Made by a program: the position numbers and the translations under genes
In this document: positions 1 through 64,000 of the stretch, in pieces
Numbering within the stretch: position 1 is the first letter of the stretch
How the letters are laid out: each line of letters starts with the position of its first letter
The notes under the pieces: generated by a model
The model's input: the letters and a program-made list of their open reading frames with translations, nothing else
Told to the model about the DNA's origin: nothing
The model's database searches: none
NCBI GenBank assembly: GCA_937862935.1
Contig: CALMEO010000055.1
Span: 19,927-83,926 of the forward strand
Direction of reading: 5' to 3'
DNA length: 64,000 nt
From: an uncultured bacterium
GTDB lineage: Bacteria > Patescibacteriota > Gracilibacteria > Absconditabacterales > Absconditicoccaceae

Positions 1-1
1 T

Positions 2-694
2 GAACAGGCTTATGAAATATTAAGATACATTAGGAAAGGAGAGGAAGTAGGTTACAAAACTACTAGTACAGTCGAATTGCCAAAAGAATTTCAACCGCTT
101 TATACAGCTTCTTCTACTTCAATTTTTGCAAATAAAGTTAGAAAATATCTATATAACAGGGGTTTAACAGATAGGGATTTTTTAAAATACAACATAGGGT
201 ACTGTACTTCAGGAGAATACAGAGGAAGGGTCATTATACCTTCTTATGGTGAGCATAATCAATTAAATTTTTTTATTGGTAGAACTTTTGAAAATGCTTA
301 TCTTAGCTACAAAAATCCTGAAATATCTAAGGACATAATTATGTTTGAAAATCTTATAAACTGGGATAAACCGGTGATACTGGTTGAAGGAGTTTTTGAC
401 GCTATTGCAGTTAGGAGAAATGTAATACCAATTTTAGGGAAAACACTATCAAAATCGTTATTAAAGAAGTTAGTTGATGACAGGGTAAAGGATATTTACA
501 TTGCACTTGATAAAGATGCTTTTAAAAAAGCACTTGAATTTACAGAAAAGTTTATAAAAATGGGAAAAAGGGTTTACTTAGTCCAAATTCAAGATAAAGA
601 TCCAAGTGAAATGGGGTTTGTACACTTTACTCAATCTATTCAACAAGCTGAGGAAGTAACCTTAACGAAACTTCTTCAATATAAATTGTTATAG
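2..694 (+). CDS. DNA primase, TOPRIM domain; 5' end lies upstream of the window
   Basis: Frame is open from nt 2 (track ORF 77..694 begins at an internal TTG); LVEGVFDAIAV (TOPRIM Glu) and IALDKDAFKKA (DxD) motifs. Confidence 0.6.
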   Translation, partial: EQAYEILRYIRKGEEVGYKTTSTVELPKEFQPLYTASSTSIFANKVRKYLYNRGLTDRDFLKYNIGYCTSGEYRGRVIIPSYGEHNQLNFFIGRTFENAYLSYKNPEISKDIIMFENLINWDKPVILVEGVFDAIAVRRNVIPILGKTLSKSLLKKLVDDRVKDIYIALDKDAFKKALEFTEKFIKMGKRVYLVQIQDKDPSEMGFVHFTQSIQQAEEVTLTKLLQYKLL

Positions 695-695
695 A

Positions 696-1481
696 ATGAT
701 AAATAAAGGGACAAATATTTTAGCAGAACATGCAAAAAAAAGGTTATCATTTGATCCACAACTAAAACAGATAAATTTCCTTGATAGACGTGTGTATAAG
801 AGATCAGAAGGGGTTTATTACCCCTCTGTTACAACTATATTAGGTTATATGCCAAAAAATAGGTTTTTTGAAACATGGTTAAAAGATGTTGGACATAATG
901 CTGATTTAATAATGAAGAAAGCCGGTGAAGAAGGAACACAAACTCACAATGCAATTGAGGAACTGGTAATGGGTAAGGAAATTGAATGGATGGATGAATA
1001 TGGGAATGCAAAATACAGTGAAGTAGTATGGGGAATGATATTAAAATTTAAAGATTTTTGGGATCAAACCAAACCAAAGTTAATATTCTCAGAAGAGTTT
1101 ACCTTTTCAGATGAGTTTAAATATGCTGGTACTGCTGATTTGGTATTGGAAATTAACGGTGAAAATTGGTTAATCGATACAAAGACTTCGAACAGTCTTC
1201 ACAAGTCCTACGATCTGCAACTTGCAGCATATGCAAAAGCATTTAGAGAAACAAAGGGGATTAATATTGATAGAACAGGTATCTTATGGTTAAAATCATC
1301 AAAAAGAGGTCCAAGTAGAGGAGAGGGTATTCAAGGTAAAGGATGGGAATTAAAAGTAGTGGATAATGTTGACAGTAACTTTGAATTATTTAAAACAGTC
1401 TACAAAATGTATGAGATGGAAAATCCCATTACAGAACCTATCTACAATTCGTATCCTACTTCAGTATCTTTATCTCTGTAG
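696..1481 (+). CDS. PD-(D/E)XK nuclease, RecB/Cas4-like
   Basis: GTADLV...WLIDTKTS (D..D-x-K core) followed by DLQLAAY (QxxxY) motif typical of RecB-family nucleases. Confidence 0.6.
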   Translation: MINKGTNILAEHAKKRLSFDPQLKQINFLDRRVYKRSEGVYYPSVTTILGYMPKNRFFETWLKDVGHNADLIMKKAGEEGTQTHNAIEELVMGKEIEWMDEYGNAKYSEVVWGMILKFKDFWDQTKPKLIFSEEFTFSDEFKYAGTADLVLEINGENWLIDTKTSNSLHKSYDLQLAAYAKAFRETKGINIDRTGILWLKSSKRGPSRGEGIQGKGWELKVVDNVDSNFELFKTVYKMYEMENPITEPIYNSYPTSVSLSL

Positions 1482-1485
1482 ATAA

Positions 1486-1493
1486 CTATTTAT
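1486..1493 (+). promoter_or_regulatory. CTATTTAT box
   Basis: 20 nt upstream of ATG 1513. Confidence 0.5.
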
Positions 1494-1512
1494 ATTATAT
1501 AAATATAGTATC

Positions 1513-2202
1513 ATGAAGGATTTAGATAAGATTATGTTGGATAAGGTGGATAAAGTTATAAACAGTAGTTTTACATTTGAAACTTTAAAAAGTTTAATAC
1601 AAGAAGGATCTTCTGGGACACCTATTGTAGTAACATCTACATTACCATCGAAAGACCGTACAGATTTAGAACATTTGTTCTACAAAATTAAAGACAGTAT
1701 AGATCCTAAGAAGTATGTGATGGACTTTCTACAGAATAAAATTGTTATACAGTTAGCAAGAGGTTTACCTGGGTATGATGACACTCCAAATCAAAATCAA
1801 ATAATGACAGAAGAACTTAATACCTCAGAATTACTTAAACAGTTAGACGGTATTTTAATGTTTATGATTGAAAAGGGAGCAAATGTTGAACCTTTACCTA
1901 AAGTTAGATTTGTACAAGATGAAACAGAGGCCAATAGTTTCTTTGGAAAAACAGCCTACTACTCTCCCGAAGATCAAGTAATTACACTGTTTACGTTAAA
2001 CCGACATCCCAAGGATATCGGGAGGTCTTTCACACATGAAATGATTCACCACATACAAAATATAGAAGGTAGAATCGGGAAAGGAACAATTACAACCACT
2101 AATACAAATGAGGATGAATATCTTCAGGAATTGGAAGATGAAGCTTACCTTATGGGTAATAGATACTTTAGAAATTATACAGATAGTGTGAACCAAAGGT
2201 AG
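1513..2202 (+). CDS. putative minimal Zn-metallopeptidase (HExxH plus downstream Glu)
   Basis: HEMIHHIQ then ELEDEAY about 25 aa downstream; CTATTTAT box upstream. Confidence 0.45.
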   Translation: MKDLDKIMLDKVDKVINSSFTFETLKSLIQEGSSGTPIVVTSTLPSKDRTDLEHLFYKIKDSIDPKKYVMDFLQNKIVIQLARGLPGYDDTPNQNQIMTEELNTSELLKQLDGILMFMIEKGANVEPLPKVRFVQDETEANSFFGKTAYYSPEDQVITLFTLNRHPKDIGRSFTHEMIHHIQNIEGRIGKGTITTTNTNEDEYLQELEDEAYLMGNRYFRNYTDSVNQR

Positions 2203-2204
2203 AT

Positions 2205-2576
2205 ATGAAAAAGAAGGAAGTTTTAGAACTTTCAACTCAGTATTTAGATAAGGTGATAAAACATTACGGAGAAAGTAAATTTTATTCCACAACACCTTAT
2301 CTGAGTGTAGAAAACAGCAAATACAGTGATACGCAAGACTCTTATACAAAAGGAGAATTTTGTCATGTATTAAATGAAATAACAATATATTGGAAAAATA
2401 TTTTATCTGAAGAAGAGCTTTTCCGTACACTTATCCACGAATATGTACATTATCTTCAGTCACCAACGTGGATGACACGGTATTACAAGAAAGGGTACAG
2501 GTATGACACACACCCATATGAGGTACAGGCATATAGAGAAGAACAAAATTGGAAAATAATAAGTTATGCAACATAG
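2205..2576 (+). CDS. putative minimal Zn-metallopeptidase, paralogue of preceding ORF
   Basis: HEYVHYLQ then YEVQAY about 25 aa downstream; same HExxHxxQ...ExxAY pattern as ORF 1513..2202. Confidence 0.45.
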   Translation: MKKKEVLELSTQYLDKVIKHYGESKFYSTTPYLSVENSKYSDTQDSYTKGEFCHVLNEITIYWKNILSEEELFRTLIHEYVHYLQSPTWMTRYYKKGYRYDTHPYEVQAYREEQNWKIISYAT

Positions 2577-3162
2577 ATTAGTAGATTTACTTTTGGAAGA
2601 AGAAGACCTTTTACCTCAATATCAAATTTATTGTGATATGGATGGAGTACTTACAAATTTTGAAAAAAGGTTTGTTGAGATGTTACAAAAAGAGGGTCTA
2701 AAGTATTACTCAAAAGAGATTATAAAACAGGTAACTAGACCTAAACATTTTGAAGCTATAGAAGGGACAATTGAATTTTGGAAGTTCATAGATCAACATG
2801 TTGGGTTAGAATTTTGGACAGGTATGGAATGGATGCCAAATGGTAAAAGACTTTGGGAGTTTATTCAACCGTATCAACCTAAAATCCTCTCTTCTCCTTC
2901 AAGAGAAAATACTTCAAGATTAGGTAAGAGACTATGGGTTAAAAATCATATTACAGAAATTTACGATACATTCTTAGCACCTGAAGTAATCTTCAAGTAT
3001 AGTAAGGAGAAAGCTGAGTTTGCTAATCCAAAAGCAATTTTAATAGATGATAAACCTTCTAACTTAGAAGCTTGGTCAACTAAGGGAGGAATTGCATTTG
3101 AGTGCAAAGATGGAGAGATAGATTCAATTATAAATCAGTTAAAAGAGTTAGGGTATGAGTGA
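2566..3162 (+). CDS. HAD-family 5'(3')-deoxyribonucleotidase-like protein
   Basis: N-terminal YCDMDGVL (DxDxV HAD motif I), about 200 aa. Confidence 0.5.
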   Translation: MQHRLVDLLLEEEDLLPQYQIYCDMDGVLTNFEKRFVEMLQKEGLKYYSKEIIKQVTRPKHFEAIEGTIEFWKFIDQHVGLEFWTGMEWMPNGKRLWEFIQPYQPKILSSPSRENTSRLGKRLWVKNHITEIYDTFLAPEVIFKYSKEKAEFANPKAILIDDKPSNLEAWSTKGGIAFECKDGEIDSIINQLKELGYE

Positions 3163-3739
3163 TAGTTTCCTTAAAAAGGAGTTTAAATCAAGAGATGTAG
3201 AAAGGGTAAGAAACCTGATCAAGAAGGATTTCTCTGCAAAAACTACCTCAGGTACAGGTTACGAAAAGTCACACGAAATTCACAGAGAGGGTGATACGTG
3301 GGAAGAAAATGGAAGAACTTGGACAATTAAAGATGGTCTTAAACAAAATATTACAAAGTTAGATGCTGCTAAAAAAGTACTACAGGTACCTTTAAAATGT
3401 CCAAAATGTGGAGGAACCATGAATTACCACCTTCATCGGAAAATGTATAAGATTCATAAAATGTGTTTTGACTGTGTAATTGAGTATGAGGGAATGTTAA
3501 GAGTTCTTGGACTTTATGAACAGTATGAGAAATCTATGATTGTAGGAGGGGTAAAAGCTTTTATGAGGGATATTGAACAGTGGGTAATGGACGGAATCAG
3601 TAATAAAGGAAGCTATGTTACAGAACAGGGAGATATCGAAGAGTGGAAACATAATGACGAAGCCTTTAAGAAAAAAGCTACAGAAAATCTACAACAGTTT
3701 TTACTTCATATGAAAAAGTATACTGAGGAGAAAAGTTGA
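3155..3739 (+). CDS. hypothetical protein with zinc ribbon
   Basis: CPKCGG...CFDC pair of CxxC motifs. Confidence 0.6.
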   Translation: MSDSFLKKEFKSRDVERVRNLIKKDFSAKTTSGTGYEKSHEIHREGDTWEENGRTWTIKDGLKQNITKLDAAKKVLQVPLKCPKCGGTMNYHLHRKMYKIHKMCFDCVIEYEGMLRVLGLYEQYEKSMIVGGVKAFMRDIEQWVMDGISNKGSYVTEQGDIEEWKHNDEAFKKKATENLQQFLLHMKKYTEEKS

Positions 3740-3747
3740 CTATTTAT
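3740..3747 (+). promoter_or_regulatory. CTATTTAT box
   Basis: 15 nt upstream of ATG 3762. Confidence 0.45.
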
Positions 3748-3761
3748 AAAAAATCATAAAC

Positions 3762-3908
3762 ATGTCTAAGTTCAAAACCTCAACATCAACAACTACAACA
3801 CTTGGTAAATCGAAAGTCTCTAGACCGAATATACACGCAAAATGTAAAACATCAAAACTAAAGAGTTCTAAAAACTATAAAAAATTATACCGTGGACAAG
3901 GAAAATGA
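3762..3908 (+). CDS. small highly basic protein (48 aa), not in ORF track
   Basis: ATG 15 nt downstream of a CTATTTAT box; MSKFKTSTSTTTTLGKSKVSRPNIHAKCKTSKLKSSKNYKKLYRGQGK. Confidence 0.35.
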   Translation: MSKFKTSTSTTTTLGKSKVSRPNIHAKCKTSKLKSSKNYKKLYRGQGK

Positions 3909-4269
3909 TACATCAAGCTTAGTTTACATACTGAAAGAGATGTTAAATGAAACTTCTGCTACGGAAGAGGTAACTGTTAATTTCGAATATTTTAAAGATC
4001 TCAATTCAGTTGTAGCTTTTGTAGGTAAGATAAAAGTAGGAGCACTTCGTATTAAGCCGTATAAAGAAGGATTTCAAGTAGACTCTGTTACTGTTTCTCC
4101 CCCTTATAGACAGTTAGGGATAGGGAAAGAAATGTATAGAGTTGCATTTGAGACATTAGGTTCACTTTACTCTGATACATATCAAACACCTGATGCAAAA
4201 AGAATCTGGGATAGTTTTAGTCACTCAGGAGAAGCTGTTAAGGTAGGTCAAAGATATAAGATGATATAA
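3892..4269 (+). CDS. GNAT-family N-acetyltransferase (start uncertain, GTG 3892 or ATG 3940)
   Basis: RQLGIGKEMY matches the GNAT acetyl-CoA motif A (Q/RxxGxG/A). Confidence 0.5.
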   Translation: MDKENDTSSLVYILKEMLNETSATEEVTVNFEYFKDLNSVVAFVGKIKVGALRIKPYKEGFQVDSVTVSPPYRQLGIGKEMYRVAFETLGSLYSDTYQTPDAKRIWDSFSHSGEAVKVGQRYKMI

Positions 4270-4276
4270 AACTCTA

Positions 4277-4284
4277 CTATTTAT
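4277..4284 (+). promoter_or_regulatory. CTATTTAT box
   Basis: 18 nt upstream of ATG 4302. Confidence 0.5.
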
Positions 4285-4301
4285 TGTTATAGTTAAGATA
4301 C

Positions 4302-5891
4302 ATGAAATCAAAAAACATACCTACAAGTAAACTAAGTAAAGTTGAAAAAGCTTTAAAAACTCTTTTGGAGAGTCATAATAGTAAAAAACCTGAAGTTAAA
4401 AAAGCTATTAATAAACTAACTAATGTAAGAACATCATTAAAGGAAACCTCACTTACTACAGCTACAATCAATCAAAAAGATCCAAGAAAAGAAGATACTA
4501 TTCTAAATGTTGACCCTGCAGATCAATCTACACTCAATACTTTAAAAAGTATGAAGAACACTGCAGATATTACTGTAGCAGGTAGAAGGTTGGAAGAACA
4601 GGATGGAAGATCTTATACATCGGAAGAAGCGGAAGCAGTTGGAAAGGCTTTATTAAAACCTCTTATAACTGCTACAAGAGATACACAAGGTGAAATTGGT
4701 GAAGAACCTACAGTAACTGGTGAAACAAATAAATTCAGTATTCATCTTGTTTATGGGCATGATGGTGGTGAAGATATTTTTCACTTTACTTTAGAAGCAC
4801 CTACAGGAGAAGAAACAACTTCAGGTAAAGTTTACATGGATTTAAAAAGTGGGAAAGAAGAAGTAGTCTCATTTGAAGTTACAGAAGCTAACGAAGTTAA
4901 GTTTAATCCCCAAGTAAATTTAGAAGAAAGATTAAAGGATTTACTTGTAAAATATACTGCAGCAAACACAAAGGAACCAAGGGATATCGATAACTTCATT
5001 GCAGAGAGAAAACAAGCTTTAAGAGAAAGCTTTGGACAAGAAAGTATTGATGAGGTTAAAGGTAATTTTACAATTCAAGGCCTAGGTAATTTTGAATTTG
5101 TTAAGATGGAAGACGGATTCGTTACAGGATCTCAAAAAGGAACTATCAAAACTTTTAGAAAAGAAAAAGTACAACAGGATAATCCAGACTTCTTTAAACC
5201 AGCACCAAGAGCTCCTAGACCACCACGAGCACCAAAACCTCCTAAAATGTCAGAAAAGGAATATTGGAATTTACTACAAGGAGCTGTAGATGATGAAGGT
5301 ACAAATAGATATGCTCATGATATGGCAGAATCTATGATACTTGACGATAGATTAGTTCGTTACTTAAAAAGTGAATACCCTGATTTAAGAACACCAGAAG
5401 ATTTCTTAGAAAGATTACAATGGGATTTAGAAGCATGTGAACCAGAAGGAGAAAATGCATACGGATATGACGATGATGAGGATGAAATAGTACCAGAAGT
5501 AACAAAACATGTGGGAGACAAGTATGTTAATTACCCTGAGCATGGAGGTAAAAGATTAGGTACTTTTGATACTAAATCAGCAGCTCAAAAACAGTTAGCA
5601 GCTATTGAAATCAGCAAACATAAAAACGAATCGGTAGATGAAGATTTTGACATTGGTCACGAAGATAATGAGCCTCACATGTTGAAAGCTGAACTTTACA
5701 AAGTAGCTACTGCATCTGCAGAACTGTACAAAATGTTAAGTACGTACGAAGGAAAAGGTGAAGTTGATTTTCCACAATGGTGGCAAACTAAAATAATTCA
5801 AGCAGCAGAAAACATTAAATGTGCAAAAGAGTATTTAGAATTTGAAACTGTTGAACCGCAAGTAGATGCTGCAATTAATACACTAGGTTAA
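4302..5891 (+). CDS. hypothetical protein with Pro/Arg-rich linker
   Basis: 529-aa ORF, PAPRAPRPPRAPKPPK segment, CTATTTAT box upstream. Confidence 0.7.
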   Translation: MKSKNIPTSKLSKVEKALKTLLESHNSKKPEVKKAINKLTNVRTSLKETSLTTATINQKDPRKEDTILNVDPADQSTLNTLKSMKNTADITVAGRRLEEQDGRSYTSEEAEAVGKALLKPLITATRDTQGEIGEEPTVTGETNKFSIHLVYGHDGGEDIFHFTLEAPTGEETTSGKVYMDLKSGKEEVVSFEVTEANEVKFNPQVNLEERLKDLLVKYTAANTKEPRDIDNFIAERKQALRESFGQESIDEVKGNFTIQGLGNFEFVKMEDGFVTGSQKGTIKTFRKEKVQQDNPDFFKPAPRAPRPPRAPKPPKMSEKEYWNLLQGAVDDEGTNRYAHDMAESMILDDRLVRYLKSEYPDLRTPEDFLERLQWDLEACEPEGENAYGYDDDEDEIVPEVTKHVGDKYVNYPEHGGKRLGTFDTKSAAQKQLAAIEISKHKNESVDEDFDIGHEDNEPHMLKAELYKVATASAELYKMLSTYEGKGEVDFPQWWQTKIIQAAENIKCAKEYLEFETVEPQVDAAINTLG

Positions 5892-6565
5892 TGAAAAGAA
5901 CAGAAATACATCAACTTATGTTGGAAGCTTATTTGGAAGTTCTACAAGAACAGGGTCAAATACCGACAGAGGAAGTTCCAACACAAGAACCTAAACCGGC
6001 AGTTTTACCAAAGCCGGAAAAGAAACCTATCCCACAAGAAGTTAAAAGAGCTTTAGGGAAAGTTGTAGACTCTTTATTTGGTTCATCACACTTGGAGTTT
6101 ATAGAAAAAATTCAACTAGTTGTACCAAACCCTTCAGAATTCCAAGTATTTTTGAAAAATGGACAATCTTTCTACCTTAAGTGGATGGGAAAATCTCCTG
6201 ATTATGATACGAGAGTTAAGTTTGCAGATGTACCACCACCAAATAGACAAGGAGCATTTCAAGCTGAAATAGAAGGGAAAAGATATTTTCTAGGTTCATT
6301 ACCTCAATATGAACAGGCTTTAGATAGGTTAGGAGACCTGCTTAAAAATGGTCCGATATCAACAGGTCAAGAAGGAGGTGAATTTGGAGCACCAGCACCA
6401 GAAGGTGGAGTTGGAGGAGGTGGAGCTGAATTCCCCGGAGGTGAAGGAGGATCTGCTGCAACAGATTTTGGAGCACCAGCACCAGAAGGTGGAGAAACCC
6501 CAGGAGAAGAGGAATTTGAAACACCGGAAACAGGACCAGGAGAAGAAGCTCCTACATCGCTTTAA
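5891..6565 (+). CDS. hypothetical protein with Gly/Pro/Glu low-complexity C-terminus
   Basis: ATGA start-stop overlap with the previous ORF; FGAPAPEGG repeated twice. Confidence 0.65.
   Translation: MKRTEIHQLMLEAYLEVLQEQGQIPTEEVPTQEPKPAVLPKPEKKPIPQEVKRALGKVVDSLFGSSHLEFIEKIQLVVPNPSEFQVFLKNGQSFYLKWMGKSPDYDTRVKFADVPPPNRQGAFQAEIEGKRYFLGSLPQYEQALDRLGDLLKNGPISTGQEGGEFGAPAPEGGVGGGGAEFPGGEGGSAATDFGAPAPEGGETPGEEEFETPETGPGEEAPTSL
6383..6494 (+). repeat. 28-bp perfect direct repeat, 2 copies (6383..6410 and 6467..6494)
   Basis: TTTGGAGCACCAGCACCAGAAGGTGGAG, encoding FGAPAPEGG. Confidence 0.85.
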
Positions 6566-6601
6566 GAATTCAGTAATATTTATACAAAAGTAACACCTAC
6601 A

Positions 6602-7858
6602 ATGAAAGATAATTTCGATTTAAAAAAGTTCTTATTTGAGAACAAATTAACAGCAGGTTCACGTCAACTGACAGAAGAAGTTAGTGAAGATGTCTGGAAG
6701 AGACTAGATGCTGCAATTGCAGAAGATGATGGAGAAGCTATGAAAGCTATCGCATTAGAACTGTTAGGAAAAGCTGGCAACTGGGCTAAGGAAAAAGTGA
6801 AACAAGGAGCTGAATGGAGTAAACAAAAGCTTATGAAAGCACACGGTATTACCGATGATGACCTAAATGAAGCTTTTAACCCTAAATCTAAACTTGCTGA
6901 AGTAATCGCTCAAGCTTGGGCAGAGAAAGACCTAGAAAAAGCTAAACAAATTATCCGTGATCTAATTGAACCGTCTAGAGTAAAAGCTAAAGACGACATT
7001 TTAAGAAACATGGAACCAATTCAATCAAAAGCTAAATTTGATTACTACCTTGCAAATTCACTCCTAAAATTTGAAGGGTTAGGTTTAAATGAAACAACAG
7101 AAACAACAAAAATAACAGAATCAACAATGACTGAAAGAGAACAATACATAGTTAGTTTAGTTGAAAATGCTCTAGGACTTGAGGGTTACGGAGATGACAA
7201 CGTAATCAATAAACTTGAAAAAAGAAATCAAGAACCTCCAGTAGAGCAACCTACTTACTCAGAAGGAGATGAAATGGTAAAAGAAAATCCACTTCCAGAG
7301 TACAACACTATTGAAGAGTTGATGAAGGATATCGAAGAGGGGACAAACAAAACTGCTTTAGAGTATAGAATGAAAAGAACTAAAGAACTGTACGAAGCTT
7401 TAGATGAACAGTTAAAATCTTTAGAAGAAGGTGAACACGCTAAACATATTGATAAGAAACATACAAAGAAAATGCGTTCTGATTCAGCTCAATTGAGAAA
7501 ATATGAAGCTAAGTTGATTAAAGAGTACGAAAGAAAGTACGAGAAAAAAGCTACTAAAAAAGCAGCTTCTAAAAAAGAAGAAGTTCCAATGGAAGAAATT
7601 GCAGTAAACGAATCTAAAACAAACAAAATGGAAAAACAATTCGACTTAAAAAAGTTCTTAGTAGAGAATAAATTAACTTCTAACTCTAGAAGTTTAAATG
7701 AATCTGAAGAAAATTACAAAGACCAAATTCAAAGTGTTGTCAATGGATTTGTTGAAGAACTTAACTCAGTTGAGGCTTCAATGTATGACAGAGAAACGGC
7801 TTTAGCATGGTGTGATGATGCAATTGCTGAGATCTATAGTTTACAAGAAACACTTTAG
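6602..7858 (+). CDS. hypothetical protein carrying the FDLKKFLxENKLT leader motif twice
   Basis: Motif at aa 5-25 and again near aa 344; Lys/Glu-rich coiled-coil-like middle; terminator downstream. Confidence 0.7.
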   Translation: MKDNFDLKKFLFENKLTAGSRQLTEEVSEDVWKRLDAAIAEDDGEAMKAIALELLGKAGNWAKEKVKQGAEWSKQKLMKAHGITDDDLNEAFNPKSKLAEVIAQAWAEKDLEKAKQIIRDLIEPSRVKAKDDILRNMEPIQSKAKFDYYLANSLLKFEGLGLNETTETTKITESTMTEREQYIVSLVENALGLEGYGDDNVINKLEKRNQEPPVEQPTYSEGDEMVKENPLPEYNTIEELMKDIEEGTNKTALEYRMKRTKELYEALDEQLKSLEEGEHAKHIDKKHTKKMRSDSAQLRKYEAKLIKEYERKYEKKATKKAASKKEEVPMEEIAVNESKTNKMEKQFDLKKFLVENKLTSNSRSLNESEENYKDQIQSVVNGFVEELNSVEASMYDRETALAWCDDAIAEIYSLQETL

Positions 7859-7882
7859 TAACATACCTCCTATATAATGTAG

Positions 7883-7911
7883 AAGCCCATTATTAGATGG
7901 GTTTTCTTTTT
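7883..7911 (+). terminator. rho-independent terminator
   Basis: AAGCCCAT-TATTAG-ATGGGTTT stem-loop followed by TCTTTTT. Confidence 0.7.
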
Positions 7912-7916
7912 AGACT

Positions 7917-7924
7917 CTATTTAT
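7917..7924 (+). promoter_or_regulatory. CTATTTAT box
   Basis: 20 nt upstream of the terL ATG 7944, just after a terminator. Confidence 0.55.
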
Positions 7925-7925
7925 T

Positions 7926-7943
7926 AGTATATAATTATATACT
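7926..7943. repeat. 18-bp perfect palindrome abutting the terL start codon
   Basis: AGTATATAATTATATACT. Confidence 0.85.
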
Positions 7944-8774
7944 ATGAGTCAACCAGACGTAAAACAGTTGATAGCTCAAGAATATGTAAAGTGTGCTAAG
8001 GACCCGGCGTACTTTATGAGAAAATATTGCTATATTCAACATCCAACTAGAGGTAGAATTCTCTTTGGATTGTACCCTTTTCAAGAAGGGGTTCTACATT
8101 TATTTAGGGATCACAAATACATTATTACCTTAAAATCTAGACAGTTAGGGATTTCAACATTAGCAGCAGGATATGCACTATGGTTAATGTTATTTCACAA
8201 AGATAAAACAATCCTTACGTTAGCTATTACTCAAGCAACAGCTAGAAACCTTGTAACTAAAACAATTTTCATGTACGAAAATTTACCAAAATGGTTACAG
8301 TTACCTTTTCAAGAAAAAAACAAACTATCGTTAAGATTAACAAACGGATCTAAAATTACAGCTAAATCATCTAACCCAGATGCTGCACGTTCAGAAGCGG
8401 TATCACTACTTTTAATAGACGAGGCTGCTTTCATTGAAAACATTGAAGAAACTTATACAGCTGCTCAACAAACGTTAGCTACAGGGGGACAATGTATGGC
8501 ACTTTCTACACCTAACGGTATTGGTAACTGGTTTCATAAAACATGGGTGGATGCTGAATCAGGAGATAACGGTTTCATACCTGTTAAGTTACCTTGGACA
8601 GTTCACCCAGAAAGAGATCAGTCATGGAGAGATGAACAGGATAAAAAACTTGGAGTAAGAGCAGCAGCACAGGAATGTGATTGTCTCTGGGGGGATACCA
8701 TAGTTACCGTTAGGTATAACGAAACAGGGGAAATTATGGAAATGACACTTGAAGAGCTTTATAAACTTTTATAA
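7944..8774 (+). CDS. terL: terminase large subunit, N-terminal ATPase part fused to a 30-aa N-intein fragment
   Basis: KSRQLGIST (Walker A-like) and LLLIDEAAF (Walker B); ends ...AAQECD|CLWGDTIVTV...KLL*, an intein block A signature. Confidence 0.85.
   Translation: MSQPDVKQLIAQEYVKCAKDPAYFMRKYCYIQHPTRGRILFGLYPFQEGVLHLFRDHKYIITLKSRQLGISTLAAGYALWLMLFHKDKTILTLAITQATARNLVTKTIFMYENLPKWLQLPFQEKNKLSLRLTNGSKITAKSSNPDAARSEAVSLLLIDEAAFIENIEETYTAAQQTLATGGQCMALSTPNGIGNWFHKTWVDAESGDNGFIPVKLPWTVHPERDQSWRDEQDKKLGVRAAAQECDCLWGDTIVTVRYNETGEIMEMTLEELYKLL
8682..8771 (+). mobile_element. split intein N-fragment (IntN, 30 aa)
   Basis: CLWGDTIVTVRYNETGEIMEMTLEELYKLL; Cys1 plus the xxDT motif; resembles the short IntN of AceL-TerL-type atypical split inteins. 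Confidence 0.75.
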
Positions 8775-8775
8775 G

Positions 8776-8808
8776 AATGTGACTATTTATTGTAAAGACA
8801 GTCACATT
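8776..8808 (+). promoter_or_regulatory. hairpin enclosing the promoter box; 3' arm abuts the endonuclease ATG
   Basis: AATGTGACT (8776..8784) pairs with AGTCACATT (8800..8808), 9 bp; ATG at 8810. Confidence 0.5.
8783..8790 (+). promoter_or_regulatory. CTATTTAT box inside a hairpin loop
   Basis: 20 nt upstream of ATG 8810. Confidence 0.5.
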
Positions 8809-8809
8809 T

Positions 8810-9553
8810 ATGAAAAGTAATACACAAGCTTATTGGGACAGACTAAAAACTAAGTTGAAAGATTTAAACATCTTACCTTACGAGGATGTTTACAGTTTTC
8901 TAACATTGGATAATAATTACCTAAATTATTTAGGAAAAGCTAAGAATCGTACTCTTATTTCAGAAAATCTTGAAATGTATAAATCTATAATGTTTTATAC
9001 ACAACATCTAGAAGATTCTTTTAAACTGCAAAATTCTTATGCTGGTTTTTGGAATTTTTCACATAGGTTAAGGTTTATTGTAGAACATAATACTGAAATT
9101 ACTAGACTAAAATGTAAATGTGGAAAAAAATTAACTTGGACCACCTACTGTAGACATTGCCCAGATTATAAAAGAAACCAATTAGGAAAACCACATACAG
9201 AACTAACAAAAAGAAAGATGAGGTTATCTACACTAGATTACATAAAGACACTTAAAGGTCAAGTAGTACCCCGTTATAATAAAACAAGTATTACCGTTTT
9301 AGAAAACTATGCTAAGAAGCATAATTTAAGGTTAATGCATGCAGAGAATGGCGGCGAATTTTTCATTAAGGAACTTGGGTATTTTGTAGATGGGTACGAT
9401 CCTATAAACAATGTTGTTGTCGAATTTGATGAACGACATCATTTTACGTTAGACGGAAAACTAAAACAGCGAGATGTAGAAAGAGAGACGGAAATAAAAA
9501 AACTATTAAAATGCGAATTTATCAGAATAAGGTATGATCAAATACAAGAATAA
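8810..9553 (+). CDS. free-standing homing endonuclease-like gene (Zn finger plus Vsr/EDxHD-like PD-(D/E)XK core) between the intein halves
   Basis: CKCGKK...CRHCPDY and YFVDGYDPINNVVVEFDERHHF; sits between IntN and IntC. Confidence 0.6.
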   Translation: MKSNTQAYWDRLKTKLKDLNILPYEDVYSFLTLDNNYLNYLGKAKNRTLISENLEMYKSIMFYTQHLEDSFKLQNSYAGFWNFSHRLRFIVEHNTEITRLKCKCGKKLTWTTYCRHCPDYKRNQLGKPHTELTKRKMRLSTLDYIKTLKGQVVPRYNKTSITVLENYAKKHNLRLMHAENGGEFFIKELGYFVDGYDPINNVVVEFDERHHFTLDGKLKQRDVERETEIKKLLKCEFIRIRYDQIQE

Positions 9554-9857
9554 TCACACATTTCAAGTTCTAACACCCACGGGTTTTAAACCTTTTTCGG
9601 GGATTAGGCAAACTACTAAATCAAAAGTCGTAAATCTTACACTATCTGATGGCGTTACTGTAGTAGTATCACTAAAACACAAAGTTGTTGTCAATGGAAA
9701 AGAGATACTTGCTAAGGATTTAAAAGAAGGTGACCAAATTGGAAATTTTAACACTGTTGAAAAGATTGAAATATTGGAGAAACCAACATTACTATATGAC
9801 CTTGTTAATGTCGGTACAGACAATTTATATCTTACAGATTCTTTTACCTCGCATAAT
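9534..9857 (+). mobile_element. split intein C-fragment (IntC, 108 aa)
   Basis: Ends ...LLYDLVNVGTDNLYLTDSFTSHN followed by Cys+1 (intein blocks F/G). Confidence 0.75.
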
Positions 9858-10697
9858 TGTGATTTCCTATCTTCAGGGGATTCTGTTATTGAACCTGAGA
9901 TTCTTTCCTATTATGAGGAAACATTCCAAATTGATCCATTGGAAAAAAGAGGTGTTGATCACAATCTTTGGATATGGGAATATCCAGATTCACACAAATC
10001 TTACATGATAGTAGCCGACGTCTCTAGAGGAGATTCTACTGACTACTCCGCATTTCATATCTTTGATATTGAAACAGCAGCACAGATTGGAGAGTATAAA
10101 GGTAAACTTTCACCTAAAGATTTTGGTAATGTACTAGTAGCAATTGCTTCAGAATATAATGATGCACTACTGGTAGTGGAGAATGCTAACATTGGATGGG
10201 CAACCATCGAACAGATATTAGCTAGAGAATACAAAAATCTATATTACTCATCTAGGTCAGAAACAGAAACAGTTGAATCCTATATGGCTAAATACGAAAG
10301 GGATATGTTGGTACCGGGTTTTACAATGTCTCAACGTAGTAGACCATTGGTAATTGCAAAGTTGACAGAATATGTTAGAGAAAAATCTGTATTGATTAGA
10401 TCAAAGAGATTATTGTCAGAACTAAGGGTATTTGTTTGGAAGAATGGTAAAGCACAAGCACAAACAAATTATAATGACGACTTGGTAATGTCTTTTGCTA
10501 CAGGACTGTACGTAAGAGATACAGCAATAAGGTTAAGACAGCAGGGAATGGACTTAGCTAGAGCACAGTTATCTTCAATATCCTCTCTTAACCAACGAAA
10601 TCCTGTGGTGTATAATTCAACAACTTCTAACTACAATAATCCATATAAAATAGAAACCCCGTATGGACATGAAGACCTTACGTGGCTGTTAGAATAA
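9534..10697 (+). CDS. terL: C-intein fragment fused to terminase large subunit C-terminal nuclease part
   Basis: After SHN|CDFLSSGDSV come MIVADVSRGDSTDYSAF, VVENANIGW and NYNDDLVMSFA, acidic motifs like an RNase H-fold terminase nuclease. Confidence 0.85.
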   Translation: MIKYKNNHTFQVLTPTGFKPFSGIRQTTKSKVVNLTLSDGVTVVVSLKHKVVVNGKEILAKDLKEGDQIGNFNTVEKIEILEKPTLLYDLVNVGTDNLYLTDSFTSHNCDFLSSGDSVIEPEILSYYEETFQIDPLEKRGVDHNLWIWEYPDSHKSYMIVADVSRGDSTDYSAFHIFDIETAAQIGEYKGKLSPKDFGNVLVAIASEYNDALLVVENANIGWATIEQILAREYKNLYYSSRSETETVESYMAKYERDMLVPGFTMSQRSRPLVIAKLTEYVREKSVLIRSKRLLSELRVFVWKNGKAQAQTNYNDDLVMSFATGLYVRDTAIRLRQQGMDLARAQLSSISSLNQRNPVVYNSTTSNYNNPYKIETPYGHEDLTWLLE

Positions 10698-10703
10698 TGT
10701 AAA

Positions 10704-10711
10704 CTATTTAT
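10704..10711 (+). promoter_or_regulatory. CTATTTAT box
   Basis: 18 nt upstream of the portal ATG 10729. Confidence 0.5.
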
Positions 10712-10728
10712 TAAAAACAAATTTTAGA

Positions 10729-12585
10729 ATGGCAGAAAGAAATTTATTTTCCTCTTTACAAAGACTCTTTTCGACAGATATACTGGTACGTAATGTAGGG
10801 GGAACCGAATTAAAGATAGCTGATGTAAATCATATTCAAGCAACAGGTAAATATCAAACAAATTCCCTGTTAGATAGATTTTCACGACTATACGTGTACA
10901 ATAATAGAAACATCTTCAACCCAAATCTCAACTACCAAACGTTGAGAATTCAGTTATACTCTGATTATGAAGCAATGGATACAGATCCGTTAATTGCTTC
11001 TACTTTAGATGTTTTAGCAGACGAATCAACTCTACGTAATGATCAAGGAGATGTCCTTTCTATTAAATCTTCTGATGAAAATATACAAAGAGTTCTCTAT
11101 AACCTATACTATGATATATTAAATATTGAGTTCAATTTATGGTCATGGGTCAGAAACATGTGTAAATATGGAGACTTTTTTCTTAAATTGGAAATTTCCG
11201 AAGAGTTTGGAGTATACAATGTACTACCGTACACTGTTTATAACATGGTTAGACATGAAGGTAGTGATAAGAATGAACCAGCTAAAGTTTGTTTTACAAT
11301 TAATCCGGACGGTTTAGCAGCATCAACAGATCCAAATTATATTCCTACTTCAAATAAATCCACTATTAACTTAGATAATTACGAAGTAGCTCACTTCAGG
11401 TTAATTTCAGATACAAATTATTTACCTTACGGTAGATCCTATATTGAACCAGCTAGAAAAATCTACAAACAATTAACGTTAATGGAAGATGCGATGTTAA
11501 TACATCGTATCATGAGAGCTCCTGAAAAGAGAACATTCTTTATTAATGTAGGTTCTATTCCACCAAACGAAGTAGAACAGTTTATGCAAAAAACAATAAG
11601 TAGTATTAAAAAGACTCCTTATATAGATCCGCAAACTGGTCAATATAACCTACGATTCAATATGCAAAATATGATGGAAGATTTCTATCTTCCTGTTCGT
11701 GGAGGAGATACTTCAACACGTATTGAAACTACAAAAGGCTTGGATTATGATGGTACAAATGATATTACTTATTTAAGAGATAAAATGTTTGCTGCACTAA
11801 AGGTACCGAAAGCTTTTTTCGGATATGAAAAAGATTTATCAGGTAAAGCTACATTAGCAGCAGAAGATATTCAATTTGCCAGAACAGTTGAACGCATACA
11901 GAGAATCGTAGAAAGTGAACTAACTAAAATAGGGTTAGTTCACTTGTATGCACAGGGATTCACAGGAGAATCTCTTACTAACTTTGAGATTAAACTGTCA
12001 ACTCCTTCAATTATTTTTGAGCAAGAGAAGGTTGCTTTAATGAAGGAAAAGGTAGATTTAGCTAGACAGATGCAGGAAACTAAACTATTTCCCTCTGATT
12101 ATATCTACGAGAACATTTACAACTTATCTGAAGATAAATATAATGAGATGAGAAACCTTGTAAGAGAGGATGCTAAAAGAGATTTTAGGTTATCTCAAAT
12201 TGAAAATGAGGGTAATGACCCGGTTATTACAGGTCAGTCATACGGTACACCTCATGATTTGGCTTCTATGTACGGCTACAGGGAACAAGGAGAACTACCG
12301 CTAGGTTATGACGAAAAGAACCCAGAAGGAAGACCTAGAGAAAAAATGTCAATCTTAGGTACTCATGCTGATCCGGTAGGAGGTATAGATAGGTTGGGGG
12401 TACAGGGTATGAAAGGGGGACAACCTTCTGATGTAGAGAATATAAAAGAGAATAATAAAACCCATACGGTATTATTGAGAAATAAATTGAATTTTCCACC
12501 TAGAAAACAGTTAATATTCGAAAAATTAGAGGAAGTTACTTCAAATCTATTAAACGAAGATCAAATTAAAGATTTAGACGATTAA
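10729..12585 (+). CDS. portal protein
   Basis: 618 aa directly after the terminase; MLIHRIMRAPEKRTFFINVG resembles the conserved core of T4 gp20-type portals. Confidence 0.75.
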   Translation: MAERNLFSSLQRLFSTDILVRNVGGTELKIADVNHIQATGKYQTNSLLDRFSRLYVYNNRNIFNPNLNYQTLRIQLYSDYEAMDTDPLIASTLDVLADESTLRNDQGDVLSIKSSDENIQRVLYNLYYDILNIEFNLWSWVRNMCKYGDFFLKLEISEEFGVYNVLPYTVYNMVRHEGSDKNEPAKVCFTINPDGLAASTDPNYIPTSNKSTINLDNYEVAHFRLISDTNYLPYGRSYIEPARKIYKQLTLMEDAMLIHRIMRAPEKRTFFINVGSIPPNEVEQFMQKTISSIKKTPYIDPQTGQYNLRFNMQNMMEDFYLPVRGGDTSTRIETTKGLDYDGTNDITYLRDKMFAALKVPKAFFGYEKDLSGKATLAAEDIQFARTVERIQRIVESELTKIGLVHLYAQGFTGESLTNFEIKLSTPSIIFEQEKVALMKEKVDLARQMQETKLFPSDYIYENIYNLSEDKYNEMRNLVREDAKRDFRLSQIENEGNDPVITGQSYGTPHDLASMYGYREQGELPLGYDEKNPEGRPREKMSILGTHADPVGGIDRLGVQGMKGGQPSDVENIKENNKTHTVLLRNKLNFPPRKQLIFEKLEEVTSNLLNEDQIKDLDD

Positions 12586-12588
12586 AGC

Positions 12589-12596
12589 CTATTTAT
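12589..12596 (+). promoter_or_regulatory. CTATTTAT box
   Basis: 19 nt upstream of GTG 12615. Confidence 0.5.
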
Positions 12597-12614
12597 AACA
12601 AAGAATATCATATT

Positions 12615-13466
12615 GTGAAAATCAAACATAGTAAATACAAAAATACAGGGTTGATATTTGAACTACTTGTTAAGCAGATTACTGCTGATACACTTTCCAA
12701 CCAAGACTCTCCAGCTATCAAAATACTTAAAAAGTTTTATACTGGAAAATCATCACTTGTAAGGGAATATAAACTATACGATTTTATATTAAAAAATAGG
12801 GGGATTGATAGTCAGAAAGCAGAAAGAATTATTAATACAATTGTCGAATTATCTTCTAAGTTAGATACTACTTCACTTAGAAAGCAAAAATACGAACTTA
12901 TAAAAGAGGTAAAAAAGTATTATGATTTGGAAGAATTCTTTTCAATCAAGGTAGAGTCCTACAAACCTTTAGCAGCCTTATACTGTCTCCTGGAAGTTCA
13001 AAACCAACCTAACTGTATTGATCCTGAAGTACTTGTAGAAAATAAAACAACGTTACTTACCCACTTAACAGTGAAAAATAACCTTGTTGAAAGTAGAGAT
13101 GAGCTACTAGATGAATACAGTACATATGATAAAGACTTAAAACTTTTAACTTACAAAATTTTATTAGAAAAATTTAATACTAGATACAGTCACCTACTTC
13201 CGGAACAAAAAAATATATTAAAAGAGGTTATTACTTCTGCTAACTCAACAATTCGATTACGTAAAATAGTTAATGAAGAAGTCTTTAGAGTTAGAAAAGA
13301 AATTAGAGTTCTTAAGGAAACTGTCACTGATGAGGTTACTAAAATAAAGTTAGAAGAAGTGCTCAAGTTAATCAAACCTATCAAAAATACGGTAAAAGTA
13401 ACTGATGATCATTTAGTTTCGTTAATGCAGTACTACGATTTATTAAATGAGTTAAAAGCAGCATGA
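12615..13466 (+). CDS. hypothetical protein (head module)
   Basis: 283-aa ORF with GTG start 19 nt after a CTATTTAT box. Confidence 0.6.
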   Translation: MKIKHSKYKNTGLIFELLVKQITADTLSNQDSPAIKILKKFYTGKSSLVREYKLYDFILKNRGIDSQKAERIINTIVELSSKLDTTSLRKQKYELIKEVKKYYDLEEFFSIKVESYKPLAALYCLLEVQNQPNCIDPEVLVENKTTLLTHLTVKNNLVESRDELLDEYSTYDKDLKLLTYKILLEKFNTRYSHLLPEQKNILKEVITSANSTIRLRKIVNEEVFRVRKEIRVLKETVTDEVTKIKLEEVLKLIKPIKNTVKVTDDHLVSLMQYYDLLNELKAA

Positions 13467-13690
13467 AAAGATCACAAGTAAAAGAATTATTACGTGAAAT
13501 TTTAAGTGAAGATGGAGTAACCGGTAATGTAACAGCAACAGTTGGTGCATATCAAACTCCTAGAGCATTTGCTAAAAAAGGTCAAGGAAAAAATGTTGCA
13601 ACTAAAACAGCTGAACATTTAGGGATGAAAACAGTTAAAAAGGAGAAATACCCACACAATACTAAAATGTTTGATTACAAAAAATTCTAA
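13463..13690 (+). CDS. hypothetical small protein
   Basis: ATGA overlap with the previous ORF. Confidence 0.55.
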   Translation: MKRSQVKELLREILSEDGVTGNVTATVGAYQTPRAFAKKGQGKNVATKTAEHLGMKTVKKEKYPHNTKMFDYKKF

Positions 13691-13698
13691 CACACATA

Positions 13699-15273
13699 AT
13701 GAGAACATTACAAGAAAAATATAACGGAATAAACGAAGGAAGATTTTCGAAAGAACAATTTTTACGAGATGTTAGACTTCAATTACCAAACTTAATTACT
13801 CAGTATAATGGGTACGACGATGCTGTTCAGATCCTTAAAAATAGAGGAATGATTAGAGAAGGGTTAGGGGATAAACAGTACTTAGATGCTATACGTAACT
13901 CAGATGCAAATAGTGTAAACTCTGCTAAGAAGATTCTAAAGAAAAAATTTAAAGATTTAGACGATAAATATATTGAGGATTTAGCTAAAGAGTGGGCTAG
14001 GAGGGCACTAGATGAAGCTAGGTTAACTAAGAAGAATTTAGCAGATTACAGGTATAAACCAACTAACGATCTTGACAAATACCCTTATGAGCAAATCTTA
14101 AGAGGATTAAGAGTTGAATTAGAGGGTATGCAAGTCACAGGTACACCAACAGCTGAGGATTATAAAAAAGCTTTAACTAAAGTACTCAAAAACCTGCAGA
14201 AAGATGAAATCTTCTACACAAATCAAATAGCAGGAACGAACAAAAAGGTTAATAATCATGATCAAATGATCCCTATTCAAGGTAAGGAGAAAGAGATTAA
14301 GAATAATGTAGATTCCTTTAATGGGTTAAAGAAAGCACAGTTAAAAGAGGGTTTCAAAAATCTCATCAAAAAAGTATTAAGTGAAAATACAGATTCATTA
14401 CATGATTATCACAAATCAAAAGAAAGTAAAGAACCTATTTCAGAAGCTCCAGCAAGTAACAACCCTAAGGTTGAAAAACTTGTAGATGGAATCAATCACC
14501 TAATTTCTCAAGCAATTGAAGATGGAGAACCTGTAGGTGTAATCTGGCCAGGTGGAACATGGGATGAACCTTACATATATCAACCAATCCAGTATAAGAA
14601 TGGTCAACTAAAAATCACTTCGAAAAGTGTTTACGGAGGTGAACCAGAAACAGAGGTAATACGTTCTAGAGATATAGAAGTAGACGGTTTACCAATGTTA
14701 CGTACGTTAACGAGAATGTACAAAAAAGCAATCAAAAACCTTGGCTCAAATGTAAATGAGGGAAATGGACCGGTAGAGAAGACAGTTAATCTTAAAAAGT
14801 TACACAAGATTGCTATGAAAGCAGGTAATTTCGGTTCAGATGTAAAAGATGCACTGTTGAATTTATACATGGGGTATGGAGATAAAGTTCCTGTTTCAGC
14901 TATTAAAAAAGTATTAGGTAAGTACGATCTTACATTTACTGATTTAAAAGATGAACCGGCAACTTTTATTCCAAGTTCAGAATTTGCTCATTTATTTAAC
15001 TCATCAGAAGAATTAAAAGAAACCGGTAAAGACGTAACTGGAACTCCTAATGCAACAGGTGAATATGAAATTATGATGCACATGTTAGATGCAGGTATCA
15101 AAACCTACCCAGAAGCAGCAAAATTCTTTTCACTAAACTACAGTAATATGCCTGAGCAGCAAATTAAGTTCTTAACTAACCTCTACTTTGAAAGATACCA
15201 GGATGAAGAAGCTTCGGTAGATACAAACAGTCATGAAGAAGATTTAGATACACTTAACATTTCAACAAACTAA
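13699..15273 (+). CDS. hypothetical protein (head module)
   Basis: 524-aa ORF between the portal and prohead protease genes. Confidence 0.65.
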   Translation: MRTLQEKYNGINEGRFSKEQFLRDVRLQLPNLITQYNGYDDAVQILKNRGMIREGLGDKQYLDAIRNSDANSVNSAKKILKKKFKDLDDKYIEDLAKEWARRALDEARLTKKNLADYRYKPTNDLDKYPYEQILRGLRVELEGMQVTGTPTAEDYKKALTKVLKNLQKDEIFYTNQIAGTNKKVNNHDQMIPIQGKEKEIKNNVDSFNGLKKAQLKEGFKNLIKKVLSENTDSLHDYHKSKESKEPISEAPASNNPKVEKLVDGINHLISQAIEDGEPVGVIWPGGTWDEPYIYQPIQYKNGQLKITSKSVYGGEPETEVIRSRDIEVDGLPMLRTLTRMYKKAIKNLGSNVNEGNGPVEKTVNLKKLHKIAMKAGNFGSDVKDALLNLYMGYGDKVPVSAIKKVLGKYDLTFTDLKDEPATFIPSSEFAHLFNSSEELKETGKDVTGTPNATGEYEIMMHMLDAGIKTYPEAAKFFSLNYSNMPEQQIKFLTNLYFERYQDEEASVDTNSHEEDLDTLNISTN

Positions 15274-15275
15274 TC

Positions 15276-15854
15276 ATGAATAAGTTATTAATCAACGTAT
15301 CCCCTTTTAAAGGATTACTTACAGAAGCAGAAGGTAGACCTGGAGTATTTGAAGTAACAGGTATCATGCAAAGAGCTGGTGCTGAAAACCAAAATGGGAG
15401 AGTTTACAAAAGAGAAATCCTAGAAAGAGAAGTTCAAAAGTATATTGAAAACTTTGTTAAAGTGGGTAACGCATATGGAGAACTTGATCACCCTGAATCT
15501 CCAATTGTCTCCCTTAAGAACGCTTCACATATAGTAAAAGATTTGTGGTGGGAAGGAGATAATTTGATGGGTAAGGTAGAATTATTAGATACTCCAAGTG
15601 GAAATATCGTTAGAAATATTATTAGAGCTGGACATACAGTAGGTATTTCATCTCGTGGAACAGGGTCGGTAACACAAACTAACGAAGGTACATTACTTGT
15701 ACAACCTGATTTTGAATTAGTAGGTTGGGATTTCGTTTCTAATCCATCAACTCAGGGAGCATTTATGAATCCAATCTCACTAAACGAAGGTAAACAGTTT
15801 ACAGGAAAATACGATAAAATAAATTTAATCATAAACAACATCTTAAGATCATAA
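15276..15854 (+). CDS. prohead protease (T4 gp21-like)
   Basis: YGELDHPES and GISSRGTGS motifs; lies upstream of the scaffold and capsid genes. Confidence 0.6.
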   Translation: MNKLLINVSPFKGLLTEAEGRPGVFEVTGIMQRAGAENQNGRVYKREILEREVQKYIENFVKVGNAYGELDHPESPIVSLKNASHIVKDLWWEGDNLMGKVELLDTPSGNIVRNIIRAGHTVGISSRGTGSVTQTNEGTLLVQPDFELVGWDFVSNPSTQGAFMNPISLNEGKQFTGKYDKINLIINNILRS

Positions 15855-16243
15855 TGGATAATTTTAGTATACAAAAGTGGCAAGCAAAACACTTAAAACC
15901 GGCTTTACTTACTGAAAATGTACAAAATTTTGAATCAAAAATTTATTCACCAATTCTACACTGGTTAGATGAGTTAGAGGGAAGTCAAGCACCTAGTAAT
16001 GTTCTTAAAGCTATTAAAGTAGCAACAGATATTTTAGAAGGTAGAGCAGCTGCTATTCTAAATAAAAATTACCCAGGACAGGCACCTGTAAATGAATTTA
16101 CAGAACCTTCTCAAAATTTAGTACTGATGGTAAATAATTACCTTGATTCTAAAGCTATTTCAGAAGAGGAAAAATTAGAAGAACTTTTAGAATTGGTTGA
16201 CTTCTGTGAGCAAAAAATTGAAGAATTAAATACACCGTTATAA
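15854..16243 (+). CDS. hypothetical small acidic protein
   Basis: ATGG overlap; N-terminal IQKWQAKHLK motif shared with the next ORF. Confidence 0.55.
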   Translation: MDNFSIQKWQAKHLKPALLTENVQNFESKIYSPILHWLDELEGSQAPSNVLKAIKVATDILEGRAAAILNKNYPGQAPVNEFTEPSQNLVLMVNNYLDSKAISEEEKLEELLELVDFCEQKIEELNTPL

Positions 16244-16482
16244 TGAAAGATTTAAACATACATGAATGGCAGAGAAAATACCTTAAAGAAGAGGTTAATG
16301 ATGTTACAAATATGGTTGCAGAGGTAACAGCTTTAAGTGCTGAAGATATGGAAGATTTTCTATTTAGATTAGGTAAATACTTCGAATCATCTTCAGAAGA
16401 ACTAACGAACATGGATGCTAGAAATGTAGGAAAACACTTAATTGCAGCATCTCAAATAGTGAAAGCTAGAACAGGAAATTAA
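16243..16482 (+). CDS. hypothetical small protein
   Basis: N-terminal IHEWQRKYLK motif; terminator downstream. Confidence 0.55.
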   Translation: MKDLNIHEWQRKYLKEEVNDVTNMVAEVTALSAEDMEDFLFRLGKYFESSSEELTNMDARNVGKHLIAASQIVKARTGN

Positions 16483-16507
16483 AACTACATATTAGAAAAT
16501 ACATTAA

Positions 16508-16539
16508 AACCTTGCAAAAACTGCAGGGTTTTCTGTTTT
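16508..16539 (+). terminator. rho-independent terminator
   Basis: AACCTTGCA-AAAAC-TGCAGGGTT (9 bp) followed by TTCTGTTTT. Confidence 0.7.
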
Positions 16540-16655
16540 CGGTTTCCCGTACATATTTATTACTGAATATATCGTGACTCTATACGGTATCTACTACAAT
16601 GTAAAACACTATTACGTTATTATTCAATAAACGTACGACAATCACAACAATAAAA

Positions 16656-17588
16656 ATGATAAACAAAAATCTGTTTAAAGAAGCAATTGCTGAAGCTAGA
16701 ACTGTACGTCAGGTAGCTATCACAAATGCAAAAGAAGCTTTAGAAGAGTCTTTAACACCGCATTTAAAGGAAATGTTAGTTAAGAAACTTCAAGAAATGG
16801 AAGAAGCTGATAATGAAGAGGTAGTTGACGAAAACATTAACAATGTTGAAGATGAACATGAGTTAGTTAATAACGTTAACGAAACTGAAGAAGCAGAAGA
16901 AGATACTGAAGAAGAAGTAGATGATGTACCAGTAGAAAACTCTCCAGAAGAAGCACCAGCAGAAGAAGAAGAGTTAGATTTTGAAAACATGACTAGAGAT
17001 GATTTTAAAAATTTACTTTCTGATTTAATGGGAGAAATTGAAGCTGAAAAAGGGGAAGAAACACCAGGTGAAGACATTTCAGATGAAAATGCAATTGATA
17101 TTGATGAGCCATCTGAAGAGGATATTAACATTGATGAACTATTAGCTGAATTAGCAGGGGAAGAAGCAAAAGAAGAAATCAACGAAGCTGATAAGAAGGA
17201 TGAACAAGACCTGAAAAAAGTTGAAAATAAAGATCTTAAAGAAGCTTTACAAACTGTTAATGACCTTAAAAATCAACTTCAAGAGGTTAATCTTTTAAAC
17301 GCAAAATTACTTTATGTAAATAAGGTTTTTAAATCAAATAATTTAACTGAAAGTCAAAAAGTAAATGTTATTGCAGCATTTGACAAAGCTGAAACAGTTA
17401 GAGAAGTAAAATTAGTTTTCGAAACAGTGTCTAAAAATGTAGTGGTTAAGAAACCGTCTACAATTAAAGAACATGCATCATTTGCATCAAAACCTACAGG
17501 TACTACAACATTAGCTCCAAAAGAGATTGTTAATGAAGTATCAGAACAGGTTTTAAGAATGCAAAAGTTAGCGGGAATTATAAAATAA
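16656..17588 (+). CDS. scaffolding protein (acidic, coiled-coil-like)
   Basis: Extremely Glu/Asp-rich 310-aa ORF immediately upstream of the major capsid gene. Confidence 0.55.
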   Translation: MINKNLFKEAIAEARTVRQVAITNAKEALEESLTPHLKEMLVKKLQEMEEADNEEVVDENINNVEDEHELVNNVNETEEAEEDTEEEVDDVPVENSPEEAPAEEEELDFENMTRDDFKNLLSDLMGEIEAEKGEETPGEDISDENAIDIDEPSEEDINIDELLAELAGEEAKEEINEADKKDEQDLKKVENKDLKEALQTVNDLKNQLQEVNLLNAKLLYVNKVFKSNNLTESQKVNVIAAFDKAETVREVKLVFETVSKNVVVKKPSTIKEHASFASKPTGTTTLAPKEIVNEVSEQVLRMQKLAGIIK

Positions 17589-17612
17589 CAAATACAACAT
17601 TTAGTTTTTAAA

Positions 17613-19265
17613 ATGAACTTAAACCAACTATTAGAAAGCTCAAATACGTACAAAACCTTGCAAGCAGATGCTGCACGTTTATCAACAAAATGGGCTAAGT
17701 CAGGACTATTAGAGGGGATCTCTAATGAAAATGACAGAAATAACATGTCAATGATTCTTGAGAATCAGGCAAAACAAATCATAGCTGAAGCTAATCAAAC
17801 TGGTACAGGTAATATCGGTACATCAACAGGAAACGCTGAGCAATGGGCAGGGGTAGCTCTTCCATTAGTACGTAAAGTATTCGCTCAAATTTCTGCTAAA
17901 GATTTCTTATCTGTTCAACCAATGAACTTACCATCTGGTCTAGTATTTTACTTAGATTTCAAATATGGTACAAATTCTGCAGGTCAATTCTCAGCAGGTG
18001 ATAATATGTACGGTAACGTTTCTACTGCTAACTCAAAAATGACTAAAGATGCTGATCCATCAGGAGGTCTTTACGGAGCTGGTAGATATGGGTACTCTAC
18101 AAACGATTATACATCTTCTACATTAACATGGCAAGCTACTTTAGCTGCAACTAAGTTTACTACAGGTTCTGCACTTGCAGGAGCTACTTGGGATGCTGCA
18201 TTAAATTACGATACAGTTGTATCTCAATCACTAAAAGGTGGTACACTGTTACAACTTAACGTAACATCAAGTGACTTAGGAGGTGTAAACTTTGCATCTA
18301 AATCAGTTAGATCATTCGCAGTGTCAGGATCAAACATTGTTAACTTCTATCCACAGTTTACTACAGTAACTGACGCAGGTGTTGTTACATTCCTTGTTTC
18401 TGCTTCTGCTGCTAATACAGTATCTGGTGTAGTTGTTAATTATGACGTACAACCGACTGATAACTCAAGAGGTGACTTTGAGGATGGAGCTACTAAAGTA
18501 GGAGCTGCTACTACAATTTCAATACCTGAAATAAACGTTTCATTAGCTTCTGAAGCAATTGTTGCTAAAACAAGAAAATTAAAAGCTCAATGGACTCCAG
18601 AATTCGCACAAGACTTAAATGCTTACCATTCAATTGATGCTGAAGCTGAATTAACATCATTACTTTCGGAATATATTTCAATGGAGATTGATTTAGAATT
18701 ACTTGATATGTTAATACAAGACGCTAGAACAACTGATTACTGGTCAGCGTATAACAACAAAGCTTGGAACGGATCTGCATTCGTATCACAAACTGATGGA
18801 TACTATAATACACAAGGACAATGGTTCCAAACTTTAGGAACTAAAATCCAAAAAGTATCTAATAAGATTCACCAAAAAACTTTAAGAGGTGGAGCTAACT
18901 TCTTAGTATGTTCTCCTTCTGTAGCTACAATCCTTGAATCAATACCGGGATATGCTGCTGAAACAAATGGTGATAAAATGGATTTCGCAATGGGTGTTCA
19001 AAAAGTAGGATCTTTAAACTCAAGATTTAGAGTTTATAAAAATCCTTACATGACTGAAAACGTGATTTTAATGGGTTACAGAGGTTCTCAATTCCTAGAA
19101 ACAGGAGCTGTTTATTCTCCATACATTCCATTAATGATGACTCCATTAGTATATGATCCTAATACACTTACACCAAGAAAAGGTATTATGACTCGTTACG
19201 CTAAGAAAATGATCAGACCGGAATTTTATGGAAAAATCTTTGTTAGTGATCTTGCTACAGTTTAA
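17613..19265 (+). CDS. major capsid protein
   Basis: 550 aa after the protease and scaffold genes; N-terminus (LSTKWAKSGLLEG...MILENQAKQ) resembles the T4 gp23 family; strong terminator follows. Confidence 0.75.
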   Translation: MNLNQLLESSNTYKTLQADAARLSTKWAKSGLLEGISNENDRNNMSMILENQAKQIIAEANQTGTGNIGTSTGNAEQWAGVALPLVRKVFAQISAKDFLSVQPMNLPSGLVFYLDFKYGTNSAGQFSAGDNMYGNVSTANSKMTKDADPSGGLYGAGRYGYSTNDYTSSTLTWQATLAATKFTTGSALAGATWDAALNYDTVVSQSLKGGTLLQLNVTSSDLGGVNFASKSVRSFAVSGSNIVNFYPQFTTVTDAGVVTFLVSASAANTVSGVVVNYDVQPTDNSRGDFEDGATKVGAATTISIPEINVSLASEAIVAKTRKLKAQWTPEFAQDLNAYHSIDAEAELTSLLSEYISMEIDLELLDMLIQDARTTDYWSAYNNKAWNGSAFVSQTDGYYNTQGQWFQTLGTKIQKVSNKIHQKTLRGGANFLVCSPSVATILESIPGYAAETNGDKMDFAMGVQKVGSLNSRFRVYKNPYMTENVILMGYRGSQFLETGAVYSPYIPLMMTPLVYDPNTLTPRKGIMTRYAKKMIRPEFYGKIFVSDLATV

Positions 19266-19287
19266 TCCAATTAAAATTCAAAATACT

Positions 19288-19314
19288 AAAGAGGACTTCG
19301 GTCCTCTTTTTTTA
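19288..19314 (+). terminator. rho-independent terminator after the major capsid gene
   Basis: AAAGAGGAC-TTCG-GTCCTCTTT followed by a T run. Confidence 0.85.
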
Positions 19315-19381
19315 TGTTAGTATTATTTGAATTAATAGTATAACTTTCTATATTTATATCAAATAATATTATTAACATTTT

Positions 19382-20785
19382 ATGAAAAGAGACAAGGATT
19401 ATACACTTCATGAATGTCAAATTTGTAAAACGGTTGTTCCGGTTTGTGGAATTGCAAGTCACCTTTATCACAAACATGATAAATTAAAGTCAGATGATTA
19501 TGCGAGAATGTATGGTGAATTCAGAAAAAAACACCTACATTTAGCTAACAGAAAAGATTTAAGTAATGTAAACTGTTTAGAATGTTTTCAAAAGTTCCCA
19601 TCACATAAATCCCTTATTCACCATATTAACAAAGATCATAAAGATCTCGGATGGGAAAAGTACTTTATCAAGCATTTTTTTAAGGGGATACACCCTACAT
19701 GTGCTTGTGGATGTGGACAAAATGTTAAACTGCTTCGACATGGTAAAAACGAAAATGGAGAAGTTGCGTACGCTAGAACAATGCTTCAAGGACATAATAA
19801 CAATCCCCCTGGATATAGGGTAAATACTCCACAGCAAAAAGTTAAAATGAGACTTGCTGCAATTAAAAGAATGTCAGAAGGTAAAGGGACTTTCTTCAAC
19901 TCAGGTACATCAAAAGGAGAGCAGGAACTTTATAAATTTATTCAAGATAACCTTCCCGGGGTAGAAATCATATCCAATGACAAAGTTCTACTTTCCGGAC
20001 TTGAAATAGATATCTTAATACCGGATAAAAAACTTGCAATAGAGTTTAACGGAGGTCATTTTCACAGTGACCTGTTTAAAGATAGGACATACCACCTTAA
20101 AAAAACTGAGGAGGTAATATCTCACGGATACAGGATGATTCACATATGGGAATCTGATTGGTATCTACGGAGGTCAATTGTAGAGTCAAACATATTAAAT
20201 ATTCTAGGTAAGACACCTAATAAGGTATATGCAAGAAATACTGTAGTGAAGGAAATTACTAATTCTGAAGCAACAAGATTTTGTATAGATAATCACCTTC
20301 AAGGGAGTTCTATCTCAAAATACAGGATTGGACTATTCCATAAAGGTGTCTTAGTAAGTGTTATGACATTTTCGAAACTCAGAGAAAGTGTAAGAATGAA
20401 ACACAAAGAAGGTTCCTACGAATTGGTAAGGTTTTGCAACAAGAAGGATTATACGGTAATTGGGGGTGCATCAAAACTATTTAGTTATTTTGTTCATAAG
20501 TACTCTCCTATGTATGTTATTAGTTATGCTAATAGAGATTGGAGTCTAGGTAACCTCTACTATAAACTAGGTATGGAGTTTAAGGGATTTACTCCCCCAG
20601 GATACTGGTATGTAAAATCTAAACACAAGTTTTCTAGAGTAATGTTTCAAAAACACAAACTAATCTCTAAAGGAAAAGACCCTAATAAGTCAGAGTATCA
20701 AATTATGATAGAAGATGGGTATGTAAGAGTCTGGGATTGTGGTAACTACAGGTTTTTATGGGAAAGAAGTAAATTAAGTGTTTAA
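19382..20785 (+). CDS. free-standing homing endonuclease-like protein (C2H2 Zn fingers plus Vsr/DUF559-like nuclease core)
   Basis: CQICK...HLYHKH and CLECF...HHINKDH; LEIDILIPDKKLAIEFNGGHFHSD; inserted between the capsid and phoH genes. Confidence 0.55.
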   Translation: MKRDKDYTLHECQICKTVVPVCGIASHLYHKHDKLKSDDYARMYGEFRKKHLHLANRKDLSNVNCLECFQKFPSHKSLIHHINKDHKDLGWEKYFIKHFFKGIHPTCACGCGQNVKLLRHGKNENGEVAYARTMLQGHNNNPPGYRVNTPQQKVKMRLAAIKRMSEGKGTFFNSGTSKGEQELYKFIQDNLPGVEIISNDKVLLSGLEIDILIPDKKLAIEFNGGHFHSDLFKDRTYHLKKTEEVISHGYRMIHIWESDWYLRRSIVESNILNILGKTPNKVYARNTVVKEITNSEATRFCIDNHLQGSSISKYRIGLFHKGVLVSVMTFSKLRESVRMKHKEGSYELVRFCNKKDYTVIGGASKLFSYFVHKYSPMYVISYANRDWSLGNLYYKLGMEFKGFTPPGYWYVKSKHKFSRVMFQKHKLISKGKDPNKSEYQIMIEDGYVRVWDCGNYRFLWERSKLSV

Positions 20786-20837
20786 TCATATCCGGATAAT
20801 TGCTATATTTATAGTAAACGTTAACGTTATACTACAT

Positions 20838-21524
20838 ATGGGATCTAATCACCACACTGATGAGGTTTTTACACAAAAACGAAAACCTAAGAATCCAATT
20901 AAGTTCAACCTACAACTTAATGAAGAACAAAAACAAGCAAAAGCACTTATTATTGAAAACCCGGTAGTTGTTCTTAAGGGAATGGCAGGTTCAGGTAAAA
21001 CACTTGTAGCAGTTCAAGCAGCATTAGATATGTTGTTTCGCAGAGAGGTTGAAAAAATCATTATTACAAGACCAACAGTTGCAAAAGAAGATTTAGGATT
21101 CTTACCTGGGGATTTAAAGGAAAAAATGGATCCATGGTTAGCACCAATTTATCACAATCTTTATATGTTATACGGTAAGGATAAAGTAGATAAAGAATTA
21201 GAGTATGGTAATATTGAGATTGTACCTTTTGCATTTATGAGAGGTAGAACATTTGTTAATTCATTTGTCATTGTAGATGAAGCTCAAAACGTTACTCATG
21301 ATCAAATGGAAACCGTTCTAGGAAGATTAGGTAAAGGTTCAAAAATGTTAATTTGTGGTGATTTAGCACAAATAGATTTAAAGGTAAAGAAAGAAACAGG
21401 ATTTTCCTTCCTTACCAGAATTGAAGAACAGGTAAAAGGGTTTAAAGTATTTGCTTTACAAGCTAATCATAGACATGAAATTGTTACTCCAATCCTTAAG
21501 GTATACCAAGATTTCCGAGATTAA
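20838..21524 (+). CDS. phoH: PhoH-like ATPase
   Basis: GMAGSGKTLVAV (Walker A) and FVIVDEAQN (Walker B); ATG 20838 preferred over the track start 20778. Confidence 0.85.
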   Translation: MGSNHHTDEVFTQKRKPKNPIKFNLQLNEEQKQAKALIIENPVVVLKGMAGSGKTLVAVQAALDMLFRREVEKIIITRPTVAKEDLGFLPGDLKEKMDPWLAPIYHNLYMLYGKDKVDKELEYGNIEIVPFAFMRGRTFVNSFVIVDEAQNVTHDQMETVLGRLGKGSKMLICGDLAQIDLKVKKETGFSFLTRIEEQVKGFKVFALQANHRHEIVTPILKVYQDFRD

Positions 21525-21647
21525 ACATATATTTACATTTACAAAATAGGAACTTAGGGTAGACACATGGAGATTAATTCAAATTAAATAAATCTCATAG
21601 TAAAGTGTAACCAGTGTTAGTTAAGTTAAATATTTACAAAAAGTTTG

Positions 21648-21655
21648 CTATTTAT
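21648..21655 (+). promoter_or_regulatory. CTATTTAT box
   Basis: 16 nt upstream of ATG 21671. Confidence 0.5.
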
Positions 21656-21670
21656 TAATAAATCTCTATA

Positions 21671-22837
21671 ATGGCAAATATTCCAATTTGGAACGGTAGT
21701 TCTCATTTTCAACCTGGGCAAACTCCATTCGGGTTCTATGATACAGACAGTGAGTTTACTTCTTCAGCTGATAAAGTAGCTTCTTTTTGTGCAATCCGGT
21801 TAGGGTACCCGTTGATGGATGTCGAATTACAGTCAGGATCTTTTTATGCCTGTTTTGAAGAAGCAGTTACAACCTATGGAAATGAAGTTTATCAAGCACA
21901 GGCAGTCCAAAATTACCTCTCAATAGAAGGTAGTGATACTGGAACACCTTTAAACAATTCTGTAATTTCTTCTAATCTTAATTCAACTATTCGAATTTCT
22001 CAAAATTATGCAACTGAAGCTGGTATTGGGGGAAATGTAACATTACATAAAGGAATGCTACACATTTCAGCTAGTGTACAAAATTATGACCTAAAACAAT
22101 GGGCTCTAGAACAAGGTATTTCAGGAAGTATTGAAATTAGAAAAGTGTTTTATGAAGCACCCCCAGCTATATTAAGGTATTTTGACCCTTATGCAGGAAC
22201 AGGGACAGGAATTCAATCTCTAATGGATGCTTTTGATTTCGGTTCATATTCCCCAGGTGTTAATTTTTTGTTGATGCCAGCATCTTACGATGTCTTAAAA
22301 GTTCAAGCGATTGAATTTAATGATCAAATTAGAAAATCAGCATATAGTTTTGAACTACATAACAATGTATTAAGATTGTTACCGGTTCCAACAAGAGAAG
22401 GTGTTTTATGGTTCGAATATTACAAAATATCTGAAAAAGGAAATGTAGATGACTCCTCAAATACAGCAGGAGGAGCATCTGGAGCATCTGGACCTGTAAC
22501 TAACATTTCAAATGTTCCGTTTGAAAACCCTACTTATTCGCAGATTAATTCGATAGGTAGACAGTGGATTTATAGATACACACTAGCTTTAGCAAAAGAG
22601 CTGTTAGCTTATGTTAGAGGGAAATACACCACAGTTCCTATTCCGGGTTCAGAAGCTACACTTAATCAGCAAGATTTACTATCCGATGCTAGGGCAGAAA
22701 AGGAGGCCTTACTTCAAAACTTAAGGGATATACTGGAAGGTACATCAAAAACAGCTCAACTAGAACGAAAATCTAAAGAGTTGGAATTTTTATCTGATGT
22801 ATTAGGGGAAGTACCAATGGTAATTTACGTAGGATAA
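21671..22837 (+). CDS. hypothetical virion structural protein
   Basis: 388-aa ORF in the structural module with a CTATTTAT box 16 nt upstream. Confidence 0.6.
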   Translation: MANIPIWNGSSHFQPGQTPFGFYDTDSEFTSSADKVASFCAIRLGYPLMDVELQSGSFYACFEEAVTTYGNEVYQAQAVQNYLSIEGSDTGTPLNNSVISSNLNSTIRISQNYATEAGIGGNVTLHKGMLHISASVQNYDLKQWALEQGISGSIEIRKVFYEAPPAILRYFDPYAGTGTGIQSLMDAFDFGSYSPGVNFLLMPASYDVLKVQAIEFNDQIRKSAYSFELHNNVLRLLPVPTREGVLWFEYYKISEKGNVDDSSNTAGGASGASGPVTNISNVPFENPTYSQINSIGRQWIYRYTLALAKELLAYVRGKYTTVPIPGSEATLNQQDLLSDARAEKEALLQNLRDILEGTSKTAQLERKSKELEFLSDVLGEVPMVIYVG

Positions 22838-23145
22838 TGAAATTAATAGAACTTATAAATGAAGTTACATTCACACTCTATCAAGGTATGATGAGAGTGG
22901 TACACACCGAAGATACAACTGCTTCTAAAGTAGCTGATTTCGTGAGGGCAATGCCAGGTGTAACAAGGGTAACAGCTATAGATTCCAACGAAGAAACAAA
23001 CACAGTCATTCTTAAGGTAAAAGTTCTCACTGCAAAACCTGCTAAAGGTGTATTTGAAAAGTTACAAAAAGATACTTTTAGATTGGTACCTAGTATAAAA
23101 AAAGTTGAAATTTCACATAAATCAATTCAACCAGTTAGTAGATAA
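22837..23145 (+). CDS. hypothetical protein
   Basis: ATGA overlap within the structural operon. Confidence 0.55.
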   Translation: MKLIELINEVTFTLYQGMMRVVHTEDTTASKVADFVRAMPGVTRVTAIDSNEETNTVILKVKVLTAKPAKGVFEKLQKDTFRLVPSIKKVEISHKSIQPVSR

Positions 23146-23633
23146 TGTTGTTTGGAAGCCAAAGAGATTTTAACCTTATTACAGGTATTAATAGGGAATT
23201 ACTATCCAACGTGGTTGAACAGGAAATTTTGTATTACAAACTTTCCTTAGAACAGACCAGTGCTAACATCTATGGGGAGTCTACCCAAAAAGTTTTTTGG
23301 GAACCAGTTAAACTAAACTGTTTGATTGATAGGGGAGACCAACAGACAATTTCCGATGATTTTGGACCAGATTCAATACGTGATACGAAATTCAGATTTT
23401 TAAAACAAGATTTATTTGATACGCAGACATTTCCACAGGTAGGAGATATTATTGTATGGGATGAAGATTATTACGAAGTTGACAATACAACTGAAAATCA
23501 ACTGTTCTTAGGTAAAGATCCTGACTATACATTAACATCTTATGGTCCCAATTATGGAGGTTCATTATCGATAATATGTATTTGTCACCTAACTAGAGCA
23601 GAAAAGGTTGGTGTAATTAAACAGAGAATATAA
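23145..23633 (+). CDS. hypothetical protein
   Basis: Start-stop overlap within the structural operon. Confidence 0.55.
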   Translation: MLFGSQRDFNLITGINRELLSNVVEQEILYYKLSLEQTSANIYGESTQKVFWEPVKLNCLIDRGDQQTISDDFGPDSIRDTKFRFLKQDLFDTQTFPQVGDIIVWDEDYYEVDNTTENQLFLGKDPDYTLTSYGPNYGGSLSIICICHLTRAEKVGVIKQRI

Positions 23634-23635
23634 CA

Positions 23636-24865
23636 GTGGCTATAAATAAAAAACCTGTACCGAAATCACAAGTAGAGTTGTCTCAAGAGACAGTTAATCC
23701 GTACCTTAGTCAAGGTAAAGGACCTATTCCTTCTAATTTACGTAGAGAGAATCAAAGAAGTGTCAAAGGTGATAATGTTAAACAGTTCAAAGTAGGTTTA
23801 CAGGATATCGATGAAGCTATCGTATACTACTTTAATAATGTAATTAAACCTTCTGTTATCCAAAATAGTCTGAGAGTCAATGTACCAGTTATTTACGGTT
23901 CAGCAGAAAAATGGGCAGCAGTACAAAAAGATGGATATTATAGAGATAATAATGGTAAAATTCAACTACCATTAATTATGTTTAAAAGAGATACTGTAGA
24001 AAAAAATAGAACACTAGGTAATAAATTAGATGCAAATAATCCACTCCATTTTGGAGTATTTGAAAAGAAGTATTCACCTAAAAATTTTTATGATAGGTTT
24101 AGTGCTTTATCAAATAGAATACCTGTTAAAGAGTATTACGGTGTAATAATGCCGGATTATGTTAATCTAACCTACACTTGTATCGTTTTTACTGAATATG
24201 TAGAACAGATGAATTCAATTGTTGAATCTATTAATTATGCTTCAGATTCCTATTGGGGAGATCCTGAGAGATTTAAGTTTAGAGCAGCTATTGACTCTTA
24301 TACAACAACTACTGAACATGTTCAAGGTGAAACTCGCTCAGTTAAAACAACATTTCAGATTAAATTAGCAGGATATGTTGTACCAGATACAATTAATACA
24401 GCTGTAGCAAACCCTAATAAATTTTACTCAAAAGCTGCAGTAACATTTAGAATGGAAACAGCAGGGTCAACTGAGATCTTAAATGCAAAAGCATCTACGT
24501 CAGCTGCAAAAGCATCTACAAGGTTCTTCGACGTCCCTATGGTTTCTAATTTACCGGGTAATGGAAGTAACAATTTAGGTATGACAGAGGAGCAAATTAC
24601 ATATGTAGGGTTACAGTCTACAGCATTAGCTGATAGTACAGTTAGAGACACTGCTACATATTTTAATAGATCAATTGCAGTTCCTCCTACAGGGTTTTCT
24701 GCTCCAACAGAGGGAGAGTTTCAAGTATATATTAACGGTATATTAATCCCAGTAGAAAATAGGTCAACAAACCAGAATGGAGTAAATATTGAAATTACAT
24801 TTAAGGATCTAAGATTTAATTTAGAACCATCAGATCAAATAGTTTTAATAGGTAAATTTAATTAG
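23636..24865 (+). CDS. hypothetical virion structural protein
   Basis: 409-aa ORF with GTG start. Confidence 0.6.
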   Translation: MAINKKPVPKSQVELSQETVNPYLSQGKGPIPSNLRRENQRSVKGDNVKQFKVGLQDIDEAIVYYFNNVIKPSVIQNSLRVNVPVIYGSAEKWAAVQKDGYYRDNNGKIQLPLIMFKRDTVEKNRTLGNKLDANNPLHFGVFEKKYSPKNFYDRFSALSNRIPVKEYYGVIMPDYVNLTYTCIVFTEYVEQMNSIVESINYASDSYWGDPERFKFRAAIDSYTTTTEHVQGETRSVKTTFQIKLAGYVVPDTINTAVANPNKFYSKAAVTFRMETAGSTEILNAKASTSAAKASTRFFDVPMVSNLPGNGSNNLGMTEEQITYVGLQSTALADSTVRDTATYFNRSIAVPPTGFSAPTEGEFQVYINGILIPVENRSTNQNGVNIEITFKDLRFNLEPSDQIVLIGKFN

Positions 24866-24876
24866 AATTTGAACGA

Positions 24877-25992
24877 ATGTCAAACTTAATACAAGGAAAG
24901 CAGATTAATGTAGAATTAACAGGATCCTTCTCAGGAAGTTTCACCGGTATTTTACAGGGAACTTCGTCTTGGTCTGAGAATACTGTTAGTAGTTCCTTTG
25001 CAACTACTGCATCATATTTGTTAACCAGCCCTGTTTTTACAGGATCCTTTACTCCCACTTCTTCTTTTAATTATTTTACATCTTCTTATAACACAGGGAG
25101 TTTCAGAGGAGACTTAATAGGAACTTCATCTTGGTCTGGGAATTCTGTAAGTAGTTCCTTTGCAACTACTGCATCATATTTGTCAGGAAATTTCACACTT
25201 GATAGGGTTTCGAACATTTCAGCATCTTCTGCTCAAAATTACAATATACTTATTTTCAGTACATCATCCCTGCTTTGGGAAAGTAAAAATCCCTTTAGTG
25301 AGTTTGCAGCAAACCCTATAAAGTATGGTGAACATGTAAATGTTCCAACCTTCGGTTCTCTATCCCATAACAATGTAGAAGGAGTTACGATGGTATTTAA
25401 CGGTCCTGTTGCTAGAACATGGGCTGATACAAATGTTGTGACAAGAACACAAAGAATGGGGCTTGCGGGTGGTACTACTGGTACTGTAGGTGGTCAATTT
25501 AGACAAATTACTCAATATATGAGTAGAAATGGTGGTTTCTCAATAACATCTGGTTTTAATATGGCTGAAAACGCAAATGATACAGCTATTAGATTTTTTA
25601 TGGGTATTAGAAATAGTATCGGTACTTGGTCGAATGTAGAACCAGATACTTTGATTAATTTAATTGGTGTATGTCGATTATCAACGTCTGATAATCTACA
25701 GCTTTTACATAATGATGGTACAGGTACTGCAACCACAATTGATTTAGGTTCAAATTTCCCAGCAAACACAGTATCAACAGATAAATACGTATTTTTTATT
25801 GAAACTGTTCCAACTGGTGTTTATTTCAAAATTGAAAGAGTTGGAACTGATTTTATTTATGAAAAAATAATAACTACAAATTTACCAGCATCAGATTTAG
25901 GGATGGTCCTTGGTGGTTATATTGTAGATACTTCTGGTGCCAATACACCAACAGGTTTTGACTGGCACGGAAGTTACGTAAAAGTAGGTTAA
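24877..25992 (+). CDS. putative tail fibre / receptor-binding protein with internal repeats
   Basis: Ser/Thr-rich N-terminus with the duplicated GTSSWS.N.VSSSFATTASYL unit; Gly-rich C-terminal domain. Confidence 0.4.
   Translation: MSNLIQGKQINVELTGSFSGSFTGILQGTSSWSENTVSSSFATTASYLLTSPVFTGSFTPTSSFNYFTSSYNTGSFRGDLIGTSSWSGNSVSSSFATTASYLSGNFTLDRVSNISASSAQNYNILIFSTSSLLWESKNPFSEFAANPIKYGEHVNVPTFGSLSHNNVEGVTMVFNGPVARTWADTNVVTRTQRMGLAGGTTGTVGGQFRQITQYMSRNGGFSITSGFNMAENANDTAIRFFMGIRNSIGTWSNVEPDTLINLIGVCRLSTSDNLQLLHNDGTGTATTIDLGSNFPANTVSTDKYVFFIETVPTGVYFKIERVGTDFIYEKIITTNLPASDLGMVLGGYIVDTSGANTPTGFDWHGSYVKVG
24958..25183 (+). repeat. 64-bp imperfect direct repeat, 2 copies (24958..25021 and 25120..25183) in the fibre-like gene
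   Basis: GGAACTTC(G/A)TCTTGGTCTG.GAAT.CTGT.AGTAGTTCCTTTGCAACTACTGCATCATATTTGT. Confidence 0.85.
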
Positions 25993-25993
25993 A

Positions 25994-26001
25994 CTATTTA
26001 T
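25994..26001 (+). promoter_or_regulatory. CTATTTAT box
   Basis: 19 nt upstream of ATG 26020. Confidence 0.5.
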
Positions 26002-26019
26002 TATTGAATAATCAGTGGG

Positions 26020-26481
26020 ATGAAATACTATACATCTAAATACGGTAACATTATTAAAGTTGATTTAGGAAATATTACTCTTGTTTCTATGGAAGAATCT
26101 TCTGAAGAATACAAACAATTCCTTGAGTTTCTTAACAGTGGAGGAACTGTTAACTCAAGTAATTTTTCTACTATGGAAGAAGATACCTTGTTTAACATAG
26201 AAAAAGAGACACAGACCTATTTAAAGAGAATCAACGATGGAGCTATTGCAATATCAAAGTTTTCTGCTGAAATACGAGTAGCTAAACTTTCTGGGGTAAT
26301 TTCAGAAGAAGGACAAAAAGTTGTTGATAAAGTATTAAAACCTGTTAGAGATGAAATACTTGCAGGCCAATGGATTTCAGCAAAAGATGAACTCCTAACA
26401 ATAGGAAGCAGTATTATAGGTCAAAAACTATATGAAAGAATATTAACAGAAATACAAACATATATTATAGATAATTACTAA
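26020..26481 (+). CDS. hypothetical protein
   Basis: CTATTTAT box 19 nt upstream. Confidence 0.55.
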   Translation: MKYYTSKYGNIIKVDLGNITLVSMEESSEEYKQFLEFLNSGGTVNSSNFSTMEEDTLFNIEKETQTYLKRINDGAIAISKFSAEIRVAKLSGVISEEGQKVVDKVLKPVRDEILAGQWISAKDELLTIGSSIIGQKLYERILTEIQTYIIDNY

Positions 26482-26798
26482 TGATTTTATTTTTTATTGC
26501 ATATATTTTACTTCTACCCCTTACACTTTTTAATTATTTTGTAGTAAGAAACAAAGGTTACTTTAAAAGTACAGCTACAAATATTGATATGTTTGGAAAT
26601 AGGGAATTTAGGGCTACTTGGAATAGGTTTTTAATTACCGAAGATGGGTATAAATTTGGAGATTCAAGAGAAACCATTTCATCAGTTTTAGGAAAAAATA
26701 AAATAGCTGGAACATTAACAAAAACAGGTAAGATTTTATGTTGGATATTAGATTCAATAGACCATAACCACTGTATTAAATCAATAAAAAATTTATGA
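26481..26798 (+). CDS. hypothetical membrane protein
   Basis: N-terminal hydrophobic helix MILFFIAYILLLPLTLF. Confidence 0.5.
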   Translation: MILFFIAYILLLPLTLFNYFVVRNKGYFKSTATNIDMFGNREFRATWNRFLITEDGYKFGDSRETISSVLGKNKIAGTLTKTGKILCWILDSIDHNHCIKSIKNL

Positions 26799-27184
26799 AA
26801 AATATTAATATTACATGTCCGATTTGTCCAATAATAAAAGATAGGGTTGTAAAGTACTATCTGAATATTGGTAAAATTTTTACACCTGACTTCATAAAGC
26901 AAAATTACCATAAACACCTTGTATATTCCCTAGTATTGACATTTTTTACTATATGGTTCTTATTTAAGTTTGCCCATTTGGGAGACACAGGGATACTCTT
27001 TCCTATTTTTATAGGAGGATTTGGAGCTTATTGGGTAAATTTTGCAAGAGAATTTTATTTTAGTAAATTCCGTGATGCACCTTGGGATGGTACAGATCTT
27101 GATATGGGAAGTTACGGAGGAATTATTGGTGCAATTTTATTTTCTACGATAAATTGGATTAATGGTTTGTTACATATATTCTAA
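26795..27184 (+). CDS. hypothetical multi-pass membrane protein
   Basis: Several hydrophobic segments (LVYSLVLTFFTIWFLF, ILFPIFIGGFGAYWV, GGIIGAILFSTI). Confidence 0.5.
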   Translation: MKNINITCPICPIIKDRVVKYYLNIGKIFTPDFIKQNYHKHLVYSLVLTFFTIWFLFKFAHLGDTGILFPIFIGGFGAYWVNFAREFYFSKFRDAPWDGTDLDMGSYGGIIGAILFSTINWINGLLHIF

Positions 27185-27321
27185 TAATGTTACATTAACT
27201 TAGAGTCTAGGTAGGTCCTAAAGAAATTTAGCACGGTAGTTCATAGAGTTAAAAAAAGTAGATACGTTAAGTAAATACAAACTGTTTATAGTAAAACAAT
27301 ACTAATGATATTTAATAATTT

Positions 27322-27345
27322 GAAGGAGGGTTTCGACTCTCCTTC
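27322..27345 (+). terminator. UUCG-tetraloop hairpin (possible terminator or processing site)
   Basis: GAAGGAGGGT-TTCG-ACTCTCCTTC; no clean T run, followed by a CTATTTAT box. Confidence 0.4.
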
Positions 27346-27346
27346 C

Positions 27347-27354
27347 CTATTTAT
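27347..27354 (+). promoter_or_regulatory. CTATTTAT box
   Basis: Directly after a UUCG-tetraloop hairpin; 79 nt upstream of the sheath ATG 27433. Confidence 0.45.
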
Positions 27355-27432
27355 TATTAGAATTGATTCTTTAAATTTTAAAAAGAGTTCATAATCTACA
27401 ACTAAATTCAACAATTAAATTAATCTAAAAAT

Positions 27433-29193
27433 ATGGCAGAATCAATTATTTCTCCAGGGGTGTTTCAAAGAGAGAATGACATTTCATTTGTACAACCTGC
27501 ACCAAGAGTAGCTGGAGCAGCATTTATTGGACCAACAGTAAAAGGGCCGATTGAGATTCCTACTATTGTTACTTCTTATAATAATTACTTAAGAATTTTT
27601 GGAGATACATTCATTTCAGCTTCTACTAGTTATGAATATCTAACTTCGTTAGCAGTTAAGAATTATTTTTCACAAGGAGGGCAGACAGCTTTAATCACAA
27701 GAGTAGCTAATACAGCTACAAACTATACTACAGCTACCAACACTTGGATTTCAGCATCAGTCGTAACAGGTAGTCAACCTTTTACGTTAACAACCTTAGG
27801 TAGAGGTGCTATGTACAATAACGCTACTTCTTCTAATCACCCTCTTTTAGGAGGTAATACTTATCAGAATTCAGATGGATCTTTAGTTTCTGGGTCAGCT
27901 GACAATTTAAGATGGGAACTTTCAAACATTAACCCTACTCTAGGTACATTTACTGTTAGTATTAGACAGGGAGACGATAATACCAATAACAAAACAATCC
28001 TTGAAACGTTTAACAATGTTTCTTTAGATCCAAATTCAGATAACTACATTGCAAGTGTAATTGGGGATCAAGTACAGGCTTTTGCAACAGATGACACAAG
28101 TTATTACCTGAATACTACAGGATCTTATCCAAATAGATCTAATTATATTAGAGTTAGTTCAGTTAATACTAGAACAATTAACTATCTTGCAAATGATGGT
28201 ATTACTGTCAATGTTGATTCAAACGGGGTAAGCTACTCAGGTTCTTTACCTATAGCTCAATCAGGGTCTTTCTATAATGCAACAGGTATGATTGCAAATG
28301 GAGCTAATTACTTCGGTAACATCAATGTTACAAATACACAGGGCTTGGTTGGTTCGGATTATACAAATGCAATCAGATTGTTATCAAACAAAGATGATTA
28401 TCAATTTAATGTAATTGCTGCACCAGGACTAACATATGCTAATACCCCGACACAACTTGATTCAATCGTTTCTTTAGCAGAAACTAGAGGAGACTGTATT
28501 GCAGTTGTTGATCTGGTTAATTACAATTCAGCTTTATCAGGAGTAACAGCCAAAGCAACTTCTCTTAATACTTCATATGGTGCAAGTTACTGGCCATGGG
28601 TGCAAATGAGATCTGCAACAGGTAGAAATGAATGGTGCCCAGCGTCAGTTGTTATTCCGGGAGTGTATGCATTTACAGATGCTGCAGCAGCACCGTGGTT
28701 TGCTCCAGCAGGGTTAGTAAGAGGAGGGATTCCAGGAGTAATTCAAACTGAGAGAAAGTTATCTAAAACAGATAGAGATACTTTGTATGCAGGAAAAGTT
28801 AATCCAATTGCTACATTCCCAGGAACAGGTATTTCAATTACAGGTCAAAAAACACTTCAATCAAAAGCATCAGCCTTGAATAGGGTAAATGTGAGAAGAT
28901 TATTAATTGAACTTAAGAAGTTTATTGGAGACCAAGCACGTACACTTATATTTGAACAGAATACAATTACAACTAGAAATAAATTTTTAGCTACAGTTAA
29001 CCCATATTTAGAATCAGTAGTACAAAGACAGGGTCTTTATGCTGGAAGAGTTATAATGAATGATACAAACAATACAGCAGATGTTGTTGATAGAAATCAG
29101 TTAGTAGGTCAAATCTACATCCAACCAGCTAAAACAATTGAATTTGTAGTATTAGATTTCGTAATTGAACCTACAGGTGTTACATTTGGATAA
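27433..29193 (+). CDS. contractile tail sheath protein
   Basis: N-terminal ISPGVFQRENDIS motif typical of sheath proteins; 586 aa, followed by a tube-sized ORF. Confidence 0.75.
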   Translation: MAESIISPGVFQRENDISFVQPAPRVAGAAFIGPTVKGPIEIPTIVTSYNNYLRIFGDTFISASTSYEYLTSLAVKNYFSQGGQTALITRVANTATNYTTATNTWISASVVTGSQPFTLTTLGRGAMYNNATSSNHPLLGGNTYQNSDGSLVSGSADNLRWELSNINPTLGTFTVSIRQGDDNTNNKTILETFNNVSLDPNSDNYIASVIGDQVQAFATDDTSYYLNTTGSYPNRSNYIRVSSVNTRTINYLANDGITVNVDSNGVSYSGSLPIAQSGSFYNATGMIANGANYFGNINVTNTQGLVGSDYTNAIRLLSNKDDYQFNVIAAPGLTYANTPTQLDSIVSLAETRGDCIAVVDLVNYNSALSGVTAKATSLNTSYGASYWPWVQMRSATGRNEWCPASVVIPGVYAFTDAAAAPWFAPAGLVRGGIPGVIQTERKLSKTDRDTLYAGKVNPIATFPGTGISITGQKTLQSKASALNRVNVRRLLIELKKFIGDQARTLIFEQNTITTRNKFLATVNPYLESVVQRQGLYAGRVIMNDTNNTADVVDRNQLVGQIYIQPAKTIEFVVLDFVIEPTGVTFG

Positions 29194-29237
29194 TATTTGG
29201 GAAAGTAGATATTTATAATTAAACATAAAATAACACA

Positions 29238-29726
29238 ATGGCAGTATTAGATCCGAATGAGATAATGTTTAGAGCTTTTGAACCAATGGTTCAACATAGA
29301 TTTGTAATGTACATGGATAACATTCCAGCATTTATGGTTAAGAATGTTAAAGCACCTGGGTTTACGGATGCAGTGATAAAGCTTGATCATATTAACACAT
29401 ATAGAAAAATTAGAGGGAAAAGAGAATGGAAGGATATCACAATGGTACTTTATTCTCCGATTACACCTTCCGGGGCACAGGCAGTAATGGAATGGGCACG
29501 TTTGGCCTATGAATCGGTTACAGGTAGAGCTGGTTACTCAGATTTCTATAAGAAAGATTTAACATTAAATGTTATAGGTCCGGTTGGAGACATTGTCGGT
29601 GAGTGGATTATCAAAGGGGCTTTTATTTCAGATGCAGAGTTTGGTCAATTTGACTGGACATCTGTAGATGGAATTGTTGAGATACCACTTACAGTATCAA
29701 TGGATTATTGTATATTGAATTGGTAA
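29238..29726 (+). CDS. tail tube protein
   Basis: 162-aa ORF directly after the sheath gene; strong terminator downstream. Confidence 0.6.
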   Translation: MAVLDPNEIMFRAFEPMVQHRFVMYMDNIPAFMVKNVKAPGFTDAVIKLDHINTYRKIRGKREWKDITMVLYSPITPSGAQAVMEWARLAYESVTGRAGYSDFYKKDLTLNVIGPVGDIVGEWIIKGAFISDAEFGQFDWTSVDGIVEIPLTVSMDYCILNW

Positions 29727-29748
29727 AATATTTATAAAAAACACTAAG

Positions 29749-29772
29749 AAGCCTGATTTTCAGGCTTTTTTT
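29749..29772 (+). terminator. rho-independent terminator after the tail tube gene
   Basis: AAGCCTGA-TTT-TCAGGCTT followed by TTTTT. Confidence 0.85.
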
Positions 29773-29831
29773 ATGGAAAAGTTTTTACAATATATTTATA
29801 TATACAATAAGTTACTAACCAAATAAAATCT

Positions 29832-30575
29832 ATGGAAAACAAATTCAATCTACCTACTGAAATGGTAGAACTTCCTTCAAAAGGTCTCCCTTATCCAATC
29901 ACATCTCCTTTATCAGAAGGTAAAATCGAGATGAAATACATGACTGCAAAGGAAGAAGATATTCTAACGAATTCAAACTATATTAAACAGGGCGTGGTAA
30001 TTGATAAATTACTACAGTCTTTAATTGTTACACCTATTGATTATAACGAATTATTAGTTGGGGATAAAGAAGCTATAATGATAGCAGCTAGAATTCTGTC
30101 ATACGGTAAAGATTACGAAGTTCAACATGAAGGAAAACCTGTCACAGTAGACTTAACGACACTCCAAAATAAGGAAATAGATGAAACAATTTTTACAAAA
30201 GGTAAAAATGAATTTTCATTTACGTTACCTCATACTAAGAATGTTGTTACGTTTAAACTTCTCACACATGCTGATGATAAAGCAATTGATCAAGAAGTAA
30301 AAGGGTTATTGAAAATCAACAAAGACAACATTACCGAAGTTACTACACGTTTTAAAAGAATGATTACTTCAGTAAACGGTATGAGAGAGGTAAAAGACAT
30401 CAGAGAGTTTGTTGATAAGTATCTACTTGCAATTGATGCAAGAGCATTACGTGAAGAGTATTCTAGAATTAGTCCAAGTATGGACCTAACGTTCAAGTAT
30501 ACTAACGAAAACGACGAAGAGGAGGACGTCGACTTACCAATCGGGATTACCTTTTTTTGGCCTGACGCTAAGTGA
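29832..30575 (+). CDS. putative tail assembly chaperone (short form)
   Basis: Lies between the tube and tape-measure genes; ends 15 nt after a T7 slippery run. Confidence 0.45.
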   Translation: MENKFNLPTEMVELPSKGLPYPITSPLSEGKIEMKYMTAKEEDILTNSNYIKQGVVIDKLLQSLIVTPIDYNELLVGDKEAIMIAARILSYGKDYEVQHEGKPVTVDLTTLQNKEIDETIFTKGKNEFSFTLPHTKNVVTFKLLTHADDKAIDQEVKGLLKINKDNITEVTTRFKRMITSVNGMREVKDIREFVDKYLLAIDARALREEYSRISPSMDLTFKYTNENDEEEDVDLPIGITFFWPDAK

Positions 30576-30810
30576 TAGATTTTTACTTTTTAAAACACTT
30601 CACGAAATATGTTTCCACAGTCAAGGAGGGTATAGTTGGGAAACCGTATACAATATGCCAATTTGGTTACGAAAGTTAACTTTTAATTTATTGAAAGAAC
30701 ACTACGAAGAAAAACAACCAACAACTCATCAACAGGATTTTGAAGAACCTAAAACAGTTCAACGACCTGACTTTAGACCCACATATACAACGAAAGCTCC
30801 TAAGAAGTAG
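29832..30810 (+). CDS. putative +1 frameshift-extended tail assembly chaperone (long form)
   Basis: The +1 frame is open from the T7 run (30552..30558) to TAG 30808..30810, filling the whole gap up to the tape-measure promoter box. Confidence 0.35.
30552..30558 (+). other. T7 slippery run (candidate +1 frameshift site)
   Basis: ACC TTT TTT TGG, 15 nt before the zero-frame stop. Confidence 0.35.
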
Positions 30811-30819
30811 GGGCTTTCA

Positions 30820-30827
30820 CTATTTAT
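30820..30827 (+). promoter_or_regulatory. CTATTTAT box
   Basis: 23 nt upstream of the tape-measure ATG 30850. Confidence 0.5.
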
Positions 30828-30849
30828 TTACATAACTAAGTTTTAACTT

Positions 30850-33264
30850 ATGGCAGATAATTTACAGGGATTTAATGATGAATTAGCAAATAATGCAGTA
30901 AATGCAGCACAAAGAATTGGCGAAATTCAAGATGCAGTAAGATCTTTACGAAGAGTCCTACAAGGTGAAACTGTGAGCACTACAAAAGAGTTTACTGACC
31001 TTACCGCATCAGCTAATAAGTTCAAATCTCTTCAAGAAAAAGCAGCTAAATCCGGTAAAGAACTTAATAAGCTATATCAGGAACAAAGTAAGATTCACGA
31101 TACAATTACAAGATTGTCTGCAAAGATTCAAATAGCTAACGAAAAAGCTTTTGCAGCTTCAGGTAAACAAAGAAAAAATTTAGAAAAACAAGCTGAAGCT
31201 CTTATGCATATGCGAGATGAAGCTAAACAGATTTCTAACTACTATGAACAATTAGTACAGTCGACTACTAAGCTTGATAAATCATCTGCGTACTTTACAC
31301 AGTTGAGTAAGGTTGTTGATAAAATACCTATCTTAAATAAGTTTCAAAAACCGTTTGAAAAAGCAGCAGAAGCAGCTAGAAAAACAGCAATCGAAGCTAA
31401 AAGAGCTCAACAAATTTCTGCAACTGTTGAAAAAAGAGTTGACAAAAACGGTAAAGAATATTACGTAGATCTTGTAAAAGGTGGACGAACAAGTAAGACT
31501 AACTTCCTACAAGATAAAGCTAAAGTTGATGAAGCTGCTGTTGCATCTAAAAAGAGCCCATTTACAGCCGGTATGAAAGCTATTGGTAGTGAAATGGGTG
31601 AAGGAATGTCAGGATTAGTGAAAGGAGGTGGTTGGATTGCTTTACTTGTTGGAGCTATTAAGTTCATCGTAGAATTAATGTTACAAGCAGATAAAACTGT
31701 AGTTGATATTGCAAGAAACTTAAGTATCAGTAAAGACAGTGCAAGGGGAATTCAAGAACAGTTTGCAGATCTAAGTGCAAAAACTAATGAAACCTACGTT
31801 AATGTAACCAATCTTGTAGCAGCACAAAGTGCTCTTACAGATCAACTACAAATAGCTGGTAGAGCGACTAATGAAACTCTAAAAGCTCAAACATTCTTAA
31901 CAGAAAGAATGAAAATGCAAGCTAGTGATGCTGCTGTCATAACAGCTAGATCTGAAGCTTTTGGGGAAAATTCTGAACAAACCTTAAAAACCATTATCAA
32001 TACTAATAAATCTTTAACCCCTAATAGGCTTCTACTTTCTCAAATAGTAAAAATCTCAGGTCAAATTGCAGCTTCTTTTCAATATAGTAATGTAGCAATC
32101 GCTAAAGGGATTGAAGTGGTTAATAAATACGGATTAACTTTAGATAAAGCTAAAAATATATCAGAAAGCTTACTAAATTTTGAATCTTCTATAGGTGATG
32201 AATTGGAAGCAGAATTGTTGACAGGAAAAGAATTTAATCTTGAAAAAGCTAGAGCATTGGCAGTAACAGGGGATATGGCAAGTGCAACAGAAGAGGTAAT
32301 GAAACAAATGGAGAGTTTAACTGCTGAACAGAGAAAATCTCCTATAATTATGAAAACTTTTTCAAATTTATTAGGAATATCTGCAGATGAAATTGCCGAT
32401 GCTTATCAACTTGAACATAATAGAACTCGACAAAATCAAGAACTTTTAAAAATAATGCAAGAACAGGGACTAACTGAAGCTGAAAATTACAGAGCTAAGA
32501 TGGGACTTGAACAAGCAACCTTTGATCAAGCTAAAAAAACAGTTACATTAGAGGAGCAATACAAAGAAGCTGTTACAAAAGTTAAAGATCAATTTGTTTC
32601 CCTGGTTAGTGGAGGTTACTTAGATAAACTTTCAAATGCAATTAAGGAATTTGCTACTTGGATTGCAAAATACACAGGGGATAATGAAAAAACAGCTAAT
32701 GAACAAGCAAAAGCTGCACAAACTACGTTAGAAAAAGGTTTAAATGAAAAACAAAAAGCTGCACAAACTACGTTAGGAAAAGGTTTAAATGAAAAACAAA
32801 AAGCTGCACAAACTACGTTAGGAAAAGGTTTAAATGAAAAACAAAAAGCTACATTAGAAAAGTTAAGAGTTCAAGCTGGAGGAGAGACTTCTGGGTGGTT
32901 CAAAAATGATACAGATAGGGAGATAGAGAGTGAAACATGGGCATTAGTAGATAAATTGGGAATCGATTATGAGGATGCTCGAGACATGATCGAAGCAGAA
33001 GCTGCTACAAAACTTCAAGAAATAAAAGAAGGAAAGAGAACCATTAATGCTAAAACAGGTAAAACAGAAACAAAGGTAAAAGATTTTATCATTAAACCAT
33101 TAAATGAAGACACCATTACCATGGCAGGTGGTACCAAATTAGGAGGTAACGTAGAAGCTTTACTAAAAGAACTCATTTTAGAAGTTAAAGCAGGTAGAAA
33201 TATTTACTTAGGCACTCAGAAAGTTAATGAGGCCCTTGGTCTCTCTTTAAATGCCTTAGGATAA
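30850..33264 (+). CDS. tail tape measure protein
   Basis: 804 aa, Ala/Lys/Glu-rich and helical-looking, hydrophobic GGWIALLVGAIKFIV segment, internal 15-aa tandem repeats; lies after the tube and chaperone genes. Confidence 0.7.
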   Translation: MADNLQGFNDELANNAVNAAQRIGEIQDAVRSLRRVLQGETVSTTKEFTDLTASANKFKSLQEKAAKSGKELNKLYQEQSKIHDTITRLSAKIQIANEKAFAASGKQRKNLEKQAEALMHMRDEAKQISNYYEQLVQSTTKLDKSSAYFTQLSKVVDKIPILNKFQKPFEKAAEAARKTAIEAKRAQQISATVEKRVDKNGKEYYVDLVKGGRTSKTNFLQDKAKVDEAAVASKKSPFTAGMKAIGSEMGEGMSGLVKGGGWIALLVGAIKFIVELMLQADKTVVDIARNLSISKDSARGIQEQFADLSAKTNETYVNVTNLVAAQSALTDQLQIAGRATNETLKAQTFLTERMKMQASDAAVITARSEAFGENSEQTLKTIINTNKSLTPNRLLLSQIVKISGQIAASFQYSNVAIAKGIEVVNKYGLTLDKAKNISESLLNFESSIGDELEAELLTGKEFNLEKARALAVTGDMASATEEVMKQMESLTAEQRKSPIIMKTFSNLLGISADEIADAYQLEHNRTRQNQELLKIMQEQGLTEAENYRAKMGLEQATFDQAKKTVTLEEQYKEAVTKVKDQFVSLVSGGYLDKLSNAIKEFATWIAKYTGDNEKTANEQAKAAQTTLEKGLNEKQKAAQTTLGKGLNEKQKAAQTTLGKGLNEKQKATLEKLRVQAGGETSGWFKNDTDREIESETWALVDKLGIDYEDARDMIEAEAATKLQEIKEGKRTINAKTGKTETKVKDFIIKPLNEDTITMAGGTKLGGNVEALLKELILEVKAGRNIYLGTQKVNEALGLSLNALG
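32713..32850 (+). repeat. 45-bp tandem repeat, 3 copies, inside the tape-measure gene
   Basis: GCTGCACAAACTACGTTAG(A/G)AAAAGGTTTAAATGAAAAACAAAAA encodes AAQTTLxKGLNEKQK; in frame. Confidence 0.9.
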
Positions 33265-33304
33265 ACATTAACATGATATTTATTATAAACTAAAATAAAA
33301 CACA

Positions 33305-33547
33305 ATGGGATTAATTGATTTATTACCAACATCACCTTTAGGTTTAGCAGGAACAACTCCAGCACTTATTCCAAGTGCTAACCCTAACTCAACATTACAT
33401 TATGAGTATTCTATTAACGGGGTACCTACACAAGGTATACCTGTTCCAGCTCCTTCAGTGCTTGATTTAGATGGTCAAATTCCTACTATTTCGTCAGCAC
33501 CGGGTTCAACACAACAGTTACCGTATTTGTTACACTTACCAGGGTAA
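33305..33547 (+). CDS. hypothetical small Pro-rich protein
   Basis: 80-aa ORF after the tape-measure gene. Confidence 0.5.
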   Translation: MGLIDLLPTSPLGLAGTTPALIPSANPNSTLHYEYSINGVPTQGIPVPAPSVLDLDGQIPTISSAPGSTQQLPYLLHLPG

Positions 33548-33557
33548 TTAACATTAA

Positions 33558-35153
33558 ATGGCAAACGGATTAATAAATCTCCAAACAGACCTAAAAAGTC
33601 TTCGTTATGGAAACGATAAACCTTACGTTACTAAGAACATTGGTGAAGCACCAGGAAGTCAAGTAGGTAGAGAGGTTCAACATCGTATTGACGATACTTC
33701 CCGTATTGCCCAAATGCTTGTTGATAAACCTGGAATTAAGTACTTGTTACATGAAGCTGAATTACAGCAAGTAAATGTTGCAGATAAAATCAAAAAAGCA
33801 AAGAAAAACGGAAAAACAACAGCAGGTGCTATTCTTCAACAATTAACAAACACGTTAACTAATACTGCACAAATAGCAGCTTCTACGTTAGCTCAAGTAC
33901 CTGTAAATGGAACTGGTACTCATTTTATAAGAGGTTTTAATACCGATACGTATTTACTTCCTGAAGGAGGTAACACTAGATCTACTTTTGCTCAATTTTT
34001 TGGAGCCGGAGGTGTAGAAGGTGCACAGTACGCTATTGAAGGAGCTCCTGTACCAGCTTTTAGTACCTTAGATAACCCGGTTATTGTTCAAACTACAATG
34101 TCACCTACTGATGGAAGTTCCCTTATACAGGGTAAACCAAATACAGGGTATTATGCAAATGGCACTAGACAGTTAAATGCAAATCCGTCTAAAATTTATT
34201 CCGAGGGTAAACCATATGAGGAAGTTGTCGGTAAGAAATTACTTACTTTCGAAACAGAAACGAATGGAACCACTGTTACTAGTATAAAACAAATTAAAAA
34301 GGAATCTGGAATTAACTTAGGTGATCAAGGAGCAAGGAATGATTACGGAAAATATACTAACAAATATTGGACAGTTAGTGATTCTGGGGATGAAATAGAT
34401 AAAATTAACTACTTACCACCTGTCACTGAAAAGGTGATTGGAGAAGTGGAAGGTAGAGATCTTATAAAATTCAGATTTCACGTACTAACTCCTGGTGATA
34501 CAAAAATTTTATACTTTAGAGCATTCCTAAATTCATTTGATGATAACTTTTCTGGGATTTGGAATCCTGTGAAGTATCTAGGTCGAGCAGAAGAATTACA
34601 AGTGTACGGTGGGTTTCAAAGAAAAATTTCACTATCTTTCAAGATAGCAGCTGCTACTAGGTCTGAGATGAGACCTCTGTATCAGAAGATGATGTATTTA
34701 GCTTCTGCAACAGCACCTACATATACAGTTGACAAACAGTTTATGCAAGGTACAATAATCAAAGTAACAGTTGGAGACTACATTTATGAGCTACCAGGAG
34801 TATTAAACAGTCTTACATACAACTGGCAAACCGATTACCCATGGGAAATAGCAATGGCTGAACCTGAAAATGAAAATAGTGATCAAGCTATGCAAGAGTT
34901 ACCAATGGTAATGGATTGTAGATTGGATTTTACACCAATTCACTCTTTTACACCAGAAACTGGATTAAGAAAGTACTTTACAGCAGGTACAAAAGGTAAA
35001 CTAAATGACTACACCAAGTTAAACGTACCTAATGTAACCGGTAAACAAAGTTCATTTTCAGGTCAAGAAACAAACGTAAGAAACGGTATTAAAAGTGGGC
35101 CAGAAGCAAGTCCTTTATACAATCCACAATCGACTAATACTGTATATGTATAA
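33558..35153 (+). CDS. hypothetical tail/baseplate protein
   Basis: 531-aa ORF downstream of the tape-measure gene. Confidence 0.6.
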   Translation: MANGLINLQTDLKSLRYGNDKPYVTKNIGEAPGSQVGREVQHRIDDTSRIAQMLVDKPGIKYLLHEAELQQVNVADKIKKAKKNGKTTAGAILQQLTNTLTNTAQIAASTLAQVPVNGTGTHFIRGFNTDTYLLPEGGNTRSTFAQFFGAGGVEGAQYAIEGAPVPAFSTLDNPVIVQTTMSPTDGSSLIQGKPNTGYYANGTRQLNANPSKIYSEGKPYEEVVGKKLLTFETETNGTTVTSIKQIKKESGINLGDQGARNDYGKYTNKYWTVSDSGDEIDKINYLPPVTEKVIGEVEGRDLIKFRFHVLTPGDTKILYFRAFLNSFDDNFSGIWNPVKYLGRAEELQVYGGFQRKISLSFKIAAATRSEMRPLYQKMMYLASATAPTYTVDKQFMQGTIIKVTVGDYIYELPGVLNSLTYNWQTDYPWEIAMAEPENENSDQAMQELPMVMDCRLDFTPIHSFTPETGLRKYFTAGTKGKLNDYTKLNVPNVTGKQSSFSGQETNVRNGIKSGPEASPLYNPQSTNTVYV

Positions 35154-35155
35154 AG

Positions 35156-35452
35156 ATGAAGAGATATGAACATATTCCTAATTTAAAATCAGATTTAGGT
35201 AAAGAATACAAAGCTACAGTATTTTATCCTGAAATTCCCTTATCTGATAGTGATTTTTACGTAATTACTACAAGTGGGGACAGGTACGATACATTAGCTC
35301 ACCAGTTCTACGGTGATTACACTTTATGGTGGGTAATTGCAGCAGCAAACAGTTTACAAACAGCATCACTAGTTGCTCCACCAGGTGTTCAATTAAGAAT
35401 CCCCGGAGATGTAAGTACAGTGGTTGATAATTTCAAAAAACAAAACAGATAA
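35156..35452 (+). CDS. LysM-domain tail protein (P2 gpX-like)
   Basis: YVITTSGDRYDTLAHQFYGDYTLWWVIAAAN...LRIP fits a LysM fold; 98 aa. Confidence 0.55.
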   Translation: MKRYEHIPNLKSDLGKEYKATVFYPEIPLSDSDFYVITTSGDRYDTLAHQFYGDYTLWWVIAAANSLQTASLVAPPGVQLRIPGDVSTVVDNFKKQNR

Positions 35453-38052
35453 TGGTAGTTGATAAGGTTATAGGAGGTCCTCTAAATAAGGAGGTTATTG
35501 CACAACTTAACCAAAGAGTTAAAGTATATTCTAAAGAGTCAAGAACAGAAAAAGACATTGAATATATGAACTCTAGAACGGGATGGGTAAAATTAACTTC
35601 AGGAGTTAATGTAGGAAAGTCAGATGCTCTAGCTAGAAAGTATATTTTGATTGGAGGGGTAAAAGGTAGAGAAGGAGAAAACACTTACAGCTTGTTTACA
35701 CAAGGTCTTGGATATAGACCAATGCCAGGTATTTCTGATGTTCAAATATCCTCTGTAAACCGTTTTGGATTATTAAAAGAAACAACAATCCGTTATAACT
35801 GTTGGGATGTCTCACAACTTGAAGAACTGGAGCGTTTATTTATGAGACCCGGTTTTACAGTTTTATTAGAGTGGGGACACAGTATACAGTTAAAGAGTGA
35901 TGGGAGTTACGATACGACACCTCAAACTGTTAATAGTTTTTTTGAAAAAGAAGTTAACAAACAGTTAATTTACACTGAGATAGAAAACCTTAAAAAAAGT
36001 AGTAATCAAAATTATGATGCTATTTTGGGATTTGTAAAGAACTTTTCATGGAGTTATAGAACAGATGGAGGGTACGATTGTACAACCTCTATCATATCTA
36101 TAGGGGAATTAGTAGAATCTATGCAAATTGCACTAGATATTCCTTCTGTTTTACCTGATTACAGGTCGGTAGATAGATCCAAGAAAGTGGAACCGACATT
36201 TATTCAAGCTGTCTTAACCTGTCTTAGGGAGTTTAAAAATGCTCAAGCAATTGAATCAGAACTTAAAGGATTTTTAGGTAAATATAAGAAGATAAACGGT
36301 GAAGATTTTCCCGAAGAAAAAGTTAGACTTACCACTATAGTTACAGATGATAAAAAGACTGTAAGTAACCCTAATGGATTTGGATTTACATACATACCGT
36401 TAAAAACATTCTGTGGAATTGTTAATGTAGCTTTACTAAAAGACAGTGAACATACTAATATAGTTCACCTTAATACAAAGATTAGACCATTAGAATCTAT
36501 TGATCCTACATCAAAAATACCTACTTGTAGATTTAGGACATTTAAAGAACATACATCTGCAGACCCTAACATCTGCATTATCGGTACTATGGCAAGTACA
36601 TCTTTTCCATATAGTCAACTTGCTGTAGATCATATGAAATCGACCAGAATAGGTTCAAGTGATGAAATATTAAATATATATGTTAATGTTGATATGTTAT
36701 ATCAGATAGTTGATACACTTGTACGAGAACCTAACGCAGAACATAGAACACTTTATAACCTGTTTAAACCTCTTTTCTCTCAAATGAATTATGCAATGGG
36801 TGAAATAAACGAATTTGATTTTCACTACGATGACACAACTTCAACATTTTACATAGTTGACAGAAAAGTACAGGTTACACCTTCTGATTTATCGGAAATT
36901 TCAATAACAGGGTTAGGGTCGACGGTAACAGGTTTTAACTTTACTACAAAACTTTCACCAGCCGTATCTACAATGGTAGCTATTTCTGCTCAAGCTGGAG
37001 GTGCTGATTGTGGACTTGAAGCTGAATCTTTACTAAGGTGGAATGAAGGTCTAACTAGTCGAGTGATTACAACTCGTAACATTTCTGGGGAAAAGAAAAA
37101 AGAAGTTGAAACACCTGAAGAGAAAAAAATCCGTTTAGAAAAAGATCAAAAAGAAAGACGGTTAACTATTGAAGATGCATTAAATGGATTTTACAATCCT
37201 GGACCAAAGGTACCTCACAGGTATGATATTGCAGAGTTTAATACTGTTAAAGCAGAATACAAACACTATGCAACTACTTATGTTACTGAGGTGGAAAGTG
37301 AGGATAACAAACTTGCAGGACCTGCTGGAATAGTCCCATTTGAAGTAAATATTGAAATGGATGGTATTTCGGGTATTAAAATTGGTCAAGCTTTTACTAT
37401 TAAAAGTAAAATAATGCCTACTCAATATGACGGTGTAATTGGTTTTATTGTTACCGGTATCGATAACAGAATCAATAATAACAGGTGGACTACTAATTTA
37501 AAAGCTCAAACTATTATCATATCAGGAGCTAAAAACAAATCAAAACCTTTAGTAAATAACGGAATATCAACAAAGGAGAAAAGGGGTTTACCTTCTGTAT
37601 CATATGGAAATAAAATCAAAACCGAATATATTCCAACTCGAGATAAAGTATTAGCATCAAGACCGAAAGGATTAAAACTACTTGTAACAGTCCATGCACA
37701 AAAGGAAGGGTTTTATGAAGGAACGGTAGCTTACGATTTAAACAATCCTGGTAATTTTAAAAAACAAGTAGGAGATATCCCAATAGCAGGTAGAGGTGAA
37801 AAAGGTCGAAGTGTATTTGTTAAATTTGCTACACTTGCAGACGGTATAAAAACTCAAGCAGCTCAGGTGGATTTGATACTAAAAGGAGGTTCAAAAATAT
37901 ATGTAAAAGACCCTACATTAAAACAGTACATATACCACTATACTGAAACTGACCGTGAGTCATACATTGATCTTATAATTGCATCTTTCAAAAAGGAAAA
38001 TATGACAATTACTGAAGATATGAAATTGTCGGAAATAGTAAATAAAAATTAA
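35452..38052 (+). CDS. large tail/baseplate protein
   Basis: 866-aa ORF with ATGG overlap to the LysM gene. Confidence 0.6.
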   Translation: MVVDKVIGGPLNKEVIAQLNQRVKVYSKESRTEKDIEYMNSRTGWVKLTSGVNVGKSDALARKYILIGGVKGREGENTYSLFTQGLGYRPMPGISDVQISSVNRFGLLKETTIRYNCWDVSQLEELERLFMRPGFTVLLEWGHSIQLKSDGSYDTTPQTVNSFFEKEVNKQLIYTEIENLKKSSNQNYDAILGFVKNFSWSYRTDGGYDCTTSIISIGELVESMQIALDIPSVLPDYRSVDRSKKVEPTFIQAVLTCLREFKNAQAIESELKGFLGKYKKINGEDFPEEKVRLTTIVTDDKKTVSNPNGFGFTYIPLKTFCGIVNVALLKDSEHTNIVHLNTKIRPLESIDPTSKIPTCRFRTFKEHTSADPNICIIGTMASTSFPYSQLAVDHMKSTRIGSSDEILNIYVNVDMLYQIVDTLVREPNAEHRTLYNLFKPLFSQMNYAMGEINEFDFHYDDTTSTFYIVDRKVQVTPSDLSEISITGLGSTVTGFNFTTKLSPAVSTMVAISAQAGGADCGLEAESLLRWNEGLTSRVITTRNISGEKKKEVETPEEKKIRLEKDQKERRLTIEDALNGFYNPGPKVPHRYDIAEFNTVKAEYKHYATTYVTEVESEDNKLAGPAGIVPFEVNIEMDGISGIKIGQAFTIKSKIMPTQYDGVIGFIVTGIDNRINNNRWTTNLKAQTIIISGAKNKSKPLVNNGISTKEKRGLPSVSYGNKIKTEYIPTRDKVLASRPKGLKLLVTVHAQKEGFYEGTVAYDLNNPGNFKKQVGDIPIAGRGEKGRSVFVKFATLADGIKTQAAQVDLILKGGSKIYVKDPTLKQYIYHYTETDRESYIDLIIASFKKENMTITEDMKLSEIVNKN

Positions 38053-38053
38053 T

Positions 38054-38785
38054 ATGAACAACCTACAACCTGAACCATCAGTTAACTTTAACGACAAGAT
38101 TTACATTCCTAAGTCAATAGTAAAAAAGCCAAAGATAACTAATGGTGGTGAATTTGTAATAGCTAGCACCCAACAGTTCTATTCTGGATCTTATATAGAA
38201 ACTCTACAAAAGCAGTACTTTGTAGGTAAAACTGCTTCAGAAACCGGGATTGAACTTCAAAAAATTAAGAAAGGGGTGAACAGTTTAAAGATAACACCGA
38301 GTGGAGTTTTTAAAAATACCGGGTTACTATCAAAGATTCTACAGACAGTCTTTATAAAACAGTTGACTTCTTCTGATTTGTATAACGGAAAGACTGTTAG
38401 ATTTTTTATTAAAGATGTTTCTACAGGTAGGATTGTTGAAACAGATGAAGATACATTAAATCAAGTAAAAGCTGAAGTACCGAATATTATAACGGGGAAA
38501 GTCGAGTGGACAATTCAGGGTCCAGGTGAAGATGTAACGATTAATAACTATAAGTACGAGGGAGCTATTTCAAGAAATAGAAAAGCAATTCAAACACTTG
38601 AGAAAACTATCCCAGGTATTTCATCCTTTGTAACAGATTACTCTTTTCTCGTTACAGGTAATACTATTCAAGAAATTACAAGGAAAAAAGAAGATAATTT
38701 ATTATCTTCAGAAGTAGTTATCGTAAAAGATTCTAATATTGAATTACAAAATTTAAGAAAAGCTAATTTTGATAAAAAGAATTAA
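38054..38785 (+). CDS. hypothetical tail/baseplate protein
   Basis: 243-aa ORF. Confidence 0.55.
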   Translation: MNNLQPEPSVNFNDKIYIPKSIVKKPKITNGGEFVIASTQQFYSGSYIETLQKQYFVGKTASETGIELQKIKKGVNSLKITPSGVFKNTGLLSKILQTVFIKQLTSSDLYNGKTVRFFIKDVSTGRIVETDEDTLNQVKAEVPNIITGKVEWTIQGPGEDVTINNYKYEGAISRNRKAIQTLEKTIPGISSFVTDYSFLVTGNTIQEITRKKEDNLLSSEVVIVKDSNIELQNLRKANFDKKN

Positions 38786-38786
38786 A

Positions 38787-39029
38787 ATGGTAAAACCGGA
38801 ACAAATAGGGAGAGGTACAAGGTTGAGATTCAAAAATGATGTAAATGTTTATTACGTTAGAAACGTAAGTAACATGGACGGAATATGGTACGTGTTTGTT
38901 ACTAAAGGAGATGACACCTCAAGAACGTACAGGAAATTAATTAAAAACATTATCCAAATAAACGGGAAAACAACACTTAATGAGGGAATTTCTCTTATTT
39001 CAGCAATATTGGGTAAAAGTAAACTTTAG
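38787..39029 (+). CDS. hypothetical small protein
   Basis: ATG 38787 right after the previous stop, preferred over the track TTG 38769. Confidence 0.5.
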   Translation: MVKPEQIGRGTRLRFKNDVNVYYVRNVSNMDGIWYVFVTKGDDTSRTYRKLIKNIIQINGKTTLNEGISLISAILGKSKL

Positions 39030-39063
39030 TTGTTTTTTAAAATTAGTTTTATTATTTTCTTAT

Positions 39064-39077
39064 TATATAATTATATA
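39064..39077. repeat. 14-bp palindrome TATATAATTATATA in the AT-rich module boundary
   Basis: Same core as the palindrome at 7928..7941. Confidence 0.8.
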
Positions 39078-39135
39078 GATATAAATATAATTATTACTAT
39101 TGTTATTAGTAGTATAATAATTAACAAAGGTTATA

Positions 39136-40461
39136 GTGTTTTATATTGTCGAGACTGATTCTCAAATTGAAGGGTTAAAAAATTTTAGTGATAAGGGAGC
39201 ATATGTGGAAATTATTACCACAAATGATAATTACCACCCTATCTTAACAGATATTGTAGCAGTTTATTTACGACCTTTAGGAACAAACGAAGGGTACATT
39301 ATTCCAATTAACCATGATGAAGGTCTTAACATTAGTAAACATCAAATCTCCCCTATTTTAAATTCTTTCTTAATACTTTATACATTTGATAGAAAAGAAT
39401 TGTTATACCACTTTAATTTAACGAATTCTATAGACGTTTCACTACTATATTCAATGACGAAATTTGATAAGTTGGAACTTCCAAAAACAAACCAAACAAT
39501 TAGGTGGTTTTACAGTAGGTTAGAAGATTTCAAAGACATTAACTGTCTAATACCTCTTTCAAAACTGTATCAAAAATGTGAAGAAAATTTTAAATATTTG
39601 GAACCTTACTTTTCTTTACCTCTTCCAAATGGATTTAACTTTTACAATCAGACTGCTACAAATATATTTTTCCTTACTGAACAATCAGGGTTAAGAGTTA
39701 CGTATCAAGCATTTACTAAACTTTTTAAACCTCAGGAACCTAGGTTTAGTATTAAGGATAACATAGTATATACTTCATATAACTTAAATAATGTTACTTC
39801 AAGACCGACTAATGCATTTAATTCTATAAATTTTGCAGCAATCCCAAAAGCACCAGAATACAGGAAAGCAGTAATACCTCAGAATGATGTTTTTGTTGAA
39901 TTTGATTTTGACGGATATCATCTAAGGTTACTCTGTGATCAAATAGGGTATGAACTGACAGAGGAATCGGCTCATATACAGTTAGCAAAACTATACTTCG
40001 GTAAAGATGAGATAGTAGAAGAAGATTATATGAAAGCTAAACAAATTAATTTTCATGCTATCTATGGTAAAATTCCACCAGAATATGCATTTCTCCCGAT
40101 ATTTGAAAAAATACAAATATATATTAATACTTTATGGCAACAGTTTAGAGAGAAGGGATATGTAGAGGATCCTATCTCAGGAAAAAGGTTTACAAGTGAG
40201 TTGAAAGAAATGCATCCTCAAAAATTGATGAACTATATGATGCAAAGTTTAGAAACTTCAAGAAACATTCTTATACTGAAAGATGTATTAAGGTTTTTAA
40301 GTTCGAAAAGAAGTAAAGTAGTACTATACGTGTATGATGCAATGATTATAGATTTTGATAAAAAAGATGGACAAGAAACCTTAGTAGAGTTAGAAAGGTT
40401 ACTAAGTCAAAAAGGTAAATTTCCAGTCAAGTTTAAATACAGTAATAACCTATCTTTTTAA
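39136..40461 (+). CDS. compact family-A DNA polymerase
   Basis: EFDFDGYHLRLL (motif A-like), KAKQINFHAIYG (motif B) and LYVYDAMIID (motif C-like); GTG start. Confidence 0.65.
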   Translation: MFYIVETDSQIEGLKNFSDKGAYVEIITTNDNYHPILTDIVAVYLRPLGTNEGYIIPINHDEGLNISKHQISPILNSFLILYTFDRKELLYHFNLTNSIDVSLLYSMTKFDKLELPKTNQTIRWFYSRLEDFKDINCLIPLSKLYQKCEENFKYLEPYFSLPLPNGFNFYNQTATNIFFLTEQSGLRVTYQAFTKLFKPQEPRFSIKDNIVYTSYNLNNVTSRPTNAFNSINFAAIPKAPEYRKAVIPQNDVFVEFDFDGYHLRLLCDQIGYELTEESAHIQLAKLYFGKDEIVEEDYMKAKQINFHAIYGKIPPEYAFLPIFEKIQIYINTLWQQFREKGYVEDPISGKRFTSELKEMHPQKLMNYMMQSLETSRNILILKDVLRFLSSKRSKVVLYVYDAMIIDFDKKDGQETLVELERLLSQKGKFPVKFKYSNNLSF

Positions 40462-40481
40462 GAGTACATACATATTTATTA

Positions 40482-40937
40482 ATGATACAAAGAATTAAAA
40501 GCCAGAATTTCTTCAAGTACGATCTTGAAGACATGTTTAACACAGTGGATATGAATAATAAACTTTTCTGTACATTTTCAACAGGAGAATCTTTAGAGGA
40601 AGTCTTAAATAAAATACAAACCAGTTATAATATTATCTATAACAAAATTTTTATACTTTATGCAAAAAGTCAAGATGAGTACATATGTACATACAATGTA
40701 GATTTAGGAAATGTCTCAAATCTTGTAAATAATACAATTCTTGTACATAGAAAAAAAGAATCAAACACACTTTATACAATTAATTCACTTAACAGGTTAA
40801 TTGAATCTTTAAATGGAGGAACCTTAGATAATAGATATAAAATAAACTGGGCTGATTACCAAAACTGTATATTACTTACAAAGGGACCTGAACTAAAAAG
40901 GGTAAATACAAAACTTTATCGAATAGTTGAACTATAA
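40482..40937 (+). CDS. hypothetical protein
   Basis: 151-aa ORF. Confidence 0.55.
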   Translation: MIQRIKSQNFFKYDLEDMFNTVDMNNKLFCTFSTGESLEEVLNKIQTSYNIIYNKIFILYAKSQDEYICTYNVDLGNVSNLVNNTILVHRKKESNTLYTINSLNRLIESLNGGTLDNRYKINWADYQNCILLTKGPELKRVNTKLYRIVEL

Positions 40938-40949
40938 TTACACACATAA

Positions 40950-41786
40950 ATGGAAAATTTTAATTTAAGAAAATTTTTAATAGAAAATAAGTTGACATCC
41001 AACAGTAGAAGGTTGTCAGAAGAGACATCAGACGACATCTACTACGACGATAAAGAACAAGGGAAACTGTCTGACTTCGGTAAGAAAACGGTTATGTCAG
41101 TTTACAAGAGTTTTAACTATGGAGATGAATCTGCAACAGTTAAAGGTTCTTCAAGTAAACCTCTAATACCTGTTATGAAAAGGTATACTTTTCAATCAAT
41201 ACAACCTTATCTTACAGGAACAAAACTTTTACCTAAAACAACTTCACATGAATGGTATACAGGTTTTGAACAGATAAAATCACACGGATATACTATCATT
41301 TCGTTAGAATTAGATCTTGAAACACCTGAAAAGGGAGGAGACGCAGAACACAACAAATATAAAGCACTCACAGTAGTCCAGAATTTACAAAAGGCTTTTG
41401 GATATTTAGCTGAAAAGTTTGAAGTTTCAGTACATTCTTTTAGAACACGTATTCTTATTTACCTTTCTAGGAAATGGGAAGAGGAATCACATGGGAAACT
41501 AAGTTTAAATGGTCAAGTTAAGGATATCTTGATTAACAACGGAGCAGTACCTTATTTAACCGGTCCAATAACTGTTGTAAAAACAAAAACCGGTTACACA
41601 CTAGAGGCTGCCCTGTTCAAGAAATTAGATGAAGTAGAACTGGAAAAACTAAAAAGAAATTTAGAAAATACTTTTAAACCTTTTTTGAAGAAATTTCCAA
41701 CTCCTGTACGTAGTTACCAAAATATACCGGGATATACAGATTATAAACTGTATTTTACACCGGAAATTAGAACTAAATTTTCATAA
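40950..41786 (+). CDS. hypothetical protein with the FNLRKFLIENKLT leader motif
   Basis: N-terminus MENFNLRKFLIENKLTSNSRRLSEE matches the motif in ORF 6602..7858. Confidence 0.6.
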   Translation: MENFNLRKFLIENKLTSNSRRLSEETSDDIYYDDKEQGKLSDFGKKTVMSVYKSFNYGDESATVKGSSSKPLIPVMKRYTFQSIQPYLTGTKLLPKTTSHEWYTGFEQIKSHGYTIISLELDLETPEKGGDAEHNKYKALTVVQNLQKAFGYLAEKFEVSVHSFRTRILIYLSRKWEEESHGKLSLNGQVKDILINNGAVPYLTGPITVVKTKTGYTLEAALFKKLDEVELEKLKRNLENTFKPFLKKFPTPVRSYQNIPGYTDYKLYFTPEIRTKFS

Positions 41787-41812
41787 ACAGGTGAGTTTTC
41801 AGGTATTTTCGA

Positions 41813-41820
41813 CTATTTAT
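41813..41820 (+). promoter_or_regulatory. CTATTTAT box
   Basis: 250 nt upstream of the SSB ATG 42070, implying a long leader. Confidence 0.4.
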
Positions 41821-42007
41821 ATAAAAGATAAAAGTTATTAAAACATTGTAAAACATACAGGAGAATATAGGAGAACGCTACTGCAAAGTAGCTATCTCTA
41901 TCTTATGTAGTCACGGATTGTGTAAACCATTAAATTGTAAAAAATGAAGTAAACAGGAAAAACCACAGTTGTAGAACATAAACAAAAGTTTTATATTAAA
42001 GAAGTAT

Positions 42008-42056
42008 AGCAAGTACAAAAGCAAGAAAAAGTTAAGCAAGTAAATTAAGCAAGTTA
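42008..42056 (+). repeat. AGCAAG / TTAAGCAAGT iterated motif (4 copies) in the SSB leader
   Basis: AGCAAGT 42008, AGCAAGA 42020, TTAAGCAAGTAAA 42032, TTAAGCAAGTTAAA 42045. Confidence 0.7.
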
Positions 42057-42069
42057 AACAGAGTAAATT

Positions 42070-42897
42070 ATGAATTTAGAAGCAATTAAAGCAAAGCTAA
42101 ATGCTTTGAACAACAACGGTCAAGAAAGAGAAAAAATCGATTACGATAAAATCTTTTGGAAACCAACAAACGGTAAACATAACGTAAGAATCGTACCTTC
42201 AGTTTACAGTCCAGACTTTCCTTTTAAGGAATTAAAATTTCACTACAACATTGGTAAATTCCCAATGATTGCTTTATCCAACTTTGGTAAACAAGACCCA
42301 ATTGAAGAATTTGTTAAAGAGTTAAGAAAAACTTCAGACAAAGAAAATTGGTCATTATCCGGAAAATTATCACCTAAAACCAGAGTATTTGCTCCAGTTA
42401 TTGTAAGAGGTGAAGAAGATAAAGGAGTTCGTTTATGGTCATTTGGGACTAACATTTACAAAGCATTACTTGCTTTAGCAGAAGATGAAGATATTGGAGA
42501 TTATACAGACGTAATGAATGGTTATGATATGGTTGTTGAACAAACACCGGGGAATCCATACCCAACCACAACAGTAAGAATTAAACCTAAGACCTCGCCA
42601 TTGTCAACTGATACTACAAAAGTAGAACTATGGTTAAAAGAACAACCAAACCCACTCGAATCTTTTACACAGTTTGATTTTGACTACATTAAAAACCAAC
42701 TTCACGGATATCTAAACCCAGGTGAAGAAGTTAATCAAGCACCGGCTGAAGCATCAGAACCGAGTACATTTGTACATGAGGCACCAGTAATACCCGGTAC
42801 AGGAATTATGGAAGAACAATCAACATTTACTTTAGAAGCTGCTACAGAAGGTAAGAAAACAAATGCTAGTAAATTTAATGATTTATTCAATGAATAG
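42070..42897 (+). CDS. single-stranded DNA-binding protein (T4 gp32-like)
   Basis: KIFWKPTNGKHNVRIVP N-terminal pattern and acidic C-terminal tail FNDLFNE; replication-module context. Confidence 0.6.
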   Translation: MNLEAIKAKLNALNNNGQEREKIDYDKIFWKPTNGKHNVRIVPSVYSPDFPFKELKFHYNIGKFPMIALSNFGKQDPIEEFVKELRKTSDKENWSLSGKLSPKTRVFAPVIVRGEEDKGVRLWSFGTNIYKALLALAEDEDIGDYTDVMNGYDMVVEQTPGNPYPTTTVRIKPKTSPLSTDTTKVELWLKEQPNPLESFTQFDFDYIKNQLHGYLNPGEEVNQAPAEASEPSTFVHEAPVIPGTGIMEEQSTFTLEAATEGKKTNASKFNDLFNE

Positions 42898-42899
42898 TC

Positions 42900-43979
42900 A
42901 TGGCGGTAAGTAGAAAAATATTAACAGAATCTGCTGGAGAAATAGTCAAAAGCGGATTCAGTTTAGATAAATTCAAGAAAAACAAAGGTTTTAGTTCCCA
43001 GTCGGTAAAATTTAAAAGTCAAGATTGGATACCTGTTTCAAAAGCTTTCCAAGAAGTAGTTTCATTACCCGGAATACCAACAGGACATATTACCTTACTT
43101 AGGGGACATTCGGATACAGGTAAAACCACAATGTTATTAGAAGCAGCTGTATCTGCCCAGAGAAAAGGGATTTTACCAGTGTTCATCATTACAGAGATGA
43201 AATGGTCATGGCCTCATGCTAAAACCATGGGATTAGAGTTTACAGAAGTTGTAGATAAATCAACAGGTGAGATCGTAGATTATGAAGGATTTTTTCTATA
43301 CGCTGATAGAGGAAGTCTAAATACAATTGAAGACGTAGCATCGTACATTTTAGATTTAATTGACGAACAGAAAAAAGGTAATTTACCTTACGATTTATGT
43401 TTCTTTTGGGATTCAATCGGATCAGTCCCTTGTGACCTATCAGTTAGATCAAATAAGAATAACAATGAATGGAATGCAGGTGCAATGTCAACCCAGTTTG
43501 GGAATAATCTCAATCAAAAAATTCTGTTATCAAGAAAGGAAGGAAGTAAATATACAAACACATTAGTTGCAATTAACAAAGTGTGGACTATGAAACCTGA
43601 ACACCCAATGGGACAACCTAAATTACAGAATAAAGGAGGAATGGCAATGTGGTTTGATGCATCTCTTATCATTACTTTCGGTAACATTACTAACCCGGGT
43701 ACTTCAAAAGTAAAAGCTGTTTCAAAAGGGAAAGAGTATGAATTTGCTAAGGTTACAAAAGTACAGGTAGAGAAGAATCACATTACAGGTATTCAAACTA
43801 GGGGTGCAATTGTGATGACTCAACACGGATTTATTGAAAATGATAAAAAATCTATTGACATGTACAAAGAAACCTACAAAGAAACATGGACAGGTATATT
43901 AGGTTCAACAGATTTTGAAGTATCAATTGAACCGGAAGTAGGGGAAGATATTAGAGATATAGGATTAAATGACGACTGA
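42900..43979 (+). CDS. RecA/UvsX-like recombination ATPase
   Basis: LPGIPTGHITLLRGHSDTGKTTMLLE matches the RecA-family Walker A context. Confidence 0.6.
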   Translation: MAVSRKILTESAGEIVKSGFSLDKFKKNKGFSSQSVKFKSQDWIPVSKAFQEVVSLPGIPTGHITLLRGHSDTGKTTMLLEAAVSAQRKGILPVFIITEMKWSWPHAKTMGLEFTEVVDKSTGEIVDYEGFFLYADRGSLNTIEDVASYILDLIDEQKKGNLPYDLCFFWDSIGSVPCDLSVRSNKNNNEWNAGAMSTQFGNNLNQKILLSRKEGSKYTNTLVAINKVWTMKPEHPMGQPKLQNKGGMAMWFDASLIITFGNITNPGTSKVKAVSKGKEYEFAKVTKVQVEKNHITGIQTRGAIVMTQHGFIENDKKSIDMYKETYKETWTGILGSTDFEVSIEPEVGEDIRDIGLNDD

Positions 43980-44994
43980 TATTTTAAACATACTAGGTAA
44001 ATTAGAAAAGAAACCACAAAGAAAACTTAATGACCATGTACTAATTGTAGATTCCATGAATATGTTTATTCGGAATTTTGTAATGTTACAGTCAATAAAT
44101 CCTCAAGGCCACCACACAGGTGGTCTTGTTGGCTTCCTAAGGTCTTTAGGGTACCTAACCAGGACTTTTGACCCGACTAGGGTTATTTGTGTGTTTGATG
44201 GTCAGGGGTCTTCCATGAATAGGAAGAATATTAACCCTGAATATAAAGCTCAAAGGGTAAATAAGAGAATTAGTAACTGGGATATGTTCGATAACAAGGA
44301 AGATGAATTTGCATCAATGACAATGCAAATGCATAGGTTAGTTGAATATTTACAGTGTTTACCTATTACACTAATGTCGATAGATAAAGTTGAAGCAGAT
44401 GATGTAATTTCATTTTTAGCTCAAGGGTTCGGCTCAAAAGGACATAGAGTAACCATTGTTTCTTCAGACAAAGATTTCCTACAGGTGGTTGACGATCATG
44501 TAGAAGTCTATTCTCCTATAAAGAAAAAACTTTACAAAAAGAGAGATGTATTCGAAGAGTTGGGAATGATACCAGAAAATTACCTTATTTTAAAAGCTTT
44601 ACTCGGTGACAATTCGGATAACCTAACCGGAGTTAAAGGTTTGGGAATTAAAACAGTACTTAAGGAATTCCCAGGGATTGTTTCAGACCCTAATTTTAGT
44701 TTAGGTTCGGTATTTAATATTTGTGAAGAGAACTTAAAAACAAAGAAAATTTTTGCAAACATTTTATACGAATGGAATAAGGTAGAAACCAATTACGAAT
44801 TAATGAATCTCCTAGAACCTCGCTTGTCAGATCAAGAAATTTTGTATATATTGGAGAAGATAAAACAGCCGATAACTTCACTACAAGTTCAACCGTTTTT
44901 ACGAATGTTAGAGATTGATAAAATCGAAGCATTAAATAAAAATGTTGAAGGATGGTTGGAAGTGTTTAGACCGTTATCAACATATCAAAAATAA
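43969..44994 (+). CDS. 5'-3' exonuclease / flap endonuclease (T4 RNase H-like)
   Basis: LIVDSMN, VFDG, VSSDKDFLQV and LLGDNSDNLTGVKGLGIKT (H3TH) motifs. Confidence 0.85.
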   Translation: MTTDILNILGKLEKKPQRKLNDHVLIVDSMNMFIRNFVMLQSINPQGHHTGGLVGFLRSLGYLTRTFDPTRVICVFDGQGSSMNRKNINPEYKAQRVNKRISNWDMFDNKEDEFASMTMQMHRLVEYLQCLPITLMSIDKVEADDVISFLAQGFGSKGHRVTIVSSDKDFLQVVDDHVEVYSPIKKKLYKKRDVFEELGMIPENYLILKALLGDNSDNLTGVKGLGIKTVLKEFPGIVSDPNFSLGSVFNICEENLKTKKIFANILYEWNKVETNYELMNLLEPRLSDQEILYILEKIKQPITSLQVQPFLRMLEIDKIEALNKNVEGWLEVFRPLSTYQK

Positions 44995-45014
44995 GTTTTA
45001 ATTAAATCAGTTAT

Positions 45015-46370
45015 ATGACATCACTATCAAAGTTATCTGCTTACGGAAAAGGATTTCAATTAAAAGTTCTAGGAGCATTGTTAACAAATAAAAAGTTTTT
45101 ACTTAACACTAGGGATTTACTACGAATTGAATATTTCGATTCTGATGCACATAAGTGGATTGTGGATACAATAGTTAGGTATTTTGATAAATACCATACT
45201 ACAATTTCTATGGACATTTTAAAAGTAGAAATGCAAAAGGTAGAAAATGATATTTTACAAGTTGCAATTAAATCAGAGTTAAGAAACTGTTACGAAGCAA
45301 CCCAGGAAGACTTAGAGTATGTTCAAGAAGAGTTTACTACATTCTCTAAAAATCAAGAACTTAAGACAGCCTTACTTAATTCAGCAGATTTGTTAAATCA
45401 AGGTGATTTTGACGGTATCAGAAACATGATCGAAAAAGCTATGAAAGCTGGTATGGATAAGAATATGGGTCATGAATACAACAAGGATATTGAAAGTCGA
45501 TATAGACAAGACTATAGGCCAACTATTCCAACACCTTGGCCATTAATTAACGAAAGTGTACAAGGAGGATGGGGACCTGGAGATTTAGTAATTGTGTTTG
45601 GAAATCCTGGAGGAGGAAAGTCATGGACTATGGTTGCTGCTGCTGGTCATGCTGTACAAATGGGATATAATGTAAACTATTACACTTTAGAGTTAGGTGA
45701 GGATTATGTTGGTAAACGTTTTGATTGTTATTTTACTGGATATAGTATTCAAGATGTTAATAGCCACAGAAGTGAAGTTGAAAATGTTGTAAGTAAATTA
45801 AAAGGTAAGTTAATTGTCAAGGAGTATCCACCTAAAGGAGCCTCAATTAATACTATTAAATCTCATATCCAAAAATGTATTGACATGGGTCACAAACCCG
45901 ACATGATTATTATTGACTACATTGACTATCTCAAAGCTCCTTCAAGACATAAATACTCAGAACGTAAAGATGAAATTGATGATGTATTTATTGCAGCAAA
46001 AGGTTTAGCTAAAGAGTTACAAATTTCAATCCTTACACCTTCTCAGGTAAATAGAGCAGGAGCAAAAGATGATGTGATCGAAGGAGATAAAGCTGCTGGT
46101 TCTTACGATAAGATGATGGTTGCAGATATTTGTTTATCATTATCAAGAAAAAAAGAAGATAAGGTATTGGGTACAGGTAGATTTCACTTTATGAAAAACA
46201 GGTACGGTATGGACGGTATGACATATGATGCAAAAGTTAATACAAATAATGGACATATCGAAATACTTGGTGGAACAATACTTGAAGAATCTTCAGATAA
46301 AAATCGAGGAGGATATAAGGAAGTAGCTCAGAGGTTTTTTGCATTAGAACATTCACAATCCGGTAGTTAA
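45015..46370 (+). CDS. DnaB-like replicative helicase
   Basis: GNPGGGKSWTMV (Walker A), MIIIDYIDYL (Walker B) and LTPSQVNRAG. Confidence 0.8.
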   Translation: MTSLSKLSAYGKGFQLKVLGALLTNKKFLLNTRDLLRIEYFDSDAHKWIVDTIVRYFDKYHTTISMDILKVEMQKVENDILQVAIKSELRNCYEATQEDLEYVQEEFTTFSKNQELKTALLNSADLLNQGDFDGIRNMIEKAMKAGMDKNMGHEYNKDIESRYRQDYRPTIPTPWPLINESVQGGWGPGDLVIVFGNPGGGKSWTMVAAAGHAVQMGYNVNYYTLELGEDYVGKRFDCYFTGYSIQDVNSHRSEVENVVSKLKGKLIVKEYPPKGASINTIKSHIQKCIDMGHKPDMIIIDYIDYLKAPSRHKYSERKDEIDDVFIAAKGLAKELQISILTPSQVNRAGAKDDVIEGDKAAGSYDKMMVADICLSLSRKKEDKVLGTGRFHFMKNRYGMDGMTYDAKVNTNNGHIEILGGTILEESSDKNRGGYKEVAQRFFALEHSQSGS

Positions 46371-46372
46371 CC

Positions 46373-46380
46373 CTATTTAT
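46373..46380 (+). promoter_or_regulatory. CTATTTAT box
   Basis: 34 nt upstream of the nrdB ATG 46414. Confidence 0.5.
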
Positions 46381-46413
46381 TTTTACATTGTCAAATCATA
46401 AAAAATAAGTTAC

Positions 46414-47397
46414 ATGAGTATTAAAGATGAACGAATAGTTTATAAACCCTTTGAGTACCCAGTTGCATATGACTACTGGTTAAAAGCACATCAAGCTCAC
46501 TGGTTACACACAGAAGTTCCAATGTCACAAGACGTATCAGATTGGAATTCAAATTTAAAAGATCACGAAAAAAACCTTATCGGAGGAATCTTAAAAGGAT
46601 TTGCACAAACAGAAACAGTTGTTAATGATTATTGGACATCACTTGTTACAAAGTGGTTTAGGAAACCGGAAATTATTATGATGGCTACTACTTTTGGAGC
46701 ATTTGAAACAATTCATGCTGAAGCTTATTCACTTCTGAATGAACAGTTAGGGTTGAATAATTTTGCAGAATTTTTAGAAGACGAATCAACAGCAGCTAAA
46801 ATTCAAGCTTTAATGGATGTTCGTGATGGAAATTCAGGAGAAACAAATTGGCACGAAGTGGCTAGATCGTTAGCTATCTTTTCAGCATTTACCGAAGGAG
46901 TAAATCTATTTTCTTCCTTTGCAGTACTACTTTCTTTTAAAATGAGAAACAAACTTAAAGGAGTAGGTCAAATCGTAGAATGGTCAGTAAGAGATGAATC
47001 ACTTCACTCCGATGCTGGTTGTTGGTTATTTAAACAGTTATTACAAGAACATCCAGAACTTAGAACAGAAAAACTTATCAAAGATATTGAAGAAGCTGCT
47101 AAAATGGCACTTCAATTGGAGTTTGATTTTATTGATAAAGTTTTTGAAATGGGAGATTTAGAAAATCTTACCAAGGATGAATTAAAGAATTTTATCAAAC
47201 ACAGGGTTAATACTAAGATGGGTGACCTAGGTTTAAAACCTATTATTCCTTCAGATCAAATTGATAAAGGAGCTTTGAAACAGATGTTATGGTTTGATAG
47301 TTTGACAGGAGGTAAGATGCATTCAGATTTCTTCGCAGTCAGAGTTACTTCGTACAGTAAAGGGCATATGGATTGGGATACAAATAACGTTTTCTAA
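46414..47397 (+). CDS. nrdB: ribonucleotide reductase class I beta subunit
   Basis: Diiron ligand motifs (ETIHAEAYS, VRDESLHS); C-terminal DWDTNNVF tail. Confidence 0.85.
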   Translation: MSIKDERIVYKPFEYPVAYDYWLKAHQAHWLHTEVPMSQDVSDWNSNLKDHEKNLIGGILKGFAQTETVVNDYWTSLVTKWFRKPEIIMMATTFGAFETIHAEAYSLLNEQLGLNNFAEFLEDESTAAKIQALMDVRDGNSGETNWHEVARSLAIFSAFTEGVNLFSSFAVLLSFKMRNKLKGVGQIVEWSVRDESLHSDAGCWLFKQLLQEHPELRTEKLIKDIEEAAKMALQLEFDFIDKVFEMGDLENLTKDELKNFIKHRVNTKMGDLGLKPIIPSDQIDKGALKQMLWFDSLTGGKMHSDFFAVRVTSYSKGHMDWDTNNVF

Positions 47398-47422
47398 TGT
47401 TGCTCGAATAGTAAAAAAATCT

Positions 47423-47451
47423 TTTTCTTGCCTATTTATTATAAAGAAGTA
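47423..47451 (+). promoter_or_regulatory. AU-rich hairpin enclosing the promoter box upstream of the HNH gene
   Basis: TTTTCTT (47423..47429) pairs with AAGAAGA (47445..47451), 7 bp including one G.U; ATG at 47454. Confidence 0.35.
47432..47439 (+). promoter_or_regulatory. CTATTTAT box inside a hairpin loop
   Basis: 15 nt upstream of the HNH ATG 47454. Confidence 0.5.
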
Positions 47452-47453
47452 TT

Positions 47454-48260
47454 ATGATAAACTGGCAAGAAATTTATAAAAAATTCCTACAGGAAAGAGA
47501 AACTACTAAATTAGTAGAAGTTACACATCGACATCACATTGTTCCAAGATACGAACAAGGAGGTAATGAGGAGGATAATTTGGTGAGACTATCCGTAAGA
47601 GATCATGCTACAGCACATTGGATACGGTATAAATGGCTTGGGAAGCTACAAGATAAAGTCGCATGGCTGATGCTATCAGGTAAGACAGTAGAAGGAGAAA
47701 GGCTTAGAGTACAGCTTGCATTTGAGAAGTATACTATTGAGGATAGAAGGTATATCATGAAAACTAGAAATCCAATGTGTATTTCTAAAAACATGGAAAA
47801 ATCCTTAGAAACTAAAAGACAGAGGTACGGGGGAAAATATCATTCTGAACGAGGGCTTGAAAATATGAGAACACTTAACAATACAGGAGGACAACACACA
47901 CCGGAAGCTATTGAGAAACGTAAACAATCACTAAAGCAAACCTTAGAAGGGTTAGGGAAAGAAGGAAGAAGGGAAAAATATGCAAGAGTAGGTGAATCAA
48001 ATGGTAATTTTGGAACAAAGAGACCAGGAGAGTTGGCAGGTAATTACGGTAAATCAAAAGGAACTTATACAATTACACACCCAGACAAAAGCCAAGAAGT
48101 GTTTGATAATCTAAAAGAAGCACTAAGAATTTACGATGAAGGAACTTTAAAAAGGAATAGAAACACAGAAACTCCAGTAAAAGGAGGAAAATTAAAAGGA
48201 TGTTTAATTATGTACGAAGAAAATACAAATTACGGAAACAACAAAAACCAAATTAAATGA
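47454..48260 (+). CDS. HNH homing endonuclease between nrdB and nrdA
   Basis: HRHHIVPRYEQGGNEEDNLVRLSVRDHATAHW; repeated GxxNxxxG modules. Confidence 0.8.
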   Translation: MINWQEIYKKFLQERETTKLVEVTHRHHIVPRYEQGGNEEDNLVRLSVRDHATAHWIRYKWLGKLQDKVAWLMLSGKTVEGERLRVQLAFEKYTIEDRRYIMKTRNPMCISKNMEKSLETKRQRYGGKYHSERGLENMRTLNNTGGQHTPEAIEKRKQSLKQTLEGLGKEGRREKYARVGESNGNFGTKRPGELAGNYGKSKGTYTITHPDKSQEVFDNLKEALRIYDEGTLKRNRNTETPVKGGKLKGCLIMYEENTNYGNNKNQIK

Positions 48261-49966
48261 ATATAGATTACAGTAAATGGGAGCCAGAGAAGGACTACCC
48301 ATCTTGGATGAATGAGGTTTCTTTGTCAACTATTTCAAAAGGGTATTTACTACCTGATGAAACGCCAAAGAAAGCTTATAAAAGAGTTGCTGATGCAGTA
48401 GCTAAAAGGTTAGATCGTCCAGATCTAGCTAACAAATTTTTTAAGTACATGTGGAAAGGATGGTTAAATTTAGCATCACCAGTTCTTTCAAATACAGGTA
48501 CAGATAGAGGTTTACCTATTTCATGCTTTGGAATAGATACACCAGATTCAATCAGAGGGATTGGATTAACAAACGCAGAGTTAATGAGATTAACTTCTCT
48601 AGGAGGTGGAGTAGGAATTGGATTAAACAGAGTTAGAGGAAGAGGTTCTAAAATCGGAAATGGAGAAACAGGACACTCTGAAGGTGTTATTCCATGGGCT
48701 AAGATTTACGATTCAACTATCATTGCTACAAATCAAGGAGCAGTTAGAAGAGGAGCAGCTTCAGTAAATCTTGATATCAATCACCTTGACATTAAAGAGT
48801 TTTTACGTATCAGAAGACCTCAAGGAGATCCAAACAGACAATGTTTAAACTTACACCAGTGTATTGCTGTTGATGATAAGTTTATGCAAAGATTAGAACA
48901 CAGAGATCCTGAAGCAATGGAACTATGGGTTGAAATTCTTAAGTCGAGAGTTGAAACAGGAGAACCTTACTTGATGTTTAAAGACAACGTTAATAATGCA
49001 AATCCACCTGCATATGTCAAAAATAACTTAGACGTTACAATGACAAATATCTGTTCAGAGATTGCATTACACACTGATGAAGAACATTCATTTGTATGTT
49101 GTTTATCTTCAGTAAACATTACAAAATACGAAGAGTGGAAAGATTCAGATTTAATTGAAACGGCTATTTACTTTTTAGATGGAGTATTAGAGGAGTTTTT
49201 AGTTAAAACCAATGGAAAAGATTCACTAATTAGAGCACACCGTTCTGCTAAGAAAGGAAGAGCATTAGGATTAGGTGTTTTAGGGTGGCATTCATTCCTA
49301 CAACAAAAAGGAATTCCATTCGTATCAATTGCTGCTACATCTTGGACAAACAAGATTTTCTCTCAGATAAAAGCACAAGCTGAAGCAGCTTCCAGAAAAT
49401 TAGCAGAAGAGTACGGTGAACCAGTTTGGTGTAAAGGAACAGGTATGAGAAATACACACCTTATTGCTATTGCACCTACAGTTTCGAACTCTACAATATC
49501 AGGAGGAGTTTCAGCAGGTATTGAACCGATACCAGCTAATGTGTATACGTTTAATTCTTCTAAAGGAACTTTCATTAGAAAGAATCCGGTATTAGAAAAA
49601 TATCTAGAAGATAAAGGACACAATACAGATGAAGTTTGGAAACAAATTTTACAAGATAAGGGTTCTATTGCAAATTTACCAGAAGATATAATGCCAGTAG
49701 AAGATAAGGAAGTTTTCTTAACATTTGCAGAAATCAACCAATTGGGATTAGTAGAACAAGCTTCAGTAAGACAGAAGTATATAGATCAAGCTCAATCACT
49801 AAATTTAGCATTCGACCCAGGTGATAGTCCTAAGTTTATTAACTTAGTTCATCAAACAGCTTGGAAATTAGGATTGAAAACACTTTATTACTTAAGAACC
49901 GATAGTGTCATTTCAGGGGATTTAGGGAGTAGAACTTCTGAAAATTGTTTGAGTTGTGATGGATAG
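48257..49966 (+). CDS. nrdA: ribonucleotide reductase class I alpha subunit (no ATP cone)
   Basis: LPISCFG, TNICSEIAL (active-site N-x-C-x-E), PTVSNS and C-terminal CLSCDG. Confidence 0.85.
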   Translation: MNIDYSKWEPEKDYPSWMNEVSLSTISKGYLLPDETPKKAYKRVADAVAKRLDRPDLANKFFKYMWKGWLNLASPVLSNTGTDRGLPISCFGIDTPDSIRGIGLTNAELMRLTSLGGGVGIGLNRVRGRGSKIGNGETGHSEGVIPWAKIYDSTIIATNQGAVRRGAASVNLDINHLDIKEFLRIRRPQGDPNRQCLNLHQCIAVDDKFMQRLEHRDPEAMELWVEILKSRVETGEPYLMFKDNVNNANPPAYVKNNLDVTMTNICSEIALHTDEEHSFVCCLSSVNITKYEEWKDSDLIETAIYFLDGVLEEFLVKTNGKDSLIRAHRSAKKGRALGLGVLGWHSFLQQKGIPFVSIAATSWTNKIFSQIKAQAEAASRKLAEEYGEPVWCKGTGMRNTHLIAIAPTVSNSTISGGVSAGIEPIPANVYTFNSSKGTFIRKNPVLEKYLEDKGHNTDEVWKQILQDKGSIANLPEDIMPVEDKEVFLTFAEINQLGLVEQASVRQKYIDQAQSLNLAFDPGDSPKFINLVHQTAWKLGLKTLYYLRTDSVISGDLGSRTSENCLSCDG

Positions 49967-49973
49967 TTAACCA

Positions 49974-50006
49974 ATTTCACCGCCTATTTATAATAAACGG
50001 TGAAAT
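49974..50006 (+). promoter_or_regulatory. hairpin enclosing the promoter box; 3' arm abuts the GIY-YIG ATG
   Basis: ATTTCACCG pairs with CGGTGAAAT, 9 bp; ATG at 50007. Confidence 0.5.
49984..49991 (+). promoter_or_regulatory. CTATTTAT box inside a hairpin loop
   Basis: 16 nt upstream of the GIY-YIG ATG 50007. Confidence 0.5.
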
Positions 50007-50696
50007 ATGGTAGTATATAAAATTACATGTGAGAAAGATGGTAGGTCGTATATTGGAGCTACAATTAACTCACATCATAGGAGATTAGAACATTTTAACC
50101 ATCTTAGAAAAAATAGACATCATAATATTTTTTTACAAAGAGCTTTTAATAAGTACGGAGAGGAGTCTTTTACTTATGAAATTTTAGAAAGGTTTAAAGA
50201 TCTGGAAAAAATGTGGAATAGAGAGGAGGAACTTGTAAATACGTTACCTAACCTGTATAATATGATGCCCGGAGGTATTAGAGGACCTCGAATGTACGGT
50301 AAAGATAATCCGAAATTTGGAAAACCAATTTCAGAGCAACAGAGAAGATTACAGAGTGAAGCTATGTCAGGGGAAAATCATCCTCAATTTGGAAAATCAT
50401 ACTATAATAACGGAGAACAACAGGTGGTACTTTCAAAACAAGAAGTAGAAAAGTACTTAAAACAAGGGTGGAAGAAAGGTAGGTTAGATACAAGAGGTCA
50501 AAATAATCCAATGCATACCCATAATATTGATTTTTCAGGAATCAATAATCCAAATGTAAAACATTATAAAGACTTTGAAAAAATTGAAGACTTAAGAAGT
50601 AAAAAGAAAACTTGGAATGAAATAGCCAAGGAGTTGGGTAAAAAAAGTCCTGAAGCTTTGCGAAAATCATATACAAACTTTAAAAAATTAAAATAG
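50007..50696 (+). CDS. GIY-YIG homing endonuclease
   Basis: VVYKITCEKDGRSYIG...RRLEH; four NUMOD3-like G.xNP.xGK repeats. Confidence 0.85.
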   Translation: MVVYKITCEKDGRSYIGATINSHHRRLEHFNHLRKNRHHNIFLQRAFNKYGEESFTYEILERFKDLEKMWNREEELVNTLPNLYNMMPGGIRGPRMYGKDNPKFGKPISEQQRRLQSEAMSGENHPQFGKSYYNNGEQQVVLSKQEVEKYLKQGWKKGRLDTRGQNNPMHTHNIDFSGINNPNVKHYKDFEKIEDLRSKKKTWNEIAKELGKKSPEALRKSYTNFKKLK

Positions 50697-51131
50697 ATGG
50701 GAGCAGTTATAACAATAAGTTTACTTATAATTGCTATATTGATATACATTATAAATGATCTTAAGGGAGAACTAAAGGATTTAAGTGATACTTTACTTGA
50801 ACAAGAAGATCAACACAAAGAAGATATAAAGAAAGCAAGACAAGATTCTAAATTTAGATCTTCTGCAGTAAATTGGGGCAAAGCAATTGAACACTTTGTC
50901 CCGTTTACGTCTAAATTTCCTATCCCACCTGAAGATGTTTCCTTTTTAGGAATGCCTGTAGATTTTGTAGGTTTTACAGAAACTGATGACCCTAAAAAAT
51001 GTAGTGTACACTTTATTGAAGTAAAAAGTGGAGGTTCTAATATTACGAAAAAACAGTACAATATTAGGGAAGCTATCAAAAATAACAGAGTACATTGGCA
51101 TACGATTAGGGTTGATGCAAATAACCTATAA
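50697..51131 (+). CDS. membrane-anchored PD-(D/E)XK nuclease-like protein (Holliday-junction-resolvase-related)
   Basis: N-terminal TM helix VITISLLIIAILIYII, then PVDFVGF...HFIEVKSGGS (D...E-x-K). Confidence 0.4.
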   Translation: MGAVITISLLIIAILIYIINDLKGELKDLSDTLLEQEDQHKEDIKKARQDSKFRSSAVNWGKAIEHFVPFTSKFPIPPEDVSFLGMPVDFVGFTETDDPKKCSVHFIEVKSGGSNITKKQYNIREAIKNNRVHWHTIRVDANNL

Positions 51132-51184
51132 AAAATTTTGTAAAATGAAAAAATTTTAATATCTTTATCAAAAATATAGAAACT

Positions 51185-51340
51185 ATGTCAAAAACATCTG
51201 CAAAAAGTAAATACGAGCAGTTAATGGAATGGATTCCAACTCTAGGAAGAGTAAAAGAGGAAAAAGCTAAGGAAACAACAAAGTTCAGCAAAGCTGATCA
51301 TTACAAACGTCAAGGAGCATATGGCAAAGCAAGTTATTAA
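51185..51340 (+). CDS. small hypothetical protein (51 aa), not in ORF track
   Basis: ATG-initiated ORF filling the gap; overlaps the thioredoxin start by 20 nt. Confidence 0.35.
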   Translation: MSKTSAKSKYEQLMEWIPTLGRVKEEKAKETTKFSKADHYKRQGAYGKASY

Positions 51341-51584
51341 GTTTTATGCTGATTGGTGCGGTCCTTGTAGAATGTATACACCAACCTTCGATAGAGTTAA
51401 GGAGGAACTTCAGAGTGATGAAATTTCATTCAAAGAAGTGAATGTTGAAAATGACCCTGAAAACTTAGCAGCAGAATACAAAGTTAGGGGAATTCCACTT
51501 ACAGTTGTTGTTGATAACGGTGAAGTAAGAACAGAATCAGGAAGGTTATCTGAAGAAATGTTAAAAAAATTGATTAACGGATAA
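51321..51584 (+). CDS. trx: thioredoxin
   Basis: WCGPC active site; 87 aa; next to the RNR genes. Confidence 0.85.
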   Translation: MAKQVIKFYADWCGPCRMYTPTFDRVKEELQSDEISFKEVNVENDPENLAAEYKVRGIPLTVVVDNGEVRTESGRLSEEMLKKLING

Positions 51585-51588
51585 AAAC

Positions 51589-51777
51589 ATGATAGAGGTT
51601 TTAAGACATACGTTTGGATTGTGTGGTGAAGGACATCCGCATTTACTAACCTTAACACCTTTGTTAGTTGGAATAGTGAGGTACTATCACTATATTTCAC
51701 ACAAAATAAAAACACTATGCAAGAAGATTTGGTATCGTTGTACGACTATTTGGGGTATGCAGCAGGAGGATCTTTAG
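51589..51777 (+). CDS. hypothetical small protein (uncertain)
   Basis: 62-aa ORF overlapping the next ORF by 61 nt. Confidence 0.25.
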   Translation: MIEVLRHTFGLCGEGHPHLLTLTPLLVGIVRYYHYISHKIKTLCKKIWYRCTTIWGMQQEDL

Positions 51778-51917
51778 GAAAAGAAGTAGCAGAAGCTGCT
51801 ATAAAAGCTAAAGAGACTATCGGAAAAAGAGAAGTAAATAATAAAAAATACACAGGTAGTGTAATGTTGTATCGTAGAGCTTTTTTAAAAGAGTTTTTTG
51901 ATGCAAAAAGAAAATAA
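51717..51917 (+). CDS. hypothetical small protein
   Basis: 66-aa ORF. Confidence 0.35.
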   Translation: MQEDLVSLYDYLGYAAGGSLGKEVAEAAIKAKETIGKREVNNKKYTGSVMLYRRAFLKEFFDAKRK

Positions 51918-51965
51918 CGTTTGCCTATACGTTTAAAAATACCTGGCTTATGTAAATCTTAAGTT

Positions 51966-52883
51966 ATGTTAGAATTTAACAAACCTAAATGCCACGTAAT
52001 TGTTAGTCTCAGTGGCGGGATGGACTCAAGTACATTGTTACTTAGATGTCTAAAAGAGTACGATAGTGTAACAGCTATCTCATTTGACTATGGTCAAAAA
52101 CATAGAGTAGAGCTAGAGAAAGCTCAATCATTGGTAGATTACTTAAATTCCACTTTAACCAAAGTAGAAGGACTATCTCAAGAACATCAAGATTTTTTTG
52201 AAGAAAATGGTATAGATGTCGATTCTCTTATAAAAAGTAAAAAACAGGAATACGGACCTATTAAATACCATCAAATTAGGTTAGATGGATTGGTAAACCT
52301 ACTTGATTCAACTTTAGTAACAGGAGGTAAGGATGTACCTGAAGGTCACTATGCTGAAGATAATCAAAAAGCAACTGTTGTACCTAACAGAAATAAGATT
52401 TTTTCATCTATTACTCAAGCGGTAGCTTTATCAATTGCAAATAGAACAGGAGAGACTTGTGATATTGCTTTAGGAATCCATAACGGAGATCACGAAATCT
52501 ATCCGGACTGTAGACAAGAATTTAGAGATGCAGATGATGCTGCCTTTAGAATCGGAAACTGGGATGCTGATAGAGTAGGATTCTTTACTCCGTATTTAGA
52601 AGGAGACAAATTTACTATCTTACAAGATGGAGAAGTATTGTGTACAGAGCTGGGATTAGACTTCAATGAAGTTTATAAAAGAACTAACACTTCTTATAAA
52701 CCATATCCTTCGGGAAATAGTGACTATAAGTCAGCTTCGAGTGTAGAAAGGGTTCTAGCTTTTATTAAATTAGGAGTAGCAGATCCGGTACAATATGAAG
52801 ACGAAACAGGACCAGTAGGGTGGGAAGTAGCAAAAGCTCATGCTATACAGATTGAAGAAGATTTCTTAAAAGAAAATAAATAG
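51966..52883 (+). CDS. queC: QueC-like PP-loop ATPase (7-cyano-7-deazaguanine synthase family), atypical
   Basis: VSLSGGMDSS (SGGxDS), FDYGQKHRVE, VVPNRN and IYPDCRQEF; the C-terminal Zn-Cys cluster is absent. Confidence 0.7.
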   Translation: MLEFNKPKCHVIVSLSGGMDSSTLLLRCLKEYDSVTAISFDYGQKHRVELEKAQSLVDYLNSTLTKVEGLSQEHQDFFEENGIDVDSLIKSKKQEYGPIKYHQIRLDGLVNLLDSTLVTGGKDVPEGHYAEDNQKATVVPNRNKIFSSITQAVALSIANRTGETCDIALGIHNGDHEIYPDCRQEFRDADDAAFRIGNWDADRVGFFTPYLEGDKFTILQDGEVLCTELGLDFNEVYKRTNTSYKPYPSGNSDYKSASSVERVLAFIKLGVADPVQYEDETGPVGWEVAKAHAIQIEEDFLKENK

Positions 52884-52901
52884 AGTAGTACCTAATGGAA
52901 T

Positions 52902-52936
52902 GGTAGTTCCGAACTATTTATAATAAAGGAACTGCC
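52902..52936 (+). promoter_or_regulatory. hairpin enclosing the promoter box; 3' arm abuts the GIY-YIG ATG
   Basis: GGTAGTTCC pairs with GGAACTGCC, 9 bp including one G.U; ATG at 52937. Confidence 0.5.
52914..52921 (+). promoter_or_regulatory. CTATTTAT box inside a hairpin loop
   Basis: 16 nt upstream of the GIY-YIG ATG 52937. Confidence 0.5.
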
Positions 52937-53623
52937 ATGCATTACGTATATATTACTACAAATCTTATTAACAAGAAATACTATATAGGAAAACATAAAG
53001 GAGAAGTTGATGATAGGTATCTTGGATCAGGAGTAGTTTTAAAGCAAGCTATAGAAAAATACGGAAAAGATAATTTTGAAAAAGAAATCTTAGTAATTTG
53101 TTCAACAGAGGAAGAAGCTAATCACTGGGAGAGAATCACTATACAGGAACATCTATCAGATCCAAACTGCTACAATATCGCCCCAGGAGGAGAGGGAGGT
53201 TATACAATTAAGCATTTTTCTGAAGAAGAAAAACAGAAAGTAAGGCAGAAAGCATCAAAAAGTTATAAACAGTACATAATATCTCACCCAGAGGAAGTAA
53301 AATCTCGGCAGGAGAGACAAAAAGTAACGTTACTTTCCAATATAGAAAATCATAGAAAAGCTGTTAAAGAAGGTCTACTGACGAGATCGGAAGAAGACAA
53401 GAAAGCACAGCATGAAAAGATAACACAGAAAAAATTAGATAACGGATACTACAGTGAATATCAGTTAATAGATCCGGAAGGAAATACGGTAATGCAAAGT
53501 ATTGGAGCAGAAAATATTGCAAAAAAATACGGAGCAACACCTAATGGGATACGATTAGCTGCTAAACACAGACAGCCTATTTCAAGAGGAGTATTAAAAG
53601 GGTATAAAGTAGTAAAAATTTAA
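52937..53623 (+). CDS. GIY-YIG homing endonuclease
   Basis: HYVYITTNLINKKYYIGKH...YLGSG. Confidence 0.85.
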   Translation: MHYVYITTNLINKKYYIGKHKGEVDDRYLGSGVVLKQAIEKYGKDNFEKEILVICSTEEEANHWERITIQEHLSDPNCYNIAPGGEGGYTIKHFSEEEKQKVRQKASKSYKQYIISHPEEVKSRQERQKVTLLSNIENHRKAVKEGLLTRSEEDKKAQHEKITQKKLDNGYYSEYQLIDPEGNTVMQSIGAENIAKKYGATPNGIRLAAKHRQPISRGVLKGYKVVKI

Positions 53624-53627
53624 AATC

Positions 53628-54035
53628 ATGAACGATAAGACAACAAATTATCTAGGGTACAGTCAAACCTTGGGTAACTTAGGGTTAACTTCAGGTAACA
53701 CAACCTTTACAACAAACAGTAACGGGATATCGGGTACATACGACCTAGACAATAACTGGTCAGTTCCACTAAACGTATGGAGTAACGGAACCAACTTAAC
53801 ATCAATTTCAACAATAGTAAATCCAAATAATATGAACGTAAGACAAGTTAAAGTAGCTGTGTTTACAGTAGAGAGAAATGAGGATAACAAAGTAACTTCT
53901 ACAAAGTTTATCAAAGAGCTTTGGGTAGAAGTTAAAAATGGATCTTCAGTAGAATTAGCAGTAGCTAAAGAATTGGATAAAGATTTTGACCCAAGTACTA
54001 CGGTAATTAAAGAAATCTTTTCAGTTATGTTCTAA
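53628..54035 (+). CDS. hypothetical Asn/Thr-rich protein
   Basis: 135-aa ORF. Confidence 0.5.
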   Translation: MNDKTTNYLGYSQTLGNLGLTSGNTTFTTNSNGISGTYDLDNNWSVPLNVWSNGTNLTSISTIVNPNNMNVRQVKVAVFTVERNEDNKVTSTKFIKELWVEVKNGSSVELAVAKELDKDFDPSTTVIKEIFSVMF

Positions 54036-54036
54036 C

Positions 54037-54297
54037 ATGAAACAATTTATAAAGAAACCAATTACGGTTGAAGCTACCCAATTAATAGATAACAACTTTA
54101 GAAGTTTAGACGATGTTCCACTTAGTATAGCTGGAAAATGAAAGGTAGGTAATGATGAGTATGGGTTTTATGTTGCTATACCTACATCAGAAGGTGATGT
54201 AAAAGCAAGAAACAACGACTGGATTATTAAATTACCAAGCGGAGAATTTTATACATGTAAACCTGATATTTTTAAAAAAAATTATCAAGAAGTTTGA
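54037..54297 (+). CDS. small phage protein interrupted by an in-frame TGA (pseudogene or readthrough)
   Basis: MKQFIKKPITVEA...SIAGK-TGA-KVGNDEYGFYV...GEFYTCKPDIFKKNYQEV; TGA at 54139..54141; no in-frame start in the second half. Confidence 0.4.
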
Positions 54298-54444
54298 GAA
54301 GAATAAAATAACCTGTACCCTCGAAATACTCATTAAGATAGTAGGTTAGCTCGAAATAAAAGGGTAATAGAATAAGAGCAAAATAGACTGTCAAGGTAGG
54401 ACGTCAGTTATAGAGAGGTGAGCCATACCTATTCCTCTCAAAAT

Positions 54445-54557
54445 AGTCAGGTGGCGGAAAGGTAAACGCTCACAGGTTGGTATTGTAAAAGAGGAATTGA
54501 CCTCCATCTCCATGTTTTAATGGTTATACCTTACAGGTTCAAATCCTGTCCTGACTA
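54445..54557 (+). tRNA. oversized tRNA-like gene (113 nt), anticodon unresolved
   Basis: Acceptor AGTCAGG/CCTGACT, D arm GCG-GAAAGGTAAA-CGC, T arm ACAGG-TTCAAAT-CCTGT, CAAA trailer; the middle holds a branched GGTAT...ATACC domain with two 6-nt-loop hairpins. Confidence 0.4.
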
Positions 54558-54561
54558 CAAA

Positions 54562-54647
54562 GATCATTTAGTGTAAGTAGCAATTCATGCTCATAGGTAA
54601 CACGGTGTCGTGAACACCAGATGAGAGTTCGAGTCCCTCAATGATCT
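54562..54647 (+). tRNA. aberrant tRNA-like gene (86 nt), anticodon unresolved
   Basis: Acceptor GATCATT/AATGATC, T arm GAGAG-TTCGAGT-CCCTC, CAAAAT trailer; GTGT...ACAC helix encloses a 25-nt loop; GGTGT-CGTGA-ACACC hairpin has a 5-nt loop. Confidence 0.35.
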
Positions 54648-54667
54648 CAAAATAAAATAAAGACTAG

Positions 54668-54696
54668 TTGGTAGTCTGAAAAATTATTCATATATT
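54668..54696 (+). promoter_or_regulatory. sigma70-like TTGGTA-N17-TATATT element (copy A)
   Basis: Exact 17-nt spacing; downstream of the aberrant tRNA pair. Confidence 0.4.
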
Positions 54697-54735
54697 AAAG
54701 TATGATTAAAAGATACATGAAATGGGTAACAGAGC

Positions 54736-54743
54736 CTATTTAT
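54736..54743 (+). promoter_or_regulatory. CTATTTAT box
   Basis: 18 nt upstream of ATG 54761. Confidence 0.45.
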
Positions 54744-54760
54744 ATATAGAACAATAAAAA

Positions 54761-54913
54761 ATGAAAGCAATTCAAAACATACAACAGTTTAAAAGCACAG
54801 CGCATAGAGCCATTCAAGTGGTATCGGATTCGTTATGTGGCGATTTTAGCTGGGATGTAATTCTTGAATCTTCATATAATAACGAACCTAAACTAGGAGG
54901 TACCGAGGTATGA
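54761..54913 (+). CDS. small hypothetical protein (50 aa), not in ORF track
   Basis: CTATTTAT box 18 nt upstream and a rho-independent terminator 30 nt downstream. Confidence 0.45.
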   Translation: MKAIQNIQQFKSTAHRAIQVVSDSLCGDFSWDVILESSYNNEPKLGGTEV

Positions 54914-54943
54914 TATAAGTTCTAAAACATAGACTTATTAAGT

Positions 54944-54976
54944 ACCCGGATCAGAAAAAAGATTCGGGTTTTTTAT
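54944..54976 (+). terminator. rho-independent terminator after the small ORF 54761..54913
   Basis: ACCCGGATC-AGAAAAAA-GATTCGGGT followed by TTTTTT. Confidence 0.75.
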
Positions 54977-54985
54977 TGAAAAAAA

Positions 54986-55057
54986 AGTTGGTAGATTGAA
55001 ATATTATCACTATATTTAAAGTATAGAAATAAGGTCATTGACATATTGGATAAAATT
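54986..55057 (+). repeat. about 72-bp dispersed repeat, copy 1 (promoter-like)
   Basis: About 90 percent identical by eye to 61360..61432; contains TTGGTA-N17-TATATT and TTGACA. Confidence 0.8.
54988..55016 (+). promoter_or_regulatory. sigma70-like TTGGTA-N17-TATATT element (copy B)
   Basis: Follows a terminator; 44 nt upstream of tRNA-Ser; part of a 72-bp repeat. Confidence 0.45.
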
Positions 55058-55059
55058 AA

Positions 55060-55147
55060 GGAGAGTGAAGCAGCGCCATGGAGGTGCGACTAGTCTTGAA
55101 AACTAGGTCCCGTCTTTTCGGGTGGGGTTCGAGTCCTCCGCTCTCCG
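55060..55147 (+). tRNA. tRNA-Ser(UGA)
   Basis: Acceptor GGAGAGT/GCTCTCC, anticodon stem CTAGT/ACTAG, loop CT-TGA-AA, long variable arm CCCG..CGGG, T loop TTCGAGT. Confidence 0.85.
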
Positions 55148-55153
55148 CAATAT

Positions 55154-55225
55154 TGGGTTATAGTGTAATGGTTAGCACAAAACACTTTGGCTGTTTTAGT
55201 CTAGGTTCGAATCCTAGTAAGCCAA
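55154..55225 (+). tRNA. tRNA-Gln(UUG)
   Basis: Acceptor TGGGTTA/TAAGCCA (U1-A72, one G.G mismatch), stem AAACA/TGTTT, loop CT-TTG-GC, T arm CTAGG-TTCGAAT-CCTAG. Confidence 0.8.
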
Positions 55226-55240
55226 CCGAGTGCTGTTTTT

Positions 55241-55273
55241 GTATTTCCTTCCTATTTATTAGAAAGGAAGTAC
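55241..55273 (+). promoter_or_regulatory. hairpin enclosing the promoter box upstream of the GIY-YIG gene
   Basis: GTATTTCCTT pairs with AAGGAAGTAC, 10 bp including one G.U; ATG at 55277. Confidence 0.5.
55252..55259 (+). promoter_or_regulatory. CTATTTAT box inside a hairpin loop
   Basis: 18 nt upstream of the GIY-YIG ATG 55277. Confidence 0.5.
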
Positions 55274-55276
55274 ATC

Positions 55277-55957
55277 ATGGCAAAAAGAGTATACGGTACA
55301 AGAAAAAAATATCATTTTATTTATAAAACTACAAATTTACTAAGTGGAAGATACTATATAGGAATGCATTCAACAGATGACCTGAATGACGGATATTTAG
55401 GATCGGGTACATTATTAAGAAGATCTATAAAAAAGCACGGTAAAGAAAACTTTAAAATAGAGATCTTAGAATTTTTAGATTCAAGGGAAGCTTTAGTAGC
55501 AAGAGAAAAAGAGATCATATCTCTTCAAGAAATTGCTAAGAAAGAATGTATGAATTTAAAAGTAGGAGGAGAAGGAGGATTCTCCAGCGAAGAGCATAAA
55601 CAAAAATTCCTACAAGGACGAGAGTGGGGAAAGCTTTTAGGAGCTAAAACAGGAGGAGATCTTAGACGAGGAGTAGGTTTAGAAAGCACACACAGAGCTC
55701 TGATTAGTTTAAAAATGAAAGAACACTATACAACAAATATAGGACACTTCAGCAATAAAACACATTCAGAACAGACTAAGAAAAAAATGTCAAATGCTAA
55801 AAAAGGAAAAGGATTAGCACAGACTAATTCACAATACGGAACTTGTTGGATCACCGATGAGTATTCCAATAAAAAAATAATAAAAGGAGAAACAATCCCA
55901 GAAGGATGGAGATTAGGAAGAAAAATAAAAAAGCAATCCCTCTGCCACGGGTATTAG
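55277..55957 (+). CDS. GIY-YIG homing endonuclease
   Basis: YHFIYKTTNLLSGRYYIGMH...GYLGSG; C-terminal WITDE...PEGWRLGRKIK; last 10 nt overlap tRNA-Pro. Confidence 0.85.
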   Translation: MAKRVYGTRKKYHFIYKTTNLLSGRYYIGMHSTDDLNDGYLGSGTLLRRSIKKHGKENFKIEILEFLDSREALVAREKEIISLQEIAKKECMNLKVGGEGGFSSEEHKQKFLQGREWGKLLGAKTGGDLRRGVGLESTHRALISLKMKEHYTTNIGHFSNKTHSEQTKKKMSNAKKGKGLAQTNSQYGTCWITDEYSNKKIIKGETIPEGWRLGRKIKKQSLCHGY

Positions 55958-56023
55958 AGGAGTCCGGTCTATCTCGCTGCATTTGGGATGCAGAGCACGC
56001 AGGTTCGAATCCTGCATACCCGA
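55948..56023 (+). tRNA. tRNA-Pro(UGG)
   Basis: Acceptor CGGGTAT/ATACCCG, stem CTGCA/TGCAG, loop TT-TGG-GA, T arm GCAGG-TTCGAAT-CCTGC. Confidence 0.85.
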
Positions 56024-56081
56024 CGAGTGAGACTGTTACTAATTCATAGAACTATAGAGTGTTTGCATAGAATTAGATTAT

Positions 56082-56153
56082 TCCCTCGTAGCAAATCGGT
56101 ATAGGCAATAGACTTTTAATCTATGGGATCAGGTTCAACTCCTGACGGGGGAA
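56082..56153 (+). tRNA. tRNA-Lys(UUU)
   Basis: Acceptor TCCCTCG/CGGGGGA, stem ATAGA/TCTAT, loop CT-TTT-AA, T arm TCAGG-TTCAACT-CCTGA. Confidence 0.8.
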
Positions 56154-56243
56154 CAAAAATCAACTAGTCACTGTAAAACCAGTGGGCGTCAGTAAGTATT
56201 CTGAGCGACGTTTAAATCCTGAAAGCAATTGTTGATTTTATTT

Positions 56244-56314
56244 GCCTCGATGATGTAATGGTAGCGTCGTTGTTTTACATGCAACAGGTGGAAGTTCGAT
56301 TCTTTCTCGAGGTA
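56244..56314 (+). tRNA. tRNA-Val(UAC)
   Basis: Acceptor GCCTCGA/TCGAGGT, stem GTTGT/GCAAC, loop TT-TAC-AT, T arm GGAAG-TTCGATT-CTTTC. Confidence 0.85.
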
Positions 56315-56360
56315 CTGTAGACTTTTTGAAAAGTTAGCCTATTCATTATAAACAGTAGAT
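56315..56360 (+). repeat. conserved GIY-YIG 5' flank, copy 1 (after tRNA-Val)
   Basis: CTGTAGACTTTTTGAAAAGTTAGCCTATTCATT... Confidence 0.9.
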
Positions 56361-57005
56361 ATGGCTAACATCAAAGAGAATAAAAAATACCACTACACTT
56401 ATAAGACAACAAATCTTATAAATGGTAGATATTATCTGGGAATGCACTCAACTAACCGTTTAGATGACGGTTACTTAGGAAGTGGTAAAAGACTTTATTA
56501 TGAATTAAATAAATACGGTAGAGACAATTTTAAGTTTGAACTACTAGAGCAATTTAATTCAAGAGAGGAATTAGTTCAAGCTGAAATTAATCTAATAACA
56601 GAACAAGATTTAAAAAATATAAACTGTTTAAACCTGAGTAAAGGAGGTAGTGGTGGTATTCATAACGAGGATCATTACAAGGCTTTTGTAAAAGGACCTA
56701 AGAATACAAGTGGGTGGATCTTGAACATGAAAAACCTAAAAGCAAACCCAGAATGGGTGAAATGGCATAGGGAATTAGTTATAAAAGGTCTTAGAGAGTA
56801 TTACAAAGTTTCAGAAGGACCTTTTAAAGGTAAGCAACATAAACCTGAGACTATTGAAAAAATGAAAGCGTCTCACAAAGGAGCAGGGAAAGGAACTAAT
56901 AATTCTCAATATGGTACTTGTTGGATTACAAACGAAACAGAAAATAAAAAAAATATACAAAGGAGATCTAATCCCAGAAGGTTGGAGATTGGGACGAAAA
57001 ATTAA
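56361..57005 (+). CDS. GIY-YIG homing endonuclease, C-terminus frameshifted in an A8 run
   Basis: MANIKENKKYHYTYKTTNLINGRYYLGMH; the paralogue-like ending IPEGWRLGRKIK is encoded in the +1 frame after 56946..56953. Confidence 0.75.
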   Translation: MANIKENKKYHYTYKTTNLINGRYYLGMHSTNRLDDGYLGSGKRLYYELNKYGRDNFKFELLEQFNSREELVQAEINLITEQDLKNINCLNLSKGGSGGIHNEDHYKAFVKGPKNTSGWILNMKNLKANPEWVKWHRELVIKGLREYYKVSEGPFKGKQHKPETIEKMKASHKGAGKGTNNSQYGTCWITNETENKKNIQRRSNPRRLEIGTKN

Positions 57006-57012
57006 ATAAACT

Positions 57013-57091
57013 GGGGTTATTGAGCAGGTGGTGAGCTCAGCGGTCTGTAAAATCGTGATTATTCTTGTAGGTTCGATTCCTACTAGCCCCA
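57013..57091 (+). tRNA. tRNA-Tyr(GUA)
   Basis: Acceptor GGGGTTA/TAGCCCC, D arm GAGC..GCTC, stem GCGGT/ATCGT, loop CT-GTA-AA, 10-nt variable region, T arm GTAGG-TTCGATT-CCTAC. Confidence 0.8.
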
Positions 57092-57158
57092 CAGTCAAAT
57101 TTTCTAACGTATGAAAAAACATTCAGTCTTCTAAGTACTAATCGTAACTTAGAAAAAG

Positions 57159-57434
57159 ATGTCAAGAAGTCGAAAAAAACCTTACTGTAAGGATAAGGGA
57201 ATGTCAACACAGGAATATTGGAAAGTTATCCGACATGAGTGGAAACAAACACTAAAACAAAATTATTGGAAAGATAGTTTGTACTTTAGAAACCCTGAGG
57301 AGATAATTAATGATTGGACAAGATGTGATTACATTTGGTTCATTAAAGAAAGTAGACCTTACTGGGGTGATGAAGAACCGATGCACTGGTTTGGATACAC
57401 TAAAGAAGATGTTAAAAAATACTCTAGAAAATAG
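57159..57434 (+). CDS. hypothetical Trp/Lys-rich small protein
   Basis: 91-aa ORF between tRNA-Tyr and tRNA-Phe. Confidence 0.5.
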   Translation: MSRSRKKPYCKDKGMSTQEYWKVIRHEWKQTLKQNYWKDSLYFRNPEEIINDWTRCDYIWFIKESRPYWGDEEPMHWFGYTKEDVKKYSRK

Positions 57435-57441
57435 GGTACTC

Positions 57442-57514
57442 GGAGCAGTGGCAGATCAGGTGATTGCGCTAGTCTGAAAAACTAGAGGAACGAGATCGTT
57501 ACTCGTCTGCTCCA
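57442..57514 (+). tRNA. tRNA-Phe(GAA)
   Basis: Acceptor GGAGCAG/CTGCTCC, stem CTAGT/ACTAG, loop CT-GAA-AA, T arm ACGAG-ATCGTTA-CTCGT (unusual A54/T58). Confidence 0.75.
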
Positions 57515-57626
57515 CAAAGTAGTTCTTGTCCCTTGTAAGGTGTGAAAGAATATATAAACGGTTTTTGCAGGTTCAAATCCTGGGTCTTGCAACTTTTTGC
57601 AAGTAGAACCGTGAGAATTACGAATT

Positions 57627-57698
57627 GGATTGTTAGCTCAGAGGCAGAGCGGTTGTTTGTTAGGCAACGGGTCGGGATTTCGAAATTCCCACAATCCT
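57627..57698 (+). tRNA. tRNA-Asn(GUU)
   Basis: Acceptor GGATTGT/ACAATCC, D arm GCTC-AGAGGCA-GAGC, stem GTTGT/GCAAC, loop TT-GTT-AG. Confidence 0.85.
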
Positions 57699-57704
57699 CA
57701 AAAT

Positions 57705-57776
57705 TGCTCTATCGTATAAAGGTTATTACGGATGACTGTTAATCATTTTATCTAGGTTCAAGTCCTAGTGGAGCAG
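57705..57776 (+). tRNA. tRNA-Asn(GUU), second copy with a divergent body
   Basis: Acceptor TGCTCTA/TGGAGCA, stem GATGA/TCATT, loop CT-GTT-AA, T arm CTAGG-TTCAAGT-CCTAG. Confidence 0.65.
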
Positions 57777-57897
57777 CAAGGGGTGTTAGTATCTCCTGAC
57801 GGGTTTAGATGTGTAACTTTCCCTCCAACAACTAACATTATAATTGGATTAATAAGGAACAACTCTTCGTAAGGTTATCAGATTAAACGTTACAACT

Positions 57898-57969
57898 GCT
57901 CCTATAGTAGAATGGTTAGCACACATCTCTGATAAGGATGAAATGGAGGTTCAATTCCTTCTAGGAGTA
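57898..57969 (+). tRNA. tRNA-Ile(GAU)
   Basis: Acceptor GCTCCTA/TAGGAGT, stem CATCT/GGATG, loop CT-GAT-AA, T arm GGAGG-TTCAATT-CCTTC. Confidence 0.8.
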
Positions 57970-57976
57970 CAGAAAT

Positions 57977-58063
57977 GGAGAATAGTCTAATATTGGTTTG
58001 TAGTGGCATCCTGCTAAGATGTTCCTGGTAAAACAGGTGAGAGTTCGATTCTCTTGTTCTCCG
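57977..58063 (+). tRNA. tRNA-Ser(GCU)
   Basis: Acceptor GGAGAAT/GTTCTCC, stem GCATC/GATGT, loop CT-GCT-AA, variable arm CCTG-GTAAAA-CAGG, T loop TTCGATT. Confidence 0.85.
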
Positions 58064-58192
58064 CAAAAACCTGTTCCCCGTCCTCACAAAGCATCTAAGG
58101 AATGCAGGAGTAGAATAGTACGTTCGGGGCCTTGTGGTAGGACACTTTAAAATCTAAAGTACAAAGATAAGTTAACAGGTTCTTATCAAATT

Positions 58193-58261
58193 GCCGAAGG
58201 ATCAGGTGATCGAGAATGGCTCATATCCGTTTTCAGGGTGGATCGTTACCACTCTTCGGTA
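58193..58261 (+). tRNA. tRNA-Met(CAU) (or Ile2/lysidine type), compact 69 nt
   Basis: Acceptor GCCGAAG/CTTCGGT, stem AATGG/CCGTT, loop CT-CAT-AT, T arm GGTGG-ATCGTTA-CCACT, short D arm. Confidence 0.65.
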
Positions 58262-58363
58262 CAAAAAATATCTAGGTAACAACCTGAGTTAAAGAAAGAA
58301 CTGGTTCACTCCTTCGTAATATTGTAACCCGCGGCTACAAAAAAGAAGAGGTATTTTTTACAC

Positions 58364-58437
58364 GGTGTATGTAGCTAAATGGTAAAGCGCTTGATTGTGG
58401 TTCAAGTCATTTGCGGGTTCAAGTCCCGTCGTACACC
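58364..58437 (+). tRNA. tRNA-His(GUG) with encoded G-1
   Basis: G-1 opposite C73, acceptor GTGTATG/CGTACAC, stem CTTGA/TCAAG, loop TT-GTG-GT, T arm GCGGG-TTCAAGT-CCCGT. Confidence 0.85.
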
Positions 58438-58571
58438 CAACAAATTAAGAAAAAGCTAATGGAGCTGTAAGTTAATAAGCAACCGGGATGGTGGATTTAA
58501 TCCTGGTGCGAAAAGTAAAACCAGAGGGATAAGTCCAATAAAAACCTCAAAAACTTACCTTAATTTTAAAT

Positions 58572-58644
58572 GCCTCTGTGGTGGAATGGAAGACACAACG
58601 AGTTTAAGCCTCGTACGCTGCAGGTTCGACTCCTGTCAGAGGTA
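58572..58644 (+). tRNA. tRNA-Leu(UAA) with a short (5-nt) variable loop
   Basis: Acceptor GCCTCTG/CAGAGGT, Leu-type D arm GTG-GAATGGAAGA-CAC, stem ACGAG/CTCGT, loop TT-TAA-GC, variable ACGCT, A73. Confidence 0.75.
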
Positions 58645-58896
58645 CAAAAAATTAAAGTGACGGAATTAGACGTTAAGAGAGATGAAGTGTTTATAACATC
58701 AGGTTGCGACTGGTGTATGTAAAACCAAGTTAAACTACCGTTAACTAAGTTTCTAGTACGAAGATTGATCCTCGTCGCAGAAGAAGTAGTATTAGAGATG
58801 TACCACAGGGGTTATAGACAATTATAACTGTTGGGTTTAGGTCGAAATGTTTAACATGTAGGTACCCAGTCCTACCTTTAATTTTTATTAACTATT

Positions 58897-59193
58897 ATGA
58901 AAGAGTTACCAGATACATTTAAGGAGTATATCATATATCAGTTAGAATATGGTAAAATCAAGATGTGTAGTGCATTTACTAGTCTGTTTTTTCATAAAGG
59001 ATATACAGGATTTAGGTACAGAGAGGTCTACAGTTTAGTGCAAGATGAAATTAGGAGATTTCGTACTGAAGAAGGTGTAAAAAGGAAGGAACAAGAACGT
59101 CTGTTAGAGGAAAAGAAACGGATGGCTAATCAACAGAGAAGTCTAAGTATGAAACGTTATTGGGAGCATAAGAAAAATTTCAAACAGGTTTAA
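58897..59193 (+). CDS. hypothetical small basic protein
   Basis: 98-aa ORF within the tRNA island. Confidence 0.5.
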   Translation: MKELPDTFKEYIIYQLEYGKIKMCSAFTSLFFHKGYTGFRYREVYSLVQDEIRRFRTEEGVKRKEQERLLEEKKRMANQQRSLSMKRYWEHKKNFKQV

Positions 59194-59269
59194 ACACTAA
59201 AGAAGTAAATTATTTAAACTCAAGGAATCGGGCATATGAAAAAGTGACTTCTAACTTAATGTTAAAAAT

Positions 59270-59341
59270 GGTCCTATAGTTTAATTGGAAAAATTTAAGA
59301 ATACGAATCTTAGGTTAGGGGTTCGAATCCTCTTAGGACTT
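59270..59341 (+). tRNA. tRNA-Arg(ACG)
   Basis: Acceptor GGTCCTA/TAGGACT, stem TAAGA/TCTTA, loop AT-ACG-AA, T arm AGGGG-TTCGAAT-CCTCT. Confidence 0.8.
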
Positions 59342-59352
59342 CAAAAAAGATT

Positions 59353-59423
59353 GCCCTATTAGTTTAACGGAAGAACATATCTCTTCTAAAGATAGAGTCT
59401 TGGTTCGAGTCCAAGATGGGGTT
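59353..59423 (+). tRNA. tRNA-Arg(UCU)
   Basis: Acceptor GCCCTAT/ATGGGGT, stem TATCT/AGATA, loop CT-TCT-AA, T arm CTTGG-TTCGAGT-CCAAG. Confidence 0.8.
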
Positions 59424-59427
59424 CAAT

Positions 59428-59487
59428 ATATATGTAAAAACATATAAAAAAGTTAATATTAGGTAATTTATATGTTTTTACATATAT
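59428..59487. repeat. perfect 21-bp inverted repeat with an 18-nt spacer
   Basis: ATATATGTAAAAACATATAAA (59428..59448) versus TTTATATGTTTTTACATATAT (59467..59487). Confidence 0.9.
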
Positions 59488-59503
59488 CTAAAAATTTACT
59501 AAT

Positions 59504-59574
59504 ACGTCAGTGGTGTAATGGTAACATACCGGTCTCCAAAACCGACGATAAGAGTTCGAATCTCTTTTGACGTG
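59504..59574 (+). tRNA. tRNA-Trp(CCA)
   Basis: Acceptor ACGTCAG/TTGACGT, anticodon arm CCGGT-CTCCAAA-ACCGA (as in bacterial tRNA-Trp), T arm AAGAG-TTCGAAT-CTCTT. Confidence 0.8.
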
Positions 59575-59618
59575 CTGTAGACTTTTTGAAAAGTTAGCCT
59601 ATTTATTGAAAAATAAGT
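59575..59618 (+). repeat. conserved GIY-YIG 5' flank, copy 2 (after tRNA-Trp)
   Basis: CTGTAGACTTTTTGAAAAGTTAGCCTATTTATT... Confidence 0.9.
59599..59606 (+). promoter_or_regulatory. CTATTTAT box
   Basis: 13 nt upstream of the GIY-YIG ATG 59619. Confidence 0.5.
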
Positions 59619-60269
59619 ATGGCTAACATCAAAGAGAATAAAAAATATCATTTTACATATAAGACAACAAATCTTATAAACAAAAGGTATTACTTAGGGA
59701 TGCATTCAACTAACCGTTTAGATGACGGATATATAGGAAGCGGTAAAAGACTTTATTACGAATTAAACAAATACGGTAAAGAGAATTTTAAATTTGAAAT
59801 ACTAAAACAGTTTAATTCAAGGGAGCAGTTAGTTGAAGCTGAAACAAGCTTAATAAGTGAAGAAGTTTTGAAAGATCCAAACTGTCTTAACATGGTAGTA
59901 GGAGGTTCAGGAGGAAATGTAGGTAAAGGAGGAGAGCACTTAGGAGGAGATTGCTGGGCAGCTGCTAATAAATATTGGAAAACAGAAGAAGGATTCAAAA
60001 AGAAATCAGAGACTGCAAAAAAAGTAGCTAAGAGAAGAATACAAGAGGGTACTTGGAATGTCTTTCAAAAAGGAAACCAGGTATGGAAAGGAAGAAAGCA
60101 TACACCTGAGACTATTGAAAAAATGAAAGAGACAAAAAAAGGTCATGGGAAAGGTATAAATAATTCACAATTTGGAAAATGTTGGATAACTAACGAAGTT
60201 GAAAGTAAGAAAATTCACAAAGGAGAACTAATTCCAGAAGGATGGAGATTAGGCCGAAAGATAAAATAA
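59619..60269 (+). CDS. GIY-YIG homing endonuclease
   Basis: MANIKENKKYHFTYKTTNLINKRYYLGMH...GYIGSG; ends PEGWRLGRKIK. Confidence 0.85.
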   Translation: MANIKENKKYHFTYKTTNLINKRYYLGMHSTNRLDDGYIGSGKRLYYELNKYGKENFKFEILKQFNSREQLVEAETSLISEEVLKDPNCLNMVVGGSGGNVGKGGEHLGGDCWAAANKYWKTEEGFKKKSETAKKVAKRRIQEGTWNVFQKGNQVWKGRKHTPETIEKMKETKKGHGKGINNSQFGKCWITNEVESKKIHKGELIPEGWRLGRKIK

Positions 60270-60329
60270 CTTTGGCATGAAAAAAGAATTTGATGCTCAC
60301 TAGGTTTATTAACCTAAAAGTGAGCAAAA

Positions 60330-60515
60330 ATGCGAATTAAACATTATACTAACAGAGAGTATAAAAAACAAAAACGTAGAGAGTATCCGGAATGGGATAA
60401 ATGGTTTGAGGATAACTGGAGTAAAAAGTCTAAAATATGGGCTTTCAAGTACAGAGAATACAGAACATGGAAACATAGCCGAAAAACTCAATACAAAACT
60501 AAATTGTTTCATTAA
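60330..60515 (+). CDS. hypothetical small basic protein
   Basis: 61-aa Lys/Arg/Trp-rich ORF. Confidence 0.4.
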   Translation: MRIKHYTNREYKKQKRREYPEWDKWFEDNWSKKSKIWAFKYREYRTWKHSRKTQYKTKLFH

Positions 60516-60526
60516 AAAAGGAAATC

Positions 60527-61033
60527 ATGAGTAAGTACAGAAAAACACTCGTAGTGGATTCAAGCTTTATTGCAAGAAGCATTATACCTGCTGAAAGAGC
60601 ATTCGTGATTTCATATAAAGGTAATGCTGAAGTAATTGCTGATCACCCAGAATCGTTTGGGTTAGTAAATCCTGAATTAGACATTAAAAAACCTTCAATC
60701 ATCAGGGTTTTTAAGTTTGTAAAGCAAAACATTCTAAAAGTACCTCTTACAAGAGAGAATATCTACAGAAGAGATAATTATGAATGTGTTTACTGTGGAA
60801 GTGATAATGTCAAAACATTAACATTGGACCACGTAATACCTCAATCAAAAGGAGGAAAAGACAGTTGGGATAATCTAGTTACAGCTTGTAAAAGATGCAA
60901 TGGTGAAAAGTCAGACTTAACATTAGAGGAATATGGAAAAGAAATTCCAACTCCATACCGTCCACATTACTTAATGTTAATGAAACAGATGCATGACATC
61001 CCAGAAGAATGGAAACATTTTTTATTATTTTAG
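60527..61033 (+). CDS. HNH endonuclease
   Basis: CVYCGS...LDHVIPQSKGGKDSWDNLVTACKRCNGEKSD. Confidence 0.85.
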   Translation: MSKYRKTLVVDSSFIARSIIPAERAFVISYKGNAEVIADHPESFGLVNPELDIKKPSIIRVFKFVKQNILKVPLTRENIYRRDNYECVYCGSDNVKTLTLDHVIPQSKGGKDSWDNLVTACKRCNGEKSDLTLEEYGKEIPTPYRPHYLMLMKQMHDIPEEWKHFLLF

Positions 61034-61036
61034 GAT

Positions 61037-61195
61037 ATGGAATTTTACAAAATAGGTAACACAAAACTTGAATTAGGATTTCGTAAGCTGTTACAAATGT
61101 CAGACAGAAAAGCTAGAATAGAAGGAATTGAAAAACTAACAAAAACCAAAATTATTATTGAAAATAATAATGTATTTATAATATGGTTAAAATAA
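61037..61195 (+). CDS. small hypothetical protein (52 aa), not in ORF track
   Basis: ATG 4 nt after the HNH gene stop. Confidence 0.35.
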   Translation: MEFYKIGNTKLELGFRKLLQMSDRKARIEGIEKLTKTKIIIENNNVFIIWLK

Positions 61196-61270
61196 AACAC
61201 CTGCTACGTAGTCACTACAGGACAATACGTACAGACAGGGAAGAAAAGATCAGCCCAGGTGTTTTAAATT

Positions 61271-61340
61271 GGCTTGTCTGGTCTTGGAGGCCGGTTGGAT
61301 TGCAAACCCAATAGAGACAGTTCGATTCTGTCACAAGCCT
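61271..61340 (+). tRNA. tRNA-Cys(GCA)
   Basis: Acceptor GGCTTGT/ACAAGCC, loop TT-GCA-AA, T arm GACAG-TTCGATT-CTGTC, U73 discriminator. Confidence 0.8.
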
Positions 61341-61359
61341 CAAAAAGAGTTTTAAAAAT

Positions 61360-61432
61360 AGTTGGTAGATTAAAATATTATCACTATATTAAAAGTATAA
61401 TAATAAGGTCATTGACATATTGGATAAAATTT
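61360..61432 (+). repeat. about 72-bp dispersed repeat, copy 2
   Basis: See 54986..55057. Confidence 0.8.
61362..61390 (+). promoter_or_regulatory. sigma70-like TTGGTA-N17-TATATT element (copy C)
   Basis: Part of the 72-bp repeat, upstream of the Leu-Thr-Gly-Glu tRNA run. Confidence 0.45.
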
Positions 61433-61654
61433 AAGACATTAAATTAACATAGTCGTCACTAGCAGGCGTATTAATCTTTCCGTTATAGACTAAGCGGTCG
61501 TAATGTAGTGTTACATCTCAATAAAACGAGATTGGATCCGATTTAGAAACAAGTACATGTTTCCTTATCTGATTTGGAGTAACTCCTTAGGATGCTTTTT
61601 TAAAGATTGAATATTTTAGGTAATCCAATTCCTATTGACTATGTTAATTAAAAT

Positions 61655-61728
61655 TGCTCCGGTGGTGGAATTGGTAGACACGCTTGACTTAGGATCAAGA
61701 TATTGAGGGTTCGAATCCCTCCTGGAGT
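61655..61728 (+). tRNA. tRNA-Leu(UAG) with a short (5-nt) variable loop
   Basis: Acceptor GCTCCGG/CTGGAGT, canonical Leu D arm GTG-GAATTGGTAGA-CAC, stem CTTGA/TCAAG, loop CT-TAG-GA, variable ATATT, A73. Confidence 0.75.
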
Positions 61729-61800
61729 ACAAAATTAGAGTTAGCTTATAGTAAAGCACCTGAAAAGGATAACGGATACGAAAACCGGCTCTAATTAATT

Positions 61801-61872
61801 TGCCGCTAAAGCATAAAAGGTGATGCACTTGTTTTGTACACAAGACAACGGAGTTCGATTCTTCGTAGCGGC
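61801..61872 (+). tRNA. tRNA-Thr(UGU)
   Basis: Acceptor GCCGCTA/TAGCGGC, D arm GCAT..ATGC, stem CTTGT/ACAAG, loop TT-TGT-AC. Confidence 0.85.
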
Positions 61873-61879
61873 TCAAAAA

Positions 61880-61951
61880 TGCGAATGTCGTATAATGGAT
61901 ATTATTTTTGACTTCCAATCAAAAGATGGCAGTTCGATTCTGCTCATTCGC
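61880..61951 (+). tRNA. tRNA-Gly(UCC)
   Basis: Acceptor GCGAATG/CATTCGC, stem TTTGA/TCAAA, loop CT-TCC-AA, T arm GGCAG-TTCGATT-CTGCT. Confidence 0.85.
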
Positions 61952-62079
61952 TCAAAATTTACCTCAGAGAGGATAAGTTGTGAGGCTACCGTACCTTGGC
62001 ACTTACAACCGTAATGGGGACTTGCAAGGTCTTTAATCCCAAGAGTAAAAGGACGTGAGGGATTGGGTAAATTTTTAAC

Positions 62080-62151
62080 TGCTACCGTCGTCTAACGGCT
62101 AGGACATAACACTTTCACTGTTAAAAAGAGGGTTCGATTCCCTTCGGTAGT
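62080..62151 (+). tRNA. tRNA-Glu(UUC)
   Basis: Acceptor GCTACCG/CGGTAGT, D arm GTCT..GGAC, stem TAACA/TGTTA, loop CT-TTC-AC. Confidence 0.85.
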
Positions 62152-62218
62152 ACAATGTACTTTTTTCATAATTGATTTATTTAATGTAAATTGATATTTA
62201 TTTTTAAATAAATCAATT

Positions 62219-63769
62219 ATGAAGAAGTTAATTACATTAATTTTGTTAATACTTACAACATTAACATACAGTCAAAATAACCTGGTGGTTGATTATTCAC
62301 CAAGTTCTGAAGTAATTGCAAACCCTGAGAGAGGTTTTCACAAATTTACAGAAACCACTTCTACAAGTTACAGTTTTCTTAATCAAACTAGTTTAAATGG
62401 GTACAGAACAGGTGTTGATAAAATTACCATGGTCTATAGAGGGTTTTACCTAGAGAGTTTCATGAATTCATCAATAAGTCAAGCATACTTAAGTAATATG
62501 CAAACAGACTTTAGTACTTTGAGAAATGCTGGGGTAAAAGCAACTATTAGGTTTGGGTATTACACAAGTTCACAAACAGGACCATACCAACCGTCTAAAG
62601 CACAGATAATATCACATATACAACAGTTAGCTCCAATTATAAACTCCAATAAAGATGTTATACTTTCTATTCAAATAGGGTTTATTGGTAGATGGGGCGA
62701 GTATTATTATACAAATTCAACAGAGTTTGGAAATGGAGACTATACAGCATATACATCACTACAATGGCAAAATAGGAAAGAAGTTTTAGATGCATGTTTT
62801 AGTAATTTTGACAGTTCTATTTTTATACAGTTAAGATACCCTTATGCTAAAACAAAAATGTATGGAAACGTTTACATTCCAAGACTGGGGTATTTTAATG
62901 ATGCTTTTTTAAATGTATATGGTGATGAAGGGTTTTTTCCTATTTGTCAAACATGTACTCCAAGTCAGTCTCAAATAAATGAGGTGATTCTGCAGACGGA
63001 AAACAATCCAATGACGGGTGAAACAAACTCAGTAAATTCCCTGACAAATGGAACAAATGCAATAACACAAATGGATTTGTTTAATTGGAGTATAATAAAT
63101 AGAGATTATTATCCGCAAGCGATACAACAGTGGCAGACTGATGGAAGTTTTAGTACTATAATTAATAGGCTTGGTTATAGGTTTAAATTAAATAAAGGAA
63201 TCTATTACCTAAATAATAATGTTTTAGATGTAAATATTTCAACTTCTAATGAAGGTTTTTCAAAAATACTTAAAGAAAAGAATGTTAACATTATTTTAAA
63301 GAGTAGTTTAAATACCTATTACTTTCCATTAGAATATAATGTTAAGAATTGGGGAAATAACATCATAGAAAGTATAAATATTTCCGGGATAATAGATGGA
63401 GTGTATAATGTATATTTAGAGATAGTTGACAAAGATTTACCCAACAATGTTAACTATAAAGTACATTTAGCTAACTCTAACATATGGGATTCAGTTAATG
63501 GATACAATGATTTGAAGTTTACCATAAACAAATCCGGTTCAGGTAGTTTAGGAAATGTGTTAAATTCAATTCCCACTTTAAATGTATATCCAAATCCAAC
63601 TACAGGTATTGTGTATTTACCTTATAAGCTAAGTTATAAGGTGTATAACAGTAATAACAAACTTATAAAAAGTGGTACAGGTACACAGGTTAATATTTCA
63701 AATAAACCGAATGGTATTTACTTTTTAAAGATAGAAGGATTTCAAACAATAAAGATAATCAAACAGTAA
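62219..63769 (+). CDS. secreted DUF4874/DUF4832-like putative glycoside hydrolase with T9SS C-terminal sorting domain
   Basis: Signal peptide MKKLITLILLILTTLTYSQ; NPERGF and GFIGRWGEYYY motifs; C-terminus LNVYPNPTTGIVYL...NGIYFLKIEGFQTIKIIKQ. Confidence 0.65.
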   Translation: MKKLITLILLILTTLTYSQNNLVVDYSPSSEVIANPERGFHKFTETTSTSYSFLNQTSLNGYRTGVDKITMVYRGFYLESFMNSSISQAYLSNMQTDFSTLRNAGVKATIRFGYYTSSQTGPYQPSKAQIISHIQQLAPIINSNKDVILSIQIGFIGRWGEYYYTNSTEFGNGDYTAYTSLQWQNRKEVLDACFSNFDSSIFIQLRYPYAKTKMYGNVYIPRLGYFNDAFLNVYGDEGFFPICQTCTPSQSQINEVILQTENNPMTGETNSVNSLTNGTNAITQMDLFNWSIINRDYYPQAIQQWQTDGSFSTIINRLGYRFKLNKGIYYLNNNVLDVNISTSNEGFSKILKEKNVNIILKSSLNTYYFPLEYNVKNWGNNIIESINISGIIDGVYNVYLEIVDKDLPNNVNYKVHLANSNIWDSVNGYNDLKFTINKSGSGSLGNVLNSIPTLNVYPNPTTGIVYLPYKLSYKVYNSNNKLIKSGTGTQVNISNKPNGIYFLKIEGFQTIKIIKQ

Positions 63770-63837
63770 TTAAACCATATACCGGTTTTAATAATACATT
63801 GAAAGCATGTAGAATTGAAGTCGAGGTACTGTAAAAT

Positions 63838-63910
63838 GGGTCGGTAGCATAAATGGCAAATGCGCTTGATTTGCAATCAGGAAGATTGGGTTCGAATCCC
63901 ACCGTATCCA
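63838..63910 (+). tRNA. tRNA-Ala(UGC) with an imperfect acceptor stem
   Basis: G1-C72, G2-C71, G3.U70 and U4-A69 are present; the inner acceptor pairs need a bulged T; D arm GCAT..ATGC; loop TT-TGC-AA. Confidence 0.65.
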
Positions 63911-63955
63911 CTGTAGACTTTTTGAAAAGTTAGCCTATTTATTTAAAAAATAGAT
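63911..63955 (+). repeat. conserved GIY-YIG 5' flank, copy 3 (after tRNA-Ala)
   Basis: CTGTAGACTTTTTGAAAAGTTAGCCTATTTATT... Confidence 0.9.
63935..63942 (+). promoter_or_regulatory. CTATTTAT box
   Basis: 14 nt upstream of the GIY-YIG ATG 63956. Confidence 0.5.
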
Positions 63956-64000
63956 ATGGCTAATTTCAAAGAGAATAAAAAGTACCACTACACGTATAAG
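63956..64000 (+). CDS. GIY-YIG homing endonuclease, 5' fragment (runs off the window)
   Basis: MANFKENKKYHYTYK, same N-terminus and same 45-bp upstream block as 56361 and 59619. Confidence 0.75.
   Translation, partial: MANFKENKKYHYTYK

What the first reader, a model, noticed from the sequence alone, without database searches (positions are those of the whole stretch)
6602..7858. A conserved 25-aa leader, F(D/N)L(K/R)KFLxENKLT(A/S)xSRxLxE, shared by otherwise unrelated proteins: possible capsid-targeting or propeptide signal
**Seen in the sequence**
- MKDNFDLKKFLFENKLTAGSRQLTEE opens ORF 6602..7858.
- MEKQFDLKKFLVENKLTSNSRSLNESEE recurs inside the same ORF (nt about 7630..7713).
- MENFNLRKFLIENKLTSNSRRLSEE opens ORF 40950..41786, in the replication module.
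- Each copy ends in L-x-E.

**Established knowledge**
T4 internal proteins share a short N-terminal capsid-targeting sequence. The gp21 prohead protease removes it after (L/I)-x-E.

**Inference**
- This phage has a gp21-like protease (15276..15854), so the motif may direct packaging of these proteins into proheads and then be cleaved off.
- The internal copy would release a 75-aa C-terminal fragment.
Basis: inference. Interest (0 to 1): 0.6.

Follow-up and report, generated by a model that had tools for sequence, protein, structure and literature searches.

The report
Capsid-address leader on flavobacterial phage proteins
A T4-like phage of flavobacteria puts the same 25-residue peptide, which ends in the cutting site of its head-maturation protease, on unrelated proteins. 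The peptide is most likely an address label that loads them into the forming capsid and is then cut off, as phage T4 does with a shorter tag.

Summary
Three copies of M-x-(x)-N-F-(D/N)-L-(K/R)-K-F-L-x-E-N-K-L-T-x-(N/G)-S-R-x-L-x-E lie at nt 6602, 7628 and 40950.

Supporting evidence:
- **Selection on the peptide:** the nearest cultured relative, Flavobacterium phage immuto, has four copies, all N-terminal. The DNA differs at many synonymous sites.
- **Spread:** the leader occurs in at least 120 IMG/VR stretches and about 1,670 protein clusters. It is almost always 2-4 residues after the start Met, on at least 57 unrelated cargo families with no Pfam annotation.
- **Sharp boundary:** conservation stops at a (L/I/V/M)-x-E, 20-21 residues after the Phe (140 of 147).
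- **Protease link:** all 18 long leader-bearing contigs encode a T4 gp21-type (S77) prohead protease. The capsid and protease propeptides carry invariant (I/V/L)-x-E sites.
- **Location:** leader genes often sit between the protease and scaffold genes.
- **Second copies:** internal or C-terminal copies are preceded by another (L/I/V/M)-x-E in 53 of 66 cases.
- **Motif avoidance:** cargo proteins specifically avoid (L/I)-x-E (observed/expected 0.66 and 0.74).

ORF 6602-7858 is different. It is helical, rich in LxE and carries a leader near each end, so it looks like a degradable prohead-core protein.

This is a new variant of the T4 capsid-targeting sequence. It is supported only by sequence evidence. 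Confidence is about 0.7.

The parts
6575..6583 (+). AATATTTAT box 18 nt before the ATG of ORF 6602. It is a near-variant of the CTATTTAT box that precedes the structural genes, so it is a probable late promoter.
   Evidence: The spacing matches the boxes before terminase (7917), portal (10704), tube (29208) and tape measure (30820).
6602..6676 (+). Leader copy 1 (MKDNFDLKKFLFENKLTAGSRQLTE), N-terminus of ORF 6602-7858. Predicted cut after LTE.
   Evidence: AlphaFold2 gives a short helix at residues 7-13 followed by a disordered stretch at 15-26.
6677..7627 (+). Cargo A of ORF 6602-7858. It is the conserved 'immuto_194-like' all-helical protein, with 14 (L/I)xE sites against 6.8 expected. It is probably a degradable prohead-core or scaffold-accessory protein. 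A (V/I)-x-E site (VNE) lies 9 residues before the Phe of the second leader (5 before its Met).
   Evidence: No Pfam, PHROG or PDB match.
7628..7702 (+). Leader copy 2 (MEKQFDLKKFLVENKLTSNSRSLNE), in frame inside the ORF. In immuto it opens a separate gene. In many relatives it is the C-terminus, or an internal copy with no Met before it.
7703..7858 (+). Cargo B: a 51-aa acidic helical hairpin (pI 4.05), followed by the stop codon.
   Evidence: P0162 carries the same module fused without a Met.
40950..41021 (+). Leader copy 3 (MENFNLRKFLIENKLTSNSRRLSE), N-terminus of ORF 40950-41786.
41022..41786 (+). Cargo of ORF 40950-41786. A variable linker is followed by a basic (pI 9.1) alpha/beta domain of unknown fold, with only 2 (L/I)xE sites. 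It is a candidate internal (packaged) protein. It occupies the same slot as immuto_3, but the cargo is unrelated.
15276..15854 (+). Prohead protease, T4 gp21 type (Peptidase_S77). It has its own conserved LTE at residues 15-17.
15854..16243 (+). Small protein in the protease-scaffold slot with a 'type 2' leader, MDNFSIQKWQAKHLKPALLTE.
16243..16482 (+). Small protein in the same slot with a 'type 2' leader, MKDLNIHEWQRKYLKEE.
16656..17588 (+). Acidic helical scaffold (gp22-like) protein, the presumed docking partner of the leaders.
   Evidence: (L/I)xE observed/expected is 1.43.
17613..17789 (+). Propeptide of the Gp23-type major capsid protein (59 aa). It contains KW..LLEG and ILENQAK and ends in IIAE, the predicted maturation site.

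Best explanation
The roughly 25-residue peptide is a detachable capsid (prohead-core) targeting propeptide. It is a lineage-specific, longer counterpart of the 10-residue T4 capsid-targeting sequence (CTS).

Proposed mechanism (inferred, not shown):
1. Late in infection the first half of the leader (N-F-D-L-K-K-F-L-x-E, a short amphipathic helix) docks the tagged protein onto the scaffolding core while the Gp23-type shell assembles around it.
2. The second half (N-K-L-T-x-N-S-K/R-x-L/I-x-E) is a spacer that presents a (L/I/V/M)-x-Glu site.
3. When the S77 gp21-type prohead protease (15276-15854) is activated, it cuts after that Glu. The leader is released and the cargo is freed inside the head.

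Two kinds of tagged protein appear to exist.
- **LxE-poor cargos**, such as ORF 40950-41786. These would survive proteolysis, stay with the DNA and could be injected.
- **The LxE-rich, all-helical, double-ended immuto_194-like protein** (cargo A of ORF 6602-7858). This would act as an auxiliary core or scaffold protein and be cut into pieces. Cuts at VNE and LNE would excise its second leader and release the 51-aa cargo B.
For: Shown by tools:
1. **Position.** In 144 of 151 occurrences in IMG/VR loci a Met lies 2-4 residues before the Phe. In 134 it is the first Met of the ORF. Of the 150 best profile hits, 148 have an N-terminal copy.
2. **Peptide-level selection.** Copies share 50-85% of residues but only 57-82% of bases, with many synonymous codon differences.
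3. **Unrelated cargos.** There are 57 BLAST clusters among 145 cargos. Pfam and PHROGs find almost nothing. The profile finds 1,670 clusters at E<=1e-3 in 1.84 billion representatives.
4. **Sharp boundary.** At positions the search pattern did not fix, information stays at 1.7-3.5 bits up to the Glu at position 21 (only variable position 14, 1.1 bits, and the x of L/I-x-E, position 20, 1.2 bits, fall lower), then drops to 0.4 bits or less. 140 of 147 leaders have (L/I/V/M)-x-E, and 132 of those have the Glu at position 20-21.
5. **Matching protease.** The window enzyme is Peptidase_S77. All 18 long leader-bearing contigs have one. The MCP propeptide ends in an invariant (I/V/L)-x-E followed by a hypervariable stretch, and the protease N-terminus has an invariant (L/I)-x-E at residues 15-17.
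6. **Location.** Recurrent slots are between protease and scaffold (11-14 cases) and just upstream of terminase (14 or more). Gene 6602 has a late-type box.
7. **Second copies.** 53 of 66 internal or C-terminal copies have (L/I/V/M)-x-E in the 10 residues before them, against a 22% background. 15 proteins end in a leader copy. In other relatives a 12-residue half-leader ends the protein, and there the true stop is followed by a terminator.
8. **Motif avoidance.** (L/I)-x-E observed/expected is 0.66 in 54 cargo-cluster representatives (65 against 97.8; Poisson 2.7e-4). It is 0.74 in 50 cargos that are not 194-like, from a second sample. Controls (L/I)xD, xQ and xK give 1.03-1.40, and background ORFs give 1.16.
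9. **Structure.** In AlphaFold2 models the leader forms short helices flanked by disorder and is not part of the folded cargo.
10. **Phage-specific.** Only one true copy was found in 596 Gb of prokaryote genomes.

Established knowledge: the T4 CTS MKTYQEFIAE is sufficient for head targeting and is removed by gp21 at L/I-x-E. T4 Alt and gp21 are also processed at the C-terminus.
Against: - There is no direct evidence of packaging or cleavage. No virion proteome or N-terminal mapping exists for immuto or any relative.
- The 18 of 18 co-occurrence with S77 is not phylogenetically independent, because all the contigs belong to one phage group.
- About half of the leader genes sit at junctions in the replication module (before primase, DNA polymerase or SSB). 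ORF 40950 has no late box of its own.
- Cargos are mostly acidic (median pI 4.6), unlike the basic T4 IPII and IPIII.
- Seven of 147 leaders lack the terminal motif.
- The motif-avoidance signal rests on about 50 families per sample, and the two samples may overlap.
- The invariance of F, L, F-L-x-E-N and L-T in the IMG/VR set is partly built in by my search pattern.
Confidence: 0.7

Rival explanations
1. The leader is a general protein-protein docking tag for some hub other than the prohead. Candidates are the phage-encoded GroEL/GroES, the replisome or SSB, or a localisation factor. In this reading the leader is not cleaved, and (L/I)-x-E is just part of the binding helix.
For: - Several slots are next to replication genes: primase about 18, DNA polymerase 3-5, SSB 3.
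- ORF 40950 lacks its own late box.
- Relatives encode GroEL/ES.
- The tag also works at C-termini, as a docking peptide would.
Against: - It does not explain why conservation stops exactly at the Glu.
- It does not explain why internal copies are preceded by a second (L/I/V/M)-x-E.
- It does not explain why cargos specifically avoid (L/I)-x-E but not (L/I)-x-D/Q/K.
- It does not explain why leader genes sit between protease and scaffold.
Confidence: 0.15
2. The leader is an uncleaved structural anchor. It would attach accessory proteins to the outside of the virion (decoration, fibres) or to the portal and terminase.
For: Many leader genes lie in the head and packaging region. Shared N-terminal anchors with variable distal parts are common in phage fibres (general knowledge).
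Against: - 25 residues is far shorter than known anchor domains.
- Cargos are small, diverse, mostly orphan proteins with no fibre or Ig-like domains.
- The cleavage-motif signatures are left unexplained.
Confidence: 0.08
3. The conserved 5' segment is a DNA-level recombination landmark for swapping gene cassettes, like the mobile regulatory cassettes of T4-type phages. The peptide itself would have no function.
For: The same slot holds unrelated cargos behind the same leader: window 40950 versus immuto_3. The protease-scaffold slot is hypervariable. Such cassette shuffling is described for T4-type phages (PMC2839356, listed).
Against: - Nucleotide identity between copies is only 57-82%, with many synonymous changes while the residues are kept.
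- In-frame C-terminal copies end proteins.
- The strict distance to the Met points to selection on the peptide.
Confidence: 0.03
4. The similarity is due to chance, or to a mis-assembled or mis-called ORF.
For: None found.
Against: There are thousands of independent occurrences. An identical 418-aa protein is seen on 3 contigs, and P0162 has the same fused architecture.
Confidence: 0.01

Closest known systems
[quoted passage not shown]
   Same: - A short N-terminal peptide shared by otherwise unrelated, fast-evolving proteins.
- It ends in hydrophobic-x-Glu.
- The phage has a Gp23 capsid protein, a Gp20 portal and an S77 protease.
- There are a few copies per genome (3 here, 4 in immuto, 1-5 in relatives).
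- The pattern is loosely alike: Met, an aromatic residue at position 4, then F-(I/L)-x-E.
   Different: - It is 24-25 residues, not 10, and appears to be bipartite.
- There is no significant sequence similarity to the T4 CTS.
- It also occurs as internal and C-terminal copies bracketed by cleavage motifs.
- Cargos are mostly acidic.
- Many genes lie in the head operon itself or at replication-module junctions.
- Function is untested.
T4 prohead-core proteins gp22, gp67 and gp68, and the doubly processed Alt and gp21 (PMC9026906)
   Same: Cargo A of ORF 6602-7858 is all-helical, charged and enriched in (L/I)xE (14 against 6.8 expected), like scaffold proteins that gp21 cuts into fragments. Having removable pieces at both ends parallels the N- and C-terminal processing of Alt.
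   Different: There is no sequence or profile similarity to gp22, gp67 or gp68. The gene lies upstream of terminase rather than next to the protease. Its two ends carry the same leader motif.
Propeptides of giant-phage head and ejection proteins (phiKZ, 201phi2-1, SPN3US), cut by gp21-related proteases at S/A-x-E (PMC9026906, PMC5694885)
   Same: Many head proteins carry propeptides removed C-terminal to Glu by a diverged gp21 homologue.
   Different: Those propeptides are long and not one shared portable motif. The P3 preference there is Ser or Ala, not Leu or Ile.
Encapsulin cargo-loading peptides (general knowledge)
   Same: A short portable peptide directs diverse cargo into an HK97-fold shell. 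It can sit at either terminus.
   Different: Encapsulin peptides bind the shell protein directly and are not removed by a maturation protease.

Membership tests
T4-type capsid-targeting propeptide (CTS) | A short terminal peptide shared by otherwise unrelated proteins of one phage | tested here: met
   3 copies in the window and 4 in immuto. 57 unrelated cargo clusters in IMG/VR loci. 1,670 profile hits.
T4-type capsid-targeting propeptide (CTS) | The peptide ends in the prohead-protease motif, hydrophobic(L/I)-x-Glu | tested here: met
   140 of 147 have it. The Glu is at position 20-21 from the Phe in 132. The information content collapses right after it.
T4-type capsid-targeting propeptide (CTS) | The phage encodes a gp21-type (Peptidase_S77) prohead protease with T4-type head genes | tested here: met
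   PF03420 124.6 bits, Gp23 272.6 bits, Portal_T4 231.8 bits. 18 of 18 long leader-bearing contigs have S77.
T4-type capsid-targeting propeptide (CTS) | Sequence homology to the T4 CTS MKTYQEFIAE | tested here: inconclusive
   Only a pattern-level resemblance: M-x-x-aromatic, then F-(I/L)-x-E. The peptides are too short for statistics. tblastn with the leader hits only immuto among 50,697 phage records.
T4-type capsid-targeting propeptide (CTS) | The peptide is sufficient to load a protein into the prohead | not testable with these tools
   This needs a leader-reporter fusion in an infected host. Immuto and Flavobacterium sp. LMO8 are cultured.
T4-type capsid-targeting propeptide (CTS) | The peptide is removed by the prohead protease in vivo, and the mature cargo is present in virions | not testable with these tools
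   No proteome was found in the literature searches. Indirect support comes from cargos avoiding (L/I)xE.
Sec/Tat signal peptide or lipoprotein signal | A hydrophobic core of about 7-15 residues after a basic N-region, followed by a signal-peptidase site | tested here: not met
   The leader is charged and amphipathic (FDLKKFLVENKLTSNSR), with no hydrophobic run and no lipobox Cys.
Known protein domain (Pfam, PHROGs, PDB) | A significant profile match covering the motif | tested here: not met
   No family covers the leader in Pfam or PHROGs. PDB sequence profiles give nothing.

The most novel reading that the evidence does not exclude
The leader is a position-independent, bipartite 'prohead entry code' that imitates the segment of the capsid protein's own propeptide that binds the scaffolding core. 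The leader has (F)L-x-E-N-K followed by (L/I)-x-E. The MCP propeptide of this clade has I-L-E-N-Q-A-K followed by I-I-A-E. T-even gp23 has I-F-E-N-Q-E-K followed by L-T-E.

If this is right, the type 1, 2 and 3 leaders seen here and the T4 CTS are diverged versions of one ancient signal of the T4 superfamily. The packaged and possibly injected proteome of uncultured phages, at least 1,670 protein clusters for this leader alone, could then be read directly from sequence. Depletion of (L/I)xE would mark the proteins that survive maturation.
Probability: 0.2. Interest if true: 0.75.

Novelty: new variant of a known kind. Interest (0 to 1): 0.58.

Why it matters
If the leader works as proposed, three things follow.
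- **Prediction from sequence.** One could predict which proteins a large group of uncultured aquatic Bacteroidota phages load into their capsids. At least 1,670 protein clusters carry the leader, and nearly all are 'dark matter' with no annotation. In T4, packaged proteins include anti-restriction and host-takeover factors, so this set is a focused place to look for new counter-defence proteins.
- **A packaging tag.** It would provide a portable packaging tag and a defined cleavage site for a non-enterobacterial phage.
- **A test of generality.** It gives a natural experiment on how general the T4 head-targeting logic is: a bipartite tag, tags at either end, and polyprotein forms.

A cultured relative, immuto on Flavobacterium sp. 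LMO8, makes all of this directly testable.

Tried and rejected
- **Domain and structure look-ups.** Pfam and PHROGs on both window proteins, on 52 cargo representatives and on the 150 best profile hits gave essentially nothing: one HD domain, two WYL_2, one YfdX. PDB sequence-profile searches gave no hits. Foldseek of the ORF 40950 model against the PDB gave no match at E<=1e-3. The cargo functions therefore stay unknown.
- **tblastn of the 25-aa leader against 50,697 phage records.** Only immuto was found. The query is short, so sensitivity is limited.
- **Literature searches.** I searched for the motif strings and for immuto. There is no description of the leader and no virion proteome.
- **A frameshift or mis-call as the cause of the 12-residue C-terminal half-leader (FDLRKFLAENRK*).** Rejected, because a terminator hairpin, a late box and the terminase gene follow directly.
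- **A DNA-level repeat or recombination explanation.** Rejected on codon evidence.
- **A terminase small subunit role for the gene upstream of TerL.** I considered this but found no evidence for or against it. The shared leader on unrelated proteins argues that the leader itself is not a TerS feature.
- **The first replication of the (L/I)xE-avoidance test.** It showed no depletion (observed/expected 1.06). Once the LxE-rich 194-like family was separated out, the remaining cargos gave 0.74 and the 194-like family gave 1.38.
- **BLAST of the window MCP against T-even gp23.** It aligned only the mature part. The propeptide resemblance (KW..LLEG, I-L/F-E-N-Q) is by eye.
Full report
**1. Observation**

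ORF 6602-7858 (418 aa) starts MKDNFDLKKFLFENKLTAGSRQLTE. It contains, in frame at residue 343 (nt 7628), MEKQFDLKKFLVENKLTSNSRSLNE. ORF 40950-41786 (278 aa) starts MENFNLRKFLIENKLTSNSRRLSE. A six-frame regex scan finds exactly these three copies in the window and no further true copy in the 1.32-Mb assembly; its one extra hit, on contig C43 with four mismatches, is not a leader. The window is C55:19927-83926 of that assembly. Outside the leader the proteins are unrelated, and neither Pfam nor PHROGs recognises them.

**2. What the element is**

The window is a T4-type myovirus genome, syntenic with Flavobacterium phage vB_FspM_immuto_2-6A (Immutovirus, 160 kb, host Flavobacterium sp. LMO8). 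Three head genes are confirmed by Pfam:
- Peptidase_S77 at 15276-15854 (124.6 bits)
- Gp23 major capsid protein at 17613-19265 (272.6 bits)
- Portal_T4 at 10729-12585 (231.8 bits)

Immuto has four leader proteins, and in all four the leader is N-terminal:
- immuto_3, upstream of SSB, the same slot as window ORF 40950
- immuto_179, upstream of primase
- immuto_194 and immuto_195, upstream of terminase

In immuto the last two are separate genes overlapping in TAATG. The window ORF 6602-7858 is their in-frame fusion.

**3. The peptide is selected, not the DNA**

The seven copies share 50-85% of their residues. Of the 10-17 identical residues in each pair, 4-10 use different codons. Nucleotide identity is 57-82%.

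**4. Breadth**

The same scan of 596 Gb of prokaryote genomes gave one true copy, on a 1-kb fragment.
- Of 151 occurrences, 144 have a Met 2-4 residues before the Phe. In 134 that Met is the first in the ORF.
- Complete leader proteins are 55-530 aa long, with a median of 188. Their cargos fall into 57 BLAST clusters. Pfam and PHROGs are almost blank for them.
- A 31-position profile of the leader finds 1,670 representative proteins (50%-identity clusters) at E<=1e-3 and 159 at E<=1e-10, out of 1.84 billion.

One caution. The invariance of the core residues within the IMG/VR set is partly imposed by my pattern. The statements below rest on positions that the pattern left free.

**5. The boundary**

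At the free positions after the core, information stays high up to the Glu:
- N15: 3.5 bits
- S16: 3.3 bits
- K/R17: 2.8 bits
- L/I/M/V18: 1.7 bits
- L/I19: 2.0 bits
- x20 (the free residue of L/I-x-E): 1.2 bits
- E21: 1.8 bits
- position 22 onwards: 0.4 bits or less

140 of 147 leaders have (L/I/V/M)-x-E here, and in 132 of them the Glu is at position 20 or 21. In the ORF 40950 family the leader is followed by a variable, indel-rich linker and then a conserved domain. AlphaFold2 places the leader as short, low-confidence helices flanked by disorder, detached from the folded cargo.

**6. Link to the protease**

T4 gp21 cuts after L/I-x-E. The 10-residue T4 CTS MKTYQEFIAE loads the internal proteins into the scaffolding core and is then removed (PMC9026906, PMC3012670, PMC8442874).

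In this phage group:
- All 18 leader-bearing contigs of at least 46 kb encode an S77 protease. They are related phages, so this is not 18 independent observations.
- The Gp23 propeptide is highly conserved for about 58 residues and ends in an invariant (I/V/L)-x-E (QIIAE in the window). A hypervariable Gly/Ser/Thr stretch follows.
- The protease N-terminus has an invariant (L/I)-x-E at residues 15-17.

The clade's protease therefore very probably keeps the T4 specificity. Its known-type substrates show the same 'conservation ends at Glu' signature as the leader.

**7. Genomic position**

The conserved head operon runs portal, three conserved genes, protease, scaffold, capsid. In it, the slot between protease and scaffold is hypervariable. 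It holds three kinds of small protein:
- Canonical leader proteins (for example L126, L127 and L128).
- 'Type 2' leaders of the form MENNFDIHKWQAKFLKE. The window has MDNFSIQKWQAKHLKPALLTE at 15854 and MKDLNIHEWQRKYLKEE at 16243.
- 10-residue 'type 3' leaders, M-K-L-S-x-x-I-L-E.

All three types end in (L/I)-x-E.

The other recurrent slots are directly upstream of terminase (14 or more), between two conserved genes further upstream (10), upstream of primase (about 18), upstream of DNA polymerase (3-5) and upstream of SSB (3).

Gene 6602 has an AATATTTAT box 18 nt before its ATG. This matches the CTATTTAT boxes before the terminase, portal, tube and tape-measure genes.

**8. Second copies**

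Among the 150 best profile hits, 66 have an N-terminal leader plus an internal or C-terminal one.
- In 53 of 66 unique contexts, a (L/I/V/M)-x-E lies within the 10 residues before the second copy. Typical contexts are ...ALQE-G-FDL and ...LKE-G-FDL. The background rate is 22% (many of these proteins are homologues).
- Often no Met precedes the second copy.
- Fifteen proteins end with a leader copy.
- Others end with only its first half...ALQEG-FDLRKFLAENRK-stop. A terminator hairpin, a late box and the terminase gene follow, so this is a true C-terminus.
- The closest homologues of the window protein (69-78% identity) end ...EEIAVNESK-x-FDLRKFLVENKLTTNSRITEE-stop. P0162 carries cargo B fused without a Met.

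The window ORF is therefore a genuine polyprotein-like form: leader, LTE, cargo A, VNE, leader, LNE, cargo B (51 aa).

The tag works at either end and is always joined to the cargo through a cleavage-type motif. That fits a detachable docking module. The half-leader suggests that the first half (NFDLKKFLxE) is the docking part and the second half is a spacer plus cut site. This last point is inference.

**9. Cargos avoid the motif**

I compared (L/I)-x-E counts with composition-preserving shuffles.

| Set | (L/I)-x-E observed/expected | Source |
|---|---|---|
| 54 cargo-cluster representatives | 0.66 (65 against 97.8; Poisson 2.7e-4) | |
| Other long ORFs of the same loci | 1.16 | |
| Scaffold | 1.43 | |
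| MCP | 2.1 | |
| Protease | 1.7 | |
| 50 cargos that are not 194-like, second sample | 0.74 | |
| immuto_194-like family, second sample | 1.38 | |

In the cargo representatives, the control motifs (L/I)-x-D, (L/I)-x-Q and (L/I)-x-K give 1.03, 1.10 and 1.20, and E-x-(L/I) gives 1.09. The second sample, taken from the profile hits, showed no depletion when pooled (1.06). The figures in the table are after separating out the LxE-rich immuto_194-like family.

Window cargo A has 14 sites against 6.8 expected. The ORF 40950 cargo has 2 against 3.0. This specific avoidance is what one expects of proteins that must survive next to an (L/I)-x-E protease. The enrichment in cargo A is what one expects of a core protein meant to be degraded.

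**10. The two window proteins**

- **Cargo A (residues 26-342).** It is all-helical beads on a string, with a confident long hairpin at residues 237-312. It is charged and conserved across the clade. I read it as an auxiliary prohead-core or scaffold protein.
- **Cargo B.** A 51-aa acidic helical hairpin.
- **The ORF 40950 cargo.** A basic (pI 9.1) alpha/beta domain with no structural neighbour. It occupies a slot where immuto has an unrelated cargo behind the same leader. I read it as an internal-protein-like cargo.

The biochemical functions of all three are unknown.

**11. Comparison and novelty**

The logic matches the T4 CTS system, and several defining features were tested and met (see the membership table). 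Homology to the T4 decapeptide cannot be shown. This leader differs from it in several ways:
- It is 24-25 residues long and apparently bipartite.
- It occurs at either terminus and inside polyproteins.
- It marks far more families.
- Its cargos are mostly acidic (median pI 4.6).

I found no publication describing it. Earlier notes of this scan report other CTS-like leaders in other uncultured T4-like phages. Those are unchecked leads, not evidence, but they suggest that the phenomenon is general. I class this as a new variant of a known kind.

**12. Remaining doubt**

All the evidence is circumstantial. Replication-module locations, acidic cargos and the shared ancestry of the sampled phages leave room for another docking function (about 0.15) or an external structural anchor (about 0.08). 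The decisive test is proteomics with N-terminal mapping on the cultured relative.

Noticed in passing
window 15854-16243 and 16243-16482; L130:4218-4502; immuto 125241-125468: A second leader class sits on small proteins between the protease and scaffold genes. Its form is ME(N/K)(N/D)F(D/N)(I/M)H-x-W(Q/R)A(K/N)(F/H/Y)LKE, ending in L-K-E. It looks like the first half of the main leader with an insertion.
   Followed up: partly
L050, L063, L085, L115, L116 (protease-scaffold slot): A third leader class of 10 residues, M-(K/R/Q)-L-S-x-x-I-L-E-(S/N). It has the same length and end motif as the T4 CTS MKTYQEFIAE.
   Followed up: no
L017, L067, L029, L028, L041 (gene upstream of terminase): The immuto_194-like protein ends with only the first 12 residues of the leader (...ALQEG-FDLRKFLAENRK-stop). 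A GC-rich terminator hairpin (AAGCCCACC...GGTGGGTTTTTTT), a CATATTTAT box and the terminase gene follow.
   Followed up: partly
window 17613-17789 versus T-even gp23 residues 1-65: The capsid propeptide shares KW..LLEG and I-(L/F)-E-N-Q-x-K with T-even gp23, although BLAST aligns only the mature part. The I-L-E-N-Q segment resembles the L-x-E-N-K core of the leader.
   Followed up: partly
window 40950-41786 versus immuto 1803-2318: Same slot (between the conserved gene after DNA polymerase and SSB) and same leader, but completely unrelated cargos. This points to cassette exchange behind a fixed leader.
   Followed up: partly
immuto 117631-118632 (immuto26A_194): The GenBank annotation 'cob(I)alamin adenosyltransferase, PduO' is probably spurious. 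The homologous window protein and its family have no Pfam match and are predicted to be helical and coiled-coil.
   Followed up: partly
window 7944-8774, 8810-9553, 9534-10697: The terminase large subunit is split into two ORFs, with an extra ORF between them.
   Followed up: no
cargos of leader proteins in L006-L125: Cargos are strongly biased towards acidic pI: median 4.6, with 72% below 5.5, against 45% of other long ORFs. The leader itself is basic (pI about 10).
   Followed up: partly
L049:5769-8356; L077:3029-5357; G010 at 69710-71324: Tandem arrays of three or four leader genes spaced 600-900 nt apart. These are local expansions of tagged small proteins.
   Followed up: no

Follow-up and report, generated by a model that had tools for sequence, protein, structure and literature searches.

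An atypically split intein and a free-standing putative nuclease gene in a fractured large terminase gene of a probable T4-like phage

Organization of the locus

The large terminase (TerL) gene described here lies in a 64-kb phage contig, and the whole stretch of 64,000 nucleotides that was analysed is referred to as the window. Three open reading frames (ORFs) follow one another on the forward strand. ORF1 (7944..8774, 276 aa) encodes the TerL ATPase half with a 30-aa intein tail (IntN) and ends in a TAA stop. Its N-extein (7944..8681, 246 aa), which has the C-terminal end ...AAQECD, carries a Walker A-like motif (KSRQLGIST) and a Walker B motif (LLLIDEAAF), and ORF1 matches Terminase_6N (E 2.8e-12) and phrog_5989 (E 1.8e-44). 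A 35-nt spacer (8775..8809, forward strand) separates ORF1 from ORF2 (8810..9553, 247 aa), the free-standing gene of a putative homing endonuclease, and forms the 5′ untranslated region (5′UTR) of the latter. ORF3 (9534..10697, 387 aa) overlaps the end of ORF2 by 20 nt (9534-9553), shares the reading frame of ORF1, and contains the C-terminal intein part (IntC) followed by the TerL nuclease half. This C-extein (9858..10697, 279 aa plus stop) opens at Cys+1 (codon 9858-9860) with CDFLSSGDSVIE..., and the portion of ORF3 beyond IntC matches terminase families (phrog_24361, E 7.7e-14). The original prediction had placed an ATPase half with a 30-aa tail after AAQECD in ORF1, a 247-aa ORF with a Cys4 motif and a D...EFDExHH core after a 35-nt gap, and 108 residues up to Cys+1 ahead of the TerL nuclease half in a third ORF with a 20-nt overlap; each of these elements was found as described, at the same coordinates.

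A hairpin occupies the ORF2 5′UTR (8775-8809, forward strand), with a 10-bp stem GAAUGUGACU/AGUCACAUUU whose 3′ arm adjoins the AUG. An outer stem, in which 8765-8770 pairs with 8813-8818, encloses the start codon. The fold has a predicted energy of -15.1 kcal/mol (z -3.5), and none of 200 shuffled sequences was as stable; conservation of the hairpin register among relatives was looked for and not found. By burying the start codon, the hairpin probably limits translation of the nuclease and may have a regulatory role.

Fractured genes were characterized by Dassa et al. (2009, PMC2677866) by a gap of 27-51 nt, a hairpin in the endonuclease 5′UTR, and an overlap of 6-69 bp. The present locus has the same organization: a conserved enzyme gene is divided into two collinear, same-strand ORFs that carry split-intein halves, a free-standing ORF lies between them, the 35-nt gap and 20-nt overlap fall within the published ranges, and the hairpin lies in the endonuclease 5′UTR, upstream of the start codon.

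The split intein

IntN (8682..8774, forward strand) consists of 30 residues, CLWGDTIVTVRYNETGEIMEMTLEELYKLL, followed by TAA, and contains block A alone (Cys1, codon 8682-8684; G4; D5-T6). IntC (9534..9857, forward strand; 108 aa, MIKYKNNH...LYLTDSFTSHN) contains block B (S46-x-x-H49, equivalent to S76 and H79 in the fused intein), blocks F and G, the penultimate His, and the terminal Asn. The catalytic set of a HINT-type intein is therefore complete, with C1, S76-x-x-H79, H137-N138, and Cys+1. An alignment of 23 family members shows no variation at C1, G4, H79, S136, H137, or N138 and little at S76 (at least 90% conserved), and Cys+1 is retained in all 53 unique loci. For Cys1, the terminal Asn, and Cys+1, part of this invariance comes from the regular expressions by which the loci were extracted, and the same holds for the alignment built from those loci. 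Purifying selection acts on both parts of the intein: dN/dS is about 0.38-0.39 for IntN and IntC (about 0.38 for the latter), a value near 0.4 that indicates constraint, but of a relaxed kind, with synonymous sites possibly near saturation.

Profile searches assign the intein to a known structural class. IntC matches CatC (6dsl_B), part of the solved consensus atypical TerL intein, with E 2.7e-15. A family profile of the reconstituted IntN and IntC retrieves CatC (9.5e-26), gp41-1 (3.7e-12), and VidaL (1.3e-5) from the PDB, and all nine matches at E<=0.01 are inteins. IntN alone has two PDB matches, one of which is CatN (6dsl_A), aligned end to end with a weak E of 0.78. The IntN-IntC fusion covers positions 1-83 of the 83 positions of TIGR01445 (intein_Nterm) and the match spans the fusion point, while the Pfam family Intein_splicing is matched by 20 of 23 family members, with the window intein (E 5.7e-5) below the gathering threshold. 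The Hint-fold similarity that had been anticipated for the two segments is thus present in profile searches. The assignment to the AceL-TerL type of atypical split likewise stands, given the CatC matches and the combination of a 30-aa IntN with a 108-aa IntC; IntN lengths in the family range from 30 to 38 aa. In the representative library, IntC relatives form 489 clusters at E<=1e-3.

Splice junction and allelic states

Joining the two exteins gives a predicted spliced TerL of 525 aa. This product aligns without gaps over AAQECD/CDFLSSG (the slash marks the junction) with two uninterrupted terminases of close relatives: TerL of Flavobacterium phage immuto (79% protein identity) and a metagenomic TerL, P0271 (95% identity), in which gene order is also the same. 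The residues around the joined exteins (...AAQECD-CDFLSSG...) are the same in both. The expectation that extein joining would restore the QECD-CDFLSSG linker is borne out by these alignments. At the DNA level, the N-extein (query bases 44-741) has 79.8% identity to the immuto TerL gene in a megablast comparison, and the match stops at the Cys1 codon, which is the insertion point.

In a related phage, P0318, the same TerL site is occupied by a contiguous mini-intein of 148 aa. It is colinear with IntN, a short run of relic codons, and IntC, with a gap of just 3 aa, which pinpoints where the nuclease cassette breaks the intein. The relic IntN codons lie past the premature stop (8775..8795, forward strand) and read ECDYLL-TAA in the IntN frame. 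IntN of relatives ends in ...QECDYL or ...QECDYLL before the stop (loci L016-L030), and the corresponding loop of P0318 is IQEPEYLL. These relic in-frame codons and the longer ends of relatives indicate that a CAA-to-TAA change reduced IntN here to 30 aa, where it would once have had about 37. Relatives with 78-95% TerL identity show all three evolutionary states of the site: empty, with a contiguous mini-intein, or fractured. With these states available and the break loop pinpointed, the model of gene breaking put forward by Dassa et al. becomes directly testable.

The intervening putative nuclease gene

ORF2 encodes a helical N-terminal domain (about 95 aa), a Cys4 motif, a NUMOD3-like helix, and a C-terminal nuclease domain. 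The Cys4 motif (codons 9113-9160, forward strand) comprises Cys102/104/114/117 in a CxC-x9-CxxC arrangement. The NUMOD3-like helix (9185-9223, forward strand) gives a weak match of its own (E 0.72, aa 126-138); of 40 relatives, 29 have NUMOD3 (best E 2.6e-33), and an N-terminal NUMOD-type module is accordingly present in the family. The nuclease domain (about 9338-9532, forward strand) has a ...VDGYD...VVVEFDERHH... core. Cys4 and nuclease-core residues are conserved among 40-45 homologues: H177, N180, and H211 are invariant in two alignments, D194, E208, and D222 are invariant also in one of these (A2), and E179, D197, E205, and D207 are nearly invariant. The candidate catalytic residues D194/D197, E205, D207, E208, H211, and D222 are conserved.

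Searches of Pfam, PHROG, and NCBIfam found no family that covers ORF2, and among its homologues (162 clusters) no Pfam domain extends over the nuclease domain. A few relatives have weak matches to DUF559, MTES_1575, or PvuRts1I_N, and PADLOC reports mREase_II for ORF2 (E 2e-4). AlphaFold2 (AF2) models of ORF2 have pLDDT values of 89 and 83, the latter for the domain model. Foldseek comparison of the nuclease-domain model gave no match at E<=1e-3; matches above that level include 1vsr (E 0.26, TM 0.41/0.38) and 3r3p_B (E 0.33, TMt 0.48, 85/98 residues), and the remainder are PD-(D/E)xK nucleases. Neither 3r3p nor Vsr was recovered at E<=10 when the PDB was searched with the ORF2 profile (A1, hmmsearch), and hhalign gave a probability below 3% for the ORF2 family against E. 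coli Vsr and Campylobacter phage Hef. The models weakly suggest a restriction-endonuclease-like fold with a slight resemblance to Vsr and I-Bth0305I. The predicted fractured arrangement with a Vsr-like endonuclease consequently holds for the layout, which fits the published descriptors, but the Vsr-like label is weakly supported and is missed by sequence profiles. With a weak fold assignment and no profile match, the activity and target of ORF2 are proposed here from genomic context alone. Among the loci inspected, the full-length nuclease form of about 245 aa occurs at the TerL QECD/C site only.

Relation to known systems

Atypically split inteins of terminases are reportedly known as AceL-TerL, GOS-TerL, and the consensus Cat-TerL (PDB 6DSL) from work by Thiel in 2014, Bachmann and Mootz in 2015, and Stevens in 2018. 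The locus in the window is a further case of this described and very common class, which includes the fractured terminase of Dassa et al. The AceL-, GOS-, and Cat-TerL inteins trans-splice in vitro, and GOS-TerL IntN tolerates shortening from 37 to 27 aa (reviewed in PMC11766414). IntN has 25, 37, and 30 aa in AceL-, GOS-, and Cat-TerL, respectively, and 30 aa here; IntC has about 104-122 aa in that class and 108 aa here. The TerL host and the Cys1/Cys+1 nucleophiles are shared with AceL and Cat, and the insertion site may be the same, judging from the flanks of the Cat construct (FE before and CE after the intein, compatible with QECD/CDF) and from the relatives examined. Compared with these three inteins, that of the window is a distinct, diverged family member known from sequence alone.

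The closest published arrangement is a gp17-like 'Terminase' locus from Lake Gatun, later named GOS-TerL (Dassa, London, Stoddard, Schueler-Furman & Pietrokovski 2009, NAR; PMC2677866). It shares the same-strand order of host N-part with IntN, short non-coding gap, free-standing endonuclease, and overlapping IntC with host C-part. The host is a terminase in both cases, and the break is unusual in the same way: IntC is long (108 aa in the window, 122 aa in the Lake Gatun locus) and holds all N-terminal motifs but N1. The published locus was a single partial metagenomic assembly, whereas the present one is complete within a 64-kb phage contig, and an empty-site allele that is near-isogenic (P0271) is at hand, as is an allele with a contiguous mini-intein (P0318). 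The special status first given to the intact operon context was nevertheless overstated, since a fractured gp17-like terminase was already reported in 2009 and cultured phages in GenBank carry the same intein family in TerL.

These cultured phages include Vibrio phage VP-1 (MH363700), Escherichia Krischvirus phages such as TB34 (OX001802), and Campylobacter Fletchervirus phages such as CPX. A homologous IntC opens the ORF of the TerL C-half, and IntN is short. VP-1 has the same insertion site as the window (QE.D/C...N/C.FL), but its IntN continues in frame into a GIY-YIG nuclease, whereas the nuclease is free-standing here. In TB34 the in-frame fusion partner of IntN is a Zn-finger nuclease, and the insertion lies at the Walker B site (IDE/C). 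The IntC-bearing ORF of CPX comes after a neck gene (gp13-like), and the 3 kb upstream of it contain no annotated TerL N-half. None of the three inspected records contains an intein annotation.

Among homing endonucleases, ORF2 can be compared with the EDxHD or Vsr-like group represented by I-Bth0305I (PDB 3R3P; Taylor et al. 2011, PMC3239194). It shares with I-Bth0305I a bipartite organization, in which an N-terminal DNA-binding region (NUMOD) precedes a small C-terminal nuclease domain, and with the group its occurrence inside fractured genes and its conserved acidic and His residues. In contrast to that group, ORF2 has an additional helical domain of about 95 aa, a Cys4 motif, and an E-x-D-E-x-x-H core.

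Interpretation and alternatives

The TerL gene is broken by a nuclease gene within a split intein, so the enzyme is most likely joined as protein. We consider it very probable that this is the fractured TerL gene of a T4-like, Immutovirus-related (Flavobacterium-phage-like) phage, from which intact TerL would be obtained by protein trans-splicing. In the proposed history, a mini-intein would have entered the conserved QECD/CDF linker between the TerL ATPase and nuclease domains, and a free-standing homing-endonuclease cassette would then have invaded the intein loop about 30-37 residues past Cys1 to leave an atypically split intein with a 30-aa IntN and a 108-aa IntC. The three ORFs would be expressed from one strand, and the short IntN would dock into the near-complete IntC to rebuild the HINT fold. 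Class-1 trans-splicing (Cys1 thioester, transfer to Cys+1, Asn cyclisation) could then yield a seamless 525-aa TerL in vivo. The nuclease may cut intein-less TerL alleles of co-infecting relatives, and recombinational repair of the cut alleles would spread the intein and nuclease unit into them.

The alternative that fares best, although improbable, is that the TerL halves function without splicing, either because the intein fragments serve as a non-covalent dimerisation device or because the halves self-assemble. Splicing at this locus is predicted from sequence, and there is a precedent in the fractured NrdA of phage Aeh1, an intein-less, fragmented ribonucleotide reductase that is reported to assemble without splicing (PMC3045599). 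Yet Cys1, the block B S-x-x-H, the His-Asn pair, and Cys+1 are kept in highly diverged loci (subject to the extraction patterns noted above), which is more than mere association would need. Moreover, the biochemical relatives AceL-, GOS-, and Cat-TerL do trans-splice, and the domains on either side of the break, which falls in their linker, have to work as a single motor polypeptide.

Bypass at the RNA or translation level is still less probable. A contiguous precursor would result from a group I or II intron that harbours the nuclease ORF, from programmed readthrough, or from programmed frameshifting, as might be suggested by the occurrence of Vsr-like nucleases in group I introns, the in-frame fusion of nuclease and IntN in VP-1 and TB34, and the common reading frame of ORF1 and ORF3. 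Against this, an Rfam search over 7500-11000 found no intron or other RNA family even at E<=1, intein block A and blocks B, F, and G lie precisely where the gene is broken, each in the reading frame of its TerL half, and several stops occur in frame 0 between IntN and IntC.

Artefact or decay (a stop at 8772 and a gap that arose through assembly or sequencing error, or a TerL pseudogene in a defective genome) might be suspected from the metagenomic origin of the window and from an IntN stop that is premature relative to relatives, but is already largely refuted and very improbable: the same 276/247/387-aa ORFs, with an identical nuclease protein, recur in six assemblies from six different samples, the one compared at the DNA level (L002) has 99.7% identity to the window with no indels, the split is also kept in diverged relatives, which have stop codons of their own, both halves are under purifying selection, and the seven lost IntN residues belong to the part that is dispensable in GOS-TerL. 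Since the three-ORF layout and the stop occur in six independent assemblies, assembly error is ruled out, and with about 60 diverged IMG/VR loci added, the stop after IntN, which the original prediction took to be real, is confirmed as such.

Implications

Trans-splicing of a fractured TerL remains the preferred reading, and the locus then provides a complete natural example, with its genomic context, of an enzyme that is essential for virion assembly and is expected to require protein trans-splicing. The atypical split class seems abundant. More than 400 IMG/VR loci (404) carry members of this one nuclease family, nearly all of the 80 examined being fractured TerL genes, and 102 of the best 149 IntC relatives, or about two-thirds, are split (N-terminal) forms. 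Cultured phages of Vibrio, E. coli, and Campylobacter have it too, without annotation. For protein labelling, the class offers a ready supply of new inteins with a short IntN, and caution is needed where phage annotation pipelines report two 'terminase' genes.

A wider reading is possible rather than probable. ORF2 may represent a large homing-endonuclease family outside the libraries searched (with a helical domain, Cys4, NUMOD3, and a divergent E-x-D-E-x-x-H core), the locus may be a still-segregating record of the passage from mini-intein to atypically split intein, and atypical splits may be common in aquatic T4-like phage terminases. If this is true, nuclease invasion at a non-canonical loop would be a route from mini-intein to atypically split intein, and atypically split inteins, which are rare according to the engineering literature, would be a common route to TerL in aquatic T4-like phages.

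Organization of the split terminase locus

The gene for the phage large terminase (TerL) is divided among ORFs on the + strand. ORF1 (7944..8774, +; 276 aa) encodes the ATPase half of a large terminase of the T4 type, with matches to Pfam Terminase_6N (E 2.8e-12) and phrog_5989 (E 1.8e-44), and ends in ...AAQECD^CLWGDTIVTVRYNETGEIMEMTLEELYKLL-TAA, where ^ marks an extein-intein boundary; its 30-aa tail, the N-terminal intein half (IntN), opens with intein block A. Beyond a 35-nt gap (8775..8809, +) lies ORF2 (8810..9553, +; 247 aa), a putative homing endonuclease gene with a CxC-x9-CxxC motif and a ...VDGYD...VVVEFDERHH... core that is conserved. The final 20 nt of ORF2 lie within ORF3 (9534..10697, +; 387 aa), whose first 108 aa, the C-terminal intein half (IntC), end in ...LYLTDSFTSHN^C and are followed by the terminase nuclease half (phrog_24361, E 7.7e-14). 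ORF1 and ORF3 have a common reading frame and ORF2 lies in a different one. The locus at 7944-10697 is thus as the original prediction described it in ORF ends, tail, gap, intervening ORF and overlap. No further copies of the nuclease or intein were found in the window with tblastn. The fractured TerL may open its own transcription unit, since a terminator-like hairpin and T-run (7882..7905) separate its start from the upstream 418-aa ORF. Window ORFs of 150 aa or more are all on the + strand, as are 21 clustered tRNA genes (55154..63909, +) that cover 18 amino acids.

The split layout is not an assembly artefact. A check for an erroneous stop codon or gap came out against error: the 276/247/387-aa ORF set recurs in 6/6 places inspected, from six samples and assemblers (Logan, ENA, NCBI GCA_035909635.1), and the one place aligned as DNA matches at 99.7% identity without indels. 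The ORF2 protein occurs with identical sequence on 15 contigs. The idea that an intron (group I or II) or another RNA element is involved is rejected, since Rfam, with its intron families, has no match to the locus region even at E<=1. GC content (insert 31%, exteins 36%, window 33.5%) is weak evidence for a foreign origin of the insert and is not used as an argument.

Predicted splice junction and uninterrupted alleles

When IntN, the gap, ORF2 and IntC are taken out, a 525-aa predicted protein results with the junction ...AAQECD-CDFLSSGDSVIEPEILSYYEETFQIDPLEK. Flavobacterium phage vB_FspM_immuto has an uninterrupted TerL of 524 aa, to which this product aligns from end to end at 79% identity; the alignment is gapless at the junction and AAQECDCDFLSSGDSVIE is identical in both proteins. 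P0271, a metagenomic TerL relative, is also uninterrupted and has 95% identity to the predicted spliced product over all 525 residues, with flanks that match the gene order of the window (the upstream ORFs are shared, and a 618-aa portal and then a 283-aa ORF follow). The extein join QECD-CDFLSSG proposed originally is therefore the sequence continuity found in natural TerLs, and in intein-less alleles of the P0271 and immuto type the insertion point is CAGGAATGTGAT^TGTGATTTC. More than 100 additional TerL relatives (76-84% identity) are likewise uninterrupted. Close relatives are thus polymorphic for the presence or absence of the insertion, the pattern expected of a mobile element.

Intein class and conservation

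IntC matches chain B of PDB 6DSL, the consensus engineered intein CatC, over almost its full length (E 2.7e-15), and IntN alone has just two PDB matches, both intein N-termini, one of which is 6DSL chain A (CatN) in an end-to-end alignment. A profile of 23 diverse reconstituted IntN+IntC sequences from related loci reaches CatC (9.5e-26), gp41-1 (3.7e-12), VidaL (1.3e-5) and then RadA, DnaE, DnaX and other inteins in the PDB, with no non-intein match, so that the profile check proposed for a Hint fold leads to inteins and to inteins only. NCBIfam TIGR01445 (intein N-terminal splicing region) covers fused IntN+IntC across the split (positions 1-83 of 83); block A therefore comes from IntN and block B from IntC.

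All members of the intein family share C1, G4, H79 (the block B His), S136, H137 and N138, at least 90% keep the block B Ser S76, and Cys occupies the +1 position at each of 53 unique loci, although the apparent invariance of Cys1, the terminal Asn and Cys+1 is affected by extraction patterns that partly imposed them on the collected loci. dN/dS is ~0.39 for IntN and ~0.38 for IntC. Among TerL inteins for which a review reports trans-splicing in vitro, AceL-TerL has an IntN of 25 aa, GOS-TerL one of 37 aa that can be trimmed to 27, and Cat-TerL an IntN of 30 aa with an IntC of 104 aa (PMC11766414). By these published lengths the 30/108 split of the window fits the class, which, with the CatC match, supports the original assignment to atypically split inteins of the AceL-TerL kind.

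Proposed origin of the split and the fractured-gene layout

P0318, a 672-aa TerL relative found on 23 contigs, is interrupted at the same QECD^C site by a contiguous mini-intein of 148 aa, and its locus is without the nuclease. Its mini-intein is colinear with the window's IntN, seven in-frame codons past the TAA and IntC, and the sole interruption is a 3-aa gap at ...EYLL-KST-RI.... The in-frame sequence past the IntN stop (8772..8795; codons 8775-8795) reads ECDYLL-TAA; IntN of many related fractured loci ends ...QECDYL(L)-stop, and the P0318 mini-intein reads ...IQEPEYLL.... Together, the colinearity and the IntN ends of relatives place the nuclease cassette in a loop ~37 residues into the intein, a predicted position that differs from the canonical endonuclease insertion site. 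They also indicate that a change of CAA to TAA took the window's IntN from ~37 down to 30 aa, so that part of the 35-nt gap was once coding sequence. This former coding sequence 3' of the IntN stop is the 5' arm of a hairpin ahead of the nuclease start.

Fractured genes as described by Dassa et al. 2009 (PMC2677866) consist, on the same strand, of host-N+IntN, a spacer of 27-51 nt, a free-standing endonuclease whose 5'UTR contains a hairpin, and IntC+host-C, which shares 6-69 bp with the endonuclease. The fractured-gene layout claimed for the window agrees in all these respects, with a 35-nt spacer, a 20-nt overlap and a hairpin before the nuclease start. The hairpin has 10 bp, its 3' arm adjoins the AUG and the start codon lies inside the outer stem; the spacer folds at -15.1 kcal/mol (z -3.5), which 0/200 shuffles equal. 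The same region in related loci also folds, but in differing registers, and RNAalifold gives no consensus structure for the nuclease 5'UTR across eight loci; the hairpin is thus reported for the window alone and it may plausibly have a regulatory role.

A second subgroup of fractured loci in IMG/VR (L031-L071) has its IntN stop at ~30 aa. Between 20 and 50 nt ahead of the nuclease start, their spacer carries a conserved non-coding motif, (T)ATAC(A/G)CAAGA(A/G)TGT(G/A)A(T/A/C)TGT. In L037, the single locus examined for this, the motif shares its frame with neither ORF. The motif spells QEC(D/E)C and is almost identical to the TerL N-extein junction CAAGAATGTGATTGT. It may be left over from the intein loop, or it could be a homing-site-like operator for the nuclease, a reading modelled on the autorepression of I-TevI.

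The putative intervening nuclease

Homologues of ORF2 form 162 clusters at 90% identity. Full-length relatives of ~245 aa have no Pfam domain; Pfam matches occur only in longer or more distant homologues, as the N-terminal DNA-binding modules NUMOD3, ROS/MucR and CapR. A NUMOD3 match occurs in 29/40 relatives. The nuclease domain of the homologues has no Pfam coverage and ORF2 itself has no PHROG or NCBIfam match. Its C-terminal ~120 aa are common to proteins with other N-terminal DNA-binding modules (NUMOD3 repeats, ROS/MucR, other zinc ribbons). Both family alignments show H177, N180 and H211 as invariant, in the second of these (A2) D194, E208 and D222 are invariant too, and E179, D197, E205 and D207 are nearly invariant.

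The AlphaFold models are of high confidence (pLDDT 89 for the whole protein and 83 for the nuclease domain), and Foldseek returns nothing at E<=1e-3 with whole-protein or domain-only models. Its top matches are Toxoplasma mitoribosomal proteins (E 0.016). Weak, non-significant matches are to restriction-endonuclease-like folds, including Vsr (E 0.26, TM ~0.4) and the I-Bth0305I catalytic domain (E 0.33, TMt 0.48, 85/98 residues), and the remainder are PvuRts1I/AbaSI, cap-snatching nucleases and Hjc. PADLOC gives a weak match to a methyl-directed restriction enzyme (E 2e-4). With hmmsearch, the nuclease profile reaches neither Vsr nor I-Bth0305I in the PDB, and hhalign finds no similarity to E. 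coli Vsr or a Campylobacter phage Hef endonuclease. The Vsr-like character ascribed to ORF2 at the outset is thus echoed by the weak fold matches and not by any profile match; because the profile searches were empty, the Vsr/EDxHD label is not assigned, and ORF2 is regarded as a putative homing endonuclease with a PD-(D/E)xK/Vsr-like core. A second free-standing homing-endonuclease-like gene in the head module, unrelated to ORF2, is a 467-aa ORF (19382..20785, +) directly 3' of the major head protein gene (17613..19265), with matches to the PHROG homing endonuclease phrog_3339 (E 4e-100) and the HNH endonuclease phrog_559 (E 5e-84).

Distribution among phages

An IMG/VR scan with the nuclease alignment yields 404 loci; among the best 80, essentially every one with enough flank has ...AAQECD^CLWG(D/E)(S/T)... 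upstream and ...SHN^CDF... downstream. A word-index search with a 120-aa IntC fragment gave a single uninformative match and was replaced by an exhaustive HMMER search, which gives 489 IntC clusters (50% identity representatives, E<=1e-3). The IntC-like region in the best 149 of these is N-terminal in 102 (many ~350-450 aa), which are split forms, and internal in 47, mostly right after an IntN-like segment; the latter are read as probable contiguous mini-inteins at the QECD^C and Walker B sites. The same fractured arrangement surrounds two full-length relatives of the nuclease, one on a 184-kb and one on a 192-kb contig, and a distant NUMOD3-type relative is free-standing among baseplate genes.

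The IntC family is also present in cultured phages. In Vibrio phage VP-1 (MH363700) the site, QEYD^C there, is the same as in the window and IntN is fused in frame to a GIY-YIG nuclease; a mini-intein also occupies the Walker A site of its TerL. Walker B (IDE^C) is the site in Escherichia Krischvirus phages, such as vB_Eco_TB34 (OX001802), with IntN fused to a Zn-finger nuclease, a fusion that overlaps the IntC ORF by 20 nt in TB34. In Campylobacter Fletchervirus phages, such as CPX (NC_016562), the IntC-bearing TerL C-half ORF is placed after a neck gene. Intein annotation is absent from the three records inspected (VP-1, TB34, CPX), in which the pieces are labelled merely as terminase or DNA-packaging genes.

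Other IMG/VR relatives vary in detail. In some (among L078-L092) the intein lies two residues upstream, AAQE^C...HN^CD(T/A/C)(E/D)F..., before the first rather than the second CDCD Cys, and in a few SSN or NHN replaces SHN at the intein C-terminus. The locus on the 192-kb contig ERZ24794645 has a 736-aa TerL N-half with an extra LAGLIDADG-type intein besides the split intein, and its adjoining portal gene product (1510 aa) has two Intein_splicing matches; this morphogenesis module is, on its predicted inteins, heavily colonised.

Proposed mechanism and significance

Sequence evidence supports the overall reading that TerL is fractured by an atypically split intein with a nuclease gene. A late transcript would give TerL-N-IntN and IntC-TerL-C. 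The short and probably disordered IntN would thread into a nearly complete IntC, as described for Cat-TerL (review PMC11766414), and class-1 splicing would join QECD to CDF to give native TerL. The start-codon hairpin would probably keep the nuclease level low, and the nuclease would cut empty TerL alleles of co-infecting relatives so that the whole unit spreads.

The locus is a complete, unusually well-contextualised example of an already known kind and not a new kind. Its added value is modest and lies in a series of alleles (empty site, mini-intein, fractured gene), in an IntN trimmed by a premature stop, and in the indication that a 'rare' split class, with an uncatalogued nuclease family, is abundant.

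Follow-up and report, generated by a model that had tools for sequence, protein, structure and literature searches.

Late-promoter-type boxes within start-burying hairpins as a probable timing switch of phage homing-endonuclease cassettes

Our analysis suggests that at least eight homing-endonuclease cassettes of an uncultured phage probably carry a timing switch, in which a putative late-promoter box with a predicted start site just past it lies in a hairpin that buries the start codon and would block translation. The initial observation, made at five genes in a sequence-only reading, is real and stronger than first described: motif statistics, structures, the thermodynamic asymmetry between long and short transcripts, conservation with covariation and cassette boundaries are directly established, and all computable predictions of the promoter-in-hairpin model hold. 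Each cassette (Vsr-like, HNH or GIY-YIG) would have its own box inside a hairpin whose 3' arm takes in the start codon and a short leader. Transcripts entering from upstream (from the nrd operon, the terminase or the tRNA cluster) would hold both arms, fold and close the endonuclease start, and transcripts begun a few bases past the box would leave it open because the 5' arm is missing. Only use of the box, probably late, would then allow the endonuclease to be made, and the host genes up- and downstream of the cassette would keep their own expression.

The CTATTTAT box and its genomic setting

The window, by which we mean the whole stretch of 64,000 nucleotides analysed, is an uncultured phage contig, of Flavobacteriia, with a T4-type head/tail module (gp17, gp20, gp23, sheath and tube), a G+C content of 33.5% and all of its genes on the + strand, to which all coordinates below refer. 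CTATTTAT occurs 22 times in it, against 7.7 ± 2.7 expected, a count reached in 0 of 100 shuffles. Twenty of the 22 matches are on the +, i.e. the coding, strand, and 18 of these 20 have a start codon 12-33 nt further on, at head, tail and accessory genes; this is the spacing at the terminase, portal, adaptor and tube genes, the box of the sheath gene lying 78 nt before its start. Variants ATATTTAT are found 5' of further genes and CTATTCAT 5' of gene 56361. The extended consensus is [C/A]TATTTAT-W-N-W-W-A-A, with A kept 5-6 nt downstream of the box in 18/20 and 14/20 sites, and seven boxes have terminator-like hairpins no more than 45 nt before them. The same box stands 5' of orthologous genes in Flavobacterium phage immuto, where its density is twofold in the structural region, and of the 123 occurrences of CTATTTATAATAAA in IMG/VR, 57 have an ORF of 60 aa or more beginning no more than 36 nt downstream. 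Because the box is enriched, strand-specific, close to starts, found after terminator-like hairpins and recurrent in immuto, we take it for a putative promoter sequence, and its most likely identity is that of the -10-type element of a late promoter of the phage. Searches of the window and of the immuto annotation turned up neither a sigma factor nor a gp55-like protein.

Hairpins at the endonuclease cassettes

The energies given for each site are those of the enclosing hairpin only, and p values come from 500 shuffles of its flanks. The sequence-only reading placed the box in a hairpin loop at all five genes, with stems expected to exceed shuffled controls. Both statements stand at four of them (8810, 50007, 52937 and 55277), where stable hairpins of -12 to -18.5 kcal/mol enclose the box (p ≤ 0.006); at 47454 the box falls within the 5' arm instead, and the stem as first described (of the UUCUU / AAGAA type) is weak, at -1.6 kcal/mol with p 0.62. 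It is replaced by a hairpin at 47424..47472, whose 5' arm carries the box (47432..47439) and whose 3' arm carries the AUG, made of an outer stem (47424-47432 with 47464-47472, UUUCUUGCC / GGCAAGAAA) and an inner stem containing the AUG (47435-47444 with 47452-47461, UUUAUUAUAA / UUAUGAUAAA). Its 143-nt fold has a z score of -3.6, and a fold of such stability is reached by 0 of 200 shuffles. The gene itself (47454..48260, HNH-type) lies between nrdB and nrdA, overlapping the nrdA start by 4 nt.

The 8810 gene (8810..9553, 247 aa), a free-standing gene of the Vsr-like (PD-(D/E)xK) type, lies inside the split intein of the large terminase. The N-terminal half of the terminase (to 8681) and a 30-aa N-intein fragment (8682-8771, CLWGDT...LYKLL) occupy 7944..8774, and a 108-aa C-intein fragment (9534-9857, ending ...TSHN) and the C-terminal half, from the Cys at 9858, occupy 9534..10697, an ORF that the endonuclease gene overlaps by 20 nt. 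Its hairpin (8765..8818; -12.4 kcal/mol, p 0.002, z -4.05) has a 10-bp inner stem (8775-8784 with 8800-8809, GAAUGUGACU / AGUCACAUUU), with 0 nt between the end of the 3' arm and the AUG, and a 6-bp outer stem (8765-8770 with 8813-8818); the first two bases of the box (8783..8790) are in the 5' arm and the remainder in the loop. A second copy of the terminase/intein junction, TAAGAATGTGACTAT at 8772..8786 (original CAGGAATGTGATTGT, 8670-8684), adjoins this box and makes up most of the 5' arm.

The GIY-YIG / NUMOD3 gene inserted after nrdA (50007..50696) has its box (49984..49991) in the loop of a 13-pair hairpin (49970..50011; -14.7 kcal/mol, p 0.002, z -3.97), in which 49970-49982 pairs with 49998-50006 and 50008-50011, including the U and G of the AUG; a single C-G to U-A compensatory change occurs in L092. 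The GIY-YIG gene inserted after a QueC-like gene (52937..53623) has its box (52914..52921) in the loop of a hairpin at 52894..52943 (-18.5 kcal/mol, p 0.002, z -4.98), whose 11-bp main stem, with one G-U pair, takes in the A and U of the AUG (52900-52910 with 52928-52938, AUGGUAGUUCC / GGAACUGCCAU) and is joined by a 4-bp second stem (52894-52897 with 52940-52943). The third, of GIY-YIG / NUMOD3 type (55277..55957), lies directly 3' of tRNA-Gln and overlaps tRNA-Pro by 10 nt at its 3' end; its box (55252..55259) is in the loop of a hairpin at 55232..55281 (-15.2 kcal/mol, p 0.006, z -4.74) that matches the covariation model, with an outer helix pairing the AUG (55232-55236, GCUGU, with 55277-55281, AUGGC) and an 11-bp second helix (55240-55250 with 55264-55274). 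The earlier assignment of all five as endonuclease genes is borne out for these three by the Pfam GIY-YIG threshold and for 47454 by phrog_655 ('homing endonuclease', E 8e-17); the 8810 product is Vsr-like in family, with no match in Pfam or PHROG.

Three additional GIY-YIG genes, at 56361-57005, at 59619-60269 and, as a third paralogue cut by the window end, from 63956, follow the same design, with a 7-bp GUUAGCC / GGCUAAC stem that encloses the box and takes the G of the AUG, together with codons 2-3, into its pairing (-8.9 to -9.5 kcal/mol, p 0.004-0.012). Their hairpins lie at 56333..56369 (with inner pairs; CTATTCAT box at 56339-56346), 59593..59627 (z -4.67; box 59599-59606 itself base-paired) and 63927..63966 (box 63935-63942). 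Gene 62219 (62219-63769; DUF4874 / DUF4832 / T9SS sorting domain), an accessory gene absent from immuto and not an endonuclease gene, is preceded by an A-U-rich hairpin (62174..62214) that encloses a ATATTTAT box (62194-62201) and follows the logic of the same switch. Some inner stems are inflated by the A/T-richness of the box and by its partial self-complementarity with A/T runs close by.

The box could instead be an RNA signal, a site in polycistronic RNA for cleavage by an endoribonuclease of host or phage, where a cut in the loop would strip off the 5' arm and turn translation on, an equivalent outcome reached through processing. Its A/U-rich sequence, its single-stranded position in the loop at four sites, its location in intergenic spacers between co-oriented genes and the lack of a promoter-reading factor in the window and the immuto annotation would fit this. 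However, little RNA would get through to the seven boxes that follow terminator-like hairpins, the boxes at 47432, 59599 and 63935 are base-paired in a stem and would be poor substrates for a single-strand nuclease, and an exact 8-mer with conserved A-A 5-6 nt downstream and tight start-codon spacing typifies -10-type elements; the T4-type precedent on record is also a promoter (PMC2988022). We consider cleavage unlikely.

We hold it just as doubtful that the hairpins serve the host genes, by protecting the 3' end of the mRNA lying upstream, stopping ribosome run-in from the gene before, or shielding the operon against the insertion, with start occlusion as a side effect. They do begin 3-50 nt past the stop of the preceding gene or the end of a tRNA, and the tight packing of cassettes against downstream genes (gaps of -20 to +7 nt) is what selection for the least disturbance would be expected to give. 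A 3'-end protector, however, needs neither to cover the AUG nor to place a box, and the AUG or the immediately preceding nucleotides are consistently covered by the 3' arms, in various registers and with compensatory changes, with the box consistently placed where transcripts started from it would exclude the 5' arm.

Start-site opening, specificity and conservation

The promoter-in-hairpin model predicts that starts are closed in long transcripts and open in short ones. We computed the cost of opening the region -8..+6, taking short RNA to start 6 nt after the box. For the endonuclease genes this cost is 9.0-17.2 kcal/mol in long RNA versus 0.3-2.8 in short RNA (9.0 versus 0.3 at 47454), with means of 13.6 for read-through and 1.6 for box-started RNA, the latter the same as for other genes. 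Both claims of the earlier reading, that read-through RNA would fold over the start and that box-started RNA would be translatable, thus agree with computed costs. Among 72 gene starts, the endonuclease genes are eight of the 12 most occluded (p 2e-8).

Flank shuffles give significance at seven of eight endonuclease genes versus two of 17 other boxed genes (Mann-Whitney p 2e-4; 1.3e-3 with paralogues collapsed). Ordinary boxed genes had been said to have no enclosing stem, which is so for 15 of the 17, the exceptions being 62219 (p 0.012) and, weakly, 12615 (p 0.03). Since the non-endonuclease gene 62219 has the architecture, it is not exclusive to endonuclease genes; nor is it universal among them, as the HNH gene 60527, the nuclease-like gene 19382 and two endonuclease genes in an IMG/VR scan are without it. 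Leaders would be only 7-14 nt long if transcription began 6 nt after the box, a point that counts against the model.

The box is present in 56 of 106 distinct metagenomic GIY-YIG relatives, and an opening cost of at least 9 kcal/mol is found in 44 of these 56 versus 11 of 73 neighbouring ORFs. In a covariance-model alignment, which was fitted to the model's own structure, 92.3% of cells are paired versus 36-49% with partners slid, and 17 of 20 pairs change on both sides, a number matched by 0 of 500 shuffles. An unbiased scan turned up strong enclosing hairpins at phrog_655 homing endonucleases and nowhere else.

It is far less probable that the inverted repeats act as DNA (as an endonuclease binding or recognition site, a cruciform or a recombination boundary), with RNA folding irrelevant. 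The hairpins are located at cassette boundaries, and the junction copy forms the 5' arm at 8772-8786, as such a role would have it; yet the G-U pairs of the stems are A-C mismatches on the opposite strand, in eight of nine cases the sense RNA folds more stably than the antisense RNA, the covariance model scores 85.8 bits on the sense versus 40.5 on the antisense strand, and the arm sequences vary among endonuclease families without losing their placement with respect to the AUG. The hairpins are also without a U-tract, and none was called terminator-like. That A/T-rich intergenic DNA simply happens to fold around a motif that is in part palindromic, a reading to which the low G+C content of the window and the A-U-only inner stems at 62194 and 47432 might point, can be practically dismissed given shuffle p values of at most 0.012 at seven of eight sites, dinucleotide-shuffle z scores of -2.9 to -5.0, the strong contrast with other boxed genes and the covariation in relatives.

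Known systems and a candidate operator

The proposed switch is the known design of T4 I-TevI, mobE and segB, here with a different promoter sequence. A late promoter combined with a hairpin is documented for I-TevI/II/III, segB and Aeh1 mobE (PMC2988022), so that the precedent invoked in the sequence-only reading is on record. As with the T4 I-Tev-type genes, the endonuclease ORF lies within a transcription unit that is used earlier, and the hairpin is stable on long transcripts only, whereas those from the gene's own promoter, a putative one here, would be without the 5' arm (PMC2988022). The I-Tev genes are intron-encoded, whereas those here are free-standing, with no group I intron identified; the box is TATAAATA there and CTATTTAT here; what the hairpin buries here is the AUG with an A-rich leader, and not a clear Shine-Dalgarno sequence; and the host belongs to the Flavobacteriia. 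Similar in setting are Aeromonas phage Aeh1 mobE, an HNH gene splitting nrdA, and T4 segB, a GIY-YIG gene in a tRNA cluster, both free-standing and with a late promoter and a hairpin over the initiation region (PMC2988022). Their counterparts here are 47454 and 50007, beside nrdA, and 55277, 56361, 59619 and 63956, among tRNAs, although the promoter consensus differs, nrdA is unsplit and the regulation is predicted. The T4 late genes soc, e, 49 and others, which are not endonuclease genes, are present on long early/middle transcripts and translated from late transcripts only (PMC2988022); gene 62219 fits this pattern but, unlike them, is an accessory gene whose product carries a T9SS sorting domain.

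The 'fractured genes' of Dassa et al. (2009), metagenomic split inteins with a free-standing endonuclease, are described in the passages used here as having a hairpin before 15 of 16 endonuclease genes, ten of them with a late-promoter box (PMC2677866). According to those passages, they share with our terminase locus a gp17 broken at an unusual point and with a long C-intein (122 aa there; the fragments here are of 30 and 108 aa), a Vsr-like endonuclease family and an endonuclease 3' end overlapping the downstream ORF; their boxes are of the T4-type TATAAATA, and the text on the terminase locus mentions neither details of hairpin and box nor a conserved junction copy (PMC2677866).

The arrangement had been described as apparently evolved here with an unrelated motif. 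The motif does differ from the T4 type; independent origin was overstated, because the phage has a T4-type head/tail module and because box and hairpin are inside the segments inserted relative to immuto, and so travel with the endonuclease cassette. The design is more likely to have been carried and re-tuned by mobile genes than newly invented.

I-TevI is also autorepressed, through a homing-site-like operator that overlaps its late promoter. At the terminase intein, where the endonuclease is Vsr-like, unlike I-TevI, the probable homing-site sequence recurs beside the box as a copy of 10-15 nt, both here and in about half of the endonuclease's relatives, which makes the junction copy at 8772..8786 a candidate operator. 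Depending on lineage, the copy lies just 5' or just 3' of the box, and the relatives of this endonuclease retain a hairpin through differing pairing registers.

Predicted start-burying hairpins at the endonuclease genes

Eight endonuclease genes of the window, with ATGs at 8810, 47454, 50007, 52937, 55277, 56361, 59619 and 63956, all lie at sites of strong computed folding around the start codon (z scores of -2.7 to -5.0). The sequence-only reading had placed the box, an 8-mer whose consensus starts [C/A]TATTTAT, in the loop of a hairpin ahead of the first five of these genes; shuffles and refolding bear this out at 8810, 50007, 52937 and 55277, and not at 47454. At the four former sites, stems of 10-13 bp with extra outer pairs surround the box loop (-12.4 to -18.5 kcal/mol) and exceed shuffled controls in stability, with p ≤0.006 for flank shuffles and z of -4.0 to -5.0 for dinucleotide shuffles; the 3' arm stops at the AUG or takes in part of it. 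The small stem originally meant at 47454 is not significant (-1.6 kcal/mol, p 0.62). This gene has a 19-pair hairpin over 47424-47472, in which the box lies in the 5' arm, paired with the AUG region, and whose outer stem (UUUCUUGCC / GGCAAGAAA) extends into codons 4-7. Beyond the five, the GIY-YIG paralogues at 56361, 59619 and 63956 in the tRNA cluster have a GUUAGCC / GGCUAAC stem around the box, whose pairing takes in the G of the AUG and codons 2-3. The structures point to RNA rather than DNA: G-U pairs are present in the stems, and in 8 of 9 cases the sense RNA folds more stably than the antisense. Only some 3' arms contain a purine run of the GGA type (AAAGGAAG at 55264, AAAGGAAC at 52925). 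Translation initiation in Bacteroidota occurs largely without Shine-Dalgarno pairing.

The flank-shuffle test, limited to 20 nt on the upstream side and 9-12 nt on the downstream side and with the box kept unpaired, missed the real 47454 hairpin; it was replaced by an opening-cost test on longer RNA, which recovers it. Opening cost is the free energy required to open positions -8 to +6 around the AUG, computed on RNA that extends from 80 nt upstream of the box through +40. In this long RNA, the eight endonuclease starts cost 9.0-17.2 kcal/mol to open (mean 13.6), compared to means of 4.7 kcal/mol for other boxed genes and 3.8 kcal/mol for all other genes, and they fill 8 of the 12 most occluded places among 72 gene starts (p 2e-8). 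When the RNA starts 6 nt after the box, the predicted cost falls to 0.3-2.8 kcal/mol at all eight sites, and the endonuclease genes do not differ from the other boxed genes (1.6 vs 2.0). The proposal that read-through RNA would be occluded and box-started RNA open thus agrees with the computed means of 13.6 and 1.6 kcal/mol, and the box is correctly positioned at 8/8 sites for transcripts beginning there to omit the 5' arm.

Ordinary genes had been described as having the box without an enclosing stem, which is true of 15 of the 17 other boxed genes and untrue of two. Significant enclosing hairpins are found at 7/8 endonuclease-linked boxes vs 2/17 others (Mann-Whitney p 2e-4, or 1.3e-3 with the three paralogues counted as one). 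The most occluded start in the window is that of gene 62219 (17.6 kcal/mol in the long RNA, 1.6 in the short), a non-endonuclease gene with DUF4874, DUF4832 and a T9SS C-terminal sorting domain. Its unit (62174-63769) has the full architecture, with a ATATTTAT box inside an 11-bp A-U hairpin, and the gene is not in Flavobacterium phage immuto, our comparison genome. The nuclease-like gene 19382 has a box and a start that is not occluded; this 467-aa ORF (19382-20785) lies between the major head protein gene and PhoH, with its ATATTTAT box after a terminator, and its product, also missing from immuto, matches phrog_3339 ('homing endonuclease') and PF18741 (REase_MTES_1575). The HNH gene 60527 has neither a box nor an occluded start. 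It is preceded by a small ORF at 60330, and in this region (60298-60530) a strong stem-loop, GCTCACTAGG...CCTAAAAGTGAGC, ends 3 nt before this ORF.

None of the endonuclease-linked hairpins between 46000 and 64000 was called as an intrinsic terminator, defined by a G+C-rich stem and a U tract, and a U tract is missing from all of them; the 3' arms, that of 8810 included, are followed by the AUG and coding sequence. On the + strand, terminators are not predicted from 46000 to 54943, so that transcription of the replication and nrd genes could plausibly continue into 47454, 50007 and 52937.

The box as a candidate late promoter

The window has a G+C content of 33.5%, every gene on the + strand and 21 tRNA genes at 55154-63909. 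Its sequence matches a 64.8-kb metagenome-assembled contig (JAMHZA010000790.1 of GCA_035909635.1), and the nearest records are immuto and Cellulophaga phages, with identities to immuto of 85% for nrdA DNA and 81% for the N-terminal half of the large terminase, TerL. PHROGs and Pfam identify a primase, exonuclease, SSB, UvsX-like recombinase, DnaB-like helicase, nrdB, nrdA and a QueC-like gene, together with a T4-type head and tail module (gp17-like terminase, portal, major head protein, sheath and tube).

The string CTATTTAT occurs 22 times in the window against 7.7 expected, with 20 of the 22 on the coding strand, and 18 boxes lie 12-33 nt upstream of a start codon. A is found at the positions 5 and 6 nt 3' of the box in 18/20 and 14/20 sites, respectively, and ATATTTAT variants occur ahead of additional genes. 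The terminase, portal, adaptor and tube genes have a box at the 12-33 nt spacing and the sheath gene has one 78 nt upstream; there is no box ahead of the SSB-recombinase-exonuclease-helicase block. Terminator-like hairpins (7882-7905, 16506-16532, 19290-19307, 27322-27345, 29748-29768, 30792-30818 and 33229-33243) stand ≤45 nt ahead of seven boxes, a terminator-then-promoter punctuation that spans the structural module. In immuto, an identical box precedes the TerL, gp20, sheath, tube and hub genes by 12-31 nt and box density in the structural region is twice that elsewhere, and in IMG/VR an ORF of at least 60 aa begins no more than 36 nt downstream of 57 of the 123 CTATTTATAATAAA occurrences. 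From the count, strand bias, gene context, terminator spacing and recurrence in immuto and IMG/VR, we infer that CTATTTAT is probably a phage late-promoter element, of the -10 type.

A search of intergenic DNA for host-type Bacteroidota promoters (TTTG ... TAnnTTTG) gave none, sigma-70-like sites are not enriched (59 vs 67.6 expected), and the coding-strand box is CTATTTAT rather than the T4-type late promoter TATAAATA. Neither gp55 nor another sigma factor turned up among the scanned ORFs of the window or in the immuto annotation inspected (150 of 160 kb). Literature searches on immuto promoters or the string CTATTTAT returned nothing relevant. At 7 of 20 box sites (e.g. 49984-49992 and 52914-52922) the sequence is CTATTTATA, the exact reverse complement of the T4 late promoter TATAAATAG; its orientation is therefore 'wrong' relative to the genes, and the resemblance may be a coincidence in A/T-rich DNA.

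Inserted cassettes, their relatives and the T4 precedent

The genes at 50007, 52937 and 55277 score above the Pfam threshold for GIY-YIG, 47454 matches phrog_655 (E 8e-17), and 56361 and 59619 give TIGR01453-like matches. The endonuclease genes all lack a match in the 150 kb of immuto covered. Over nrdB, nrdA and QueC the two sequences are collinear, and relative to immuto the window has insertions at 47379-48263, 49966-50818 and 52827-53799, each with a hairpin, a box and an endonuclease gene. Since hairpin and box lie inside the inserted segments, the putative switch moves together with its cassette. At their 3' ends the cassettes closely abut the following gene or tRNA (gaps of -20 to +7 nt).

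The QueC-like gene (51966-52883) has a counterpart in immuto, where the 7-deazaguanine DNA-modification pathway is complete (QueC/D/E/F, FolE and DpdA); for these two reasons the DNA of the window phage may be modified, which could affect endonuclease targets. In the tRNA cluster, GIY-YIG genes are wedged against tRNAs, both in the window (55154-57092) and in relatives (upstream regions L213-L371): tRNA-Gln ends 49 nt before the start of 55277, whose 3' end overlaps tRNA-Pro by 10 nt, and the end of 56361 is 7 nt from tRNA-Tyr. The relatives likewise follow tRNA genes, and a common GTAGAC/GGTCG-TTTTTGTAC motif makes up the 5' arm. A 113-nt tRNA called by Rfam at 54445-54557 (38.5 bits), and not reported by ARAGORN, could represent a tRNA interrupted by an insertion or intron or, alternatively, a tRNA-like element.

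Conservation was examined in the 55277 / 59619 family, for which IMG/VR supplied 106 distinct upstream regions. The [C/A]TATTTAT box is present within 50 nt in 56 of them, and opening costs of at least 9 kcal/mol are found in 44/56 boxed relatives vs 11/73 neighbouring ORFs (p 1e-9). Many of these relatives come after tRNA genes, as does T4 segB, and their stem sequences (e.g. GUACUUUGAUG, GUGUUUUUCUUU, GUUCCUUUUCUU and GUAUUUCCUU, each with its complement) vary from lineage to lineage. A MAFFT alignment of 23 upstream regions yielded no consensus in RNAalifold, because the arms stand in different registers, a problem overcome by a covariance model built from ten sequences and aligned to 61 hits. 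In this alignment, which is fitted to the model so that pairing figures lean towards the structure, 92.3% of cells are paired vs 36-49% with slid partners (94.5% in a separate count of + strand rows only), and 17 of 20 pairs show two-sided changes, a figure matched by 0/500 shuffles. Helix 1 of the model (GUCGU / AUGGC) takes the AUG itself into pairing.

Two relatives of 50007 (L091 and L092) keep the box and hairpin with one compensatory change from C-G to U-A, and relatives of 8810 retain a hairpin by pairing different upstream parts or form a long A-U hairpin whose 5' arm includes the box. An unbiased scan of IMG/VR found strong enclosing hairpins at just two distinct loci, both ahead of phrog_655 homing endonucleases of the 47454 family, which are recognised by PHROGs and not by Pfam; in the same scan, an enclosing hairpin was not found at two other endonuclease genes. 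More distant GIY-YIG relatives, which belong to other phages (L087-L090), have the same design around the classical T4 box TATAAATA; it occupies the loop of a GGAAAAUU...AGUUUUCC hairpin some 45 nt ahead of the ORF.

The T4 precedent named in the sequence-only reading is documented, both for the hairpin-switch logic of T4 I-TevI/II/III, segB, Aeh1 mobE and the T4 late genes soc and e (PMC2988022), with which the window switch shares its logic, and for fractured genes, where Dassa et al. 2009 (PMC2677866) describe hairpins, often with a late-promoter box, ahead of 15/16 endonuclease genes. The tRNA-cluster GIY-YIG genes of the window resemble the segB situation. The window differs from the T4 type in its box sequence, in having no gp55-type factor among the ORFs and immuto annotation searched, in hairpins that bury the AUG rather than a clear Shine-Dalgarno sequence, and in the host group. 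Every sequence-analysis test supported the original interpretation, its observation standing with the corrections described, and comparison supports reading the window cassettes as a probable promoter-in-hairpin switch of the T4 kind. As the mechanism is already known, the gain is one of breadth and not of principle. A private late promoter in a start-burying hairpin would not be restricted to enterobacterial T-even phages or to TATAAATA/gp55; around another box, this T4-type solution would serve three endonuclease families in phages of Flavobacteriia, a host group thought to start translation without Shine-Dalgarno pairing. The analysis also offers a candidate consensus for late promoters in a large group of uncultured myoviruses from marine and fresh waters, an annotation rule by which a box in a hairpin reaching the AUG flags a mobile or accessory insertion, and more than 50 natural variants of one RNA switch usable for testing.

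The fractured terminase locus

The large terminase locus at 7944-10697 is fractured into an N-terminal half with an N-intein, a free-standing, putative Vsr-like endonuclease gene (8810), and a C-intein with the C-terminal half. Alignment with the intact immuto TerL locates the split intein at ...AAQECD|C, with 7944-8774 aligning to residues 1-247 and 9858-10697 to residues 248-523, leaving zero residues missing. The first ORF ends in a 30-aa N-intein (CLWGDT...LYKLL) and the third begins with a 108-aa C-intein running to TSHN, followed by CDFLSSG. The junctions, ...AAQECD|CLWGDT... and ...TSHN|CDFLSSG, thus have Cys1, His-Asn and Cys+1, and Pfam gives Intein_splicing (E 5.6e-5) and PT-HINT (E 3.8e-4), both under the gathering score. 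The identical arrangement and junction recur in more than 40 IMG/VR relatives or contigs, and trans-splicing of the TerL halves would, we infer, restore the intact protein. A group I intron was considered as the setting of the 8810 gene and set aside: Rfam gives no hit, and the junctions have intein residues. The locus is a 'fractured gene' arrangement that matches the terminase locus of Dassa et al. 2009 (PMC2677866), who list gp17 with an unusually long C-intein.

The middle ORF, missing from the intact TerL of immuto, encodes 247 aa and has more than 160 homologues. Profile searches of its product against Pfam, PHROGs, NCBIfam and PDB sequences gave nothing useful; distant family members have NUMOD3 (PF07460), and one is named 'very-short-patch-repair endonuclease' by its source. 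The AlphaFold models are confident (pLDDT 88 and 87), and Foldseek matches the modelled C-terminal domain to 3r3p_B (I-Bth0305I; prob 0.87, TM 0.48), 1vsr (prob 0.60-0.66), AbaSI and Hjc, all with E of at least 0.14. This fold resemblance, weak in its E-values, suggests that the product may be Vsr-like, of the I-Bth0305I type. In the family, H, A, E, N ... D ... E-x-D-E-x-x-H are invariant.

A second copy of the junction sequence (8772-8786, cf. 8670-8684) abuts the box upstream of 8810. It is a tentative and rather doubtful possibility that this copy is an operator, through which the endonuclease would bind a sequence resembling its homing site and repress its own promoter, by analogy with I-TevI. 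If true, the operator would add a second, transcriptional layer over the hairpin switch, and autoregulation would then be described for the first time in the Vsr-like family and in an endonuclease housed within a split intein. At the TerL site of immuto, which has no intein, the surrounding sequence is CAAGAATGTGATTGTGAT. A junction-like copy of 10-15 nt, CAAGAATGTGA[TTGY], is retained beside the box in many diverged phages and is significant (p < 0.01) in 23 of 44 distinct relatives (from upstream regions L001-L061). It lies directly 5' of the box in one lineage and directly 3' in another, and the copies are more alike among themselves than each is to its own junction.
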